Source of the DNA: a virus
Taxonomy: Duplodnaviria > Caudoviricetes
DNA: 59,786 nucleotides
IMG/VR virus record: IMGVR_UViG_3300027326_000002
Coordinates: 1 to 59,786 of that record
Strand: one strand, 5' to 3'
A model generated the notes under the pieces. It saw nothing but the letters and a program-made list of their open reading frames with translations, did no database searches and was not told where the DNA came from. Both the position numbers and the translations under genes were made by a program. Of this stretch, positions 1 through 59,786 are shown piece by piece. Each line of letters starts with the position of its first letter. The stretch's first letter is position 1.

Positions 1-152
1 TCTACGGCGACGCGCGGGTCTACGGCGACGCGCGGGTCTACGGCGACGCGCGGGTCTACGGCGACGCGCGGGTCTACGGCGACGCGCGGGTCTACGGCGG
101 CGCGTGGGTCTACGGCGGCGCGTGGGTCTACGGCAACGCGCGGGTCTACGGC
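1..152 (+). repeat. 18-bp coding tandem repeat (left end)
   Basis: About 8.5 units. Positions 1-99 are identical to 59688-59786. Confidence 0.97.
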
Positions 153-374
153 AAATGCGAAAAGTCCCCGATTTGCGTGTCCGGTCTCACCTGGCACGTG
201 ACGATCACCGACGAGCAGATGTCGATTGGCTGCCAGTCGCATACCCTCAAAGCTTGGAACCGCTTCACAGCAAAGCAAATCGAAGCCATGGACAGTCAAG
301 CCACCGAATTCTGGGCTGCCCACAAAACCTTGATCATCGGGCTCGCACGCGCTGCTGGCCGACTGGAGGGCTGA
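1..374 (+). CDS. C-terminal part of hexapeptide-repeat (VYGDAR)n left-handed beta-helix-like protein; gene starts at 59480 and crosses the contig junction
   Basis: 18-bp units GTCTACGGC(G/A)(A/G)CGCG(C/T)GG read V-Y-G-D/N/G-A-R/W and run in frame into ...KCEKSPICVSGLTWHVTITDEQMSIGCQSH...LEG*. Confidence 0.85.
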   Translation, partial: YGDARVYGDARVYGDARVYGDARVYGDARVYGGAWVYGGAWVYGNARVYGKCEKSPICVSGLTWHVTITDEQMSIGCQSHTLKAWNRFTAKQIEAMDSQATEFWAAHKTLIIGLARAAGRLEG

Positions 375-378
375 AGCC

Positions 379-648
379 ATGACAACCAAACCCGTCGATC
401 CACTGGAACTCAAGCGCCTCGCCGCAGGCAACGCCGCGTTGCTCGTCGTCACGCTCGCCGCAAAAGCTCGTCTCGCCGCAGTGGCTTACGTCAATGCTGC
501 ACCCGCCGATTCAGCTCGCGCCAAGCGTTCCAAGGCCTACCATTACCGCAGACTGGATCACGCTCGGGACGCTGCCGCAGATGCCTTGCGCGCCTATCTC
601 GACGACCTAGCTTCGTTCTCCAGTAGGAAACAGGAGACCGCCAAATGA
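379..648 (+). CDS. hypothetical early protein
   Basis: 89-aa ORF with GGAGG upstream, tightly packed with its neighbours. Confidence 0.7.
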   Translation: MTTKPVDPLELKRLAAGNAALLVVTLAAKARLAAVAYVNAAPADSARAKRSKAYHYRRLDHARDAAADALRAYLDDLASFSSRKQETAK

Positions 649-788
649 AAACCATCCTGTCCATCATGCTGGCCGCGCTGCTGTGCGCGCTGCTCCAAGC
701 CTGCGGGGGTGACATCGCCTCGCCCTTCGACAAGCCCGACCACCCCGACGAGACCATCGAGACGCCCTCGCGCGCTCAAGGGGGCTGA
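645..788 (+). CDS. small lipoprotein (47 aa), superinfection-exclusion candidate; not in ORF track
   Basis: CAGGAG RBS and ATGA overlap. MKTILSIMLAALLCALLQA-CGGD is a signal peptide with an LQAC lipobox. Confidence 0.7.
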   Translation: MKTILSIMLAALLCALLQACGGDIASPFDKPDHPDETIETPSRAQGG

Positions 789-789
789 C

Positions 790-1095
790 ATGGCCAACAT
801 GATCGCCGAGCATCCCTTGCGGAGCGTGCTGCGCTATCACCGAAACGCGCAGGCTGAAGCGCTGCGCCGCTCACGCCACCCGCTCAACAGCCACGAGACC
901 TGCGAAGGCTGGAAGATGGAGGCCGACTTGCACCGCATGCTCGCCGACAAGGTGGAGCAGGCCTTGCCACCCCCGCCTGGCCCTGTGGCCGGCCTGCTGG
1001 CCGCCGCCCTGGTCGACGCCGGCATGACGGGCACCGCCGCCGAAGCCACCGCCTTGCAACTGCTCGAAGACTTCCGCGTGGAGCCCCGCCGATGA
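790..1095 (+). CDS. hypothetical protein
   Basis: MANMIAEHPL... starts directly after the previous stop. Confidence 0.65.
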   Translation: MANMIAEHPLRSVLRYHRNAQAEALRRSRHPLNSHETCEGWKMEADLHRMLADKVEQALPPPPGPVAGLLAAALVDAGMTGTAAEATALQLLEDFRVEPRR

Positions 1096-1193
1096 GCCGG
1101 CGCCGCGTCGACTGGCCCTCCGTGGCCCTAGCCATCGTGCTCGGCCTGTGGGGCGCCGCTGTGCTGATCGTCGGGCTGTCGGCCTCGTACTGA
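1092..1193 (+). CDS. 33-aa single-pass membrane peptide
   Basis: ATGA overlap. MSRRRVDWPSVALAIVLGLWGAAVLIVGLSASY. Confidence 0.55.
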   Translation: MSRRRVDWPSVALAIVLGLWGAAVLIVGLSASY

Positions 1194-1244
1194 AGAGCAC
1201 CGGCCCGCATGCAACGCGCCGAAGTGGCGAATCTGCAATTTTTT

Positions 1245-1370
1245 ACTGCGTCCGGTGCGTCCGGTCAAAAACAGCGTTTTTCGAAACTTCCTCTATAGTT
1301 ATATGTTCTGACTGCTTCATGTGAAAAGTTATAGAAAAGCCTGTTTTTGACCGGACGCACCGGACGCAGT
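1245..1370. repeat. perfect 30-bp inverted repeat around an AT-rich core; putative replication origin
   Basis: ACTGCGTCCGGTGCGTCCGGTCAAAAACAG (1245-1274) and its exact reverse complement (1341-1370). Each arm holds two TGCGTCCGG units. Lies just downstream of the helicase gene. Confidence 0.8.
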
Positions 1371-1402
1371 TTCATATAGTGAAAGAAAAAGCCCTTTTCT
1401 GT

Positions 1403-3466
1403 TCACTCGGAGTCCAGTAGCCGGATCCCGTGCACGATGGTTCGGCGTCGCCTCGTGTTGCCACCGCCAGGCCTTTCCTCGCTCGTCCGGTACGCCGGCA
1501 CAACGCGCGCCAGGTCACGCACGAACCGGGCTTTGGAGGTCGGCAGGACGCCAGACTCGCGGCACCATTCCTGATAGGCGACAAACAACCCGTCACCCAG
1601 CGCCCCCGCCAACGGCACCTGACACCCGACACCCAATTCGCAGCATTCGCGAACGAACGCGCCCAGCCTGTCCTGCTCGGCCCGGTACTCGTCGCCAGCA
1701 GCACGTACCACTTCGGGCTCCGTCAGCCCCTCGCGGAACCACACGCCAGCAGCGCCAACCAGATCCCACAAGACCCCCTCGCGCTCCTCTTCCCTGCCTA
1801 AAAAGCTGCCCAGCAGCACGTCTGCGACAGCCGAGGCTGCTCCCGCCCCAACCTCCTCGACGGAGCCGAAGGACGCCACGTAGGGGGCCAGCCGCACGCG
1901 CCGCCAGATCCCCCGATCCGTGCCCTTGATCACGGGCTTGTGGTTCGTCAGCAGCTGCAGCTTGTGCGTGGGCACGAACTCGAATTGCTCACCGTACAGC
2001 CGCCGCGCGGGCATCTTGTCCGAACCGGTCGCCGACTTGATGAACCCCTCGCGCAGGACGACGTTCTCATCGGTCTCGTGGGCCGTGACCATCCTTTTTC
2101 CGACCAGCGCCACAGTATCCGCGCTGTGCCCGCCGGACTTCCCCGACATCAAGCCCGGCGCCGCGATCCCAGCGTAGTCACCCATGACGCCCATCACAGT
2201 CTCGATGAGCGTGCTCTTGCCGTTGCCGCCCGCGCCCCAGTGCACCAGGAACTTCTGCTCGCGCGTCGAGCCGGTCAGGCAGTAGCCGAACCAGCGCCGC
2301 AAAAACTCGATCAGCGCCCTGTCGCCCACGGCCACGTCCGCCAGCAGCCTCTCCCAGGCCAGAGAGCGCGCCCCCGGCCGCAGCGTCACGTCGGCCAGCA
2401 TGGTGATGCGGTCGTTCGGGTCGTGCGGCCGCAACACGCCGGTTCGCAGATCCACCGTCCCGTTCCTGACGGTCAGCAGCCACGGATTCCTGTCCAGCGA
2501 CTCGACATCGACGGCCAGCATCTTGCGCACCAGCCCGACGCACGCGTTGATGGTGCCGGCCATCTCGCACTTCGAACTCCACTTTTCCAGGGCGTCGGCC
2601 ACGGCGTCGTTCTTGCCAGGCGCGCCCTCGGCCGCCGCCCGCCGACGCCACTCCGCGGCCTCGTCCTTGACCATCGACGACAAGCCGCACGTGAACCGGT
2701 ACAGGTCGCCCTCTTCGCGCTTCCAGCGCCGGCCGTCCCAGACATACCACGTGCCGGCGGCCACGAGCAGCTTGTCGCCGTAGCTCCTCACGAGCCGGTT
2801 GGCATTGGCCTGGTCGGTGCACAGGTGCCGGGCCTTGGGCACGCCCTTGCGCTTTTCCAGAGGTGTGGGGTCGGTCAAATCCATGGCGGCGGTCAGGCGC
2901 GCCAAGATCAGGTTCGCGGCCCGCGCGCCCAGGCCCGTCAGGTCGTCATCGTCACTCTCCACGATCGCGAACGGCGCCCCCTGCCCACCTACCTGCCCTG
3001 CGCTCCCGCAGCTCTGGGAAGGGTCGTCCGGATCGGGGATCGCTTCGAACCCGTCCACCGTGAGCGGCATCGACCAGCCCTCAAGCCGCGCGGCCAGGCT
3101 CATGATCGTGCGGCCCGTGACACCGCCGCCGACCTTGACGTAAGGCCAGACGCGCGCCTCCAGCCAGCCGGGCACGTGCTTGGCCGACCGGGCGCTCCAC
3201 TCGACGACCAGGTCGAGGCCCTCGTCGGAGCCCCCGGTCTCGTGGTGCACAGCAAACACGACGTCGCGCCACTGGTCGTAATCGAGGGTCTTCGTCCCGG
3301 TGTTCGTGAGCGCATCCAACGCCAGGCGCCACGGCGCCGTCGACCAGTCCAGGTCGCCAGCCGCGCGCGGCACGTGCACCGGGCGCTCGAGCACCGGCAC
3401 GGGCGGCGACGTGCGCCAGAAGCCCGGAGCGCAGATCGCGTCCAGGGGCAGGGGGATGAGGATCAC
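1403..3466 (-). CDS. PriCT-2 + D5/P4-type SF3 helicase (C-terminal part of a split primase-helicase)
   Basis: LDYDQWRDVVFAVHHE...EWSARS (PriCT-2), TDQANANRL...NGTVDLRTG (D5_N), Walker A GAGGNGKST, TNHKPVIKGTDRGIWRR. Confidence 0.92.
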   Translation of the reverse strand: MILIPLPLDAICAPGFWRTSPPVPVLERPVHVPRAAGDLDWSTAPWRLALDALTNTGTKTLDYDQWRDVVFAVHHETGGSDEGLDLVVEWSARSAKHVPGWLEARVWPYVKVGGGVTGRTIMSLAARLEGWSMPLTVDGFEAIPDPDDPSQSCGSAGQVGGQGAPFAIVESDDDDLTGLGARAANLILARLTAAMDLTDPTPLEKRKGVPKARHLCTDQANANRLVRSYGDKLLVAAGTWYVWDGRRWKREEGDLYRFTCGLSSMVKDEAAEWRRRAAAEGAPGKNDAVADALEKWSSKCEMAGTINACVGLVRKMLAVDVESLDRNPWLLTVRNGTVDLRTGVLRPHDPNDRITMLADVTLRPGARSLAWERLLADVAVGDRALIEFLRRWFGYCLTGSTREQKFLVHWGAGGNGKSTLIETVMGVMGDYAGIAAPGLMSGKSGGHSADTVALVGKRMVTAHETDENVVLREGFIKSATGSDKMPARRLYGEQFEFVPTHKLQLLTNHKPVIKGTDRGIWRRVRLAPYVASFGSVEEVGAGAASAVADVLLGSFLGREEEREGVLWDLVGAAGVWFREGLTEPEVVRAAGDEYRAEQDRLGAFVRECCELGVGCQVPLAGALGDGLFVAYQEWCRESGVLPTSKARFVRDLARVVPAYRTSEERPGGGNTRRRRTIVHGIRLLDSE

Positions 3467-3777
3467 GACACGACCTCCGGAAGTTGCTCGGGCGCGCCTG
3501 CCTTCAGCGCCTGCCCACGGATCGGCTGCAGGTCACAGTCCGGGATGCCCCAGACGTCGACCCAGAGATTGCCGAAGAGGCTGTCGTCGTAGTGCACGCG
3601 AATGGACTTCTCGATGGCCCAGATCGGGCCGCGACCCTGATCACCGCGCAGCGCCACGCAACGCACCACCTGGCCCAGGCACTGCCTGCGCAGCGCGTCG
3701 GCCAGCGTGCGCGGCTTGCAATCGGGATAGGGTGGCGTATCGATCACGATGGCCATGTCATCTTGCCTGCACCTCAT
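3463..3777 (-). CDS. hypothetical protein inserted between the primase and helicase halves
   Basis: 104-aa ORF with 4-nt overlaps with both neighbours. Confidence 0.7.
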   Translation of the reverse strand: MRCRQDDMAIVIDTPPYPDCKPRTLADALRRQCLGQVVRCVALRGDQGRGPIWAIEKSIRVHYDDSLFGNLWVDVWGIPDCDLQPIRGQALKAGAPEQLPEVVS

Positions 3778-4364
3778 GATGCGAGATCCTCCGAATCGTC
3801 ACCCCACCGCAGCGGCGCCGACGCGCGCGAGCCCGGAAGGATGAATTGGTTGCCAAAGCCGTCAGGCTTGACGTCGTTTTGCTTGGGGAAAACCTCGACG
3901 CGCCCCGCGTCCACGCCCCCGGCGCCGTCCTTCAGGCCGCACGAGACCAGGACGCCCTTCAGGAGCTGGCGCACGCTGTAGGCGTCTTGCGGCTCGTCCC
4001 AGAGCAGGTACAGGTGCACCCCGCGCCCGCCGCCTGAGCGAAAGAGGATCGGCTCCAGGCCGTGCGCCATCTCCAGCGCGTCCGCAACGCGCTGCACCAC
4101 GGCCGACATCTCGGGCCACGAGACCTTGCCGTCGTGCGAGTCGAAGTCCAGCACGGCAACGCGGGTCGTCGACTCGCCGGCCTTGATCGGACAGACGCCG
4201 CGCGCGGGGCCGCCATTGAGGTGCCGCGCGAGCCGCTCGTCGGTCAGCGGCTGGTCGGCGCGCCAGGCCATGTGCCCCGCGTCGCTGCGCGTAGCGGTCA
4301 CGTCCGTGCGCACACGGGAGGTCAGCGGCGCCAGCGCCGCGGCGATGTGTGTGAGGTCAGGCAC
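3774..4364 (-). CDS. AEP-superfamily primase domain (N-terminal part of a split primase-helicase)
   Basis: GTG start after CAGGAGGG. Motifs VAVLDFDSH, RSGGGRGVHLY, VEVFPKQ, GNQFILP. Ends GDDSEDLAS*. Confidence 0.85.
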   Translation of the reverse strand: MPDLTHIAAALAPLTSRVRTDVTATRSDAGHMAWRADQPLTDERLARHLNGGPARGVCPIKAGESTTRVAVLDFDSHDGKVSWPEMSAVVQRVADALEMAHGLEPILFRSGGGRGVHLYLLWDEPQDAYSVRQLLKGVLVSCGLKDGAGGVDAGRVEVFPKQNDVKPDGFGNQFILPGSRASAPLRWGDDSEDLAS

Positions 4365-5514
4365 TGCGTCCCTCCTGCTGCGGCTCCGCCCCTGCACCTG
4401 CAGATGGGTGGCGCTCAAGCCACGAGTCGCGCATCCGTTGATACGTCTCGACGTTCGTGTAAACCCACCGGCCCGGGCCAGTGTCCAGTCGGCGATGCTT
4501 TGCAGGGGTGGCGAGCGGGTGAGACTTCAGCCACTCGTTGAGCGGGCCGAGCTTGTCGGGGTACAGCCCCGGCTGTGACAAACGATCGAGCCACTTCAGC
4601 GCGTCGACGACAGGTTCGGGCAGCGCCACCACCTCCGCCCCCATGACTCCCTGCCCGCCCTTGCGCGCCTGCTGGTCGGCCACCAGCGCCGCGAGCGATT
4701 CCTCGACGCTGGGCTGGCTTGCGAAGTCGTGCACGCTCGCCGATGCAGCCTCGCAATCGTCGATCAGGTTGTCGAGCAAACGGAAGCACGCTTCGTTGAG
4801 TTGCGCCGTGCCGCAGCCAGCCGGTCCAGCGCGATGGATCGCCCACGCGAGACGGCCTTCCTTCGACAGCGACATGGAGAGCATGTCTCCATCCTTCGTC
4901 TTCCAGTCGATCGCGATGCCGCCGTCAGCGTCGCGGCTCAGTTCGTCGTGCTGCTGCTCCCCGCTCGCCGATGCAGTCATCTCCGAGCCCGCACGGGGTG
5001 GGGTGGCGTAGAGAGGCTGTGTGTAGCGCAAAGCGATGTTGCGGTACCCACCACCTGATGCGATCCACATCCGCTTCCTCTCGGCACAGCACACCTCGCC
5101 GGTGTCTGGGCGAAGCCAACCCACCGGCTCTCCCGCCACCGCATCGACAGCCGGGATGGGAGCGGTAGGGGCTGCGGCTTCCATGTGACTGCTAACTGCT
5201 CCCGTCAGCCATCCGAGCAACTCGCCGATGCCTTGAGGAAGCGCGTTGCCGGTTTGGCTTGCCCAGGCTCGGGCCTCCTCGAATAGATCGAGATGTCGTG
5301 AGGGCCGCCCGTGTTCTTCAGGCGGCATGCAGCCTTTCTCGGAATTACAAGGATGGCACGACAAGCGCAGGTTGTCGCCCTCGTTGCTGCCACCCAGGTG
5401 CCGCGGCACGTAGTGGTCCACCGTCGCCTCGCTGCGCCGCAACATGCGATCGCAGTACCGGCAGCGCCGGTGATCACGATGGTAGATGAAGGACGTCAGC
5501 TCGCGAACGCTCAT
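4357..5514 (-). CDS. HNH (McrA-type) domain fused to a long phage hypothetical region
   Basis: CRYC...TVDHYVPRHLGG...NLRLSCHPCNSEKG, followed by an EPVGW...QPLY-type module. Confidence 0.75.
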   Translation of the reverse strand: MSVRELTSFIYHRDHRRCRYCDRMLRRSEATVDHYVPRHLGGSNEGDNLRLSCHPCNSEKGCMPPEEHGRPSRHLDLFEEARAWASQTGNALPQGIGELLGWLTGAVSSHMEAAAPTAPIPAVDAVAGEPVGWLRPDTGEVCCAERKRMWIASGGGYRNIALRYTQPLYATPPRAGSEMTASASGEQQHDELSRDADGGIAIDWKTKDGDMLSMSLSKEGRLAWAIHRAGPAGCGTAQLNEACFRLLDNLIDDCEAASASVHDFASQPSVEESLAALVADQQARKGGQGVMGAEVVALPEPVVDALKWLDRLSQPGLYPDKLGPLNEWLKSHPLATPAKHRRLDTGPGRWVYTNVETYQRMRDSWLERHPSAGAGAEPQQEGRSA

Positions 5515-5852
5515 GCGAACAGTTCCCCCTGCTCCGGGCACCAGCGGTTGCCCTTGGCGCCGTTGACGCGCCAGTGGATCACCTGCAGGTTCCACGGCAC
5601 CGTCAGGCCCGACACGCGCGGGTGCGTCACGGGCACCTTGTGGTCGAGCACGTGCAACTCGCCGGTGAAGATCGAGCGCGCCTTGGCCCAGGCTCGCAAC
5701 AGCTCCAGGTCGACGCGATCGACCCAGTCGGGGCACGAGACGCAGACCGTGGCGATGTAGGTCGCGCGGGCGTTGTTGTGGATCCAAGGCACGCGCTGGC
5801 CGGCCAGTAGCTTGGCACGTGCACCGCGACGGCAGAACCGAACGATGCTCAA
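5511..5852 (-). CDS. HNH endonuclease-like protein
   Basis: HVLDHKVPVTHPRVSGLTVPWNLQVIHWRVNGAKGN. Confidence 0.8.
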   Translation of the reverse strand: MSIVRFCRRGARAKLLAGQRVPWIHNNARATYIATVCVSCPDWVDRVDLELLRAWAKARSIFTGELHVLDHKVPVTHPRVSGLTVPWNLQVIHWRVNGAKGNRWCPEQGELFA

Positions 5853-6277
5853 AATTCCACCTCGCAGGGTTCAGGCGCGACGTTCTCGCGTGCGGGCAGC
5901 GCGGCGCGCCGCTCGTGCTTGCGCTTCTCGTTCTCGATGCGCGTGACCGGCTCCAGGTGTCCCGGGAACCGGCACGCGGGCTGGTTGCACTCGTGGTCGA
6001 TCTCCAGGCCCGACTCGCGGAACTCCAGGTACGCCAGGTACAGCTCCTCGTTCGTGGGCTCGTCGATGCCGAGCTTGCGCAACTCCACGATGCAGTGCAT
6101 CAGGATGTGAGCCATGACCTTGGCATTGCGGTGCCCGATGCGCAGCGACACGCGCACATAGCCGTAATTAGCGCGCTCGCGCTCGGTGCCCAGCCAGCAC
6201 TCACCATCCTCGACGACGTTGGCGGCCAGCCTGGCGTAGGTCGAGGAATGCAGGCGGAAGTTGTCACCGCGGGGCAT
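5849..6277 (-). CDS. HNH endonuclease (HNH_3-like)
   Basis: ECWLG...YGY...AHI...LEIDHECNQPACRFPGHLEPVTRIEN. Confidence 0.85.
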   Translation of the reverse strand: MPRGDNFRLHSSTYARLAANVVEDGECWLGTERERANYGYVRVSLRIGHRNAKVMAHILMHCIVELRKLGIDEPTNEELYLAYLEFRESGLEIDHECNQPACRFPGHLEPVTRIENEKRKHERRAALPARENVAPEPCEVEF

Positions 6278-6500
6278 GGAGCCCTCCATAGGCGGCCATC
6301 ACGTTCGACCAAGGGAAGGACGGCAGGGCCTCGTCCCAGGTGCGCTCGCGCAGCACCAGGTCGACCTGCGTTTCCTTGCGCGACTGCCCGCAGAATCGGC
6401 AGTAGCCTGTTCGATCCGTCCAGTCGTGGTAGTCCGTCGTCTGGTCTTGGAACGGCGGCTTTTGCTGGCGCACGACGGGGCAACGACTCGTGGGCATCAC
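6264..6500 (-). CDS. small Cys-containing hypothetical protein
   Basis: 78-aa ORF with CRFC, overlapping its neighbours. Confidence 0.55.
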   Translation of the reverse strand: MMPTSRCPVVRQQKPPFQDQTTDYHDWTDRTGYCRFCGQSRKETQVDLVLRERTWDEALPSFPWSNVMAAYGGLHAPR

Positions 6501-6952
6501 ACGTCCCTCCTCAGCAGCCGGCGCACTTCCATCAGCAGGCGCGCCACGTGGGCGCGACCCTCATCCGTCTCCAGCGTGCGAAAGCTCACGTTCACGCAGC
6601 GCCAGTCGGGAGGGATCAACATGTGCTCGACGGTCGTCGAAGCGAGATCGGAGGACGAGTAGTTCAGTACCGCCGTGGCCTTGATCCGGTAGTGGTGGCC
6701 TTCGTGACCGATGGTATAGCGCACGAACGCAATGGGAGGTTCGTGCACCACGTTCTTAGATCGGTAAAAGAGGCTGTTGTGCCTGGGGCGGTCATGCAGC
6801 GCGCCGAGTCCGGCCTCCCGGATGTCGGACTCGACCTCGAAGCGCAGGACTTCGCGCGGCACGTCGCGATTGCGCCGATCGGCCAGCTTGGCGCGCAGGC
6901 GCAGCATGATGCGTTTGATATCGGACGGCAGGCTCATTGCGCTGGCGCTCAT
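6497..6952 (-). CDS. hypothetical protein
   Basis: MSASAMSLPSDIKR... with an ATGA overlap. Confidence 0.6.
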   Translation of the reverse strand: MSASAMSLPSDIKRIMLRLRAKLADRRNRDVPREVLRFEVESDIREAGLGALHDRPRHNSLFYRSKNVVHEPPIAFVRYTIGHEGHHYRIKATAVLNYSSSDLASTTVEHMLIPPDWRCVNVSFRTLETDEGRAHVARLLMEVRRLLRRDV

Positions 6953-7119
6953 TTGAGCACCCCGATCACGACCAGCGCCGTCACGGCCACGGTGCTGGTG
7001 GCCACCACGCCGCAAAACAGGCCCCAGACCCAGCCGGCCCGGTACTCGTCCTCGCAAGGGTCAGGGTAGCGGCGGGGGCGCTTGAGCCCGCGGCGCAGCC
7101 ACGAGAAGTCGACGATCAT
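6949..7119 (-). CDS. 56-aa membrane peptide (not in ORF track)
   Basis: AAAGGAAA RBS. C-terminal hydrophobic segment GWVWGLFCGVVATSTVAVTALVVIGVLK. Confidence 0.55.
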   Translation of the reverse strand: MIVDFSWLRRGLKRPRRYPDPCEDEYRAGWVWGLFCGVVATSTVAVTALVVIGVLK

Positions 7120-7122
7120 GAT

Positions 7123-7344
7123 CTAGTTTCCTTTCTTGCATTTGCGCAGGTACTTGCAGCCCTTGCAGGCCACGTCGAAGGATTCGCGAGGCACCGTGCC
7201 GCCGCTGGCCCGCTCGATGGCGATGGCCATCTCCACCGACGGCGCACGCCGGCCCGCGGCCAGGTGGTCCAGGTAGCGCAGCGACGTCGGAACTCGCAGG
7301 GCGAGGGCGCGCAGCTGGTCGCGCTTGAGGTCTTTGAGTTTCAT
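7123..7344 (-). CDS. Cro/YdaS-like HTH regulator with a Cys-rich C-terminal tail
   Basis: ALALRVPTSLRYLDHLAAGRRAPSVEMAIAIERASGGTV; tail CKGCKYLRKC. Confidence 0.85.
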   Translation of the reverse strand: MKLKDLKRDQLRALALRVPTSLRYLDHLAAGRRAPSVEMAIAIERASGGTVPRESFDVACKGCKYLRKCKKGN

Positions 7345-7352
7345 GAGGTCGC

Positions 7353-7370
7353 AATGTACCACTTGATAAC
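7353..7370 (-). promoter_or_regulatory. extended -10 promoter / operator half-site for the cro-like gene (leaderless)
   Basis: Minus strand GTGGTACATT, then 8 nt, then ATG; no SD. Confidence 0.6.
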
Positions 7371-7499
7371 CGACACGGCAAGGCGTAGGATTGACCCTGC
7401 CCCGCCCGCGAGTGACGACGTAGGTGGGGGTTTGAAGAGCGACATGGTTTGGCGGGATCGGTGGGAAACACTGATCCCGCAATTTTTAGCAAAAGCCGC

Positions 7500-7530
7500 T
7501 TGACAGGGGGTGTGTACCACGTGGTACATT
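7500..7530 (+). promoter_or_regulatory. rightward sigma70 promoter overlapped by a perfect 16-bp palindrome
   Basis: TTGACA (7500-7505), TGGTACATT extended -10, palindrome TGTACCACGTGGTACA (7513-7528). Confidence 0.75.
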
Positions 7531-7637
7531 CATCCCCACACCACCAGCAAACGAGGCCAGCCATGTGAACGATCCGCCTTGTGCACTCCTGACCGATGTG
7601 CACAAGCCAGACCGCTCTCTTTTCGTAGGAGACCATC

Positions 7638-7994
7638 ATGCAGATCACCGCTTTCGCTTCTCTCATCACGCTGGCCCTCGCGCTGGTCGTGGCTTGCCTG
7701 CTGATCGGCAACACGTGGATCGGCCTGGCGCTGCTGTTCACGCTGGGCGTGTTCGCCTACAACCACCTGAACGTGCCGCGCGCCAAGCTCAAGTTCCAGC
7801 GCTGGCTAGTGCGCCAGCAGCTACGCATGATCGACAACGCGATCTGCGAGGCGCAGGTCAACAGGTGCCAAGCCCAATTCGATCTCGATCACGTGCGCGC
7901 CAACGACGAACTCACGTTCATCCTGGCGCTGGACAAGCAACGCTCCAAGCTCGTGACTCGGATTCGCCTGCTCGATTTCGAGCTCGAACACTGA
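7638..7994 (+). CDS. two-TM membrane protein with a coiled-coil tail
   Basis: AGGAGA RBS and a hydrophobic N-terminal 40 aa. Confidence 0.75.
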   Translation: MQITAFASLITLALALVVACLLIGNTWIGLALLFTLGVFAYNHLNVPRAKLKFQRWLVRQQLRMIDNAICEAQVNRCQAQFDLDHVRANDELTFILALDKQRSKLVTRIRLLDFELEH

Positions 7995-8005
7995 AATCGT
8001 TTTAC

Positions 8006-8082
8006 GGTGGGGGTATCCGGCGGCGCAGGAAGTGAGACCTGAGCTGCAGCACCCGGGATTAGGCGTTCCGGATGCCCCCGCC
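8006..8082 (+). ncRNA. structured intergenic RNA element (unclassified)
   Basis: 15-bp closing stem GGTGGGGGTATCCGG/CCGGATGCCCCCGCC with two G-U pairs (favouring the + strand). Internal hairpin at 8021-8046. Confidence 0.5.
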
Positions 8083-8114
8083 ACCTTCCCTCAACCCACG
8101 AAAGGAAAAGCCGC

Positions 8115-8714
8115 ATGGCTCACGAAAGAAACATCGCAGCGTTGCTGCGCACGGACGCACGCACGGTGCACGTCTCGTTCATCAAGGACGTCGAGCCCGA
8201 GCTACCCGAGGACAACCAGTTCGACCGGCTGCTCGTGGCCGAGCAACGGCGGCGCGCAGAGCCGGAATACCACACGATCAGCGACGGTGCGAAGTATCGC
8301 AATCCCGCTTTCGCCGTCTCCCCGGCGCGCAAGACCTACACCTACGTCGCTGACCTGCCGCTCGAAGTCGACGACGTCGTCGTGGTCACGGTGCGCGGAC
8401 AGCTCACGCTGGCAGTCGTCCGCTCGGTCGACGACGAGGTCAAGATCGAACCGGGTTCGGCCGTCGGCTACCTGTGGGTCGTGGCCAAGGTGGACATGGC
8501 CAACTACCACGCCAACCTCGACCGCAATCGCGAGATCGAGCAGACCGTGGCCGAAGGCATGCGCGCCAACCTGCGCCGCTCGTTCGCCAACTCGTTCATG
8601 GCCGGCCTGGCGCCCGACGCCTCGGCCAAGCTGGGCTCACTGATCGGCGAGACCGTGGCCATCGGCGCGCCTGCCGAGCACGCGCCCAAGGCCGACGGCG
8701 ACATCGCCGGCTGA
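8115..8714 (+). CDS. hypothetical protein (SH3-like middle region), ends ADGDIAG*
   Basis: AAAGGA RBS. KTYTYVADLPLEVDDVVVVTV. Confidence 0.8.
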   Translation: MAHERNIAALLRTDARTVHVSFIKDVEPELPEDNQFDRLLVAEQRRRAEPEYHTISDGAKYRNPAFAVSPARKTYTYVADLPLEVDDVVVVTVRGQLTLAVVRSVDDEVKIEPGSAVGYLWVVAKVDMANYHANLDRNREIEQTVAEGMRANLRRSFANSFMAGLAPDASAKLGSLIGETVAIGAPAEHAPKADGDIAG

Positions 8715-8799
8715 TTTTCCGGGGCCTGCGTCACACTTTGCCGCGGCTGACGACCGCGGGGCCCGCCACTTTCCCCACCAACCCCCAGGAGAAAACCCT

Positions 8800-9294
8800 G
8801 TGATCGAATTGAAGATCTACCTGACCAGCTTCACGGCGCTGGCTGCCGCGAGCGCGGCGCTGGCTACCGTCGAGGGCGCAACCCTCGCGGCCGCCGACGT
8901 CAAGCCCTCGGCCACCGTCACGCCCGAAAAGCAGCAGGCCGCGCGCGACAGCGTGGCCCAGGGCAGCGCGGCCGGTACCGCGAACACGGCCAAGCTGCCC
9001 AAGGAACCCAAGGCCGAGAAGGCGCCCAAGGAAACCCCGGCGCCGCCCCCGACGCCCACCGACGCCATGGTCGACGCCATCGTCAAGACCAGCACCGTGA
9101 CGCCGCCCAAGTACGAGGACTCGGGCCTGCCCAAGGCGATCACCGAGGCCAACACCAAGGACAGCCCGGCCACCAAGGCGGTGCTCGAGAAGTACAACGC
9201 GCGCAACGCCGAGGGCAAGCTCAAGGGCTCGGCTCTCAAGCCCGAGGACTTCGCCGCGGCACTGGCCGACCTCGAAGCGATCATCAACGGCTGA
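8800..9294 (+). CDS. Ala/Pro/Lys-rich hypothetical protein of the replication module
   Basis: CAGGAG RBS, GTG start, strong codon bias. Occupies the usual slot upstream of DUF2800. Confidence 0.8.
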   Translation: MIELKIYLTSFTALAAASAALATVEGATLAAADVKPSATVTPEKQQAARDSVAQGSAAGTANTAKLPKEPKAEKAPKETPAPPPTPTDAMVDAIVKTSTVTPPKYEDSGLPKAITEANTKDSPATKAVLEKYNARNAEGKLKGSALKPEDFAAALADLEAIING

Positions 9295-9333
9295 TCAACC
9301 GCGGGGCTCGCCCCGCTGCAGGAGGAACACGTC

Positions 9334-9798
9334 ATGTGGATCTGGCTCAAGCGACTCTTCGAGTCGCGCAAGGCACGCGAGGCGCGGCTGAATGTGGCTG
9401 CGGCTACGCTGCGCGAACGTGAACGCGAGTTCGAGCACGCGCTCGTCATGCGACTGGTTGAACTCCGGCGCACGACGTTCGTGCCGGCCCCGCCGCGGCA
9501 AGAGCAGTACCGGCGCAAGCAGCACGAGGCAGACAGCCGCGCGAAGCTGCGCCAGCCGGCGCCTGCTGCACGGTACTCGCGCCGCAAGGACGACGAGCCG
9601 CGCGACACGATGGCCGGCACGTACCTCGACCCGACCAACCCGCTGAACATCGCCGGCCTGTCGCCCTACACCTATGAGCCCCCGGCGCAGCCGAACAGCT
9701 TCACCCCGATCTATGAAGATCAACTGCGCATTGACACGTCGTCCAGCTGCGACATACCAGACCTGGGCCGCGCTGCTGGCCCACGTCAAGCAGAGTAA
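9334..9798 (+). CDS. hypothetical protein
   Basis: AGGAGG RBS, 154 aa. Confidence 0.75.
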   Translation: MWIWLKRLFESRKAREARLNVAAATLREREREFEHALVMRLVELRRTTFVPAPPRQEQYRRKQHEADSRAKLRQPAPAARYSRRKDDEPRDTMAGTYLDPTNPLNIAGLSPYTYEPPAQPNSFTPIYEDQLRIDTSSSCDIPDLGRAAGPRQAE

Positions 9799-9813
9799 AG
9801 GAAAAACGTCACC

Positions 9814-10476
9814 ATGACGACAGTCGACAAGATCACGCAGATGGCGTCAGCCGCTGCGCAAGGTTCCGCGGCTTTCACGGAACGAACCCGCGCTACGGCC
9901 ACGCCGGCCGCGCACGCGCGGCTATCTCCCAGCGGGTCCAAGCGCTGGTTCGCGTGCCCTGGCTCGCTGACCCTCGAAGCGCCGATCCCCAACAAGTCCA
10001 GCGAGTATAGCGACGACGGCACGGCGATGCACGACATCGCGGCGCGCGTGCTGACGTCTGACCCCACGAACGTGACCGCGGCCGACTTCATCGGCACGTG
10101 GGTCACCGTCAGTCGGCCCGACGAGGAGCCCACGCGCAAGGTGCAGATCGACGAGGACATGGCCGACCTCGTGCAGGCCTACGTCGACATGGTGCTGGCC
10201 AAGGCGTCGGGCCACGAGCTGCACGTTGAGCAGCGCGTGGAGTTCTCCCGATTCGTCGGCCTGGAAGACCAGTTCGGTACGTCCGACTTCATCATCATCG
10301 AGCGTGACGGCACGATGCGCATGCACACCCTGAACGTCGGTGATCTCAAGACCGGCCACAAGCCCGTGGACGTCGAGCGCAACAGCCAGGCGCTGACCTA
10401 CGCGCTGGGCGCGCTGGGCGACATGTACGAGCGCGCGATGGCAGCCGAGGAGGATGACGATGACCTCGCCGGATAA
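9814..10476 (+). CDS. DUF2800 / Cas4-like exonuclease, N-terminal half
   Basis: HARLSPSGSKRWFACPGS, GTAMH, VEQRVEFS, FGTSD, GDLKTG, NSQALTYALGAL. Ends EEDDDDLAG*. Confidence 0.9.
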   Translation: MTTVDKITQMASAAAQGSAAFTERTRATATPAAHARLSPSGSKRWFACPGSLTLEAPIPNKSSEYSDDGTAMHDIAARVLTSDPTNVTAADFIGTWVTVSRPDEEPTRKVQIDEDMADLVQAYVDMVLAKASGHELHVEQRVEFSRFVGLEDQFGTSDFIIIERDGTMRMHTLNVGDLKTGHKPVDVERNSQALTYALGALGDMYERAMAAEEDDDDLAG

Positions 10477-10693
10477 GCGCATCGCCGACCTCGAAGCGCA
10501 ACTGGCCGTCTCACGCCGCGCGATTGCTGTCTACCAAGCCATCGTCAGACGCGCAACCGACAACCTGACCATGCTGGGTCGCCAGGACATCGCCCGATCG
10601 CTCAACCACGACGCGATCAAGGAAGTCCAGGCCATCCCCGATGCTTTACTACTGAAAGGAACCGACGATGACGACGATGATCTCGCCGGCTGA
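10454..10693 (+). CDS. small helical protein inserted within the DUF2800 locus
   Basis: GAGGAGG SD inside the upstream gene (start at 10454 or 10460). Ends TDDDDDDLAG*. Confidence 0.8.
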   Translation: MTMTSPDKRIADLEAQLAVSRRAIAVYQAIVRRATDNLTMLGRQDIARSLNHDAIKEVQAIPDALLLKGTDDDDDDLAG

Positions 10694-11504
10694 ATACCGT
10701 CAGCGCGTGTTCGCGTGGGCCCGAGAGCAGGGCCTGCAGACGATCCGGCTGATCATTCACCAGCCCAAGGTGGCCGGCACGACCGAGTGGGAATGCACGC
10801 TGGACGACCTGGAGGACTTTGCCGTCACGCTCGAACGCAACGCGCGGCGCACGGTTGAGGCCGAGAAAGCCTACGGCACGATCCCGCTAGCGGTGTGGTC
10901 GGACAAGTTCCTCAACCCCACGCCCAACGACGACGAGTGCGCGTTCTGCCGGGCGATGCCCACGTGTCCCAGCGTGCAGGGCAACCTGCAAAAGTCCGCA
11001 GCCGCCGACTTCGATGTCGTGGCCGACGACGAGATGGCACCCGACCCGGCTCTCTTGCCGCCGGTCAAGCTGTCCACGGCCATGAAGATCGTGCCGCTCA
11101 TGGAAGCCTGGTGCAAGGCGGTGCGCGCAGAGGTTGAGCGCAACCTGCTCGCGGGCCGCGAGATCCCCGACTACGGGCTGGGCCTGGGCCGCCAGGGCAA
11201 CCGCAAGTGGAAGGACGAGGAGGCCGTCGAGACGATGCTGCGCAAGACGATGCGCCTGAAGATCGAGGACGTCTACTCGTTCAAGCTGCGCTCGCCCACG
11301 CAGATCGAAAAGCTCACCAAGGGCAAGGACGCCGTGGTCGGGCCGATGCAATGGGACAAGCTCTGTGCGCACGTGATGCGCGAAGAGGCCAAGCCCAGCG
11401 TGATGCTCAAGTCACAGATCAAGGTTCCCTGGGTGCCGCCGCTCCTGACGAACGACGGTTTTTCCGCAACTTCTGAGACGTCCGGCGACGACCTCGCCGG
11501 CTAG
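10668..11504 (+). CDS. DUF2800 / Cas4-like exonuclease, C-terminal half
   Basis: IRLIIHQPK, CAFCRAMPTC, GRQGNRKWKDE, KLRSPTQIEKL. Ends SGDDLAG*. Confidence 0.9.
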   Translation: MTTMISPAEYRQRVFAWAREQGLQTIRLIIHQPKVAGTTEWECTLDDLEDFAVTLERNARRTVEAEKAYGTIPLAVWSDKFLNPTPNDDECAFCRAMPTCPSVQGNLQKSAAADFDVVADDEMAPDPALLPPVKLSTAMKIVPLMEAWCKAVRAEVERNLLAGREIPDYGLGLGRQGNRKWKDEEAVETMLRKTMRLKIEDVYSFKLRSPTQIEKLTKGKDAVVGPMQWDKLCAHVMREEAKPSVMLKSQIKVPWVPPLLTNDGFSATSETSGDDLAG

Positions 11505-11513
11505 GAGATTCCC

Positions 11514-11828
11514 ATGAGTCCTGCAGACGACGACGAAGACTTCTTCAAGCAGCCTAAGATCGCTGGCTATCGCCAGCTCGGGAAGCGTGAGGCCGACCTC
11601 ATGAACCTGACGAAGGAACTCGGCGCCAAGTTCGAAACGCTGATCAACGCGTTGCGTGATTACCATGCGGAGCAGCGTGCGAATGCGAAGATCGCGCCGC
11701 CCGAGTACGACGACGAGACCCCGCGCCTGGACAACGCCGAACCCGAGCGTTGGCTCGCGATGGGCCGCACCGACATCCAGGTCGGCGTCATGAAGATCGT
11801 GCGCTCGATCGCGCAGCCGGCCTCTTGA
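11514..11828 (+). CDS. acb2: anti-CBASS cyclic-oligonucleotide sponge Acb2
   Basis: KIAGYRQL...DLMNLTKELGAKFE...NAEPERWLAMGRTDIQVGVMKIVRSIAQP follows the Acb2 pattern KIKGYRDL...MNRVKELG...[28 protein letters not shown] (recalled, not searched). Confidence 0.9.
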   Translation: MSPADDDEDFFKQPKIAGYRQLGKREADLMNLTKELGAKFETLINALRDYHAEQRANAKIAPPEYDDETPRLDNAEPERWLAMGRTDIQVGVMKIVRSIAQPAS

Positions 11829-11897
11829 TCTTTCCCGCGCTATCTGGGCGCCTCGCGCACGCCCTGACCTTCTAACCTACCAACCGGAAACCCTCAA

Positions 11898-12524
11898 ATG
11901 GAAATCATGCTCAAGGATGTGCGCCTGTCGTTCCCTGATCTCGGAGAGCCGCAGCGCTATCAAGACAACCCGTCCAACGCCCCGCGCTGGGGTGCCACGC
12001 TGCTCGTGCCGGAAGACTCGGCGCAGCGCAAGCTGGTCGACAAGGCCGTGCGCGACGTGCTGACCGAGAAGTTCGCTTCGAAGTGCAAGGCCACGCCCAA
12101 AAAGACCGCCCAGCAGGTGCTCGACGACTTGATCGACGAGATCCTGGCCGACAAGAAGGCCTCGGCCTGGGTCGACGGCAACAAGAAGCCCTACGACGGC
12201 TACGACGGCAACATGGCGCTGACGGCCTACCGCTACGCCGACAAGGGTCGTCCGATCGTGATGGACAACGACATGTCGCCGATCTATGCGGCCGACAACC
12301 AGCTCATGCCGGGCAAGGGCGGCCGCATCTACGGCGGCTGCTACGTCAACGCCAAGGTCGAAATCTGGGCGCAGGACAACAAGAACGGCAAGGGCGTGCG
12401 CGCCACGCTGATGGCCATCCAGCGCAACCGCGGCGGTGATGCCTTCGGCGGCGGCGCGGCGCCGTCGGCCACGGGCTTCGAAGAAGTCGGCGAAGGCGCC
12501 GACGCCGACGACCTGTCCGAATAA
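11898..12524 (+). CDS. DUF2815 / gp2.5-like ssDNA-binding protein
   Basis: VRLSFP, IYGGCYVNAKVEIWAQDNKNGKGVRATL...GDAFGGG, acidic tail ADADDLSE*. Confidence 0.92.
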   Translation: MEIMLKDVRLSFPDLGEPQRYQDNPSNAPRWGATLLVPEDSAQRKLVDKAVRDVLTEKFASKCKATPKKTAQQVLDDLIDEILADKKASAWVDGNKKPYDGYDGNMALTAYRYADKGRPIVMDNDMSPIYAADNQLMPGKGGRIYGGCYVNAKVEIWAQDNKNGKGVRATLMAIQRNRGGDAFGGGAAPSATGFEEVGEGADADDLSE

Positions 12525-12596
12525 ACGGTCTCTTTTCGAGCGGCTCGTGAGTGGGCCGCTCCGTAAAGAGTCTTTACCAACCGGAGGAACCGAACC

Positions 12597-13028
12597 ATGG
12601 CGAAGATTTACGTTGCGTCGAGCTGGCGCAACCAATGGCAGCCGGGCGTCGTTGACGCGCTGCGCCAGCACGGACACGAGGTCTACGACTTCCGCAATCC
12701 GCCGAATCGCACCGGTTTTGGCTGGCGGCAAGTCGCGCTGGACATGGCCGGCCGCGAGGCCGTGTCAGCCGAGGAAGCGATCAAGGCGCTCGCGCACCCG
12801 ATCGCGCAGGCAGGCTTCAAGTCCGACCACGACGCGATGGAGTGGGCCGACGCGTTCGTGATGGTTCTGCCTTGCGGCAAGTCGGCGCACCTGGAACTCG
12901 GATGGGCTTGCGGCAAGGGCAAGCGCACCATCATCCTGTGGGTGCTCCACGACGCACCCGAGCTCATGTACCTGGAGGCCGACGACATCGTCACGTCGAT
13001 CCCCGAGCTGATCGAGACGTTATCGTGA
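12597..13028 (+). CDS. nucleoside 2-deoxyribosyltransferase / N-glycosidase-like protein
   Basis: KIYVASSWRN, D..AMEWADAFV, GKSAHLELGWA.G.GK. Confidence 0.8.
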   Translation: MAKIYVASSWRNQWQPGVVDALRQHGHEVYDFRNPPNRTGFGWRQVALDMAGREAVSAEEAIKALAHPIAQAGFKSDHDAMEWADAFVMVLPCGKSAHLELGWACGKGKRTIILWVLHDAPELMYLEADDIVTSIPELIETLS

Positions 13029-15376
13029 CCGAGCGCAACTCGTTCCATGACCTGGAAACGCGCAGCCCGGTGCCCATCACCAACGGCTCGCACGCCTACG
13101 CCGAGAAGGCCGAGATCACGCTCTGGGCCTACGCGGGTGAGGAGGGCGAGCCGCGGGTCTGGGACAAGCTCAACTCGACCGACAACTACCTGGACGAGCT
13201 TTCCGACGAGTGGGTCGAGGTGCCGTTGAATCATCGCGCCATGCCGGCGCAGCTGTGCCATCACGTCCGCGATCCCGACTGCCTGATCTGGTTTCACAAC
13301 GGGGGTATGTTCGACTTCGTCGTGATCGACAAGACCGAGCCCGAGATCGCCGAGCAGATCCCGATGGAGCGCCGCCGCGACACGATGGTCCAGGCCTACG
13401 CGCACTCGCTGCCCGGCGCGCTGGACAAGCTCGGCGAGATCCTCAAGCTGCATGACGACGATCGCAAGCTGGGCGACGGCAAGAAGCTGATTCGCCTGTT
13501 TTGCATCCCCAAGGCCGATGGCACGTACAACGACAAGAAGTCGCACCCGGCCGAATGGCAGCGGTTCATCGTCTACGCGGCGCGCGACATCACCACGATG
13601 CGCAAGGCCCACCAGGTCATGCCCAAATGGAACTACAAGACGGGCAAGCAAGTGCAGCTGTGGCACCTGCACCTGAAGATGAACTACGGCGGCGTGTGCA
13701 TCGATCAAGAGCTCGCGGCCAAGGCGGTCGAGGCCGCCGAGAAGGCAAAGCGCGAGATGGCCAAGCGCACGCAGGAGATCACCGAGGGCGACGTCATGGC
13801 CACGACCCAGCGCGACGCGCTGCTGGCGTGGATCCTGGAGGCGCACGGCGTGGAGCTGCCGGACATGAAGGCCGATACGCTCGAGCGCCGGCTCGAGGAT
13901 CCCGAGCTGCCCGACGCGGTCAAAGAGCTGCTGCGCATTCGCCTTCGCGCGTCGATGAACTCAGCCTCCAAGTACAAGACCGCGCTTCGCATCGTCAGCG
14001 CCGACGGCCGGTTTCGCGGCGGCTCGCAGTTCCGCGGCGCGGGCCGCACCGGCCGCACCGGCCACCGGCAAATGCAGTACGGCAACATGCCGCGGCCGGC
14101 CTACTCGTGGAAGTTCATCGAAGCGGGCATCGCCGCGATCAAGGCCGGCTGCCTGGACATGGTGGTCGACAACGAGATGGAGATGCTCGCGTCCAGCGTG
14201 CGCGGCGTCATCGTGGCCGAGCCCGGCCACAAACTGTGCGTGGCCGACCTGTCCAACATCGAGGGACGGTTCGCGGCGTGGCTGGCCGGCGAAGAGTGGA
14301 AGCTCGAAGCGTTTCGCGACTACGACACGATCATCCCCGGCCAGTTCGACAAAAAGGGCAAGCCCGCGCGCAAGGGGCTCGACCTGTACGTGCGCGCCTA
14401 CATGGCCTCGTTCAACGTCGACCGGCTCTCCGATGACCCGCACGAGTTCTACCTGCAGCGTCAGATCGGCAAGGTCGAAGAGCTCATGTTCCAGTACGGC
14501 GGCGGCGTCGGTGCTTGGATCACGGGAGCCGCGACCTACGGCATCGACCTGGTGGCCATGGCCGACGCGGTCTACGACACGATCGACGATGACGTGCTCG
14601 AAGAGGCGCGCTCGTTCCTGCACTGGCTCTACGCGCAGGTCGACGAAAAGCACGACAAGCGAGTCAAGAAGGCGCAGGCGGTGCACGGACTCGGGCCCGA
14701 CGCGCCCGACTTCTGCGAGACCCCGAGCCTCACCGAATGGCAAGCCGATCACCTGATCGAGCTCGCGTCGATCGCAGCGTCGCGCGAGGCTGCCAAGGTC
14801 AAGGCCCGGTTCGGCCTGACCGAGAAGGTGTTCGTGGTCTGCGATGCGCTCAAGCGGCTGTGGCGCGCCGCGCACCCGCGCATCTCGAGCTATTGGAAAG
14901 AGCTCGAGGACGTGATGCGTGAGGCCATCGCCAACCCCGGGGTGACGTTCCGCGCTCGCAAGGTGCTGGTGCGCCGCGACGGCTCGTGGCTGCGGCTGGG
15001 TCTGCCTTCAGGTCGCGCGCTGTGCTACCCCAACATCCACCTGACCAAGGACGGGAGCATCGCCTACACCGGTCAGGATCCCTACCGCAAGATCTACTGC
15101 GAGGTGCGCACCTACGGCGGCAAGACCTTCGAGAACCTCGTGCAGGCCGGCGCGAACGACCAGTTCATGGAAGTGCTGCCGATGCTCGACGCCGAAGGCT
15201 ATCTGGACATCGGCGGCGCAGACGTGCACGATGAATGGATCTGCGAGACGCCGGACGACGAGCGCTTCACCGCGCAGCGTCTGGCCGAGATCATGGTCTC
15301 GCGACTGGACTGGAATGAGGGCCTGCCGCTCGCCGCGGCGGGATTCGAGACCTACCGCTACCACAAGGAGGACTGA
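13025..15376 (+). CDS. family A DNA polymerase with 3'-5' exonuclease
   Basis: GTG start. Exonuclease motifs HDLET, HNGGMFD, YAARD. Motif A ADLSNIEGR, motif B RQIGKVEELMFQYG, motif C VHDEW. Confidence 0.96.
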   Translation: MTERNSFHDLETRSPVPITNGSHAYAEKAEITLWAYAGEEGEPRVWDKLNSTDNYLDELSDEWVEVPLNHRAMPAQLCHHVRDPDCLIWFHNGGMFDFVVIDKTEPEIAEQIPMERRRDTMVQAYAHSLPGALDKLGEILKLHDDDRKLGDGKKLIRLFCIPKADGTYNDKKSHPAEWQRFIVYAARDITTMRKAHQVMPKWNYKTGKQVQLWHLHLKMNYGGVCIDQELAAKAVEAAEKAKREMAKRTQEITEGDVMATTQRDALLAWILEAHGVELPDMKADTLERRLEDPELPDAVKELLRIRLRASMNSASKYKTALRIVSADGRFRGGSQFRGAGRTGRTGHRQMQYGNMPRPAYSWKFIEAGIAAIKAGCLDMVVDNEMEMLASSVRGVIVAEPGHKLCVADLSNIEGRFAAWLAGEEWKLEAFRDYDTIIPGQFDKKGKPARKGLDLYVRAYMASFNVDRLSDDPHEFYLQRQIGKVEELMFQYGGGVGAWITGAATYGIDLVAMADAVYDTIDDDVLEEARSFLHWLYAQVDEKHDKRVKKAQAVHGLGPDAPDFCETPSLTEWQADHLIELASIAASREAAKVKARFGLTEKVFVVCDALKRLWRAAHPRISSYWKELEDVMREAIANPGVTFRARKVLVRRDGSWLRLGLPSGRALCYPNIHLTKDGSIAYTGQDPYRKIYCEVRTYGGKTFENLVQAGANDQFMEVLPMLDAEGYLDIGGADVHDEWICETPDDERFTAQRLAEIMVSRLDWNEGLPLAAAGFETYRYHKED

Positions 15377-15379
15377 CCG

Positions 15380-15574
15380 ATGGACAACATTTTCGACACG
15401 GTGCGTGCTGCGATGCAGCAAGCCAAAGCCACGTTCCAGGCAGCCGACAACACGGCCAACCAAATGGCGACGCTGCTCACGGGGCGCCTGCGCAAGGTCG
15501 ACCGCTACACGCTGCGTGAACTCAAGCGCGAGCTCACGCACTTCGATGCCGTCAAGGGCAAGTGGAAGGACTGA
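15380..15574 (+). CDS. hypothetical protein
   Basis: AAGGAGG RBS, 64 aa. Confidence 0.75.
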   Translation: MDNIFDTVRAAMQQAKATFQAADNTANQMATLLTGRLRKVDRYTLRELKRELTHFDAVKGKWKD

Positions 15575-15576
15575 TC

Positions 15577-15765
15577 ATGGGTGAGCATGCAGACGACGCC
15601 GTCAACCGGTTGATGGGAGGCGATGCGTGGGGCGATCACGGCTTCTTTACTTCACGCAAGAGCGCCATCGTGGAGTGCAGCCGCTGCGGCTCGCGCGACG
15701 TGCGCTGGCGCCAGCAGGACGCCCGGCGTCGTGCACGCGTGCCCGATTTCGACGAGCGGATTTGA
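15577..15765 (+). CDS. small Cys-containing hypothetical protein
   Basis: MGEHADDA...CSRCGS. Confidence 0.55.
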   Translation: MGEHADDAVNRLMGGDAWGDHGFFTSRKSAIVECSRCGSRDVRWRQQDARRRARVPDFDERI

Positions 15766-15777
15766 GGCGGTGCCCGA

Positions 15778-16080
15778 ATGACGACCGCAACGATGCCGCG
15801 ATGCGCGACGTGCGTGCACTGGAGTCCGCCGGACGACGATGACAGCTACCGTGCGCAGTTCAAGGTGCTGGGCGTGCGGCGTTGCCGCGCCGTTCCAGTG
15901 GCCTGGGACGCGACGATGTGGTCGCCAGACGCGGACGATGAATCCGGATACGTTCGCGTGCGGGGCCCGGAATACGATCGCACGACGGCGTTTGTACAAG
16001 ACGGCAGCGACTATCGCGCCGACCTGTACACCATGCCTGAGCACGGCTGCACGATGCACAAGGCGGTGCCCGATGCGTGA
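15778..16080 (+). CDS. hypothetical Cys-containing protein
   Basis: CATCVHW...C...GCTMH. Confidence 0.7.
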   Translation: MTTATMPRCATCVHWSPPDDDDSYRAQFKVLGVRRCRAVPVAWDATMWSPDADDESGYVRVRGPEYDRTTAFVQDGSDYRADLYTMPEHGCTMHKAVPDA

Positions 16081-16408
16081 ATCCAAAGTCGAGGACCACT
16101 TGAAGCGAGAGGCCAAGCGCCTGGGCGGCAGCACGCGCAAAGTGCAGTGGATCGGCCGCGCGCACGCGCCCGACGAGCTCGTGCTGCTACCTGGCCGGCA
16201 CTTCTTCGCCGAGATGAAGCGCGACGACAACACCAAGCCGTTCCCGGCCACCGTGCGCGAGGAGCGTCAGCACGCTGAGCACAAGCGCATGCGCGCTGCC
16301 GGCATCGTGGTCTACGTGCTCGACTCGATCGAGAAGGTCGATGCGGCGCTCAAGGAAGCGACCAAGAGTCACGGAAACCCGCTCGCGTGGTTCGGGGACG
16401 GCGAATGA
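16073..16408 (+). CDS. VRR-NUC domain nuclease
   Basis: MRESKVE...APDELVLLP...FAEMKR...Q...H.RMRAAG..VYVLDS. Confidence 0.9.
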   Translation: MRESKVEDHLKREAKRLGGSTRKVQWIGRAHAPDELVLLPGRHFFAEMKRDDNTKPFPATVREERQHAEHKRMRAAGIVVYVLDSIEKVDAALKEATKSHGNPLAWFGDGE

Positions 16409-17811
16409 CTGTCTGGCTCCCGCGTCCTTACCACCCGATGATGATCGAGCACGCGCTTGACCACCCGCGCTGCGCCCTGTGGGCCGGCATGGGCCTGGGC
16501 AAGACCTCCAGCATCTATGCGCTGCTGGCGGGCCTGGAGCTGGCCGGCGAGAGCGGGCCGACGTTGGTCATTGGCCCCAAGCGCGTGGCGCGCGACGTGT
16601 GGCCCAAGGAAGCCGCCAAGTGGGACAACTTCCGCCATTTCTGCGTGCAGCCGATCATCGGCTCGGCGGCCGAGCGCGCCGCGGCGCTGCGCAACGCCAA
16701 GGCCGACGTCTACACGATCAACTACGACAACATCCCGTGGCTCGTGCAGCAGCTGGGCGTGGGCAACTGCCCGTTTCGCAACATCGTTGCCGACGAGTCG
16801 ATCAAGCTCAAGAGCTTTCGCACGCGCCAGGGCGGCGTGCGTGCGAAGGCGCTGGCGTCGATCGCATTCCACAAGAACGTGCGGCGCTGGATTAACCTGA
16901 CCGGCGCGCCGGCGCCTAACGGCCTCAAAGACCTGTGGGGTCAGACCTGGTTCATCGACCAGGGCAAGCGTCTGGGGCACAGCTACTCGGCATTCGAGGA
17001 ACGTTGGTTCGGATTCAAGCGTGTGCAAGACGCGATCAATCGGCACCACACGCACGTGCAGCCGATCATCTTGCCGCATGCGCAAGCCGAGATCGAGGGC
17101 CTGCTGCAGGACGTCTGCCTGACCGTCGATCCCAAGGACTGGTTCGACCTGCGCGAGCCGATCGTGCGCCGCGTCGAGGTGGAGCTTCACGGCGATGCCT
17201 GGGCGCGCTATCGCGAGATGGAGCGCAACATGTTCACCGAGATCGAGGGCCACGAGATCGAGGCCTTTGCTGCGGCGGGCAAGACAATCAAGTGCTTGTC
17301 GCTGGCCTCGGGCGCGACCTACGTGGGCGAGAACAACGACTCGTGGGTTGTGACGCACGACGAGAAGATCGAGGCCCTGGAATCGATCGTCAACGAGGCC
17401 GGCGGCGCCCAGGTGCTGGTGGCCTACTTCTTTCGCTCGACCCTGGCACGCATGCTCAAGGCGTTCCCCGGCTCAGTGGACTTGTCGACCGTCGAAGGCA
17501 TGGACCGGTTCCAGGCTGGCCAGGCGCAGATCGGCTTCGGCCACCCGGCCAGCATGGGCCATGGCGTGGACGGCCTGCAGGCGCACTGCCACATCGCCGT
17601 CTTTGCCGACCAGTGGTGGAATTTCGATCAGCGCGACCAGTTCATCGCCCGCATCGGCCCCGTGCGCCAGCACCAGGCCGGTCACGATCGGCCGGTCTTC
17701 ATCTACGACATCGTCGGCAAAGACACCGTCGATGAACTCGTGCTCGAAAGGCACGCCACCAAGCGATCGGTGCAGGACATCCTGCTCGACGCCATGAAAA
17801 GGAAAAAGTGA
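16405..17811 (+). CDS. SNF2-family helicase
   Basis: GMGLGKT, ADES, LTGAPAPNGLKDLWGQ, HPASMGHGVDGLQ, QFIARI. Confidence 0.95.
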   Translation: MTVWLPRPYHPMMIEHALDHPRCALWAGMGLGKTSSIYALLAGLELAGESGPTLVIGPKRVARDVWPKEAAKWDNFRHFCVQPIIGSAAERAAALRNAKADVYTINYDNIPWLVQQLGVGNCPFRNIVADESIKLKSFRTRQGGVRAKALASIAFHKNVRRWINLTGAPAPNGLKDLWGQTWFIDQGKRLGHSYSAFEERWFGFKRVQDAINRHHTHVQPIILPHAQAEIEGLLQDVCLTVDPKDWFDLREPIVRRVEVELHGDAWARYREMERNMFTEIEGHEIEAFAAAGKTIKCLSLASGATYVGENNDSWVVTHDEKIEALESIVNEAGGAQVLVAYFFRSTLARMLKAFPGSVDLSTVEGMDRFQAGQAQIGFGHPASMGHGVDGLQAHCHIAVFADQWWNFDQRDQFIARIGPVRQHQAGHDRPVFIYDIVGKDTVDELVLERHATKRSVQDILLDAMKRKK

Positions 17812-18374
17812 TGCGGTGCGATAGGTGCGGCCACAGCTACAGCAAACACGATGCTGGTGTAGCAGGCAATGAGTTCCGCTGTCCGATCTGTTTCCCGGTC
17901 AGTACAGACCATCAGCGAAAGGAAAAAGTGATGCAGCCCAATTGCAATTTCAGCCCGGTCAACGGTGCCCCGTTTCACGAGCCTATGGGCGTCGATGCGT
18001 TGCGCGTCGACTCGCTCTATCGCGGCGCGTGGCTCTTCAACCCCTGGACGGGCTTGCGTCGCGCCTACGAGGACGTCGAATCCGATCCGCAGTGCCGGGC
18101 CGTGTGGATGGCTGAATGGGGCTCGCTGCTCGCGACGAGCGATTCCGAGACCAAAGCACCTACACCCGCGCTCGCGATACAGGTCGGCGGCTCGCACTAC
18201 AAGGACATGAAGATCCAGCCATTCGAATACATCCACGCCAACGCCATTCCCTGGGCCGAGGGGGAGATCATCAAATACGTGACCCGTTGGCGCGCCAAGG
18301 GTGGCATCGAGGACGTGAAGAAAGCGCGGCACGTTCTCGATCTTCTGATCGAAGCCGAAGCCAAGAACCGTTGA
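17811..18374 (+). CDS. DUF3310 (T7 gp1.7/SaV-like) protein with an N-terminal Zn-finger; second in-frame start at 17931
   Basis: QVGGSHYKDMKIQPFEYI...IIKYVTRWRAKGGIEDVKKARH; N-terminal CDRC...CPIC. Confidence 0.88.
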   Translation: MRCDRCGHSYSKHDAGVAGNEFRCPICFPVSTDHQRKEKVMQPNCNFSPVNGAPFHEPMGVDALRVDSLYRGAWLFNPWTGLRRAYEDVESDPQCRAVWMAEWGSLLATSDSETKAPTPALAIQVGGSHYKDMKIQPFEYIHANAIPWAEGEIIKYVTRWRAKGGIEDVKKARHVLDLLIEAEAKNR

Positions 18375-18406
18375 CACGGCTCGGCAGGCGTGTACCATGT
18401 GGTACG
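18371..18406 (+). promoter_or_regulatory. putative promoter/operator heading the glycosyltransferase cluster
   Basis: TTGACA (18371) followed by TGTACCATGTGGTACG, the same GTACCA-NN-TGGTAC palindrome as at 7513. Confidence 0.6.
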
Positions 18407-18429
18407 TGCCGACTTTAGAGGAGGTGGCC

Positions 18430-18657
18430 ATGCGTGACATGCTGTTCTCAACGCCGCTCGGGCCGATGCCCGGACTCAAGACTGAAGTCAAGCCGGCCCC
18501 CGAGCCTCAATGGCGACCCGTGGAAGGCCGGCCCCACGTCGAGACCGACGGCAAGAACCTGCGCACCAACCTGCCCACGTTCAACGGCGCGGGCATCGGC
18601 TCCAAGCCTGGTTGTTTCTGCGACAGCTGTGTGTTCTTTCGCAAGCTCGGCCAATGA
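18430..18657 (+). CDS. hypothetical protein
   Basis: GAGGAGG RBS. C-terminal CFCDSC. Confidence 0.65.
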   Translation: MRDMLFSTPLGPMPGLKTEVKPAPEPQWRPVEGRPHVETDGKNLRTNLPTFNGAGIGSKPGCFCDSCVFFRKLGQ

Positions 18658-19283
18658 CCTCCAAGCTCCTCGATTGGACGGGCCGCACGGCGGTCGTGAT
18701 CGCCAGCGGTCCGTCCCTGACGATTCGCAATTGCGTTGACGTCTCGGCGTGCGCGGACGTGCGGATGATCGCCGTCAACGCGTCGTTTTCGCGCGCACCG
18801 TGGGCTGAGGTTGTCTACATGGGCGACTACCAGGCTGTCAAGCTGTACAGCGCCAGCGTGCGGCGCGTCTGCGTTCCGTCCACGCAGCTCTGGACGTGCT
18901 CGCGCCTGGGCGCCGAGCAGCACCAGGCCCACTATGTCCAAGGTCTGACCCAGGAAGGCCTAGGCCGCCGCGGCGTGGCCATGAACGGCAACAGCGGCGC
19001 CCAGGCGGTCAACCTGGCGTTCCTGTTCGGCGCGCGCAAGATCATCCTCCTGGGCTTCGACATGAAGGCGGCGCCGGACGGCCGGCGCCACTGGCACGAC
19101 GAGCACCCCAAGCCGCTGGTGCAGGTCTCGCAGTTCGCCGAGTGGCTCCACAAATTCGCGGCCCTGGCCGACGATCTCAAGGCCGCTGGCTGCGATGTCG
19201 TCAACTGCACGCCCGACAGCGCGCTCACGTGCTTTCGGCGCGGCAACTTGCAGGAGGAACTCGCGTGCCCCGTGCGCACCTGA
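18654..19283 (+). CDS. DUF115/MptE/Maf-like (CMP-sugar transferase-like fold) protein
   Basis: AVVIASGPSL, IAVN, NSGAQAVNLAFLFGARKIILLGFDM, VVNCTP.SAL.CF. Confidence 0.8.
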   Translation: MTSKLLDWTGRTAVVIASGPSLTIRNCVDVSACADVRMIAVNASFSRAPWAEVVYMGDYQAVKLYSASVRRVCVPSTQLWTCSRLGAEQHQAHYVQGLTQEGLGRRGVAMNGNSGAQAVNLAFLFGARKIILLGFDMKAAPDGRRHWHDEHPKPLVQVSQFAEWLHKFAALADDLKAAGCDVVNCTPDSALTCFRRGNLQEELACPVRT

Positions 19284-20026
19284 AAATCCGGCCCGAGCCG
19301 TTCTATCGGCGCGAGGCTTTCGAAACCGGGCTCAAGCGTCACGGCTACACGTTCGAACGCGACTGGTTCGTACCGGAGTCGCGTGATGATTTGATGGTGC
19401 TGTGGAACCTGAAGGCCGGCGAGGAAGAATCGCTCGCGCGGACATTCGAACGCCGCGGCGGCACGGTGCTGGTCGTCGAGAACGGGTACCTACAGCGCGT
19501 GGACAAGACGCACTACGCCATCAGCACCCACGGCCATAACGGCAGCGGCTGGTTCCCGTTCGATTCGGGCGAGAACCGTTTCGCGCGCCTGGGCTTCCCG
19601 ATCTACCCACGTGGCCATTTCGGCGGCAAAGAGATCCTGGTCATCGCGCAGCGCGGCATCGGCTCGAGCCTCATGCGCAGCCCGCCGGGCTGGGCTGAGA
19701 CGACGGCGCGCAGTTGCCACGGCCGCGTGCGTCCGCACCCTGGCGTGCTACGGCCGCGGGTGCCGATTGCTGACGACCTGGCCAAGGCGCACACCTGCAT
19801 GATCTGGAGCTCGGCGTGCGGCGTGCTGGCGCTGACGATGGGCATGACCGTGACCTACAGCGCGCCGCGCTGGATCTGCGAGGACGCCACCGGACTCCCG
19901 AACGACAGCCAGCGCCAGCACGCGCTCAACAAGATGGCGCACGGTCAGTGGGCCGTGAGCGAGATCGCCGCGGGGACACCTTTCGCGCGGATGAAAGAAC
20001 AGAATTGGGGACCGAAGAGATGGTGA
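19265..20026 (+). CDS. capsule-synthesis (KpsS/KpsC-like) glycosyltransferase-like protein
   Basis: VVENGYL, ILVIAQRG, VRPHP, WSSACGVLAL..G, AHGQW..SEI..G. Confidence 0.65.
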   Translation: MPRAHLKIRPEPFYRREAFETGLKRHGYTFERDWFVPESRDDLMVLWNLKAGEEESLARTFERRGGTVLVVENGYLQRVDKTHYAISTHGHNGSGWFPFDSGENRFARLGFPIYPRGHFGGKEILVIAQRGIGSSLMRSPPGWAETTARSCHGRVRPHPGVLRPRVPIADDLAKAHTCMIWSSACGVLALTMGMTVTYSAPRWICEDATGLPNDSQRQHALNKMAHGQWAVSEIAAGTPFARMKEQNWGPKRW

Positions 20027-20280
20027 ATGAGAAGTTCGAACGCTGGGCTAAGAGCCAGGGCTACGACACGCTGCGGCTGACCGACGAGCCGGGCGACTAC
20101 GTCGACCCCATCACACGCGAGGCCTACAACATGTGGCACCTGGTCGCGGGCCGCTGCGCGCAGATCGCGGACGAGGGCATGCGCGCCATGAGCCGCGTCA
20201 AGGGTGAAGGCGCCGCGCGCTGTGCGGCCGCGATCCGCGACGCGTTCGGCCTGCCCCGGCCCAGGCCGACGAAGGGCTGA
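20020..20280 (+). CDS. hypothetical protein
   Basis: MVNEKFERWA..., overlapping its neighbours. Confidence 0.6.
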   Translation: MVNEKFERWAKSQGYDTLRLTDEPGDYVDPITREAYNMWHLVAGRCAQIADEGMRAMSRVKGEGAARCAAAIRDAFGLPRPRPTKG

Positions 20281-20282
20281 TC

Positions 20283-20990
20283 ATGCTGTACGCCTACCCC
20301 GTCCCTGGCAAAGCCAAGAGCAAGATGCTCTGCGAGGCGTTCATCGCCGGCGCGCCGAGCAGTGCCAAGGGCGCCGTCTTCTACGGCGTCAAGGCCGGCA
20401 ACGCCGAGGCCTGGCGCGCCGTCAAGCGCAGCGGCGAGGACTTCTACTGGATCGATAACAGCTACCTGGACCAGACCCGCGGCGTCATGTTCCGGGTCAC
20501 GAAAAACGCGCTGCAGTGCACGTCGATCGTGGACGGCGACGCGATGACGGACGGCCGACGGCTGCCCAGCATCGAACTCAAACCGTGGCGCGAGTTCGAC
20601 GCGCCAGGCTACACGCTGATCGTCGAGCAGTCCCAGGACCACATGGACTACGTCATCGACAACGCCAGCGAGTTCTACACGCTGTCCAAGTTCTACCAGG
20701 CCAAGCACCGCACCAAGGTGCGCCGCTGGTGCGCTGACAAGCCTCAGCTCATGACCACGCTGGCTGACGACCTGGCTGGCGCCAACCAGCTGGTCACGCA
20801 CACGAGCGCGGCCGCGGTGATGGCGATCCTGGCCGGCGTGCCTGTGATCTGCAACCAGCACTGCGTGGCCTTCGGCATGAACTACGCGCACGACATCGAC
20901 CGGTTGCGCTGGGCAGGGCTGCTGGCCGACAATCAATTTTCAATCGACGAACTCATGAATGGAACAGCATGGCAAGCGGTAAACCGTTGA
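20283..20990 (+). CDS. second capsule-synthesis-like glycosyltransferase (paralogue-like)
   Basis: YWIDNSYL, LKPWR, LVTHTSAAAVMAILAGVPV, LADNQFSIDELMNG. Confidence 0.7.
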   Translation: MLYAYPVPGKAKSKMLCEAFIAGAPSSAKGAVFYGVKAGNAEAWRAVKRSGEDFYWIDNSYLDQTRGVMFRVTKNALQCTSIVDGDAMTDGRRLPSIELKPWREFDAPGYTLIVEQSQDHMDYVIDNASEFYTLSKFYQAKHRTKVRRWCADKPQLMTTLADDLAGANQLVTHTSAAAVMAILAGVPVICNQHCVAFGMNYAHDIDRLRWAGLLADNQFSIDELMNGTAWQAVNR

Positions 20991-21535
20991 CTCCCTGGTT
21001 CGGCCACGACCGGACCCTCGCGCAGCAGATGATGGGCCTCGATCGGCTGTTCGCGCAGATCGAGGGCAAGACCGTGCTCGACGTCGGCTGCGCCGAGGGG
21101 CTCATCTCGATCGAGCTCGTGAAGTCAGGCGCCGCAAAAGTCCACGGCGTCGAGATTCGCATGGAAGCCGTGACCAACGCGACGCGCAACAAGCGCCGCA
21201 TGGTGGATGACTATCTACTCGAACAGTTATCGTTCAAGCTCGAAGACGCCAACACCTACGAGCCGCACGAGATGTTCAGCATCGTCTTGCTGCTGGCGGT
21301 GCTGCACAAACTCAAGAATCCGACGGCTGCATGCGCGCGCATCGTCAAGTACGCGACCGATCTCGTCGTGATTCGCCTGCCGCCCATGCACGCGCCCACG
21401 ATCATCGACGAGCGTTCGGGCAACCAGCCGCATCACATCGGCGTCACGATGGACAAGGCCGGGTTCGAGCTCGAGCACAGCAGTTACGACGGCCCGTTCG
21501 GCGAGTGGGTCGGCTACTACCGGAGGCGCAAGTGA
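20969..21535 (+). CDS. class I SAM-dependent methyltransferase
   Basis: VLDVGCAEG, VHGVE, VLLLAVLH. Confidence 0.88.
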   Translation: MASGKPLTPWFGHDRTLAQQMMGLDRLFAQIEGKTVLDVGCAEGLISIELVKSGAAKVHGVEIRMEAVTNATRNKRRMVDDYLLEQLSFKLEDANTYEPHEMFSIVLLLAVLHKLKNPTAACARIVKYATDLVVIRLPPMHAPTIIDERSGNQPHHIGVTMDKAGFELEHSSYDGPFGEWVGYYRRRK

Positions 21536-22038
21536 GCAAGCTCGTCCCCCTGTACCGCGAGATGGCCAAGGACGGCCTCTACTTTCGCGGCCTGTCGATC
21601 CTGCAGCACAAGGCGCAGATCGCCGAGATCATTCGCGAGCACGACGCGCACTCGCTGCTGGATTTCGGCTGCGGCGCAGGCGACGCCTACGCCGCCCCGC
21701 ACGAGGTGTGGAAGTCGTGGGGCGTCTCCAAGCTCAAGATCCGGCTCTACGATCCTGCCTTTCCCTACTGGCGCCACACAGTGACCGAGCGCTACGACGG
21801 CGTGCTGTGCTCCGACGTGCTCGAACACGTGCCCGAAGACGAGATCGACGAGTTCGTGCGCACGCTGTTTCGGCACGCGCGCAAGTTCGTCTGGGCATCG
21901 TTCTGCGCCCGGCCGGCCGGCAAGACGTTTCCCGACGGTACCAACCTGCATGTGACGCAGCGGCCGCTGCAGTGGTGGGAAGACACGTTCGGTGAGCGCT
22001 GCGCTGGCAAGCCCTTCTACCTGGTGGAAACGCCATGA
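21532..22038 (+). CDS. class I SAM-dependent methyltransferase
   Basis: LLDFGCGAG, YDP, YDGVLCSDVLEHVP, NLHVT..P.QWW. Confidence 0.88.
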   Translation: MSKLVPLYREMAKDGLYFRGLSILQHKAQIAEIIREHDAHSLLDFGCGAGDAYAAPHEVWKSWGVSKLKIRLYDPAFPYWRHTVTERYDGVLCSDVLEHVPEDEIDEFVRTLFRHARKFVWASFCARPAGKTFPDGTNLHVTQRPLQWWEDTFGERCAGKPFYLVETP

Positions 22039-22808
22039 CCGGCGAGCGCAAGTTCGAGGCCATCACCACCTGCAACGCCACGGGCTGGACGGAGTACGGC
22101 CGACGCATGGCGCAGGCGTTCGTGCACTACTGGCCGGCGCAGGTGCCGCTCCATGTTTACGCCGAAGGCTTCGACGCGTTGCCCTACGCCAGCCGCGAGT
22201 TGCCGGTGTGGCTGGACATCTTCAAGGCCAAGCACGGCAAGAGCAAGCGCGCCTGCGGCAAGCCAGCCGGTGGCGGCGTCTACAACTACCGCTTCGACGC
22301 GATCCGCTTCGCCCACAAGACAGCCGCGGTGATCGACGCGGCCGAGCGCAGCGAGGCGGACGTCCTGATCTGGATCGACGCCGATACCGTCACGCATTCG
22401 CAGGTCACGCTCGATTTTCTGCGTGAGCTGGCACCGGGCACGGTGCAGGTGATCTCGTGGCTCGATCGCCAGAGCAAGTACCCCGAGTGCGGCTTCTACA
22501 TGCTCAACCTGCGCCACGAGATGACGCAGGTCCTGATTCGCGAGTGGAAGGCGTTGTACCTGAGCGGCACGCTCTTTCACTTTGCCGAATGGCACGACAG
22601 CTATGTCTTGGAGCAGCTGGTGTTGAGCATGAAGCTGCCGCGCAAGTCGATCAGTGGTGCCGGCTACAACCACAGCCATCCGTTCATCAACGGCCCGCTG
22701 GGCGACGTCATGGACCACATGAAGGGCGACCGCAAGGTCAAGGGTCACTCGCGCGCCAAGGATCTGAAGATCCCGCGCAACGAGGCCTACTGGAAAGGCG
22801 TGAAATGA
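22035..22808 (+). CDS. GT-A fold glycosyltransferase
   Basis: DAIRFAHK, LIWIDAD (DxD), ECGF, EWHDSY, DHMKG.RK. Confidence 0.8.
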   Translation: MTGERKFEAITTCNATGWTEYGRRMAQAFVHYWPAQVPLHVYAEGFDALPYASRELPVWLDIFKAKHGKSKRACGKPAGGGVYNYRFDAIRFAHKTAAVIDAAERSEADVLIWIDADTVTHSQVTLDFLRELAPGTVQVISWLDRQSKYPECGFYMLNLRHEMTQVLIREWKALYLSGTLFHFAEWHDSYVLEQLVLSMKLPRKSISGAGYNHSHPFINGPLGDVMDHMKGDRKVKGHSRAKDLKIPRNEAYWKGVK

Positions 22809-23485
22809 GAGTCATCATCGGGCACGACCATCGCGAGCCTGAGGCCACGCGCGTGGCCCTGAAATCGCTGCGCAAGTTCGGGATCGAGGGCGAGGTGCTG
22901 GCCACGCCCAAGCTGCGCGCGCAGGGCCTGTTCTGGCGGCCCGAGGACACGCGCGGCGGCCAGCGCTACGACTTCACGAGCCAGGCGCCGTGTGCCACCG
23001 AGTTCTCGAACTCGCGCTTTTTGACGCCGATCCTGGGCACAGGGTTCGTGCTGTTCGTCGATGCCGACGTGGTGTTCCTCGGAGATCCGCGCGCGCTGCT
23101 CACCGAGATCAAATCCGAGCACGCGGTCTCAGTCGTCAAGCACCCCCATGGGCTACAGGCGCCGGGACGCAAGATGGACAATCAGGTTCAGACGGCCTAC
23201 GACCGCAAGAACTGGTCGAGCGTGATGCTGTTCAACTGCGACCATCCGGCCAACCGCCGGCTGTCGCTGCGCGACGTCAACGAACGCCCTGGCCGCGACC
23301 TGCACGCGTTCTACTGGCTGCACGACGAAGAGATCGGCGAGCTGTGGAAGGGCTGGAACTGGCTCGTGGGCGAGCAGCCCCGGCCGCAGCCGCTGCTTAT
23401 CGCGCACTTCACGCTCGGCGGCCCGTTCACACCAGGCTGGCTCGGCGGCCCGCACGACGAGATTTGGCTGGAGGCTGCGCGATGA
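22805..23485 (+). CDS. GT-A fold (GT8-like) glycosyltransferase
   Basis: IGHDHRE, TEFSNSRFLTP, FVDAD, RKNWSSVMLFNC, WNWLVG, HFTLGGP. Confidence 0.88.
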   Translation: MRVIIGHDHREPEATRVALKSLRKFGIEGEVLATPKLRAQGLFWRPEDTRGGQRYDFTSQAPCATEFSNSRFLTPILGTGFVLFVDADVVFLGDPRALLTEIKSEHAVSVVKHPHGLQAPGRKMDNQVQTAYDRKNWSSVMLFNCDHPANRRLSLRDVNERPGRDLHAFYWLHDEEIGELWKGWNWLVGEQPRPQPLLIAHFTLGGPFTPGWLGGPHDEIWLEAAR

Positions 23486-23928
23486 CCAGCGGCTATATCT
23501 GGGTGGGCGAGTCGGCGACGCGCTGGTGTGACCGCAATCTCGTCGAGAGTCCTTTTCGATACGCACTCGTCACCAGCGAAGACGCCTACTACGAAGAGTG
23601 CGCAAAGTTCGGCGTCTCGCGCATGGAAGCCGGTGTTTGGCTGGGCAAGGACTCAGGTGCCACGACCAGTCATCTCGTGAACGACGCCGGCGACAAGCTG
23701 ATCATCGTGTCGATCGACGCGGCCCGTGCCATCGCCAAGAGCCACAGCGGGATCCAGGTTGCCGCGTTGTTGGTACACGAAGCCGTGCACGTGTTCCAGG
23801 CCGTCTGCAGGCAAATCGGCGAGGACAGCCCGAGCTCAGAATTCGAGGCTTACTCCGTCCAGTGGATTGCCCAGGAACTCATGGAGCAGTACAGTGCGCA
23901 GGTCGTAAAACCGGCGCTCGGAGGCTGA
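23482..23928 (+). CDS. HExxH-containing hypothetical protein
   Basis: LLVHEAVH...EFEAY. Confidence 0.7.
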   Translation: MTSGYIWVGESATRWCDRNLVESPFRYALVTSEDAYYEECAKFGVSRMEAGVWLGKDSGATTSHLVNDAGDKLIIVSIDAARAIAKSHSGIQVAALLVHEAVHVFQAVCRQIGEDSPSSEFEAYSVQWIAQELMEQYSAQVVKPALGG

Positions 23929-23934
23929 AAGATC

Positions 23935-24150
23935 ATGGCCAAACTGACCACCAAGGCGCGCAAGGCGCTGCCCGAGTCCACGTTCGGAGAGCCCGGCAAG
24001 CGGGCCTATCCGATGCCGGACAAAAGTCACGCCGCGAACGCGAAGGCCCGTGCTTCGCAAGCGGTCAACGCGGGCCGCATGAGCCCGTCCACCGAGTCCA
24101 AGATCGACGCGAAGGCGAACAAGGTCTTGGGCAAATCGAAAGGCAAGTGA
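23935..24150 (+). CDS. small basic protein (DUF6582-like pattern)
   Basis: LTTKARKALP.S.F..PG.R.YPMPD..HA.NA. Confidence 0.75.
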   Translation: MAKLTTKARKALPESTFGEPGKRAYPMPDKSHAANAKARASQAVNAGRMSPSTESKIDAKANKVLGKSKGK

Positions 24151-24308
24151 TGAAAGCCAAACCCGCATTCATGGATTCCGAGATGCCCTCGGGCAAGCCG
24201 ATCGCCAAGGGCGCCGGCGCCAAGAAGGGCGCTCCCAAGATGCCCGTGGCCAAGGGCGTGCCGCCCAAGGTCAAGGCCGGCAAGGCAGGCGCGAAAAAGG
24301 GCGCCTGA
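24150..24308 (+). CDS. small Lys/Ala/Gly-rich basic protein
   Basis: MKAKPAF...KAGAKKGA, coupled to the previous stop. Confidence 0.6.
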   Translation: MKAKPAFMDSEMPSGKPIAKGAGAKKGAPKMPVAKGVPPKVKAGKAGAKKGA

Positions 24309-24328
24309 AAGCGCCCTTTGCGAGGATC

Positions 24329-24357
24329 GACGCCGCCTTCGGGCGGCGTTGTCGTTT
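24329..24357 (+). terminator. intrinsic terminator between convergent blocks
   Basis: GACGCCGCC-TTCG-GGCGGCGTT followed by GTCGTTT. Confidence 0.75.
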
Positions 24358-24845
24358 CACGGTGGCTTCAGCGCGTCGTAGTCGCGAGCGCAGAGCTCGC
24401 CGCCTGACTCGAGGCAGTCGGCGTACCTGGCGAGGTCTCGAGCTGCGTCGACAGCCCGGAAGTACACGTCGGCTGGCACCATGCCGGGCGGGGGCACGCT
24501 GCTGGCCGCGCTCGCGCCGGCAGATCCGGCACGGACGGCAGCGATGGGACGCTGGGCCCCATATCGGTCGCGCAGCCGCTGCACAGTAGCGTCAAGGCCG
24601 CGAGCAGCATCGGCGCGGGCCGCGTCCAGGCGTGTGACTTCATTGGCGTTCTCCTGCTGAGTTCGAGCCTGCGCATCGCGCGCAGCCTGGTTGGCGGCCG
24701 CCTGGCGCGCGTTGGCTTCACGTTGCTCGGCAATGTCGGCGTCGTGTTGCTGGCTCGTGACGTGGTGATGCCAGGCAGCGTAGCCGCCCAGCAGTGCCAG
24801 CACCAGCAGCCCGATGCCGATCAGCCTGAGCTCGAAGGTGCTCAC
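24357..24845 (-). CDS. i-spanin (Rz-like)
   Basis: N-terminal TM segment and Ala/Gln coiled coil; ends C...C.RDYDAL. Confidence 0.8.
   Translation of the reverse strand: MSTFELRLIGIGLLVLALLGGYAAWHHHVTSQQHDADIAEQREANARQAAANQAARDAQARTQQENANEVTRLDAARADAARGLDATVQRLRDRYGAQRPIAAVRAGSAGASAASSVPPPGMVPADVYFRAVDAARDLARYADCLESGGELCARDYDALKPP
24368..24643 (-). CDS. o-spanin (Rz1-like) embedded in Rz
   Basis: LLAALTLLCSG-C lipobox, Pro-rich, alternate frame inside Rz. Confidence 0.75.
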   Translation of the reverse strand: MKSHAWTRPAPMLLAALTLLCSGCATDMGPSVPSLPSVPDLPARARPAACPRPAWCQPTCTSGLSTQLETSPGTPTASSQAASSALATTTR

Positions 24846-25159
24846 GTGTTCGGCGGCGGATTGCCGGAGAGCATCGCCGCGGCATGCGCGCGCATGGCGT
24901 CCTTGCGGGCCATGGTGGCGGTGGCCTGGGCGATCTTGGCCTGTTCGGTCGACTTGTCGGTCGTCCAGGCCACGACGGACGTCAGCGCGTTGACGGCGTC
25001 GGCCTCGGCCTGTGCTTCGACGTCGCGGATCTTGCCGACGATGCTGGTCTCGATCGTCTTGGGCGTGGCCGTCGGCCACTTGACGTGGATGAAGTGCACC
25101 GCGATGGCGGTGACGATCACCGCGGCGATCAGCAAGAGGATGATGTTGGTCTGGTCCAT
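24842..25159 (-). CDS. membrane-anchored protein in the lysis cassette
   Basis: MDQTNIILLLIAAVIVTAIAVHF. Confidence 0.7.
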   Translation of the reverse strand: MDQTNIILLLIAAVIVTAIAVHFIHVKWPTATPKTIETSIVGKIRDVEAQAEADAVNALTSVVAWTTDKSTEQAKIAQATATMARKDAMRAHAAAMLSGNPPPNT

Positions 25160-25167
25160 GGTTGCTC

Positions 25168-25629
25168 TCAAGGCGCCAGCGTGCCGCCGGCGCGGGTGAA
25201 GGCGTCCAGCAGGTCCTGCATCCGTTGCTGGTGCTGGCCGTAGCTGTTGCCCGGGAACGAAGCCCAGCGCGAGCTGCACTTCATGATGGCGGCCGCGATG
25301 TGCCCGGTCTCGACGTCGTCGAGTGCGCGGCATTCCTTGATCAGCTGGTTGCACCAGCGGTCCTGGGAATCGTGACCGAAATCCGGCAGACCCAGCTGCA
25401 GCTTGTAGGCCGGCCAGTAGCGGCCCATGAACTGGTAACGCCCGGCAGCGTCGCTGTCCTCTTCGGCATTGTGGATCCGCGGATGGTGGCTGTAGTCGTT
25501 GAACAGCAGCGGATGTGCAGCGGTCGAACCTACCAGCACGTTGTAGCCGTCGTCCGAGACCGCCAGCAGCGCTGGCCCGATTTCGCTCCACGCGATGGTG
25601 TCTCGGAAGGCGGTCAGCTGCTGCGACAT
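25168..25629 (-). CDS. endolysin, lambda R-like transglycosylase
   Basis: AFRDTIAWSE, GYNVLVG, SDAAGRYQF, SQD, WASFPG..YGQ. Confidence 0.93.
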   Translation of the reverse strand: MSQQLTAFRDTIAWSEIGPALLAVSDDGYNVLVGSTAAHPLLFNDYSHHPRIHNAEEDSDAAGRYQFMGRYWPAYKLQLGLPDFGHDSQDRWCNQLIKECRALDDVETGHIAAAIMKCSSRWASFPGNSYGQHQQRMQDLLDAFTRAGGTLAP

Positions 25630-25630
25630 G

Positions 25631-25924
25631 TCAGGTCCTTCGGTTCGCGCGCCCTGCGAGTCGCTCCGCGCGCTGAATGTGCCCCTCGCTCCACCGAATC
25701 CACCAGTCGTGCCCCGCGTAGCGCCAGGCCATGCTGGTGCACACGAGAGCCAGGCCGTAGGTGCGCAAGTGCAGGTGCACGTAGGCGTTCGGATCGAGCT
25801 CGGCCAGGCAGCCGCATGCGATGAACGTCAATCCTGTGGTGCCGAGAACGCCGGTCGGGACGCGCGGCGAGATGATGGCCCACAGACTCACGCACGCGAT
25901 GTAGAGTAGCAGAAGGTTGGACAT
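25631..25924 (-). CDS. 3-TM holin/antiholin-like protein
   Basis: Three hydrophobic segments, adjacent to the lysin. Confidence 0.65.
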   Translation of the reverse strand: MSNLLLLYIACVSLWAIISPRVPTGVLGTTGLTFIACGCLAELDPNAYVHLHLRTYGLALVCTSMAWRYAGHDWWIRWSEGHIQRAERLAGRANRRT

Positions 25925-26239
25925 TCAGGCACCTTTGTTACGAGACAGCCAACCCGTAAGGATGGCTGCAAATTTCGTCTCCCGGATGCCGTCGATGACG
26001 GCTGCAAACGCGACCAGGCCACCTGCACCAACCGCGAAAATCAGGCCCGCAGCCAGCCGCAACGAGGTGATGTGCTGGTACTCCACGAGCGCTGGCCCGA
26101 CGAAGACAGCCAGCAAAAAGCCAAAGAGCAAGTTCGTGACCCGCTGAACGGTCGTTCCACCCGGGATTGCTCGTAGGCCGAGGATAGCCCCGGCCAGCGC
26201 CGCCACGTAGGGATTGCTGGTAACAGTGTCGAAGTTCAT
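25925..26239 (-). CDS. holin-like membrane protein
   Basis: Three TM segments and a basic C-terminus. Confidence 0.7.
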   Translation of the reverse strand: MNFDTVTSNPYVAALAGAILGLRAIPGGTTVQRVTNLLFGFLLAVFVGPALVEYQHITSLRLAAGLIFAVGAGGLVAFAAVIDGIRETKFAAILTGWLSRNKGA

Positions 26240-29174
26240 TCTTTGACCTTTTTCCTCGCGTTGAGCTTGGCCAGCAGCGCCTGGACGGCACCCTCGCGGG
26301 TGTCGGCCAGGTAGCTTGTGCCAGGCGTCTTCGCCCCAACGTCTTCGTCCAAATGCCACCCCGGCACGCCCATCGAGGCCGTGCTGTCGAGGCGGGACAA
26401 GTGGTAGACGCTCCCATCCGACAGCGTCACCCGGGTGTGGGCATACTCGGGCCCATCTTCTGCTTTGCGAAACGGGTTGTTCTTACGGTTCTCCGTCTTG
26501 GCCACCGTCAGCGGCGGCTTTTCGACGAACGTGCCGTCATCGGCGCGCGGGTGCGCGGCCTCGAATTCGGCCTTGCGCGTGGCCTCGTCTACAGCTTGGG
26601 TGGCTTGTCCGCCGGCAGCAGGCGCGTGACCGTTGGTTCCGGGCGCTGCAGTGCCGTCGGCCCCGGCTGGCTCCCCAGCGGCGCCAGCTGCCCCGCCGGA
26701 CTCAGCGGGCTTGGCCGCAGCGCCTTGGCTGCCTTGAGCAGCAGGCTTGATTTCATCCGCATTTTGCTTCCCCTTGGCGAGCACGCGATCGACGACCTTG
26801 TCGAAAGCCCGCGGGTTGTGATTGTGCTGCACCGCAGCAGCCTCGATCGTTTCCGGGTCGATGTCGTGCGCCTGGCGCGTCAGGATCGCGCGGTGCGCCT
26901 CGGCGTCGTTGCCCACGCCGTGCGCCTTGCGCCATTCCACCGCGTCCTCGTACTGGATCGACGGCAGGGCCTCAGCCTTCGCCTTTTCGGCTGCAGCCGC
27001 CTTGGCCTTCTCGGCGGCCGCGGTCTTGGCTTCCTCGGCCGCCTTGGCTGCAGCCGCTGCGTCCTCGGCTGCCTTGGCCTGCGCGGCGCGCGCGGCGACG
27101 GCGCCAGGTTCGTTCATCGCGGCGTTGCCGGCCACCGTGGCTGCGGTCTCGCCCGGCCGGCCCGAGACCATCACCGGCGCCATGTCGGGCTCGACGATGT
27201 CGTGCGGGAAACTCGGCTCGGGGACCTCGCGCGCGGCCGCGCCGGCGCGCACCGGGAAACTCTCCTGCGGCACGGCGCGCAGGTCAGACACGGGCGTGGC
27301 AGCCGCGGCCGGCGGCACGGGCGCCTGGAACTCCGGTGCCGACAGGTCGTAGTCGGCGAAGGTCGTGGCGCGCGGCGGCGCGCCGGTGCCACCGGCCGCG
27401 CGCTGCGACGTCTGCAGATCCTCGCGCGCCTGCGGCAGGTTGCCGGGCAAGGCCTGTCCTTCTGGGGTCACGGGAATCGCGTCAGCACTCAGGCGCGGGT
27501 CGTAGGTGATCATCAGCGGCTTGGCCGGCGCCGCAGGCGCCGCAAGCGCGGCGGCCGGGGGCGCAGTGCGCTTGGGCACGAGCCGCGCCGTCGTCTCGCC
27601 GGCCACGCGGTTGTAGACCTGGCCGGCGACGGCCTTGGGCACCGCGGTGAGCATCTTTTCCATGCCAGTGACCGCGACGCCCTCGGGCTTGGCCGTGTTG
27701 TCCAGCAGCTTGCCGACCTTGGCCAGGTCGCCGATCGGACCGCCGGCGTTGGCCGCCATGTAGCCCTTGCCGCTGCGCGTGGCCGTCACGCGCGACATCA
27801 GCGAGCCCGGTTGCACGAGCCCGTCGATGGTCTTGGAGACATCCGGCGCCACGATCTTGGCGTAGGCGTACTGCCGGCGCGCGTCGGCGAGCGCCTGCAC
27901 CTGCGTCGGATCCTTGGCCGCGACCTGCTTTTCAAGGATGTCGCGACCGGCTTCCTGCAGGTCGGACAGCGCGCCAGCGAGCTCTGAGTCGGTCGTGCGG
28001 CGAATGCGGGTGCCCAGGTTGGAGTCCCAATTCTGGAATGCGTCGCCCGGGATCGTGCCGTCAGGGCCTGCCTTTTCCAGCAGATCCTCGATCAGGTTGG
28101 GCACGATGCGCGGCACGTCACCGGCGCCCGTGCGCGCGGCGTCGCGCGCATGCGATTCGAGAGCGCTGGCCAGATCCGTCGCGGGCAGGTCAGTCGAGCG
28201 CGCGATGTCGCCGATCACGCCTCCGGACTTGTCCATCGCGTCGTGCAACACCTCGGGCGTCAAGCGCGCGGCCGTGCTGTCCGGATCGATCAGGTTGATC
28301 ACGTTCTTGGTGAACGCCTGCTTGTTCGCGGCCTCGAGCGTGTGACCACCGCCGGCCGTGGCTTCGCTCAGGGCCTGGCCGGCGGACTTGGCCGTGCCGG
28401 GCTGGTAGAGGCGATCCGGCGGGATCGTCATCTCGTGCGGGAACTGGTCGGCCAGCTGCGCGACCTTGACCAGCTCCGGATCGGGCTTGCCCATCACGCG
28501 GGCGACGCCGCCACCCACGTTCTGCTTGACGGACTGCACCATGTCGGCAGGCACCGCCTTCAGGTTCGCCCCTGCCTTGCTGACGGCCGATTCCACGGCC
28601 TGGCCAGCGCGCGATGCGCGCGCCATCGTGACTGCCGGGCCGATGCTCTGCAAGCCTGCGTTCATCTCCGGCGTCGGGCCGGTCGGGTAGGCCTGGGCCA
28701 GCGTCTGCAGACCGCTCTCGATCGCGCCGGCGTAGCGCTGGCCCATCTCGTTGTTCAACTGCATCGACGGCCCGGAATGCAGCGCGTTCACGGCGGTCTG
28801 CGCGCCCTCGCGGCCGGCTTCGTCGAGCGCGGTGATAGGCTGCGGAGCTTCGCCGGACGCCCAGGTGCGCGGCCGGTTGTCGCCCGTGACCGCCAACACG
28901 CGCGGGTCGTCCGGCTGCACGCCGCCGGTCAGCTGCGTGTGCAGCGCGCCGGCCAGGCCGCCGAGCGTGCCGCCGACCGTGCCAGCGTAGCCGCCGAGGC
29001 TGTCGATGGTGTCGGCGGCCACGCGCAGGCCCGCCTGCACGCCGCCGATGATCTTGTCCAGGACGCCACCGCCGGCCGGCGACGCGGCCGCGGGCGGCGA
29101 GACGACCGGCGCCGATGCCCAGGCAGGCGCCGGCGCGGCAGCGGGCGGCGAGACCAGGGGCGCGTCTTGCCAGC

Positions 29175-29178
<4 letters not shown>
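26236..29178 (-). CDS. internal virion / DNA ejection protein (980 aa)
   Basis: Ala-rich helical protein with an MSWQDAPLV N-terminus, last in the structural operon. Confidence 0.7.
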
Positions 29179-31715
<2,537 letters not shown>

Positions 31716-31724
31716 GTCGTTCTC

Positions 31725-32009
31725 CTAGAACAGCCGGCCGGCGAGCGCGCCGACCAAGCCACCGATCAGCGTGCCCCACGGGCCCGCTGCACTGCCCCAC
31801 TCCGCGCCGGCGATTGCACCGCCGGCCAGACCGCCCACGGTACCACCGAGCTGGGCGTTGCCGGCCTTGCGCTGCGCATTGATCTCCGTGTTTTGCGCGT
31901 TGCGGCGCGCCTCTTCGTTGGCCGCTTCGCTGTACAGATCCATCGCCTGTTTTTGCTCGCCGATCCCGTAGGTCGCGAGCGAGGCGCCGACGCCATAGCC
32001 TTGTGCCAT
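31725..32009 (-). CDS. small glycine-zipper ejection-like protein
   Basis: GGTVGGLAGGAIAGA...GGLVGALAG. Confidence 0.75.
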   Translation of the reverse strand: MAQGYGVGASLATYGIGEQKQAMDLYSEAANEEARRNAQNTEINAQRKAGNAQLGGTVGGLAGGAIAGAEWGSAAGPWGTLIGGLVGALAGRLF

Positions 32010-32010
32010 G

Positions 32011-32577
32011 TCAGACTCCTAGGCCGCTGGCCTGTTGGGCAATCGACGCTGTCGTCGGTGCCGGATTGCCGAGGATCGATTGCTGATTCGAGATCGTCAG
32101 ATCGCGCGCCGTGTTTTGCGCCTGCACGTTGGACAGCGCGTGCGACAGGCCGGTGAGCCGCGTCGTGGCCGCCTGCTCAGACGGATCGAGCGCGATGCCC
32201 ATACCCTGCAACTTGCGTGCTTGCTGGCCGGCCTGCGAGGCATATGCCTGGTCCACATCAGCGCCGGCCTGCGCCATGGCCTGGCCCGGCAGCGACTTGT
32301 CGGTCGCATACTGGATCAGCTGGTTTTCGATCGGCACGAACGTGCTCACGTAGTTCTGCCACTGCTGGCGCGTGAGGTTGGCATAGATGTCGCTGGCCGT
32401 CGTGGCTGGCGGCGGGGCCGGCGGCCCGCTGACGCCTTCGCCCAGCGCGTGCGTGTCCGCCTTCCACGCTTCGGTGACGCCCGAGACAGGATTCTTGAAC
32501 GACCCGTCGTTGACCGCCTTGAAGCTGCCCTTGAGGGAGTCGCCCAGCGACAAGCCGAGATTGCCGAACAAGCTCAT
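32011..32577 (-). CDS. putative internal virion protein
   Basis: Q/A-rich; position in the operon. Confidence 0.65.
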   Translation of the reverse strand: MSLFGNLGLSLGDSLKGSFKAVNDGSFKNPVSGVTEAWKADTHALGEGVSGPPAPPPATTASDIYANLTRQQWQNYVSTFVPIENQLIQYATDKSLPGQAMAQAGADVDQAYASQAGQQARKLQGMGIALDPSEQAATTRLTGLSHALSNVQAQNTARDLTISNQQSILGNPAPTTASIAQQASGLGV

Positions 32578-32580
32578 GGT

Positions 32581-33246
32581 TTACCCCGGGCTCGGCACGT
32601 AGGCCGACGGATTGTTGCGCGTGCCGTTGAAGCCGTTCGGGTCGCTGCCCATGCCCACCGACGGCGCGGCCGGCGTCTGCCAGGCCTTCAAGCCTTGCTG
32701 GCCGGCGTAGCCCAGGGCTGTGCCGACAGCGCCCATCGTGCCTTCCTCGCCCATGAGAGAGGCTCGCGCATCGGCCTGCGCCTGCACGGCGCTGTCCTGA
32801 GCCTGCCTTTCCATGCCGTTCGTGACCTGCGCGCTTTGGCCCTGGCCGATTGCGGTCAGCGCGCCCAGGCCTTCGGTGTAGGCCTGCGTGATGCGCTGGT
32901 CGCTGATCATTTGTCCCAGGCCTGAAGACTTGGCCTGGTCGGCGCCCATGCCGGCTACGCCCAGGTCAAAACGGCCCGAGCCCGGCATGACGCCCTTGCT
33001 GGAGAGTGATTTTTCCATGGCGCCTTGGGCCTGCGAGAACTGGATAGCGGTGTCGGTGGACGACTTGCCTTTGGCCTCGGCACGCTGCCACGAGTTGGGC
33101 GCGCCTTCGGCCTCGATTTGCGAGGCGAGATTCTTTTGCACAGGCAACCAGCGCTGCTGGTAGTCCGCCATGAGGTCCTGGGCGTGCTGCGCCAGCGCGA
33201 TCTGCGCTGACGTTTCCTTGATCTGCCCGCTGCCTTTACCGCTCAT
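32581..33246 (-). CDS. putative internal virion protein
   Basis: MSGKGSG N-terminus, Q/A/G-rich. Confidence 0.7.
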   Translation of the reverse strand: MSGKGSGQIKETSAQIALAQHAQDLMADYQQRWLPVQKNLASQIEAEGAPNSWQRAEAKGKSSTDTAIQFSQAQGAMEKSLSSKGVMPGSGRFDLGVAGMGADQAKSSGLGQMISDQRITQAYTEGLGALTAIGQGQSAQVTNGMERQAQDSAVQAQADARASLMGEEGTMGAVGTALGYAGQQGLKAWQTPAAPSVGMGSDPNGFNGTRNNPSAYVPSPG

Positions 33247-33634
33247 CGACGCACCTCACGAATTCCATGGTGCCGCGGCGTTTCCACTGCGGCCCTAGTC
33301 TCCGCGCCCAACCAGATCGGCGGGCTTCGAAGGCGATTGTCTGGGCTCCGAGATCGCGTGCGATTTTTCGCAGTGCGGCTTCTTGTCGCTGGAAAGCGCC
33401 ATGGCGCAGTGCCACGGCCAACAAGACGAACAGCTCGAGCTGCTCTCCGAACGGCTGCAAGGTGACGACGACGGTTCCGTCATCGCACGACAGGCACATG
33501 GCCGTTCGTGCCTCGCATTGTGCCTTCAAATCGTCGATCTCGAAAGTCCGGGCGATCGGGTGGCGCAGACCGCGGAAAATTGCGTCTAGGATCTCGAAGT
33601 CTTCCTCGATCAGGAAATCGGTGCCGCTGATCAC
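33236..33634 (-). CDS. GNAT-like virion assembly protein
   Basis: IARDLGAQTIAF..RR.GWAR.L, in the conserved slot before the ejection genes. Confidence 0.6.
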   Translation of the reverse strand: MISGTDFLIEEDFEILDAIFRGLRHPIARTFEIDDLKAQCEARTAMCLSCDDGTVVVTLQPFGEQLELFVLLAVALRHGAFQRQEAALRKIARDLGAQTIAFEARRSGWARRLGPQWKRRGTMEFVRCVDER

Positions 33635-34047
33635 GAGTGGAACGTCGGGTCGCCCGCAACGCCATCGGGATTCACGATCGAGCCGGCGTAGCCGCTGGCG
33701 GCCGTCAGCGTGCGCGTGGTCAGCGTGTCGCCTGTGCGCACGACCAGGCCGTCGGTGGCGTCGTCGAAGGCCAGCGACAGCTGGTAGCCGGCCAGCGTGG
33801 ACGCCTTTTTCGTCAGGCTCAGGCCAGTGGCCGGCTTGACGATGACCAGCTCGCCGGCCACCTTGCCGACCAGGCCATCGGCCTGGGCCAGCAAGCCGGC
33901 GAGCGCGGCCTGAACGGTCGTGGTCGACGTGAGTTCCAGCGCAGCCTCGACGGCCTCGAGGCGGCCCCGGATGGCGCCCAGCACGGCGTTGAGCTCGCGC
34001 AGCGAGTAGCCGGCACGCAACTGGTTGATGACGGGCTTGGTGGCCAT
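33631..34047 (-). CDS. tail-associated hypothetical protein
   Basis: MATKPVINQL...NPDGVAGDPT. Confidence 0.65.
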   Translation of the reverse strand: MATKPVINQLRAGYSLRELNAVLGAIRGRLEAVEAALELTSTTTVQAALAGLLAQADGLVGKVAGELVIVKPATGLSLTKKASTLAGYQLSLAFDDATDGLVVRTGDTLTTRTLTAASGYAGSIVNPDGVAGDPTFHS

Positions 34048-35813
34048 CAGGTCAGCTCCCGCATGTCCTCGGCGATCTGCACGTTGCGCACGGTAGACGT
34101 GCCGACGAACTCGATCTCGATGGTGGCCTGCATGTCCATCGTCGGCATCGTGAATTCGGTGTTGGCCGTCAGCACCTGCTCGAACAGCATCGTGCCGTTG
34201 CCGTAGACGCGCCAGATCACATTGGTGAAATCGACGCAGCGCACCTGGGCTGCGAAGAACGCCGCCTCGTAGTCCAGGATGTTGAGCTTGCCGCGGTAGC
34301 GAAACACCATCGCGCCGGCGCCGGCAGGCGAGTCGAACGCGTAGATCGTCTGGCCGTTGGCGGCCACGGCGGTGCTGGCCAGCGGCAGCAGGCCGTCGGT
34401 GGGCTCGTCGTTCTCGTCCAGCACCAGGCACATCTCGTCGGTGGCTGGGTTGGCGAAAACCGCGCTGGCGTGAAACGCCATCGGCGTGACGCCGGCGCCG
34501 CCCTGGCGCATGTCGAACGCATAGCAGCCCTTGGCCGTGCCGGTATCGTAGAACAGGAAGTAGACGCCGTCGTGCGCGATGCCCGTCATCGACTCGGGCT
34601 TGAGGGCTTGCCATTGCGCGCGCGTGAACAGCTGCTGCGTCAGGTTCACCGACTGGCCTACCCCGGCCACGGCGCGCAGGCCGTCTGGCGTGGCACCAAC
34701 GACGCCGATGCCGTCCACGTAGCCCACTGAGCGTTTGGACACGCCGGCGTAGGGCACCTCGAACTTGGCCATGCTGTACTGGCTCGGGTCGGTGCCCGTA
34801 GCAACGTACAAGAAACTCTTGGTGAAGATGACGACCGTCGTGTCGATGTTGCCGATGCCCACGACGTCGGTGTCGGTCGTGTAACGGTTGCCCACGGGCC
34901 ACGCGTGCGGGTAGTTCTGCGCCGACAGGCACAGCTGGTTGCCACTGAAGCCAGCCATCACGCCGTTGGGCAGCGCCAGGATGCCGCGCAGGTCGGCAGG
35001 CGGCAGATCCCACGTGTCGGTGGGCAGCACCTCGCCGAGCGCGTCGTCGGTGATGTTGTCGACGGCCAGCGTCAACGAGCTGCCAGAGTTGAATGGCATC
35101 TCGAGCACGAAGCGAAACGCCGTACCTGTGGCGCCCGTGGCGGCGCGGTAGAGCCGAAAGCTCACGATGCCGTAGGCATCGAGCGCCGCGGGCACGGCGT
35201 AGATTTCGAGCTCGTTGTAGCTGCCGCCGATCGTGGGCGCGTAGATCGGATAGGTGCGACCGGTGATGCCCGTGTGGTAGTAGGCCTCGGGCAGCGACGG
35301 CGCCGATTCCTGGCCTAGGTCGTTCACATAGGTGTAGAGGTATTCCGTGATCGTGCTAGGCGAGTCGCCCGATGCCGGAACATAAACCAGGTTCTGGAAC
35401 GTGATGAACGAGTCGTCACCGCGCGCATGCTGCGCAGGCGCAGGCACGCCCAGGGGACGCGTGAGCACCGGATACGGCTCCGAGCCCGACGTGGCCATGT
35501 CGTAGTTGGTGAATCGCGGCGTGGCGTAGACATCCGGCCCGGTCAGGTACAGCCGCAGCGTCGTGTCGCCCGGGATCGGGCCGCGCGCGGCGTCCACATC
35601 GGCGCTCCACGACAGCCACTTGTCGCCCAGCAGGTAGATCGACTCGACCGGCGCGGGCGTGATCAGCGTGTGCAGCGCGGCGAACTGCCGCCACGCCTCG
35701 AGATCACCCGAGAGCAGTTTGGCGTTCGTGGCATCCTGCGCCTGTGACGGCGCGAGCCGGTGCGGCGCAGTGCGGGGCACGATGCCCTGGAAAGTTTCTT
35801 GAGCGATGCGCAT
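34047..35813 (-). CDS. tail nozzle / tail tubular protein (P22 gp10-like position)
   Basis: F.GIVPR..P..L...AQ.A.N, YTYV..LGQESAPS, NGVMAGF.GN.LC.S..PHAWP. Confidence 0.8.
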   Translation of the reverse strand: MRIAQETFQGIVPRTAPHRLAPSQAQDATNAKLLSGDLEAWRQFAALHTLITPAPVESIYLLGDKWLSWSADVDAARGPIPGDTTLRLYLTGPDVYATPRFTNYDMATSGSEPYPVLTRPLGVPAPAQHARGDDSFITFQNLVYVPASGDSPSTITEYLYTYVNDLGQESAPSLPEAYYHTGITGRTYPIYAPTIGGSYNELEIYAVPAALDAYGIVSFRLYRAATGATGTAFRFVLEMPFNSGSSLTLAVDNITDDALGEVLPTDTWDLPPADLRGILALPNGVMAGFSGNQLCLSAQNYPHAWPVGNRYTTDTDVVGIGNIDTTVVIFTKSFLYVATGTDPSQYSMAKFEVPYAGVSKRSVGYVDGIGVVGATPDGLRAVAGVGQSVNLTQQLFTRAQWQALKPESMTGIAHDGVYFLFYDTGTAKGCYAFDMRQGGAGVTPMAFHASAVFANPATDEMCLVLDENDEPTDGLLPLASTAVAANGQTIYAFDSPAGAGAMVFRYRGKLNILDYEAAFFAAQVRCVDFTNVIWRVYGNGTMLFEQVLTANTEFTMPTMDMQATIEIEFVGTSTVRNVQIAEDMRELT

Positions 35814-35816
35814 GGC

Positions 35817-36008
35817 TCACGGCTCGTAGCTCACCGGAGGCAGCGAGCCGCGGCCCGCGGCCTTGCGTGCGGCGGCCGCGGCAGCCGTGTAGCGCAGGCG
35901 AAAGACTTCCTTGGCGCCGTCATCGAGCGTCGCGTAGGCGGGGCTCTGCAGATAGGCCTCGTAGTCGGCCAGGCTGTGCAGGCTCGCGAAATCGTCTGGG
36001 ATGGTCAT
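35817..36008 (-). CDS. hypothetical protein
   Basis: 63-aa ORF packed between tail genes. Confidence 0.55.
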   Translation of the reverse strand: MTIPDDFASLHSLADYEAYLQSPAYATLDDGAKEVFRLRYTAAAAAARKAAGRGSLPPVSYEP

Positions 36009-36010
36009 GA

Positions 36011-38020
36011 TCAGCCGATCTGATGGAGCGCCGTGTACCGCAGCGAGAAGAACAGGACGTTGCTGCTGTTCTGGGCCCAGGTGGCGGGGACAGTGTTGGA
36101 CACCGCATTGGCGTTGTTGTTGGTGTACAGAAAGGTCAGCGAGTTCGCAGGCGAGTCACATGCGACGGTGCCGCAATACAGGCCGCCAGCGCAGTTGAAT
36201 CGTGCCACGCCCGTCTCCATCAGGCCAGCGCTGGCCACGCCCAGGGCAACCGTCCAGTTGCCGCCCGGGAACGACGTGGTCGTGCCCATCGTGATGACGC
36301 CGTTGAGGAACACGTCGCGGCCGTTGCGGCTCTCGGTGAACACCGCCGTGCCGTTGCCGATCGTGCCGCTCCACGTGCTGGCCGAAGCTTGCGCGCTGTA
36401 GTCGTTGTTGATCTTGGTGTAGCCGTCACCGGCACCGGCCTGGAAGTTGCCACGGCACTGCACCATGAAACAGTTGTCCAGGCCGGAAAAGACCGTGCCG
36501 CCGGTGTTGAACGTCACGCCGCGCGCGATGAAGTGGCGCAGCGAGCTGGGGTCGACGCTGAAGACCGCAGTCGTCAGCGGCTGCACCCAATCGCCCGCGT
36601 CGGTGATGGCCACCGTGCCCGTGATCGACGCGGCGCCCTGCCAGCGCGTGGCCTTGAACGTGACACCGACGCTGCTGCAGTTTTCCCACTCGCCGCCGCG
36701 CAACGCCAGGCCGTTGACGCCGGCCGCGCGGATCCAGGTCGTGCCCGCGTTGAAGTTGCAGGTATCGAAGGTGTGATCGTTGCCGCCATCGTCGATGACC
36801 GGGATACCCGACACGTTGAATTGGCAGGAACCGAACTTGATCCGGTTCGTGAAATAGGTGCTCGCACCCGGCGCAAGATCGGTGCCGTTGACCAGCCACG
36901 CACCGTTGCCGGGGCCCGCGAAATAGACTTTGCTGGGGTCGCACAGCTCAGTCTGGTCGAGGATCAGACCGAACGAGTTGACGTTGCCGCCTGCGGTGTT
37001 GAGCAGCAGGTCTTCGAAGACCGGCTCGGACGATCCCTGATCGTGGATCACGCCCTTTTTCGCACCGATGTTCGGCGCGTTGATCGTCATGCGGCTGAAC
37101 GCCAGGCTGACGAGCGTCGAGCTGTTGATCGGGTTGTTGATGAAAATCCCGTCGCCCGTGCCCATGCAGTTGACGACGGTGCCTTGCTTGGACCGACCGT
37201 ACCAGCGGTTCTTGTTGCCCGGCGAGAACGTGGCACTGAGCTGATAGGTGCCAGGCAAGTAGATGTCGGCGCCCCCGAGCGCAGTGCCTTGGGTGTTGGC
37301 GGCCTGGAACGCCGCCAGGCTGTCGGTCGCGCCCGTCGGATCCGCGCCGAATTGGTCCACGGTCAGGCGCGCGCGCATCTCGTCTTGCAGGGTGCGCGCC
37401 GTCGTGCTGCCGGCCTGGATAATGCCGATCAGCGATGCGCCGATGGTCTTGGTCAGGTCCGCCAGGAACCTCCCGACGGTGTTCGTCCCGTAGGCCAGAG
37501 TCTTCAGGAACCCGACCATCCCGGCGCCGTGCGCTGCGTTGTCGATCAGCGGCAGGTTCGTGCGCAGCGCATGCAGCGCTTGCAGCTCCGCGCCAACGCT
37601 CGCCGGTGCGGCAGTCGCATAGTCCAGGGCGCTGTTGAACGCCACCAGCGCGGCGCCGTGCGCAGCGCTGGTGCCGTCGTCCAGGTCGTTGACGATCAGA
37701 CCTTGCGCAGTGACCTCGACATCGAGCCCGTGAACCTCGGCACCGAGCGTGCCTGCGGCGTAGCTCAGGGCGGGGTTGTATGCCACCAGCCCGGCGCCCT
37801 TGGCCACGTCGCTCGAGTCGGCCAGGTTCGCGCGCAGCGTCTGGTCCAGGCCCTGCAGCGTCTTGCCGACCGTGCCGTTGGGATAGGTGTCGCCTGCGTT
37901 GTAGGCAACCAGGCCAGCGCCTTGTGTCGGGTCGGCCAGCTCACCGCGCAACGGCGAGTCGAAGTCCTCGCCACCATCGCCATCGACCGGCGGAACATCG
38001 GGAGTCACGGAGAACGTCAT
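36011..38020 (-). CDS. tailspike / receptor-binding protein with a pectate-lyase-like beta-helix
   Basis: Repeated N-terminal LA....GAGLVAYN units, then VDQFGADPTGATDSLAAFQAA and an Asn/Gly-rich beta-helix. Confidence 0.85.
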   Translation of the reverse strand: MTFSVTPDVPPVDGDGGEDFDSPLRGELADPTQGAGLVAYNAGDTYPNGTVGKTLQGLDQTLRANLADSSDVAKGAGLVAYNPALSYAAGTLGAEVHGLDVEVTAQGLIVNDLDDGTSAAHGAALVAFNSALDYATAAPASVGAELQALHALRTNLPLIDNAAHGAGMVGFLKTLAYGTNTVGRFLADLTKTIGASLIGIIQAGSTTARTLQDEMRARLTVDQFGADPTGATDSLAAFQAANTQGTALGGADIYLPGTYQLSATFSPGNKNRWYGRSKQGTVVNCMGTGDGIFINNPINSSTLVSLAFSRMTINAPNIGAKKGVIHDQGSSEPVFEDLLLNTAGGNVNSFGLILDQTELCDPSKVYFAGPGNGAWLVNGTDLAPGASTYFTNRIKFGSCQFNVSGIPVIDDGGNDHTFDTCNFNAGTTWIRAAGVNGLALRGGEWENCSSVGVTFKATRWQGAASITGTVAITDAGDWVQPLTTAVFSVDPSSLRHFIARGVTFNTGGTVFSGLDNCFMVQCRGNFQAGAGDGYTKINNDYSAQASASTWSGTIGNGTAVFTESRNGRDVFLNGVITMGTTTSFPGGNWTVALGVASAGLMETGVARFNCAGGLYCGTVACDSPANSLTFLYTNNNANAVSNTVPATWAQNSSNVLFFSLRYTALHQIG

Positions 38021-38685
38021 AGCACCCTCCCGGCGGGAACGAACGGATTCGGGCGCACGCGCATCGACCCGGTGTTGTAGGCGCGCTGGACTTCAGCTTT
38101 GCCGTTGGAGATCGCGGCCTTGAAGTCGCGCGCGTACTGCGCAGCCATGCTCGGATTGCTCCACGGCTGGCCCGGAATGGCCAGCAGGTAGGCGAGTGCG
38201 CCGCTTTCGATGTCGTTGCTGTACTTGACCAGTGGCGCGGCCGGCACCTGGGCATCGACGGCCATCGATTCCTTGGGGATGAGGATCATGCTCATGACGA
38301 AGGTGTAGACCTTGTCGGGCGCCGGATCGAGCGCGACCTTGCCCTCAGGCACGTACTGGTAGCGCCGCGGCAGACCCGGCGGAAGATTCCCGTTCCAGGT
38401 CGACGAGTCGGACGCGTCCAGGCCGTAGGTCTGCGAGTGCGTGCCGATGACCTGCGTCAGGCTCACGGCACGCAAGCCCACGATGTCGAGGTTGACGTCG
38501 TTGCCCATGTTGTAGACCGGCACGTTGACCACCGTCTGGCCCGGCAGCGACAGCCGCAGCCATTGCGTCTGCTGGCACCATTCGCGCAGCGCGCGGGTGT
38601 AGGCACGCCGTAGCGTCGGGCCGGGACAACGCCGCGCGACCTGCGCGATGTTGGTCAGCTGGTCGTTGACGTTGACGAAGTCCAT
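38017..38685 (-). CDS. head-tail adaptor-like protein
   Basis: ALREWCQQT..LR, GALAYLLAIPGQPWSNP. Confidence 0.75.
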   Translation of the reverse strand: MDFVNVNDQLTNIAQVARRCPGPTLRRAYTRALREWCQQTQWLRLSLPGQTVVNVPVYNMGNDVNLDIVGLRAVSLTQVIGTHSQTYGLDASDSSTWNGNLPPGLPRRYQYVPEGKVALDPAPDKVYTFVMSMILIPKESMAVDAQVPAAPLVKYSNDIESGALAYLLAIPGQPWSNPSMAAQYARDFKAAISNGKAEVQRAYNTGSMRVRPNPFVPAGRVL

Positions 38686-39326
38686 CACTCCCCCGGGCTT
38701 TGCGAGACGTGCGGCGACAACGTGACTTGCGCTGCCGACTTCATGCCCAGGGCCTTGCCCCAAGCCTGCATGTGGTAGGTTTCCTTCGTCAGGTCCTGCT
38801 TCTTGCTGTTCTTGCCGTAGGCACGTGCGAGCACGTAGTCGATCATCGGCGCCTGGTAGGCGTCCGGCAACGGGAAGGTGTCGACGTCGGCAGCCAGTGC
38901 AGCCGGCGTGATGCCGTAGACAGCCCACACCGATGCGGTGTTGGCCGCCGGCGGGTAGACGAGAAAGCGTCGCGGCTGGCGCGGATCGAACGTGAAGTGC
39001 TCGATGTCGACGCTTGTCGTGCCGGCCGGATAGAAGCGGTTGGACTCGGTCAGCAACTCGTTGTCGACTGGCGTGATGGTCAGCCCGGACGCGTTGTTGC
39101 GAATGATGTTGACCAAGCCCGTGGAATCGGATGGCAGCTGCTGCTCGATGCCAGTCACCAGCGTGACGGCGGCCTGCGTCGTGTAGACGTCGGGTTTGAC
39201 CAGGCAGGTGGCGCGGATGGCCTCGTTGAGGTAGCCGCGCAGCTCGTCGGCCGACCAAGTGACGGCAGCGACGTCCAGCAGCAGCGTGCGCGCGAAACCG
39301 GTGATGTCGCCTGCCGTGATGGTCAT
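38685..39326 (-). CDS. adaptor / tail tubular protein
   Basis: WS.DEL.GYLNEA...PD, F.VYPP, DYVLARAY.K. Confidence 0.8.
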   Translation of the reverse strand: MTITAGDITGFARTLLLDVAAVTWSADELRGYLNEAIRATCLVKPDVYTTQAAVTLVTGIEQQLPSDSTGLVNIIRNNASGLTITPVDNELLTESNRFYPAGTTSVDIEHFTFDPRQPRRFLVYPPAANTASVWAVYGITPAALAADVDTFPLPDAYQAPMIDYVLARAYGKNSKKQDLTKETYHMQAWGKALGMKSAAQVTLSPHVSQSPGE

Positions 39327-39330
39327 GACC

Positions 39331-39738
39331 TTAGCCGCTCAGGTTGTCGCCGCTCGTGGCGCGCTCGTGCAGCGCCTGCACCTGCTTGCGCAGCGTGCGG
39401 ATGTCGGAGCTTTCGTTGAGCGGGGTGTTGAATTCTTTCATCGCGAAGGCGACGAGGTCGGGCTTGGAGGCACTGCCGATGTCGAAGATTTCCTGGTCTT
39501 CGTCCGACGTGTTGATCACGCGCGCGCGGCCCCCGGTCGTCAGCGACGACGAGATGTAGGCCATGCGTTCTTCCAGCGACGCGTTCGGGTTGCCCCGGTA
39601 CGGCCGATAGTTGAGGTTGTCGCGCACGTTCTTGACGTTGGCGATCAGGCGCCCGTCGTGGATGTTGATGCACAGCGGGACTTTCTTGTCCTGCTTGGGC
39701 TGCATGCTTCGCGACAGGGCTTCTTCGTTGACGGCCAT
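39331..39738 (-). CDS. hypothetical protein, ends GDNLSG*
   Basis: GAGGA RBS, 135 aa. Confidence 0.75.
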   Translation of the reverse strand: MAVNEEALSRSMQPKQDKKVPLCINIHDGRLIANVKNVRDNLNYRPYRGNPNASLEERMAYISSSLTTGGRARVINTSDEDQEIFDIGSASKPDLVAFAMKEFNTPLNESSDIRTLRKQVQALHERATSGDNLSG

Positions 39739-39771
39739 GAGGGTGTCCTCGGTTGGTTGCTGAAAATGGAC

Positions 39772-39795
39772 GACCGGCGCCGCGAGGCGCCGGTC
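39772..39795 (-). terminator. hairpin / probable terminator
   Basis: GACCGGCGCC-GCGA-GGCGCCGGTC, followed on the - strand by GTCCATTTT. Confidence 0.6.
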
Positions 39796-39807
39796 AGGGG
39801 GTGCGCT

Positions 39808-40026
39808 TTAGGAACCCGTGGGCGAGGTGCCCGGGGTCAGCGCACGGACCTTGGCCTTGCCGGCGTTGCCGCCAGCGCCGCCACCGGGCTGGTTGCCCAG
39901 CTTGCCGCTCGGATAGCGCGCCACGGCCTTCTTGCCGGCCTCGGAGCGCTCGCCCGAGATGATGTCGGGGTCGGTCTTGAACGTGTCCGAGGACACGTAG
40001 GGGTTCTTGGTGGACAGGGTGCCCAT
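39808..40026 (-). CDS. small Gly/Lys-rich protein downstream of the capsid gene
   Basis: GGAGA RBS, 72 aa. Confidence 0.7.
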   Translation of the reverse strand: MGTLSTKNPYVSSDTFKTDPDIISGERSEAGKKAVARYPSGKLGNQPGGGAGGNAGKAKVRALTPGTSPTGS

Positions 40027-40063
40027 GATGGATCTCCGGTGAAGCTGCGAAGGGACTCGGGAA

Positions 40064-40086
40064 GGGTAGCGCTTTTGGCGCTACCC
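40064..40086 (-). terminator. hairpin after the capsid gene
   Basis: GGGTAGCGC-N5-GCGCTACCC with a weak U tract. Confidence 0.5.
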
Positions 40087-40093
40087 GTCACCA

Positions 40094-41026
40094 TCAGCCG
40101 CGTTGGACGACGGCCGTGCCGACGTACTGGCCGTCGATCACGTTGAAGCCGTAGACCATCAGGCCGCGGATGATGTAGCCGAAGTCGTTCGGGTTGGTGA
40201 TCATCTCGTTCTCGACGATCTGCGCAGCGAACGTCAGGCCGGCCGAATGGCCGAACATGCAGTAGGCCGCCTGGCCAGGGCTCACCTGCGTGAGCAGGTT
40301 GCGCGACTGGTACAGCGTGAAGCGGTCCACTTCACCGACCTTGCCGTTGCGCAGGATCGAGACGCCGTCGCCCGACAGCGACGCGATGCGCAGGTCGGAC
40401 TTCTTGAGCGCGCCCATGAACCACGGCGGCGCCACGAACCAGCGGCCTTCGTCAGGCACGTTCTGCTCGTCGAGCACCGTGCCGCAGTCGACCAGGAAAT
40501 TCGTGACGTTGGTCGGCGTGATGACGACCGGCGTGGTGGAATCGCCCAGGTTGATCGAGCCCGAATCCGCGCCCGCGTGCGTGCCCTGGTTGGCCGTGGC
40601 GACCTCAGCCGGGATCGTCGTCAGGACGTCGGCGTCGGCCGCGATGCGCAGCTGGATCGAGCCGTCGTTGGCGAAGATGTCGGCCATGTCGACGTCGGCC
40701 TGGCGCGCGTCCACGGTCGTCAGCGCCACGGCGAACGACTTGGCGCGGTTGATCGTCAGGTTGGTGGAGTTCGACGTGGGGTACTGCTGGCCCAGGCCGG
40801 CACCCACGACGTAATCCGAGACGATCACGTCGGGGATCGTGCGGATGACGACCTGCGCGCCGTAACCCGCGATCTCGCCCTCGTAGTCGGTCGAAGCGAT
40901 CTCGCCGAACACGGTGGACTTGTAGAACTTCTCGACCAACTTGCCCGAGTACAGAACCGGGTCGTAGTTGATGGTGCCCGAGGGGCCGTAGTCGGGCAGG
41001 CCCGACGCGCGTGCAACGCCAGTCAT
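40094..41026 (-). CDS. major capsid protein (HK97 fold)
   Basis: P.LYSGKL.EKFY, TDYEGEI..YG..V.IRT.P, LDEQNVPDEGRW, RNGKVGEVDRFTLY.S, RGLMVYG. Confidence 0.92.
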   Translation of the reverse strand: MTGVARASGLPDYGPSGTINYDPVLYSGKLVEKFYKSTVFGEIASTDYEGEIAGYGAQVVIRTIPDVIVSDYVVGAGLGQQYPTSNSTNLTINRAKSFAVALTTVDARQADVDMADIFANDGSIQLRIAADADVLTTIPAEVATANQGTHAGADSGSINLGDSTTPVVITPTNVTNFLVDCGTVLDEQNVPDEGRWFVAPPWFMGALKKSDLRIASLSGDGVSILRNGKVGEVDRFTLYQSRNLLTQVSPGQAAYCMFGHSAGLTFAAQIVENEMITNPNDFGYIIRGLMVYGFNVIDGQYVGTAVVQRG

Positions 41027-41060
41027 GACGCTCTCCTGGTGAACTGAAGGTGGTGACGGC

Positions 41061-42020
41061 CTAGCGGCCGCCGCGGAGCTTCATCCGCGCTTCGAACTTC
41101 ACCCGTTCGTCGTCCTTGACCCTGCCGATGGCGGCCCGCTTGAAGTAGTCCTTGACCTCGGCGTCCGACGGCGCGCCTTCACCGCTGGTGGGCGGCGTGG
41201 GCGCAGCGGCCGGTGTCGGCGTGCTCGCGGCACCCCCGTGCGGCGTCATCGGTGGCGCCGGCGGGGTCTGGGACTTCTCGAAATCCTTGAACATCTTGGC
41301 CAGTGCCGGCGCGTTGCGGCGCGCGACATGGTTGTCCAGGATGTCCTGGCGGATCAGCTGCGTGGGCTCGTCGAGCTGCGTGAGCCAGCTGAGCCAGCGC
41401 GGGTCGACGTCGATCTCGCGATAGTTCGGGACCAGCTCCGTGAGCTTGTCTGTGAACTCGCGCAGAGCATTGGCGGCCGCGTCGGTCTGCTCTTGCTTGC
41501 GGGCGTCGGCGATCGGCTTGAGCCGGCTGTCGACTTCCGCACGCAGGGCTGCAACTGACTTGGCCGCCGCAGCCTGCGCCGCGCTCGCCATCACCTGGCA
41601 CTGCTCCTCGCCGTACTTCTCGATGTCAGCGGGCGTGAAAAACGCGGCCACGTCGATCGGTTCGGCGGGTTTGTTGGCTTGCAGGGCTCGATTGGCCTCT
41701 TGCAAATCGGCAATCTGCTGGTTCATCGCCTGCTTGGTCGCCGTGTGGTCACTGCGCTCTTTGCGCAGCATGCCTTCGGTGACGTTGAACCGGTGCTTCC
41801 AGTAGACCGGATCGCTTTCGCGGGGGTCTGCTGGCGGCGTCGGCGCGGGCGGTGCCTCTGCAGGGCTCGCGGCGGCCGGAGCCGACGCGGGCGGGGGATC
41901 TTGGACTTCGACTCCGGTTCGGGCGGCGTTCTTGGCGTCGATGCGGGCTTGGACGTCCGCAGCGATGCGCACCACGGCGCGAGGGAGACGGGTTTCGGTC
42001 TGGGCTTGGGAAGCCGGCAT
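41061..42020 (-). CDS. capsid scaffolding protein
   Basis: Coiled-coil, Pro-rich protein immediately upstream of the capsid gene. Confidence 0.8.
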   Translation of the reverse strand: MPASQAQTETRLPRAVVRIAADVQARIDAKNAARTGVEVQDPPPASAPAAASPAEAPPAPTPPADPRESDPVYWKHRFNVTEGMLRKERSDHTATKQAMNQQIADLQEANRALQANKPAEPIDVAAFFTPADIEKYGEEQCQVMASAAQAAAAKSVAALRAEVDSRLKPIADARKQEQTDAAANALREFTDKLTELVPNYREIDVDPRWLSWLTQLDEPTQLIRQDILDNHVARRNAPALAKMFKDFEKSQTPPAPPMTPHGGAASTPTPAAAPTPPTSGEGAPSDAEVKDYFKRAAIGRVKDDERVKFEARMKLRGGR

Positions 42021-42098
42021 TCGGTGATCTCCACGATCCAGGTTCACCGCGTCGTGCGGTACCGGGGTTCGCAAGGGATGCGCGGGCGCGGTTCCCGA

Positions 42099-42356
42099 TT
42101 AGGGCGCAGCATGCGGGGTCGCGAGGCGCGATGGCACGTTGCGTTTGAGCTTCTGTTCAGCTTCGGTGATGTCGGCCACGAGCTCGTCCAGCTCGATTGC
42201 GCGGCCTTGGGCTCGGAGGACGTCCTCGCCGCGGGCGGTGCGCAATGCCTTGTCACTTTCGGCCAACTTGGCTCGCAGGATCTTCAGCAGGGCGGCTCCA
42301 TCGGGACTCCGGTTGAACCGGGCCAGGAATTGGAGGTCGTCCCCACCGAGTTTCAT
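42099..42356 (-). CDS. small conserved head-module protein
   Basis: ...VLRAQGRAIELDEL; usual slot between portal and scaffold. Confidence 0.75.
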   Translation of the reverse strand: MKLGGDDLQFLARFNRSPDGAALLKILRAKLAESDKALRTARGEDVLRAQGRAIELDELVADITEAEQKLKRNVPSRLATPHAAP

Positions 42357-42364
42357 TGCTGCGC

Positions 42365-42393
42365 AGTATAGCCAGAAGATTCGATCAGGACAA
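42365..42393 (-). promoter_or_regulatory. sigma70-type late promoter, leaderless
   Basis: TTGTCC-17 nt-TATACT-GCGCAGCA-ATG. Confidence 0.75.
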
Positions 42394-45300
42394 CGAGGGC
42401 GGGCCGCCGATGCCTGGCGTGGCACCCTGGCCGCTCGCGAACCCAACGACCAGGATATAGACGCCCTTGGGCACGTTCACCGTCAGCGACGTTGAATTGC
42501 CGATCGTGCAGCTCGAGCTGTTGCCCGCGCCCCCTTGGGGAAGCACCACGGTGCCTTGCACCGTGGTGACGCCGTTTTGGATGATCGAGATGGTCGCCTG
42601 AGTGCCTGCGACGCTGTCGGTGCCCGGAACCACACAGGTTCGCGACTCCGGCCCGTTGGACGCCGCCAGCCACATGACGTCGCGCACACCGCTCGAGCCG
42701 AAATACTTGATCCCCAGTGGATAGGTCGGATTCGACGAGTTCGTCGACATGTTGTCGCTGCCCTGGATGTTGGCCAGCGGGAAGTTGCACGGCGTCGTGC
42801 CATTTTTGGTGGCGTAGCTCTCCGTCTGCGTGAGCATCGACAGAAGGCCCAGCATCTTGAAGTTCGTGAACGTGTCGGTGATGGTCTGCTGCGCGCCCCA
42901 GCCGCCCTGAGCGTTGTTCTCGACGAAAGGCGACGGCGTGATCTGAAAGAAGCAGGCTTCCTTGATCCCGCACTGGTACGCCTTGGCGAAGTAGTTCGGG
43001 ATCGCCGTGGTCTGCATGCGCGCATCGCTGCTGATCTCGATCTGCAGCGCAGACGCATTTTGAATGTCGACCCCGCACTCGTAGAACGTGGTGCGAACGC
43101 CGTAGTAGTGGCCCCAGAAAGACGCGGCTTCCATCTCGTTGCCGATCGTGCCAGACAGGTTCGTGGCGAACGCGGTGAACGCGGCATTGACGTCGGCCGG
43201 CGCTGACAGCAGCTGGTTGTAGGGCGCGACAGTGAAGTCGCCCAGCCAAGAAGCCGGCGGGTTGTAGATCGACCCGGGCAGCGTGCCGTAGTAGGCCGCC
43301 ATGATCAGCGCTCGCGGCTGCGACGTGCCGATCAGCGCGGCTTGCTGGTTGAGCGCGAAGCGATCTTGCGGGCGCACGGCGATCCACGCATCGCGCTGTT
43401 GCTTGATCAGTCGCACCAGCCATGCCGTGCCCAGCGCATTGACGTCGAAGTTGGGACGGCACTTGACCAAATCCGAGTCCAGGCCCACACCCGAACTGGC
43501 GACCTGGCCGATGAAGATTCCGTACTGATCAGCCGCGGCCATCGTCGAACTGGCTGGCGCGTTCACGCTCGTGAACGTGAAGCTGTTGGATGTCACCGAC
43601 GTGATGACCCCCGGCGACGCAAGAGAGCCGACGTTCCACGTGCTGTGTTGCTGATTCACCGCCACCAGCTTGACTCCCACGGCCACGCTGAAGGGGAAAC
43701 TCGAGAGCGCGACGTTCGTGTTGACGGTGATGTTGGGCGGCGTGGCACCGTCGGATGTCACCGACGCGATCTTGTTGGTGTCGTTCAGCGCGATCTGCAT
43801 CCCGAAGATGCCGGTGAGCGTCGTCGATGCAGGCGGGCCGCCGAGCGTGGCCACGAGCACTGAAAAACCGGTGGTGTTGCCGATGGCCGACGAAGCGCAG
43901 CTCAGACTGTCACCGATCACGTAGTGATAGCCCGCGTTGGCGACGGTGACGGAGGTCACATTGCCGCCCGCGCCGACGATCACCTTGGCCGTCGTCAGAC
44001 CGCCGGAACCACCCGTCATCACGACGTTGTTGTAGGTGCCTGGCGTGCCGCCCGAGCCACCCGTGATGGCACCGTAAGTCGCGACACCACGCGTGGGGTA
44101 CGTGAACCCGTTGGTCGTGACTGCCGACATCGGCACGCCCACGGAGTTCCAGGTGTTCAAGCCGCTGCCCAGGCTGAACCGCAGCGTGTAGTTCAACCCT
44201 GCCTTGACCAGCGGCAGACGCGTGGCCATGGTGTCGTTGGTCACGACCGTGACGTCGCCGTTCGCGTCCGAAGTCACGCTCGTGATTTTGGAAGCCGAGT
44301 TGGTGCCGCTCAGGCCGCTGTAGATCGTGCCGGGGCCGTAGTTGGCGATGACCTGCGCTTCCTGGATGCCCTTGTACTGGTAGGCCGCGCTGAAGGTGTA
44401 AGCCGTGTTCCACGGCTCGTCACCGCCAGGCTCGACGATCATCGGCGGCATGCCCTTGGTGTTGGCCAGCGTCGCCAGATTCGTCGCATAGTCCGCGTCC
44501 GTGTAGCCCGGAAGGGTGATCCAGGGTTTCGGCGTGCGACCCGTCGCATGCACGGCCAGGGCGAAGTCGAAGATCCCTTCCCACGAGTGCGGGGCTTGTC
44601 GATTCGTGAGGTTGGGCACGCGGCCGTAGACAGGGTCGCTCCACTTGGACTCGCCGACTTTGCCGATGCCCGACAGCCCGCCGTAGCCGTCCAGCGAGCT
44701 CGCATAGTTCATCAGCCGCAGCACGCTGCACTGCGCGTTGTAGGCGAGCCAGACGCTGTTGTAGATCGGGTTGAGGACGTTGTTGGGCGTCGAGCCATCC
44801 CAGGGGATGTACATGTCCCACATGGCCTGCGAGCCGTTCATCGTCACGTTGGTGTCGAGCGTGACGTTGAGCGTGTAGGTCCAGCGCTGGATGGTGCCGT
44901 CGTCAGAGACCTTGGTCAGCCCGACGATGCTGCCCCCACCCACCATCGTGATGACGCACGGAGCCGCCGTGAACGTCTTGAACTCGCAGTTGAGGTACTG
45001 CGTCAGCGACAGCGCACCCGTCTTCAGGTGCGGCTGGTCCGTGGTGTTCACGCCGCTGTTGGACGCGCTGAGCACCGCCTGCCACGCGGCGGCGGGCCAG
45101 CCGTTCGCATCCTTGGCCACCGGGTTGGCCGACTGGTCCGTCACGGCCCGCGAGTCGAAGAATGCGTTGAAGAACTGCGGCGTCTGCATCGACGACGACG
45201 GCGTGAGCACGTTGCCGCCCACCAGGCCCAGCGAGCCCCACGTGCCGGGCGGAACGACGGTCGAAGACAGCAGCGCGGCCAGGACGTAGTTGGGCAGCAT
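42385..45300 (-). CDS. 971-aa protein with a glycoside-hydrolase-like (clan GH-A-like) domain interrupted by beta-rich inserts
   Basis: VLRLMNY, PWITLP...DADY...LA, EPGGDEPWN (acid/base-like), FYECG (nucleophile-like). Confidence 0.6.
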   Translation of the reverse strand: MLPNYVLAALLSSTVVPPGTWGSLGLVGGNVLTPSSSMQTPQFFNAFFDSRAVTDQSANPVAKDANGWPAAAWQAVLSASNSGVNTTDQPHLKTGALSLTQYLNCEFKTFTAAPCVITMVGGGSIVGLTKVSDDGTIQRWTYTLNVTLDTNVTMNGSQAMWDMYIPWDGSTPNNVLNPIYNSVWLAYNAQCSVLRLMNYASSLDGYGGLSGIGKVGESKWSDPVYGRVPNLTNRQAPHSWEGIFDFALAVHATGRTPKPWITLPGYTDADYATNLATLANTKGMPPMIVEPGGDEPWNTAYTFSAAYQYKGIQEAQVIANYGPGTIYSGLSGTNSASKITSVTSDANGDVTVVTNDTMATRLPLVKAGLNYTLRFSLGSGLNTWNSVGVPMSAVTTNGFTYPTRGVATYGAITGGSGGTPGTYNNVVMTGGSGGLTTAKVIVGAGGNVTSVTVANAGYHYVIGDSLSCASSAIGNTTGFSVLVATLGGPPASTTLTGIFGMQIALNDTNKIASVTSDGATPPNITVNTNVALSSFPFSVAVGVKLVAVNQQHSTWNVGSLASPGVITSVTSNSFTFTSVNAPASSTMAAADQYGIFIGQVASSGVGLDSDLVKCRPNFDVNALGTAWLVRLIKQQRDAWIAVRPQDRFALNQQAALIGTSQPRALIMAAYYGTLPGSIYNPPASWLGDFTVAPYNQLLSAPADVNAAFTAFATNLSGTIGNEMEAASFWGHYYGVRTTFYECGVDIQNASALQIEISSDARMQTTAIPNYFAKAYQCGIKEACFFQITPSPFVENNAQGGWGAQQTITDTFTNFKMLGLLSMLTQTESYATKNGTTPCNFPLANIQGSDNMSTNSSNPTYPLGIKYFGSSGVRDVMWLAASNGPESRTCVVPGTDSVAGTQATISIIQNGVTTVQGTVVLPQGGAGNSSSCTIGNSTSLTVNVPKGVYILVVGFASGQGATPGIGGPPSLS

Positions 45301-45302
45301 GA

Positions 45303-45872
45303 TCAGGAAGCCTTCGTTCCGACGAGATCGTAGGTATCGGTACCCGTGGGCATGAGCGCGGCGCGGAAGTAGCCCACGGCGCCCACGACATCGCGGTGAT
45401 CTGTCACGGTAGCCTGGCCACCCGAACCGGTACCCGAGACCGTGACGGCGCCGGCACCGATGAACGCGCAGCCGAACCGGTTGGTGGATGAGCCCAGGCC
45501 TGTGGGCACCGTGAACGTCACGGTCGACGGCGTCGGAATGATGGCGCTGTTGTCGGCGCCGTTTAGCGAACGCGTGCTGGCCGCGGTGTTCGTCGTGGCC
45601 GGCGCCTTGCCGTTCAGCGCCGCCGCCATATTCGCGTTGTCGGTCGGCTGACCCGTGAGAGCCGAGAACGCTGCAGCACCGCCAATCGAAGCCTGTATGT
45701 CGAGCGGTTTGCCGGTCAGCGGATCGGCCAGCACGATCTGCTCGCGCACGCAGCCATTGATGACCTGCGGCGAATTCTGCGGCGTGGCGTTGGGGCCCAG
45801 CAGCGAAACGATCTTGACAAACGCGCCACCGATGTCGGCAACGCCCGGATTGACGTCAGGAATATTCGGCAT
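45303..45872 (-). CDS. putative fibre/decoration protein; N-terminus homologous to the 1397-aa protein
   Basis: VKIVSLL...ATPQNSPQVING..REQIVLADPLTGKPLDIQ. Confidence 0.75.
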   Translation of the reverse strand: MPNIPDVNPGVADIGGAFVKIVSLLGPNATPQNSPQVINGCVREQIVLADPLTGKPLDIQASIGGAAAFSALTGQPTDNANMAAALNGKAPATTNTAASTRSLNGADNSAIIPTPSTVTFTVPTGLGSSTNRFGCAFIGAGAVTVSGTGSGGQATVTDHRDVVGAVGYFRAALMPTGTDTYDLVGTKAS

Positions 45873-45874
45873 GA

Positions 45875-46708
45875 TCAGGCCACCCAGGTAAATTGTGCGA
45901 AACCTGCCAGGCCCGCGGCGCCGGCTTGATTGCCCGCGCCGCCGCCGCCGCCGCAGCCCCAGTTGCCGGCTGCGGGCGAGCTGCCGGCGGCGTTGGCGCC
46001 GCCAGAGCCACCTTGGCCCGTGCCGAACACGTTGCAGCCGCCCGCGCCGCCGCCGCCGTTGGAGGCGTTGAGTGCGCCGCCGGTAGCGTTGCCCACCGTG
46101 TTGCCGCCCGCCCAGAGCGAGCCGCCCCCGGCGAAGTTGACCGCGCCGCCGGCGCCGCCGCCCGACATCAGGCCGCCTTGTCCGCGGCCCGAGTGCGCGG
46201 CCATGCCGGTGGGCAGCTGGCCCGTGCCGCCCGTGCCCGCGCCGCCCGCGCCCGCGCCGCCGGTGCTGCCGCCCGTGGCGCCGCCGTTGCCGCCGTTGGT
46301 GCTCGCGCCCGGCGCTGCATGCAGGCCGCCAGCGGCCGAACGCGTGCCGATCGTCGTGCTCGCGAGCGTCGTGGCGCCGCCATCGACGCCGACGGCACCG
46401 ATCGCACCGCCGGTGCCGGCGGCGCCCAGCGTCACCGTGACCGTTTCGCCTGGCGTGACGCGGACGCACTCGCGCCAGCGAGCGACCGCGGCGCCACCGC
46501 CGCCGCCGCCGCCGCCGGCGGAAGCAAAGCCGCCTGCGCCGCCACCGCCGCCACCTGTGTAGTCGGCGAAGAGCTCGTAGACGCCTGCAGGGACGACGAA
46601 GCTGTACGGGCCGCCGCCCGTGGCGATGACTGCACCGTCCTGGGTGTAGTTCGTCGTCGTGAAAATCGCCGTGTGCTGGCGCTGCGGAGGTGCGTTGGAG
46701 ATTGGCAT
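45875..46708 (-). CDS. glycine-rich domain structural protein
   Basis: FVVPAGV...GGGGGG...VTPGETVTVTLGAAG. Confidence 0.8.
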   Translation of the reverse strand: MPISNAPPQRQHTAIFTTTNYTQDGAVIATGGGPYSFVVPAGVYELFADYTGGGGGGAGGFASAGGGGGGGGAAVARWRECVRVTPGETVTVTLGAAGTGGAIGAVGVDGGATTLASTTIGTRSAAGGLHAAPGASTNGGNGGATGGSTGGAGAGGAGTGGTGQLPTGMAAHSGRGQGGLMSGGGAGGAVNFAGGGSLWAGGNTVGNATGGALNASNGGGGAGGCNVFGTGQGGSGGANAAGSSPAAGNWGCGGGGGAGNQAGAAGLAGFAQFTWVA

Positions 46709-46718
46709 ATCGACCCCT

Positions 46719-47354
46719 TTAAGTCCATTCGCGCGCGGCGAAAGCCTGGCCCGTCGTGGCGCCGATCAGCGACACCGCGCCGGTGCCCGCGCCGCCGATC
46801 GGCGTTTCGTAGAGTTGACCCGGCGCGACCCGCACGCTGGGCTGGCCTTGGATGGCTGTTGCCAGCGTCGAGAAATAGAGATCGCCGGTGGACTGGTTCT
46901 GGATCTCGAATCCCTTGCGCGCTGCGTTGCTCGCGATGATCGTCTGCGCAGTGCCGCCCGTCGTGATCGTGCCGCTCTTGTCGGTGCGCGTGGCGATGGC
47001 CCCGGCGATCAGGAACGTCGCGTCGGACGCCGGTGCAATACTCAGCGACCCGGCCGACGTCGTGATACCCAACGCCGCGGGCAGCTTGGCCAGCAGCGCG
47101 GCCAGGTCCGTCGTCAGTCGCCGCAGCTTGGCCGAGAGGGTACCGGCCGCGCCGGCCGCGACGACCGCATCGGCGATGGCGCCTTGCGTGACGTCGGCGC
47201 CATCAGCGACCGTGACGGCGCCGCCACCTCCACCACCGCCGGTGCCGGTGGCGGTGAGTCCCATGGTCGTGCCGTCCCAAACATAGGGACCGGTGCCATC
47301 GTTCTTGGTGTAGAAGCCGCTGGGCAGGGGAGTGAAACCGACGGGGATTGTCAT
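46719..47354 (-). CDS. putative structural protein
   Basis: Gly linker; C-terminal beta domain NAARKGFEIQNQS.GDLY. Confidence 0.7.
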   Translation of the reverse strand: MTIPVGFTPLPSGFYTKNDGTGPYVWDGTTMGLTATGTGGGGGGGAVTVADGADVTQGAIADAVVAAGAAGTLSAKLRRLTTDLAALLAKLPAALGITTSAGSLSIAPASDATFLIAGAIATRTDKSGTITTGGTAQTIIASNAARKGFEIQNQSTGDLYFSTLATAIQGQPSVRVAPGQLYETPIGGAGTGAVSLIGATTGQAFAAREWT

Positions 47355-47373
47355 GACGTGGCTCCTGCGAGAT

Positions 47374-50300
47374 TCATGGAGTGAGGATTGTCGGATCGAC
47401 TGCGATTGCGTTCAACTCGGTCAAACCGAGCGCGCGCGTGATGACGAAAGCATACTTCTCGTAGCCCGTCACCGGAAGCGTTCCGTCGACTGGATGCTCG
47501 CCGAGGATGACCGTGGCCGTCGTGCCGGCAGTATCCACTGCTGTCGTATTGGCTGCACTCAAGCCCACGCCTTGCGCGTAGACCTGACGACTCGTGGCGC
47601 TGTTGATGACGACCGCGACCATGTGCCACGCGTCGTAGGCAAAGCCCGTGTCGGGTTCACTGGCCAACGCCGCCGTCGTGCTGTAGTTGCGCACCACCGC
47701 GTCGATGCCGTAGCTACCATCGAGCAGGATGGACACGAACTTCGCGCCGTTGTCGATGTTCAGGCCCATGACCTGGACACCCGAGCCGATGTTGGCCGTG
47801 CTCTTTTGGCGGAAGAAGCAGCCGATCGTGTACGGGTAGGCAGGGCATGCCAGGCCCGAGAACGACAGGTAGTCGGTGCTGGCGCCGTTGAGCGCGACGG
47901 CCGGCCCCGGCGACGAGCTGGTGTAGGCCGCCGTACCGTGAGCCGTGATCGCAGTGCCCGAGACCGACTCGGTCAGGCCCGCGCTCGTGAGCTTGCCCAG
48001 GAACACCAGGCCCGGCGTCGGAGGCGGCGGAGGCGTCGGCGTCGGAGGCGGGGGCGGCGTCGGGGTCGGAGGTGGCGGCGTGGGCGAAGGCGGAGGCGTC
48101 GGGCTCGGCGGCGGACTCGTGACGACCGCACCCGCCGTCGTGCGCAGGAACGACATGCTGCCCGTGCCGCTGGGCATGCAGACAAAACCCCCGAGCGCTG
48201 CGACGTACTTGAAGCGCGTCATCGCGCCGACGTGCGGCGATGGCGGCAGGCCCGTGACCGCAAGGATGCTCATGTCCCAGACGGTCGTGCTGTTGGGCGT
48301 GATCTTGTAGACCGTCGTGTCGCCGCCCTGGTAGCCGTCGGCGTTGCTGTAGGGGCAGAAGGCGAAGAAACAATCGAGCGTGGGCTCGTAGTCCATGCCC
48401 ATGTAGACCGGGACGCGAGACGAGAATTGCGTGTAGGCGGCGCTCGGGTTGAACGTGATCGGCGTGGGCACGCCGGTCGTGCGGTCGACCGTGAACGACG
48501 TGATGCCTGAACCGTTGCCTTGCCCGTCGCCGTTGCACAGCGAGTACAGGGTCTTGCGCTTTGAATCGAACGCCGTCGGACTCGCGGTGATCGTCGAGCC
48601 GTGCGTGTGCAGCGTGGTGACGGTGTTGGTCGACGGGACGAACTTGCCGATGTCGTAGAAGTTGTTCCCGATGAACCAGATATTCCCATCTTCGTCCATG
48701 CAATCGCACAGCGGCACGCCCGTCCAGGTGCCGGCGGCGTCCCAGGTGTTGGTGACGGGGTTGAATCCGTTCGTTGCGTTATTGCTGACGGTGGCGTTGG
48801 GCCAGGTGAAGCGGGTGTAGGGCTGGATGATCCGGCCGGTTTCCTTCGACCAGAAGCCACCCCAATAGCGGTGCGCCGCCGCGGGCTTGCCATCAGGCTC
48901 GTAGGTAACATCGGCCGAGATCGTCGCCGATCGCGCGCAGCGCAGCGTCCAGGCTGGCGAATTGACGCCCAAGTCGATCGAGCCGACCTCGTTGCCGCTG
49001 TAGTCGCTGTGGCCGCCGGTGGCGGTCAGCCAGATCTCGGTGCCGCGGACGGTGAAGCTGCTGTAGGCCAACCGCGAGTTGGTCGAGATCCCGCCGTCGA
49101 TGTCGTAAGCCGAGCCGGCCTGCACTGAGCCGGGGATCGTCACCCACTGATACTGCGAGGCCGCAAGAACCCAGGTGGGCAGCAGCGGCGTTGAAGACGT
49201 CACGCCCCACACCGGGCTGATCTGGTTGATCGAGTCGACGATGTTCCAGTTGGCGTTGAAACCCGCCTGCGTGACCGACCAGCCGATCGCGCCTTGCAGT
49301 CGCGCCAGGCCCGCTGACGCCCCGGCCGCATTGTGACGCACGCAATAGGCCAGCGCCGGCAGCATGTTGACCACGTAGCCGCCCGACGGCGGCATCGAGA
49401 TTTCGTTGATCGTCGTCGGGTCTTCCTTGAACTGCGCCGACGGAGCGTAGTACGAGGCCGCGTTCTTCGTGACCTGGTAGGCCTCGTTCCAGTTGGAGAA
49501 CCACGGGCCCGTGCCGCCCAGCCAGTCGGGGATGTGGTTGGACGACACCGCCAGGACGTAGGGCGCGCACTCCGTGAACAGGTAGTCGGTGCCGGTGTTG
49601 GTCGCGCCCAGGCGCCCCACGATCGACTTGGCCAGGTAGTTGACGAAGAAATCGAGCAGCTTAGTCTGCGACGTGGTGCCGATGGGCATCTTGGCTGCGG
49701 CGGCCCAGCCGAAGACAGCGACGATGAAGTCGTGCATCCATGCAGCGGCCATGTAGCCCGTCGCGGCCGCGGCTTGAGCGCCCGTGAACTGCGTCGTGTA
49801 GTCCAAGTTGTTGGCGATGAAGCCCAGCGGGTTGTTTGATTGCTCGACGTAGCGCGCATGGTTCTGGCTGATGACCGTGACCCACGAGTTGACGAACTGC
49901 GCCTGCAGGCCCGCCGCGTCGCTGTCGGGCGTGGCCATCACCGCGGTCATCAGCGTGCGCAGCACCCACGCCATTTGGCGTGTCTGCACCGCGCCGGACA
50001 GCGGCTCGATCGTGCCCACGCCATAGCCGCGGATCGAGTCGGCCAGGCCGATGTAGTTCATGGTGGCGGCGAACTGCACCTCCTCCATGAAATAGAAGCG
50101 CCCGGTCAGCAGGTAGGCCAGGAAGCCCACCGACGGATGGTGCGCCTGATCCCAGTCCGGGCCGACCGTGCCAGTCGACGGCGCCGGGAAGTCGCCCGTC
50201 GTCGATGAGTCGATCGACAGATTCGGATGATCCGCGAGCTTCAGTGGCCGGTTGGTCGCCTCGTCGCGGTAGTGGATCGGGTAGCGGCCCGCGCTGTAGC

Positions 50301-51567
50301 CGTTGCGCACGACAGCGGCGTAGACGGTCGGCGCCGTGGTCGTCAGGTACAGCACGTCGTGCTGCGGCAGCAGGCCGATGGGGCTCGCGAAACCGGTCGA
50401 CTCCATCGCGTCGCCGCTGTAGTCGAAGCTGCCTTGCTGCAGCGGCGTGAAAGTCGCCGGCAGGGACGTGACCAGCGAACTCGCGGGATCGACCGTAGCC
50501 ATGTAGGTCGGCACGACCTCGGTGTTTTGCAAGTACGCCTTGTCGTGCGTGATCGTGACGGCCGGATCGGCGCCCAGCCAGTACGACAGCGCGGTGCCCG
50601 AGACCAGCGGCGTGCGGCAACGGCACGGCAAGTCGACCGATAGCGTCGAGCGCGTGGTGCCGCCCAGCGTGAAGATGTAATTCGCGGCCTTGTTGACCGG
50701 GCCGGCGACGTGGATGTAGCCGTTCTCGATCCAAGGCAGCACCTCGACCGCACCGCTGGCATACAGGCGCACCTCGAGCCAGCCGACCAGGTGCGCGTCG
50801 GAACCGACGGGCTTCCTGTAGATCCACGACGACATTTGCGGGCCGCTGATGTGCGTGACGAACGGCGTGTCCCAGGCTGTCGTGGCCCACGAGACGGTGC
50901 CGAACGTGCCACAGGCGATGCTGGCGGTGATGCCCGTGGCCTTCAAGTCCGTGGTCGTCAGCGCAGTGCCCGTGGCCGACGTGCCCAGCGACAACGTGAC
51001 CGTCTTGGGCGTGTTGGCCACCAGCGCCACGGCGCCGGACAAGACCGCGAACTTCAGCGAGCCATCGGGCCACGCATTCATCGGCGTGACCTGCAGGTTC
51101 GTGACCTTGTCGGCCACGACGCCGGAGCCGGCCGGGATGTCGCCCTGCGCGAACGCAAAGCCTGCTGTGAACGGCGCCGTGGCCGTCGCGGTGCTGGTCA
51201 GCGTCAGCTGCTTGGCGCCACTGGTCACGGGAGCCGTCAGGCCTGGGGCCGGCGGCGGTGCCGGCGTCGGCGTGGGGCTGGGCGTCGGAGACGGCGTCGG
51301 GCTGGGCGTGGGCGACGGCGGGCTGGGCGTGGGCGACGGCGGCCCCGGCGTCGGGCTGCCCGTGACGATCAGCATCAGCGCGTTGATGGTGCCTTGCAGA
51401 TCCAGCGGCTCACCGGTGAGCGGATCACACAGCATGATCTGCTCGCGTTCCTCGCCATGAATGACCTTGGGCGAGTTCTGCGGCGTGGCCAGGCTCGTCA
51501 GCAGCGACACCATCTTGACGGGGTTGCCGTTGAGATAGCGCGTCGATTGCTTGGGGAAGTTGCTCAT
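47374..51567 (-). CDS. 1397-aa multidomain carbohydrate-active/binding protein (YetA/PL26-like N-region, beta-propeller, LamG-like C-terminus)
   Basis: PFTAGFAFAQGDIP...WPDGSLKFA; GGHSDYSGNE propeller-like region; WHMVAVV LamG-like region; two P/T/S linkers. Confidence 0.65.
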   Translation of the reverse strand: MSNFPKQSTRYLNGNPVKMVSLLTSLATPQNSPKVIHGEEREQIMLCDPLTGEPLDLQGTINALMLIVTGSPTPGPPSPTPSPPSPTPSPTPSPTPSPTPTPAPPPAPGLTAPVTSGAKQLTLTSTATATAPFTAGFAFAQGDIPAGSGVVADKVTNLQVTPMNAWPDGSLKFAVLSGAVALVANTPKTVTLSLGTSATGTALTTTDLKATGITASIACGTFGTVSWATTAWDTPFVTHISGPQMSSWIYRKPVGSDAHLVGWLEVRLYASGAVEVLPWIENGYIHVAGPVNKAANYIFTLGGTTRSTLSVDLPCRCRTPLVSGTALSYWLGADPAVTITHDKAYLQNTEVVPTYMATVDPASSLVTSLPATFTPLQQGSFDYSGDAMESTGFASPIGLLPQHDVLYLTTTAPTVYAAVVRNGYSAGRYPIHYRDEATNRPLKLADHPNLSIDSSTTGDFPAPSTGTVGPDWDQAHHPSVGFLAYLLTGRFYFMEEVQFAATMNYIGLADSIRGYGVGTIEPLSGAVQTRQMAWVLRTLMTAVMATPDSDAAGLQAQFVNSWVTVISQNHARYVEQSNNPLGFIANNLDYTTQFTGAQAAAATGYMAAAWMHDFIVAVFGWAAAAKMPIGTTSQTKLLDFFVNYLAKSIVGRLGATNTGTDYLFTECAPYVLAVSSNHIPDWLGGTGPWFSNWNEAYQVTKNAASYYAPSAQFKEDPTTINEISMPPSGGYVVNMLPALAYCVRHNAAGASAGLARLQGAIGWSVTQAGFNANWNIVDSINQISPVWGVTSSTPLLPTWVLAASQYQWVTIPGSVQAGSAYDIDGGISTNSRLAYSSFTVRGTEIWLTATGGHSDYSGNEVGSIDLGVNSPAWTLRCARSATISADVTYEPDGKPAAAHRYWGGFWSKETGRIIQPYTRFTWPNATVSNNATNGFNPVTNTWDAAGTWTGVPLCDCMDEDGNIWFIGNNFYDIGKFVPSTNTVTTLHTHGSTITASPTAFDSKRKTLYSLCNGDGQGNGSGITSFTVDRTTGVPTPITFNPSAAYTQFSSRVPVYMGMDYEPTLDCFFAFCPYSNADGYQGGDTTVYKITPNSTTVWDMSILAVTGLPPSPHVGAMTRFKYVAALGGFVCMPSGTGSMSFLRTTAGAVVTSPPPSPTPPPSPTPPPPTPTPPPPPTPTPPPPPTPGLVFLGKLTSAGLTESVSGTAITAHGTAAYTSSSPGPAVALNGASTDYLSFSGLACPAYPYTIGCFFRQKSTANIGSGVQVMGLNIDNGAKFVSILLDGSYGIDAVVRNYSTTAALASEPDTGFAYDAWHMVAVVINSATSRQVYAQGVGLSAANTTAVDTAGTTATVILGEHPVDGTLPVTGYEKYAFVITRALGLTELNAIAVDPTILTP

Positions 51568-53693
51568 GGCGTAGCCCCTGGTGAGTTCCTGCCCTTCATG
51601 CCCTCGGCCACGGCCGTCTGCACGATGCCGGCCAGCGCCTTGGTCTGCTGGGCCGAGTTCTCGCGCGCCGTGATGGCCTGCTCTTTTTGCTGCTCGAAGG
51701 CCTGCAACTGCTGCTGGTTGGCTTGCATGGCCTGCGCATCGGCCTGCATCTTGGCATCGATCTCATCGTTGGTGGGCACGACATCGTCGGCCGGCAGATC
51801 CATCGCCGCGGCGGTGGCGCGCAGCAGCGCCGCGCGGTGCTTGGGCCCGATGATGGGCGCGTCGATCGGATTGGCCGTCAGCGTCAGGAACTGCAGGCGA
51901 CGCTGCTGCGACGACTCGCGGATCAGGATCGCCGCGGCGCCGCGCGGCACCACGATGCAGTCACCCTTGATCGACTCGTCGGGGTTGTAGAGCATCTCGT
52001 GGATGAACGTGTCGTTGACCGTGGGTGCGATCACGTTCATGTCGATGTTGGAGATCGCGCGGCGCAAGCCCTTGGCCGCGTTGTTCATCAGCATGGACAG
52101 CCCGCCCAGCGTGTCGGCCGAGCCGCCCGAGCTCTCATTGCCGTAGGTGTAGCGCGGGATGCCCGTGGCGTCGTCGGCCTCGAGCGAGAATTTCTCGTAG
52201 ACGGCCATGAGCGGCCCGGAGCGGTCGTCAGGCTGGAAAAATCCGATGCCGGGGTTGACGCCCTGGGTCGGGTCGGACTTGAGCTGCCAGAGCTTCCACG
52301 GGAACATCTCCATGGACTGATCGCCGTCGGCGAACCGGTCGGCGTGCACCCAGACCTGCGGGCCCGAGGCGATCGACAGGTTGTCGGCCAGACGGCACAG
52401 CGTGGAGTTGCACATTTGCTGGGGCGTGCGCATCAGGTCGGGCACCGAACGGCCCCAGAACGCGCCCGGGATCTCGTCGTAGCAGGCCTTGCGGTAGGGC
52501 CGCGTGCCCATCAGGTTCGGGTTGAGCGCCGCGTACAGCACGTAGCTGCCGCAAATCACGACGTTGCACTCGTAGTCCTTGGTCTCTTCCAGGCCCGTGA
52601 CGCCCCAGCTCATGAGCTTCCAGCCGGGCACGGAGCCCCAGAACGCGAGCGCGTCGATCACGCCGGGCGGCGCCAGCCACATGAACGTGGTTTCCTGCTC
52701 GAGCCGTTGGCGCTCGGACTCCGTCCACAGCCACGCCTCGAGATGGCCGTTGGAGTAGTCGCGCAGCGCGCCGTCGATCTGGTCGTCCTTCCACCCGGGC
52801 ATGCCCTTGAAGTCGTAGAGCTCGTCGCGGCGGAACCGCATGCGCTCGATGAAGTCGCCCTTTTGCGGGCTGGTGGCCGCGGCCGCGGGGTAGGCGTCGA
52901 ACGGCGAGACGCGATGCCAGGTCTGGATCGGCACGTCCTTGACCACGGGCTTCCAGCCGTCTTCCCAATGCAGCTCCTTGCGGCGCGAGTAGATGGGCCC
53001 TTTGAGGATCGCCGCCGGGAACGTGACGAAGTCCTCGACGAAGCCGTCCATCGCCTGGGCGTAGCCGCCATCCTCGAGCCGGTCGCCGATGACCTTTTCC
53101 ATGCGGGCCGCGCGTTCCTTGGCCATCTTGTCGAAGGTCTTTTCGGCGTCCTCGCGCAGCTTGTCGCCGATCATCATGACCATGTCGCGGAACTCGCCCG
53201 GATCCATCACAGCGCCGGCCTGGCCTGCCTGCGCCATGGCTTGCTTGGCCTGCGCGAGTGCCTTGTTGACCACCGCGTTCTTGAGCGGGAACGGCAGGTC
53301 GGGGCGCGGGCTGGGATCGACTCCCCACGGCTGCTCGCCCACCGGCAGCACGATCTCGCGGATCCACGCCGAGGCCGCGCGGCACTTGGTCTCGGTCAGC
53401 GGCGCGTAGATGATGTTCATGCCGCCGCCCGAGGCCGCCTGCATCATCGCGACCTCGTCGGGCGAGTACACGCCGCGGCGCGCGCGCAGGTCAGCCAGCA
53501 ACTTGCGGTCGATGATCCACTTGGAGAGCTTGTTGCGGCTCCATGAGAGCCGCACGTGGCCAGCCAGCGCCGACTCGAGCAGGTCGCCCGAGAGTTCGCG
53601 CGCGGTGTCGGTCACGGACGCTGCCGCATCGCGCTGCAAGACCTCGGACAGGCCAAGGGAGCGAACGAGCGGGTTGGAAGTCGCAGCGGCCAT
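51564..53693 (-). CDS. portal protein
   Basis: 709 aa after terL. VSPFDAYP, FWGRSVP.LM...Q, DN..IASGPQ, TGIPRY.YG, GLSMLM. Confidence 0.92.
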   Translation of the reverse strand: MAAATSNPLVRSLGLSEVLQRDAAASVTDTARELSGDLLESALAGHVRLSWSRNKLSKWIIDRKLLADLRARRGVYSPDEVAMMQAASGGGMNIIYAPLTETKCRAASAWIREIVLPVGEQPWGVDPSPRPDLPFPLKNAVVNKALAQAKQAMAQAGQAGAVMDPGEFRDMVMMIGDKLREDAEKTFDKMAKERAARMEKVIGDRLEDGGYAQAMDGFVEDFVTFPAAILKGPIYSRRKELHWEDGWKPVVKDVPIQTWHRVSPFDAYPAAAATSPQKGDFIERMRFRRDELYDFKGMPGWKDDQIDGALRDYSNGHLEAWLWTESERQRLEQETTFMWLAPPGVIDALAFWGSVPGWKLMSWGVTGLEETKDYECNVVICGSYVLYAALNPNLMGTRPYRKACYDEIPGAFWGRSVPDLMRTPQQMCNSTLCRLADNLSIASGPQVWVHADRFADGDQSMEMFPWKLWQLKSDPTQGVNPGIGFFQPDDRSGPLMAVYEKFSLEADDATGIPRYTYGNESSGGSADTLGGLSMLMNNAAKGLRRAISNIDMNVIAPTVNDTFIHEMLYNPDESIKGDCIVVPRGAAAILIRESSQQRRLQFLTLTANPIDAPIIGPKHRAALLRATAAAMDLPADDVVPTNDEIDAKMQADAQAMQANQQQLQAFEQQKEQAITARENSAQQTKALAGIVQTAVAEGMKGRNSPGATP

Positions 53694-53752
53694 CGGGCTA
53701 CCAGGTCAATGGAGGTGGCCGGATCGCGCGGGCGCGGGTTCCGCGGGTGGTC

Positions 53753-53828
53753 TGGTGGATCGCGTGGGGCTCGAACCCACCGAAGCTGGCTTGCAGGGCC
53801 TGCCTGCCTGCGCCCCTGCGCGCAACCC
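53753..53828 (-). tRNA. atypical tRNA-Ala(TGC)-like gene
   Basis: 76 nt GGGTTGC...GCGATCC-A-CCA with G3:U70 and A73. Perfect T-arm GTGGG-TTCGAGC-CCCAC. Anticodon loop CCTGCAA. Non-canonical D-arm. Confidence 0.65.
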
Positions 53829-53830
53829 AA

Positions 53831-53868
53831 TGCCGCGCAGTGTAGCAGCGGCTGGGCTACCTCGTCCA
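53831..53868 (-). promoter_or_regulatory. promoter upstream of the tRNA-like gene and portal
   Basis: TGGACG-18 nt (ending TGC)-TACACT-GCGCGGCA, matching the TATACT-GCGCAGCA element at 42357-42370. Confidence 0.6.
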
Positions 53869-55521
53869 GATGACCCGGCGATGCACCACCGGCCGCACCT
53901 TGGCCACGTGCACCTTGCGGTCGATCAGCTCGGGGATGAACGACAGGGCCATGCTATCGGCCTTGTCCGGGGACTTGAAACCGCGCTTGCGCGCGTCCTT
54001 CTTGGTCTCGAGCTGAATGCGCATCTTGCCGTCGTAGCCGTAGGACAGGCCCGTGAGCTGGTCGGCCAGGTCGTCGTCGTCGGGCACCTGGCCGGTCTCG
54101 AGCCACGTGCGCATCGCACCCCAGGCTTCGGAGCGCTGGTTGAAATACTGGTTCACGTCCTTGGCCGGCTGGCCCCACATGATGGGCATGAGCGTGATAC
54201 CCAGGTTCATGCGCTTCAAGACCCCATCGAGCTCGGCGCCGTTGCCGATGGCGTCGTAGACGATCGCGGCGATGGGCGCGTGCTCGCGCGCCAGGTTCTG
54301 CACGCGCCCGCCGATGTCGAACCCGTCAAAGCCCTGCAGCTCGATCTGGAACAGCACGCGCTGGCCCTGGCGCAGCGTGATGACGGTCGAGTCATCGCCG
54401 AACCGCGCCGGATCGACCGCCAGGAACTTCTGGTGGATCTGGTAGATGCGCGGATCCAGCCGGCGCCGGCGCGCCTCGGTGACGGTGCCTGGCGCGATGA
54501 AGTTGTCGTAGCCCGCGCGCGGGAACATCCCCTTGACGCGCACGCGCACGAAGTCCGAATCCTCGCCGTACTCCTCGATCCAGGACTTGATCGTCGCCTT
54601 GTTCGTGAACGAGACCGTGCGGCTGTCCACGCGCGCGTAGGTCGAGTGCTTGTGGCGCCGCGGCTTGGTGCACTGGTTGAAGAACTCGCCCGAGGTGCGC
54701 GTGGGGTTGCCGTAGCGCAGCCAGAAGATCTGGGTCTTGGCATCGGTCAGCGCGCCGCGGCTGACCGTCCAGATGTTGTCGTGGATGTTCGAGGCTTCGT
54801 CGAACAGCAGCAGCAGGCGCTTGCCCTGGTTGTGCAGGCCGGCGAAGGCCTCGGTCTTTTCAGCCGACCAGGGCACCTGGTCGATGCGCCAGGTCTTGGC
54901 GCGCTCCTCGTCATCGGCGATGTAGATCGCCGTGGCCGTCATGGTGAACAGCTGCTTGGCGATGAACAGGCTATACCACTTTCCGAGCTCGGCCCACGTC
55001 TTGGTGCGCAGCTGCAGGTCGGTGTTGGCTGTGACCACGCCGCGCGTGTCCTCGCAGGTGGCAATCGCCCACAGGATCACCCAGCTGACCTCGGCGGACT
55101 TGCCCACGCCGTGGCCGGCCGAGATGTCTTCCTCGACCATGCAGCCGTCCAGGCCGCCTTCGCGGATGGCCTGGGAGATGCGGCGCTGCTGGTCGACCTG
55201 CCAGCGCTCGGGGCCTTCGAAGTCGGCCAGCGACGTGCCCGGCTCGCCCCACGGGAACGCCCAGCGCACGAAGCCCTCGAAGTCGTCGCCAAACCGTGCC
55301 AGGTCGTCGAACAAGGCGTCGATCGTCGAGCCCTCGATGGCCTCGTTGGTCATGTCCACGGCCCGGATGACGAGCGGGGCGCCGATGCTGGCCGCCGGCC
55401 CCAGCGGCACGGCCGCGCGCTCGTAGCAGGGCTTGAAGCGATCGCGATCGCGCGGCGAGTCGTCCAGGTCATCGACCGGGCGCGTGCCAAAGCGCTTGCG
55501 ATCCCGGTCAACTGCCGACAC
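53857..55521 (-). CDS. terL: terminase large subunit (true start may be later)
   Basis: SAGHGVGKS, LLFDEAS, GNPTR, AVDPARFGDD, SPDKADS. Confidence 0.95.
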   Translation of the reverse strand: MSAVDRDRKRFGTRPVDDLDDSPRDRDRFKPCYERAAVPLGPAASIGAPLVIRAVDMTNEAIEGSTIDALFDDLARFGDDFEGFVRWAFPWGEPGTSLADFEGPERWQVDQQRRISQAIREGGLDGCMVEEDISAGHGVGKSAEVSWVILWAIATCEDTRGVVTANTDLQLRTKTWAELGKWYSLFIAKQLFTMTATAIYIADDEERAKTWRIDQVPWSAEKTEAFAGLHNQGKRLLLLFDEASNIHDNIWTVSRGALTDAKTQIFWLRYGNPTRTSGEFFNQCTKPRRHKHSTYARVDSRTVSFTNKATIKSWIEEYGEDSDFVRVRVKGMFPRAGYDNFIAPGTVTEARRRRLDPRIYQIHQKFLAVDPARFGDDSTVITLRQGQRVLFQIELQGFDGFDIGGRVQNLAREHAPIAAIVYDAIGNGAELDGVLKRMNLGITLMPIMWGQPAKDVNQYFNQRSEAWGAMRTWLETGQVPDDDDLADQLTGLSYGYDGKMRIQLETKKDARKRGFKSPDKADSMALSFIPELIDRKVHVAKVRPVVHRRVIWTR

Positions 55522-55537
55522 TGCTGCACAGCGCGTT

Positions 55538-55762
55538 TCAGGCCGGGGTGGCGTCGAAGTAGTACGCCTTCCCGAGCTCGAACTGCTCGAGCGCGGCCGG
55601 GTTGTCGATCGTCATATCGAACTGGCCGGAGGGCGTCGCCTTCTGGAAGCGCTGATCCTCGGGAATCGACTGGTCGTAGACCGCCTGGAACGTCAGCTTC
55701 TTGGCGCCCCAGCTCGCGAACGAGGTGATCGAGGTCAGGGTGAACTTGGCGCGAACGGTCAT
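55538..55762 (-). CDS. conserved phage hypothetical protein
   Basis: MTVRAKF...F.KATPSG...I.NP.A...F..GK.YY.D. Confidence 0.75.
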   Translation of the reverse strand: MTVRAKFTLTSITSFASWGAKKLTFQAVYDQSIPEDQRFQKATPSGQFDMTIDNPAALEQFELGKAYYFDATPA

Positions 55763-55862
55763 AGGAAGGCTCCACGGCACGGGGTGAACTCGTCGGGCTC
55801 CTCGCCCTTTGCGAGATGGCGTGCCAACCACTCGCGAGTGATGTTCAGCTGCACGACGCGGA

Positions 55863-56162
55863 TCAGCCGCCGCGACGCTTGAAGCGACCCGGGCTGGTAG
55901 TCTGGGCGATGGCGTTGGGCGCGCCCGAGAGCAGGCCGTAGCCGAGCGCGGCGTCGGTGCGCGAGGGCAGCCCTTCGGCGGCGGGCACGGCCGCCAGGCA
56001 CTCGGGGTCGGTCTGGTCGACCACGCGCTGGGCGCGGCCGCGGCCGGTCATGAGCGAGGCGGTGCGCGTCTGGCCCACGCCCGTGGCCTGGGCCCGGAAC
56101 TGCTGGGGGTCGACCGCGGTGGCGCGGTGCGTGGTGGAGTCATCCGGCGAGATCTTCATCAT
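55863..56162 (-). CDS. hypothetical protein whose start overlaps the terS DLAG tail
   Basis: MMKISPDD... with GAGGA upstream. Confidence 0.6.
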   Translation of the reverse strand: MMKISPDDSTTHRATAVDPQQFRAQATGVGQTRTASLMTGRGRAQRVVDQTDPECLAAVPAAEGLPSRTDAALGYGLLSGAPNAIAQTTSPGRFKRRGG

Positions 56163-56937
56163 CGTCCTCACTGGCCGCGGGGGTGGATCGGGGTGCTCGA
56201 GTCGGCGTGGGCAGCGCCACGGCGCGCTGGCGCGAGTGTAGCGCGATGCTGTCGGCTTCGGGGACATCCAGGCCCAGGGGCGCGGCCGTGACGTCGCCGG
56301 CCAGGGATGGGTCATCGTCAACGCCGTACTCCAGGCGCTGGCCGCCGGCGGCCGTGGCCGGGTGCGGCAGCACGACGGCATCCTCGGCCTGCTGGTTGAG
56401 CTCCGCGCGGTTGACTGCGGCCTGGCGCACGCGCGCGGTCTTGAGCCGGTCGGCCAGCGCGTTGGCCAGCGCGTTCACGCCGTCCGAATCCTCGCCCACG
56501 ATCTTGAAGTGGCGCGCGAGCAGGCTCAGCGCCGCCATCTTGTCGTGCGTGCGGATCTTCTTGACCGTGAAGACCTCCTTGTCCTTGCCGTGGCCTTCGC
56601 TGCGCACCTCCACCTCCACGCGAGACACCGCGGCCGCCACATCGTCGCCCAGCTCGTGCATCTTGCGCAGCGTGCCGTACTCGTCGTCGAAGAGCTCCCG
56701 CGGATCGTGGAACGCGATGCGGGCGATCTCAATGAGCGTGCGCTCGGCGCTGATGCCGGCCTTGGCAAAGCGCTGCTTGACGATCTCGTTGACACGGGCC
56801 GAGATGTCCGGATGGCTCGTCAGGCTGTAGGCGTAGGCGGCGGCGTACCCGCACTCGACGGCCGCCTTTCGCGAATTGCCACTCAGCGCGTAGGTTTGCG
56901 CGAATGCTTCGTGCGAGGGATTTTCAAGTTGTGGCAT
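56140..56937 (-). CDS. terS: terminase small subunit, ends EDDDEDLAG*
   Basis: F..TY...GN.RKAA...GY, ISAERTLIEIARIAF.D.RELFD, DKMAAL.LL.RH. Confidence 0.9.
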   Translation of the reverse strand: MPQLENPSHEAFAQTYALSGNSRKAAVECGYAAAYAYSLTSHPDISARVNEIVKQRFAKAGISAERTLIEIARIAFHDPRELFDDEYGTLRKMHELGDDVAAAVSRVEVEVRSEGHGKDKEVFTVKKIRTHDKMAALSLLARHFKIVGEDSDGVNALANALADRLKTARVRQAAVNRAELNQQAEDAVVLPHPATAAGGQRLEYGVDDDPSLAGDVTAAPLGLDVPEADSIALHSRQRAVALPTPTRAPRSTPAASEDDDEDLAG

Positions 56938-57140
56938 GGGGTGCTGAAAAATTTTTCAGATTTTCGAAATTGCGAAATTGAAAATTTTTACTGGCGAGAG
57001 GGGAATTTGGATTTTGGGTTTGGGGTTCGCGCAGAGGTAGTCGCCGCCGAGGGGGTAAGGCCTCCTGCCCCGCGAGCCCCTCCCCCTGCCCCGCCACCCC
57101 CTTCAAAAAGAGATCCCGAGCAAAGATTCCGTAGCGGTCA

Positions 57141-57425
57141 CTAGTGAATGCGAGCCCCTCCCGCGATCTCGACAGCGTCTCGAACGTGCTTGGCGACTCC
57201 CGCGACCACGGAAACCCAATTTGTCCCTTCTGCTACCGGGGTCTTTCCACTCTTCAGGAGGCTATCGAGCACCTCCACTGCGATCCGCTTTGCCGTGCCC
57301 TGGACATCCATGTCGCGGCTCACGGTGAACGCGGCCTGTTTCGACGTCCCGTCGTCCCAGGAGAACAGCACGCCCGCGGCTTGGCGATTCGCGGGGTCTT
57401 CGAGACGTCGGAGTTCGAGTTGCAT
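57141..57425 (-). CDS. hypothetical protein
   Basis: MQLELRRLED..., 94 aa, preceded by CACAAT-8 nt-ATG. Confidence 0.6.
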   Translation of the reverse strand: MQLELRRLEDPANRQAAGVLFSWDDGTSKQAAFTVSRDMDVQGTAKRIAVEVLDSLLKSGKTPVAEGTNWVSVVAGVAKHVRDAVEIAGGARIH

Positions 57426-57474
57426 GGGTGCGTATTGTGCGCCTGACGGGCTGGAAATGGCGAATCGTGGTTGA

Positions 57475-57548
57475 GGATTCAGTTTTTGTGAACGATGAAG
57501 CCTATGAATATGCAAACTATTTGCATGGATTCAGTTTTTGTGAACGAT
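57475..57548. repeat. 22-bp direct repeat flanking a 30-bp spacer that contains a palindrome
   Basis: GGATTCAGTTTTTGTGAACGAT at 57475 and 57527. ATGCAAA-CTA-TTTGCAT at 57510-57526. Confidence 0.9.
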
Positions 57549-57670
57549 TCGGCCTCGATCGCGCAGGGAATTCGAACCGTTTGCGGCAATAGCGAACGTC
57601 TGTAATTTTTTGCAGATCCATCTAAACAACTCATTGGACGGTTAGCCCCAACCTTCCGAGAATAGACCTC

Positions 57671-57820
57671 ATGAACTCCAAACCGCTCCGCTCTGAGGCT
57701 GCTGCCAACCTGGCACTGCAAGCCGCAACCCGCAACGCCACGGCCGCCTGGCTCAAGCCAAGCACGTGCAACCGCAAGCCGGTGCCGCAATCCCTGCTGC
57801 GCCGCCTGTTCAACCGTTGA
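57671..57820 (+). CDS. 49-aa first early gene (not in ORF track)
   Basis: TTGGAC-18 nt-GAGAAT-7 nt-ATG; its stop overlaps the next RBS. Confidence 0.5.
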   Translation: MNSKPLRSEAAANLALQAATRNATAAWLKPSTCNRKPVPQSLLRRLFNR

Positions 57821-57832
57821 AAGGAACTCATC

Positions 57833-58060
57833 GTGTCCTCCCCTGCTCGCCGTGCCCATCCGACCGATCGCGTCGTCTCACGCACCGTCGCCGGACTTCG
57901 TGCCGTCTCTTACGTCATCCGCTCGTCGCACTGGGACTCATATCGCGCCGAGGTCTGGGTCGACGGCGACCTGATCTTCACCGCGGATCGCAAGACCAAG
58001 CTGGCCGCTGAACGCCTGGCCGACTCGGAACTCGACTCCGCTGTCCAACTGCTCTGCTGA
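57833..58060 (+). CDS. hypothetical early protein
   Basis: AAAGGAA RBS and GTG start. Confidence 0.7.
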   Translation: MSSPARRAHPTDRVVSRTVAGLRAVSYVIRSSHWDSYRAEVWVDGDLIFTADRKTKLAAERLADSELDSAVQLLC

Positions 58061-58086
58061 TCACCAACCCACGAAAGGAACTCACC

Positions 58087-59055
58087 ATGTCCCACGAAAT
58101 CGACACCGTCTCCCTCGGCCGCGCCTCCTACGCCTCGACGCAGCGCGAATGGCATGGCCTGGGCGAGACGATGCAGCCCGGCGCCAGCATCGAGCAATGG
58201 CAGGAAGCCGCCGGCATGGCCTTCGCCGTCCAGCGTGCGCGCGTGCGCTACGCCACGGGCCACGGCCAGGCGACCAGCGCCTACCGTGAAGTCAAAGATC
58301 GCGTTGTCCTGCTGCGCTCGGACACGGGCGCTGACCTGGGCATCGTGAGCGATTCCTATAAGGTCGTCCAACCGCGCACCGTGCTCGAATTCTTCCGTGA
58401 GTGGGCCGAGCGCGGCGGCGTGACCATCGAGTCCGCGGGCGTGCTGTTCAGTGGTGCGCGGTTCTTCGCAACCGCCAAGCTGGCCGATGGCGTGACCGTG
58501 GGCAGCTCCGACAAGGTCGTGCCCTACGCTCTCCTGTCCACCAGTGCCGATGGCTCGCTCGCGACCGAATGCCGTTGGACGACCGTGCGCACCGTGTGCA
58601 ACAACACGCTGACCATGGCCCGCAAGGGCGCGGCCTGCCACAAGGTCTCGCATCGCTCGGTCTGGAATCCGGCCGACGCACGCGCCGCGGTCGAGGCCGC
58701 GCAAGCTGAGTTCGGTGCCTTCATGGCGGCGGCTCGCACGCTGGCCGGTGTGCGCATGTCGTCCAAGGATGCGCAGGACTTCACGGTCAAGCTGTTGACC
58801 ACGGGCGCGCGTGACGCGGACAAGGCCCGCGAGTCGTCGGCCTTCATCCGGATCATGAGCCTGTTCTCGGGTGCCGGTAAAGGCGCCATGCTGGAGACCG
58901 CACGCGGCACGGGCTGGGGTTGGCTCAACGCCGTGACCGACTACGTCGACCACGATGCACGCGCCCGTTCAGACGAGCATCGCGCCGCGGCCGCGCAGTG
59001 GGGCGAGGGCGACAAGCTCAAGGCCAAGGCTCTTGACCTACTGATCCCGGCCTGA
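58087..59055 (+). CDS. DUF932/DUF945-family phage/plasmid protein
   Basis: WHGLG, RSDT...LGIVS..YKVVQP, ESAG.L..G, YALL.TS.DGS, T.VR.VCNNTL, GT.WG..NAVT.Y.DH. Confidence 0.92.
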   Translation: MSHEIDTVSLGRASYASTQREWHGLGETMQPGASIEQWQEAAGMAFAVQRARVRYATGHGQATSAYREVKDRVVLLRSDTGADLGIVSDSYKVVQPRTVLEFFREWAERGGVTIESAGVLFSGARFFATAKLADGVTVGSSDKVVPYALLSTSADGSLATECRWTTVRTVCNNTLTMARKGAACHKVSHRSVWNPADARAAVEAAQAEFGAFMAAARTLAGVRMSSKDAQDFTVKLLTTGARDADKARESSAFIRIMSLFSGAGKGAMLETARGTGWGWLNAVTDYVDHDARARSDEHRAAAAQWGEGDKLKAKALDLLIPA

Positions 59056-59130
59056 CGGTTGCAGATCCTGCCCGCGTGCTGCGCGGGCAGCAGTGTGCGA
59101 CCCGACCAACAACCACGAAAGGAAAGAGCC

Positions 59131-59370
59131 ATGAACTACGCCATCGTTACCCGATTCATCGGGCCGACCGACACGAAGGGGCCACGCGTGTCTGCCACCG
59201 CGCGGCCGGGCCGCTGCCGCGTGATCGTCGGCTGGGATCACCGCAAAGAGGAACTCAACAACCACGAAGCCGCGATGCGTGCTCTGGTCAAGAAAATGGA
59301 TTGGGACGACGGCGAGTACGTCTCGGGCCAACTGCCCGATGGTTCCTGGGCTCACTGCTACCGGGAGTGA
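59131..59370 (+). CDS. conserved phage hypothetical protein
   Basis: AIVTRFIGPTDTKGPRVSA...NH.AA..AL..K..W. Confidence 0.8.
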   Translation: MNYAIVTRFIGPTDTKGPRVSATARPGRCRVIVGWDHRKEELNNHEAAMRALVKKMDWDDGEYVSGQLPDGSWAHCYRE

Positions 59371-59372
59371 TC

Positions 59373-59465
59373 ATGATCCGCCGTCGCCACTTCGTCAGCT
59401 GGCTCGAAATCGCGCGCCGTCACCCGCAGCTGTTTGCCGCGCTGCGCTTCAAATTCAACCCGTGA
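59373..59465 (+). CDS. 30-aa peptide
   Basis: GGGAG RBS; fills the gap exactly. Confidence 0.45.
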   Translation: MIRRRHFVSWLEIARRHPQLFAALRFKFNP

Positions 59466-59479
59466 AAGGAACCCACGCC

Positions 59480-59786
59480 ATGTCCAACGCCAAGTACGAA
59501 TTCGTTCCCGGCGATACCAAGATCATCAATGGCCGCACCCTCAAGCGTATTCGCGCACTTGTCGCTATCGCAGCGCTGGGTGTGCGTATTGGCGATCTGG
59601 GTGGCTACATCGAGTCCGAAACCAATTTGCAGGTCTACGGCAACGCGTGGGTCTACGGCAACGCGCGGGTCTACGGCAACGCGCGGGTCTACGGCGACGC
59701 GCGGGTCTACGGCGACGCGCGGGTCTACGGCGACGCGCGGGTCTACGGCGACGCGCGGGTCTACGGCGACGCGCGGGTCTACGGCG
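59480..59786 (+). CDS. N-terminal part of the hexapeptide-repeat protein (continues at position 1)
   Basis: MSNAKYEF...LKRIRAL...GDLGGYIESE.NL then (VYG[N/D]A[W/R])n, open to the end of the window. Confidence 0.88.
   Translation, partial: MSNAKYEFVPGDTKIINGRTLKRIRALVAIAALGVRIGDLGGYIESETNLQVYGNAWVYGNARVYGNARVYGDARVYGDARVYGDARVYGDARVYGDARVYG
59633..59786 (+). repeat. 18-bp coding tandem repeat (right end)
   Basis: About 8.5 units. Confidence 0.97.

Follow-up and report, generated by a model that had tools for sequence, protein, structure and literature searches.

Common acidic C-termini in the window

Why would a phage close several unrelated proteins with the same few acidic residues? The question arose from a 59,786-nucleotide stretch of Caudoviricetes DNA (IMG/VR record IMGVR_UViG_3300027326_000002), the whole of which is called the window here. 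A sequence-only reading had quoted nine C-termini from it, and all nine were confirmed at their stops, including the weak EAIING at 9294 on the plus strand. The main tail-bearing genes are as follows.

8115–8714, plus strand: 199-aa protein of the replication module, tail KADGDIAG; phrog_13551, function unknown
9814–10476, plus strand: N-terminal half of a DUF2800 exonuclease, 220 aa; PF10926 profile positions 1–162 of 368, E 8e-36
10460–10693, plus strand: mini-ORF within the DUF2800 split site, 77 aa, MTSP...GTDDDDDDLAG
10668–11504, plus strand: C-terminal half of the DUF2800 exonuclease, 278 aa; PF10926 profile positions 170–364 of 368
11898–12524, plus strand: gp2.5/Enc34-type SSB and annealing protein, 208 aa; PF10991, E 5e-25; phrog_112
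39331–39738, minus strand: 135 aa, tail SGDNLSG; gene flanked by those of the major head protein and the SU10-type adaptor
56140–56937, minus strand: terminase small subunit (TerS), 265 aa; PF03592, E 4e-19

Terminal enrichment was assessed on 78 genes from our own codon-based gene call. The pattern [DEN]-[LI]-[AS]-[GSED]-stop closed 8 of these 78 genes compared to 0.09 expected (binomial P 7e-14), the expectation being based on 21 occurrences in 18187 internal windows. Among ORFs of at least 40 codons outside the gene call, none of 691 ended in the pattern. The strict form D[LI]A[GD] was terminal in 5 of the 78 genes, against 0.009 expected. EAIING was not a member of the tail set in the window. 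All three stop codons are in use in the tagged genes, and both GAT and GAC, and both GGA and GGC, were seen, as had been described.

Conservation of the tails in relatives

The tails were followed into G001, which keeps the form ...DDLAG, and into G002, a more distant relative. The TerS tail, SEDDDEDLAG before the stop, reads DDDEDLAG in G001 and DDEDLAD in G002. TerS is 64–65% identical to its G001 counterpart overall, yet the tails are identical, and in alignment A5 the linker varies in length while the tip after it is invariant. The 135-aa protein ends in ADNLSG in G001 and SSDLAD in G002; it gave no family match and no fold-search match at E <= 0.001, and its AF2 model (pLDDT 68.6) has a disordered tail. 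For the 199-aa protein, an 85% identical homologue in L067 keeps the tail TDGDIAG, and the protein atlas pointed only weakly to a PriA 3'-DNA-binding-like domain. Five proteins of G002 end in D[LI]AD, namely both DUF2800 halves, the SSB, TerS and the homologue of the 39331 protein.

The SSB (alignment A3) carries an acidic tail in 23 of 23 genomes. Its AF2 model has a mean pLDDT of 86, and residues 186–208 fall below 50, meaning that the tail is disordered. The window SSB ends in ...GADADDLSE, whose last two residues differ from those of LAG. The tips of G001 form two classes, LAG and xLD, the latter on the SSB, the C-terminal DUF2800 half and the 8800 homologue.

The DUF2800 exonuclease is genuinely split, with a tail on each half. 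EEDDDDLAG and its stop, coded at 10447–10476, close the N-terminal half, whose orthologues end in DDDDLAG (G001) and SDDDLAD (G002); the C-terminal half ends in SGDDLAG with a TAG stop, and its orthologues in GDDSLD (G001) and EDDDLAD (G002). Where DUF2800 is split, the N-terminal half bears a tail of its own, and all splits fall at one common domain boundary. The tails of the two halves match in the window, G002 and L096 and mismatch in G001 and L072.

The mini-ORF starts in the +1 frame within the tail of the N-terminal half, with an alternative ATG at 10454. It matched no Pfam or PHROG family. Four homologues were found among 5.8e9 proteins; they are 56–94% identical, and 4/4 end in GTDDDDD(D)LAG. 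G001 has the mini-ORF with the tail DDDDDLAG, two copies stand in tandem in L066 and L067, and G002 has none.

Tail codons vary where the peptide does not: in G002, Ala is encoded by GCC, GCT and GCG and Asp by both GAT and GAC, and the DLV-type tails of wider relatives use, within a single genome, CTC, CTG, TTG and TTA for Leu and GTC, GTT, GTG and GTA for Val. These varied codons indicate selection on the peptide, not on the DNA. Together with orthologue conservation, they bear out the earlier proposal that the tail peptide and its terminal position are selected.

Primase pieces

Two further copies had been placed in the primase.

3774–4364, minus strand: N-terminal piece of an AEP primase-polymerase, 196 aa, tail GDDSEDLAS; PF22548, E 5.5e-15
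2933–2959, minus strand: internal ESDDDDLTG in the linker between PriCT-2 and D5_N of the C-terminal primase piece

The EDLAS tail is present at 3774, and its conservation in relatives failed: in G001 the primase is a single 807-aa chain, with ..IDSLAG.. inside it at the corresponding position, and the G002 primase piece ends in EEDPWW. The primase tail is a weaker member, specific to the window. The internal ESDDDDLTG exists as described; neither the linker nor the motif is retained in the G001 and G002 orthologues, and this copy probably lies outside the tail system.

Tips change together across phages

A wider comparison covered 23 genomes, with gene calls from our own simple caller. Other proteins shared the terminal dipeptide of their own SSB in 46 cases compared to 5.65 expected, and the terminal tripeptide in 21 cases compared to 0.48 expected; 6 of the 23 genomes had no protein sharing the SSB dipeptide. 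In phages with the duf2800-gp2.5-polA module, the cultured Bordetella phage BPP-1 among them, a common tip closes the SSB, the DUF2800 exonuclease, TerS and small ORFs, and this tip co-varies between genomes as DLV, EFA, SLI, GEAA, LAG or LAD. In the RefSeq annotation of BPP-1, 5 of 49 CDS end in [DG]LV (0.036 expected): SSB bbp40, exonuclease bbp38, TerS bbp26, bbp15 and bbp45.

The last two residues of DUF2800 and SSB were equal in 25 of 70 unique pairs drawn from metagenome and IMG/VR loci (shuffle mean 7.3) and in 24 of 66 unique pairs drawn from prophages of bacterial genomes (shuffle mean 8.0); these shuffles, which ignore relatedness, reached the observed value in 0/10000 trials in each set. 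Matched prophage tips include GEAA/GEAA, SLT/ALT, ESLI/ESLI and EDFA/EDFA, and many pairs in both sets are mismatched. Because most DLV genomes belong to one BPP-1-like group, independent tip changes are far fewer than genomes. Homology identified TerS in 14 genomes; the final two residues matched those of DUF2800 in 11 of them and those of the SSB in 9. The matching holds across two TerS families: the window lineage has PF03592 and the other genomes the Sf6-like phrog_4044.

The tails as proposed docking peptides

The reading we favour, at a probability of roughly 0.62, is that the tails are acidic C-terminal docking peptides of the gp2.5/SSB type, placed on many proteins and aimed at one receptor. 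The sequence ...DD-L-A-G-COOH would be a short linear motif selected at the extreme C-terminus, this lineage's form of the gp2.5/Enc34-type SSB tail. Its bearers would be the SSB (in a looser form), both DUF2800 halves, the mini-ORF, TerS, the 199-aa protein and the 135-aa head-module protein. Each tail would act as a tethered docking peptide, with the acidic run, the hydrophobic or small tip and the free carboxylate fitting one shared receptor pocket. The tagged proteins may then gather at one site or compete for it, as T7 gp2.5 and gp4 share the polymerase gp5.

Alternative explanations of the tails

The acidic tail may instead act in cis, as a DNA mimic that covers the DNA-binding surface of its own protein and inhibits it, with no common receptor and the likeness of the tips as a by-product. 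Such a role is possible since DNA binding is common to every tagged protein of known function (SSB, exonuclease, TerS, primase, an HTH protein and a BPP-1 methylase ending in ADLI), and passages of PMC10359462 and PMC5686142 report competition between the gp2.5 tail and ssDNA for the OB fold. However, unrelated DNA-binding surfaces need neither identical last two or three residues nor joint change between genomes, and the 77-aa mini-ORFs and other tagged ORFs of 60–95 aa have no recognised DNA-binding domain. We regard this explanation as unlikely, although it is the strongest of the alternatives.

The DNA at the tails suggests another reading, in which a DNA or RNA junction element of about 15–25 bases (GAYGAYCTCGCCGGNTRA) serves translational coupling or is a recombination site that shuffles cassettes, the peptide being its by-product. 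The 15-base motif GAYCTCGCCGGNTRR has four exact copies in the window, one at the stop of each of the four strongest tails; allowing up to two mismatches, 14 matches were found compared to a shuffle mean of 5.06, and 0/100 shuffles reached 14. The four strongest tail copies share the identical DNA CTC GCC GG. At three of these four (10476, 10693 and 56140), the DNA that codes for the tail also contains the start of the next ORF, which lies in the +1 frame and has its own Shine-Dalgarno sequence. These overlaps measure 23–26 bases in the ORF list; our own start call gives 17 bases for the first junction. At TerS, the overlapping ORF is the following.

55863–56162, minus strand: 99-aa ORF, MMKISPDD..., starting in the +1 frame within the TerS tail-coding DNA

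Its overlapping start, GACGATGAA, is retained at more distant TerS/TerL loci. The split site holds zero, one or two mini-ORF cassettes with the repeat flanking each, and nucleotide similarity between the window and G001 starts exactly at the motif. Because the next ORFs start inside tail DNA, the identity of CTC GCC GG is partly a dual-coding effect, and recent copying and dual coding add to the likeness of the four copies. Against a junction element, three base changes between the window and G001 (GGA TAA G to GGC TGA C) kept the upstream Gly-stop and turned Asp-Lys of the downstream frame into Ala-Asp. The tails of G002 and the DLV-type genomes vary synonymously, and most lack an overlapping start, as do the window tails at 11504, 8714, 39331 and 12524. 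Among 37 IMG/VR stretches with the motif, a homologous gene-end context was found only in the record of G001. This explanation is quite improbable.

C-terminal degrons exist, and the strictly terminal tag could be a degron or stabiliser, recognised by a protease of the host or the phage, that sets the lifetimes of the tagged proteins. However, the last residue of the tip is Gly, Asp or Glu within the window lineage but Val, Ala or Ile in other phages, and the tip differs among phages of fairly close hosts, unlike a conserved protease specificity. The abundant SSB, needed stoichiometrically, is itself tailed in 23/23 genomes. These points count against an ssrA-like degron, and we give this role slightly less weight still than the junction element. 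The Gly-terminated ligation handle of the sequence-only reading is not supported either: the terminal Gly is replaced by Asp in G002, and wider relatives have Val, Ala or Ile there.

It is very improbable that the +1 overlaps are programmed frameshift sites fusing DUF2800-N, the mini-ORF and DUF2800-C, and TerS with the 99-aa ORF, the tails being unshifted products: each of the three overlapping junctions does step by +1 (frames 1, 2, 0) and the arrangement is conserved in G001 and G002, but each downstream ORF begins at an ATG with a normally spaced Shine-Dalgarno sequence of its own, both the stop (TAA, TGA) and the codon preceding it (GGA, GGC, GAT) vary, the C-terminal half in L096 begins past the stop of the N-terminal half without overlap, tails also occur without any downstream +1 ORF, and an Rfam scan of the window matched no family.

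Comparison with known systems

The docking explanation has a precedent in T7. The sequence-only reading knew of no description of such a system; the principle is in fact known from T7, where gp2.5 ends in EDGDF and gp4 in NDTDF by the sequence record, both closing in ..DF, and our literature search found no paper on a tail common to SSB, exonuclease and TerS. Passages of PMC5686142 and PMC10359462 describe the gp2.5 tail contacting polymerase and helicase, and a title in their reference lists has one polymerase loop binding both T7 proteins. In the same passages, the acidic tail of Enc34 ORF6 is disordered and occupies the groove of a neighbouring molecule in the crystal.

As in T7, unrelated proteins of one phage carry the same acidic tail and tip, and the two SSBs are of one structural class (gp2.5/Enc34 type; PF10991, phrog_112). 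Unlike in T7, five to eight proteins per genome are tagged here, including the exonuclease, TerS, the head-module protein and mini-ORFs, whereas T7 TerS gp18 ends in DIYTLQ. Here the tip reads Leu-Ala-Gly, Leu-Ala-Asp or Asp-Leu-Val; in T7 it is a terminal Phe. Bacterial SSB-Ct similarly has a disordered linker and then an acidic tip with a hydrophobic end for protein docking (passages of PMC5686142 and PMC10359462). There, one tail meets many receptors; here, many proteins are tailed, which implies few receptors and a reversed topology.

The C-terminal clamp-binding peptides of T4 converge on gp45, and encapsulin cargo-loading peptides are likewise C-terminal. In both, as proposed here, unrelated proteins present a common short C-terminal peptide to one receptor, but the sequences are unrelated and the receptor here is a putative one. 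The adjacent DUF2800, gp2.5-type SSB and Pol A genes of the window (9814–15376) form the duf2800-gp2.5-polA module of PMC8093625; shared C-terminal tails, the DUF2800 split and tagged mini-ORFs do not appear in the passages of that paper describing the module.

Candidate receptors

Binding, a single receptor and its identity are what we infer from the tails. That the tails form an SSB-like addressing peptide stood insofar as the SSB bears the same kind of tail and the tips co-vary; for the hub, several candidates remain, namely Pol A, SNF2, the SSB core and TerL. The three that are separate from the SSB are untagged.

13025–15376, plus strand: family A DNA polymerase, 783 aa; PF00476 weak (E 0.0018, below cut-off), alignment A4
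16438–17811, plus strand: SNF2-type helicase, 457 aa; PF00176
53857–55521, minus strand: terminase large subunit (TerL), 554 aa; from annotation of tblastn matches

The Pol A family is present in 20 of 23 genomes and, in analogy to T7 gp5, might serve as the receptor. The SNF2-type helicase family, with a conserved basic end ...AMKRKK, occurs in 23/23 genomes, and the TerL family in 19/23. As a rough division, the OB groove of the SSB and Pol A are equally possible, each on about a third of the weight, and TerL, SNF2 or a host protein jointly follow slightly behind.

The change of tips in step across phages suggests one docking site joining replication, recombination and packaging. Through such a site, exonuclease/annealase recombination and replication would be tied to terminase loading.

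Gene content of the window

The window comprises 59786 bases, a whole virus record with a G+C content of 66%, and contains 78 genes according to our own codon-model gene call. On the replication arm, the AEP primase piece is followed by a PriCT-2/D5 piece, and the arm further contains two DUF2800 ORFs, a gp2.5/Enc34-type SSB, an Acb2/Tad1-hairpin protein, Pol A, an SNF2 helicase, and a VRR-NUC-like endonuclease. TerS (PF03592), TerL, the major head protein, and an SU10-type adaptor lie on the other arm. No close cultured relative was found by megablast of positions 9000-13000, and a tblastn search for cultured relatives with TerS returned only 4 weak matches.

Features of the window referred to in the text
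1403-3466, minus strand: PriCT-2/D5 primase piece
3463-3777, minus strand: 104-aa ORF between the primase pieces, no family found
3774-4364, minus strand: AEP primase piece (primase-N)
Stop at 8714, plus strand: 199-aa protein
8800-9294, plus strand: 164-aa protein
9814-10476, plus strand: N-terminal half of DUF2800
10460-10693, plus strand: 77-aa mini-ORF between the DUF2800 halves
10668-11504, plus strand: C-terminal half of DUF2800
11514-11828, plus strand: 104-aa protein with an Acb2/Tad1 hairpin domain (PF24729, E 1e-11)
Stop at 12524, plus strand: SSB
13025-15376, plus strand: Pol A family protein
16438-17811, plus strand: SNF2 helicase family protein
Stop at 39331, minus strand: head-module protein
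53753-53828, minus strand: lone tRNA-Ala (anticodon TGC), between the gene or genes at 51564-53693 and TerL
56140-56937, minus strand: TerS

The primase is fragmented over 1403-4364, while it is a single 807-aa protein in G001, the closer IMG/VR relative; G002, the more distant one, has two primase pieces set apart by several genes. The Acb2/Tad1-hairpin protein, with the N-terminus MSPADDDE directly after the DUF2800-C tail, may be an anti-defence nucleotide sponge. The 39331 protein was folded with a pLDDT of 68.6, and a Foldseek search of this model against viral models gave 0 matches at E <= 0.001. The protein atlas offered weak leads only, SAP/HeH/Rho_N-like for 39331 and PriA 3'-DNA-binding-like for the protein at 8115.

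A short acidic motif at the ends of unrelated proteins

The sequence-only reading had claimed that several unrelated proteins end in a common acidic peptide of the DDLAG type, and every C-terminus that it quoted was found at its stop. The pattern [DEN][LI][AS][GSED]-stop was terminal in 8 of the 78 genes compared to 0.09 expected (21 internal occurrences in 18187 peptide windows). The stricter D[LI]A[GD]-stop ended 5 of the 78 genes compared to 0.009 expected, with only 2 internal occurrences in the same 18187. The terminal enrichment also held against a background of non-gene ORFs, none of which (0/691) ended in the broader pattern. Terminal rather than internal placement of the motif was likewise found in G001 and G002. 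Neither the primase-N tail (EDLAS) nor the internal ESDDDDLTG is conserved in relatives.

The tip of the window SSB is looser (DDLSE, not DDLAG). In the fold of the full SSB, residues 186-208 had pLDDT below 50, as in a disordered tail; docking of this tail in cis was not predicted, and the fold is uninformative on a receptor. In TerS, the tip is invariant and the linker before it varies in length. Ahead of this linker, at residues ~204-211, TerS has another conserved acidic motif, the internal Y-G-V-DDDPS, and the linker of the G001 TerS is ~45 residues longer than that of the window and proline-rich.

G001 has two tip classes. The 164-aa window protein ends EAIING, and its G001 homologue (40426-40956, minus strand) ends GDDTALD, which resembles the tips of the G001 SSB (ADDLD) and DUF2800-C (DDSLD). 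The membership of the tagged set may therefore differ between close relatives.

Tips co-vary across related phages

Loci around DUF2800 relatives were taken from metagenomes and IMG/VR. Most of them contain an unsplit DUF2800 adjoining a gp2.5-type SSB, and the pair frequently has matching ends (EDLV/DDLV, CEFV/EDFV, DDFA/EDFA, ESLI/ESLI, EGLV/EGLV). The last two residues were the same in 25 of 70 unique tail pairs (shuffle mean 7.3; 0 of 10000 shuffles reached 25) and in 24 of 66 pairs from prophages of bacterial genomes, taken as an independent set (shuffle mean 8.0; 0 of 10000), with shuffles that ignore relatedness and with many DUF2800/SSB pairs mismatching. GEAA/GEAA and SLT/ALT are among the additional matches from the prophage set.

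A set of 23 genomes was assembled from the window, G001, G002, and 20 whole IMG/VR records; the latter were picked from 42 loci for long contigs (~30 kb or more) and had DUF2800/SSB tails that were already known. Under our own gene calls, and with the DLV genomes belonging mostly to one BPP-1-like group, the SSB's own last dipeptide ended 46 further proteins compared to 5.65 expected, and its last tripeptide 21 compared to 0.48. No protein shared the last dipeptide of its own SSB in 6 of the 23 genomes.

Tagged families in the 23 genomes
SSB: acidic tail in 23/23 genomes
DUF2800: 17/23 genomes by the criterion used for family tagging
TerS
phrog_3007/phrog_947: annotated as RusA-like resolvase or polymerase processivity factor, with a Pfam beta-clamp match below cut-off
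HTH protein
Several 60-95-aa ORFs without known function

Among the 14 genomes in which TerS was recognised by homology, its last two residues agreed with DUF2800 in 11 and with the SSB in 9; a 194-aa protein of one further record (G007), which ends DVSDLV and has no family match, was left out of this count. The agreement spans two different TerS families.

The addressing tag resembling an SSB tail, as put forward by the sequence-only reading, is the best-supported interpretation, and the observation extends well beyond the window. The tails are predicted to be tethered docking peptides of the gp2.5/SSB kind, since they are strictly terminal, consist of an acidic run and a short tip, follow a disordered or variable linker, and are present on the SSB itself, and since proteins of one genome that are otherwise unrelated change their tips together. 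One shared pocket would be the simplest cause of such co-variation. If each tail acted purely in cis, as an autoinhibitory element of its own protein, the shared and co-varying tips would be left unexplained.

A C-terminal degron fits poorly. The extreme C-terminus of an ssrA-like degron is non-polar and is conserved from host to host. Here the last residue is Gly, Glu, or Ser in the window and Asp in G002; Gly, Asp, and Glu ends differ between phages, and the SSB is tagged too. The degron option of the earlier reading was therefore unsupported, as was its option of a Gly-terminated handle.

Selection on the peptide rather than the DNA

The DNA word GAYCTCGCCGGNTRR is exactly common to four tails in the window. 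A frame-independent DNA repeat or regulatory site would be conserved in nucleotide sequence whatever the codon position and would also have copies away from gene ends. This candidate was rejected because each of the 4 exact copies stands in frame at a stop and the relatives vary synonymously; the variation outside the window lineage contradicts such an element. Three bases distinguish G001 from the window at the first junction, and the Gly-stop of the upstream protein is kept while the downstream residues are changed. Five G002 proteins (both DUF2800 halves, SSB, TerS, and the 39331 homologue) end D-[LI]-A-D, their Ala and Asp codons vary, and a downstream start overlaps only two of the five tails. 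The TerS proteins of the window and G001 have identical tails despite 64% protein identity and linkers that differ by ~45 residues. All four mini-ORF homologues in the database (4/4, 56-94% identical) keep GTDDDDD(D)LAG, and tail codons differ freely within single genomes of the 23-genome set.

A scan of IMG/VR for the DNA motif returned 37 stretches, of which only that from the G001 record was homologous. Most of the remaining stretches match by chance in a different frame; four of the remainder (L013, L016, L026, and L030) end ORFs with high third-position GC. The evidence points to the peptide rather than the DNA as the selected feature.

The split DUF2800 gene and its mini-ORFs

DUF2800 is a truly split gene in the window. 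Against the 368 positions of the profile for DUF2800 (PF10926), a PD-(D/E)XK-like exonuclease family, the N-terminal ORF covers 1-162 and the C-terminal ORF 170-364, giving a full-length match jointly, with the 77-aa mini-ORF between them. G001 (58.6 kb; proteins mostly about 50-98% identical to those of the window) has the same layout; in G002 (60.3 kb; about 35-83% identical) the split is present and the mini-ORF is absent. Two fetched loci, L066 and L067, which are 96-98% identical to the window at DUF2800-C, contain a tandem pair of mini-ORFs (72 and 75 aa), both of which start MTSP and end DDDLAG. All splits fall at a single domain boundary, at residues ~155-164 of the unsplit BPP-1 protein bbp38, and this includes L072 and L096, two distant loci from metagenomes. 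No Rfam match (0) was obtained in the window, so no known intron or other known RNA element was detected in the split genes. With a tail on each half, the split gene looks like a natural experiment in which a tail is needed on each separate polypeptide.

The split site (window 9814-11504, plus strand; L067 3921-5837; fetched locus L063 391-1879) holds 0 (G002), 1 (window, G001), or 2 (L066, L067) tagged mini-ORF copies, and a direct repeat of ~15-25 bases flanks each copy; the site looks like a small cassette array. This repeat is present at three or four junctions within the window lineage and may well have helped the cassettes to duplicate.

Three stops, at 10476, 10693, and 56140, are overlapped by a following ORF that is read in the +1 frame and begins within the acidic run, its start codon coming from the G-ATG-A of the Asp codons and a Shine-Dalgarno sequence lying upstream. 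The downstream proteins consequently begin MTSP.., MTTMISP.., and MMKISP... A programmed +1 frameshift site would lack a separate start for the downstream frame and would keep its shift codon and context conserved. A frameshift fusion of the ORFs is contradicted by the downstream ORFs having their own Shine-Dalgarno and ATG, by the variation of both the last sense codon and the stop codon, and by L096, where the DUF2800 halves are split without overlap.

The nucleotide similarity between the window and G001 starts exactly at the motif. At window position 10449, DUF2800-N shows 72% protein identity to G001 without a blastn match and the mini-ORF 87%; at 56140-56170, TerS shows 64% and the next ORF 91%. 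This sharp change in divergence at the tail motifs suggests mosaic breakpoints at those junctions.

Comparison with named phages

In the RefSeq annotation of Bordetella phage BPP-1, [DG]LV ends 5 of 49 CDS compared to 0.036 expected, namely the SSB bbp40, the exonuclease bbp38, the TerS bbp26, bbp15, and bbp45. The VRR-NUC-like endonuclease of BPP-1-like genomes ends ..EGVDEVLA and the Bpm methylase ..GVADLI, and BPP-1 bbp41 and Bbp44 end ..DDFEAV and ..DDFEVVA (38568-38831, 29758-30513, 36225-36413, and 38828-39046 in the BPP-1 locus). These may be further or second-class acidic-hydrophobic ends. In Shigella phage EP23, which has the same module, a shared tag was not found, and the SSB ends RKRRRR.

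According to PMC5686142 and PMC10359462, the T7 gp2.5 tail contacts polymerase and helicase, and the tail of gp2.5 and of Enc34 ORF6 lies in the OB groove of its own or a neighbouring molecule. T7 differs from the present phages in that only one pair is known, gp2.5 (..GDF) and gp4 (..TDF), and its TerS gp18 lacks the same tip. The duf2800-gp2.5-polA module was described in PMC8093625, in the available part of which no mention of shared tails was found; our literature search found no paper on a tail common to SSB, exonuclease, and TerS. The principle is known from the T7 pair.

Candidate receptors and a possible mechanism

Natural candidates for the receptor are the families that lack the tag and occur in almost all of the 23 genomes, namely SNF2 (in 23), the VRR-NUC-like endonuclease (21), Pol A (20), and TerL (19); the SSB core is a further candidate. 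The SNF2 family has a conserved basic end (..AMKRKK, ..AMKRRRT), and the Pol A family ends ..YRY[RH]K[DE]D in most genomes. A complex prediction with Pol A, the SSB core (residues 1-176), and the last 40 residues of TerS scored 0.00 in both runs, which were performed without controls, and this score counts neither for nor against binding.

A fuller model, to which we assign a probability of roughly 0.3, combines a docking hub, mini-ORF regulators, and insulation by the tip: the C-terminal 'zip code' would be private to the phage and would co-evolve with its receptor. One pocket on the SSB core, Pol A, or TerL would gather all proteins with the lineage tip, the cargo being the SSB, both exonuclease halves, a primase piece, the processivity-factor-like protein, TerS, and the head-module protein. 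Terminase loading would in this way be tied physically to recombination-dependent replication. By competing for the pocket, the tagged mini-ORFs (0, 1, or 2 in the DUF2800 split site) would regulate it, and divergence of the tips (LAG, LAD, DLV, EFA, SLI, GEAA) would insulate co-infecting phages.

Significance

If the tails share one receptor, the sequence rule 'ends like its own SSB' would pick functional partners among small phage ORFs of unknown function, and orthogonal tag-receptor pairs would become available for engineering. How terminase reaches replicating or recombining DNA would also become directly testable. Replication, recombination, and packaging would then be organised via a single peptide-pocket contact in a group that is both large and widespread, the phages and prophages with the duf2800-gp2.5-polA module, which include the model phage BPP-1 and prophages of Burkholderiales, Enterobacterales, and Acinetobacter.
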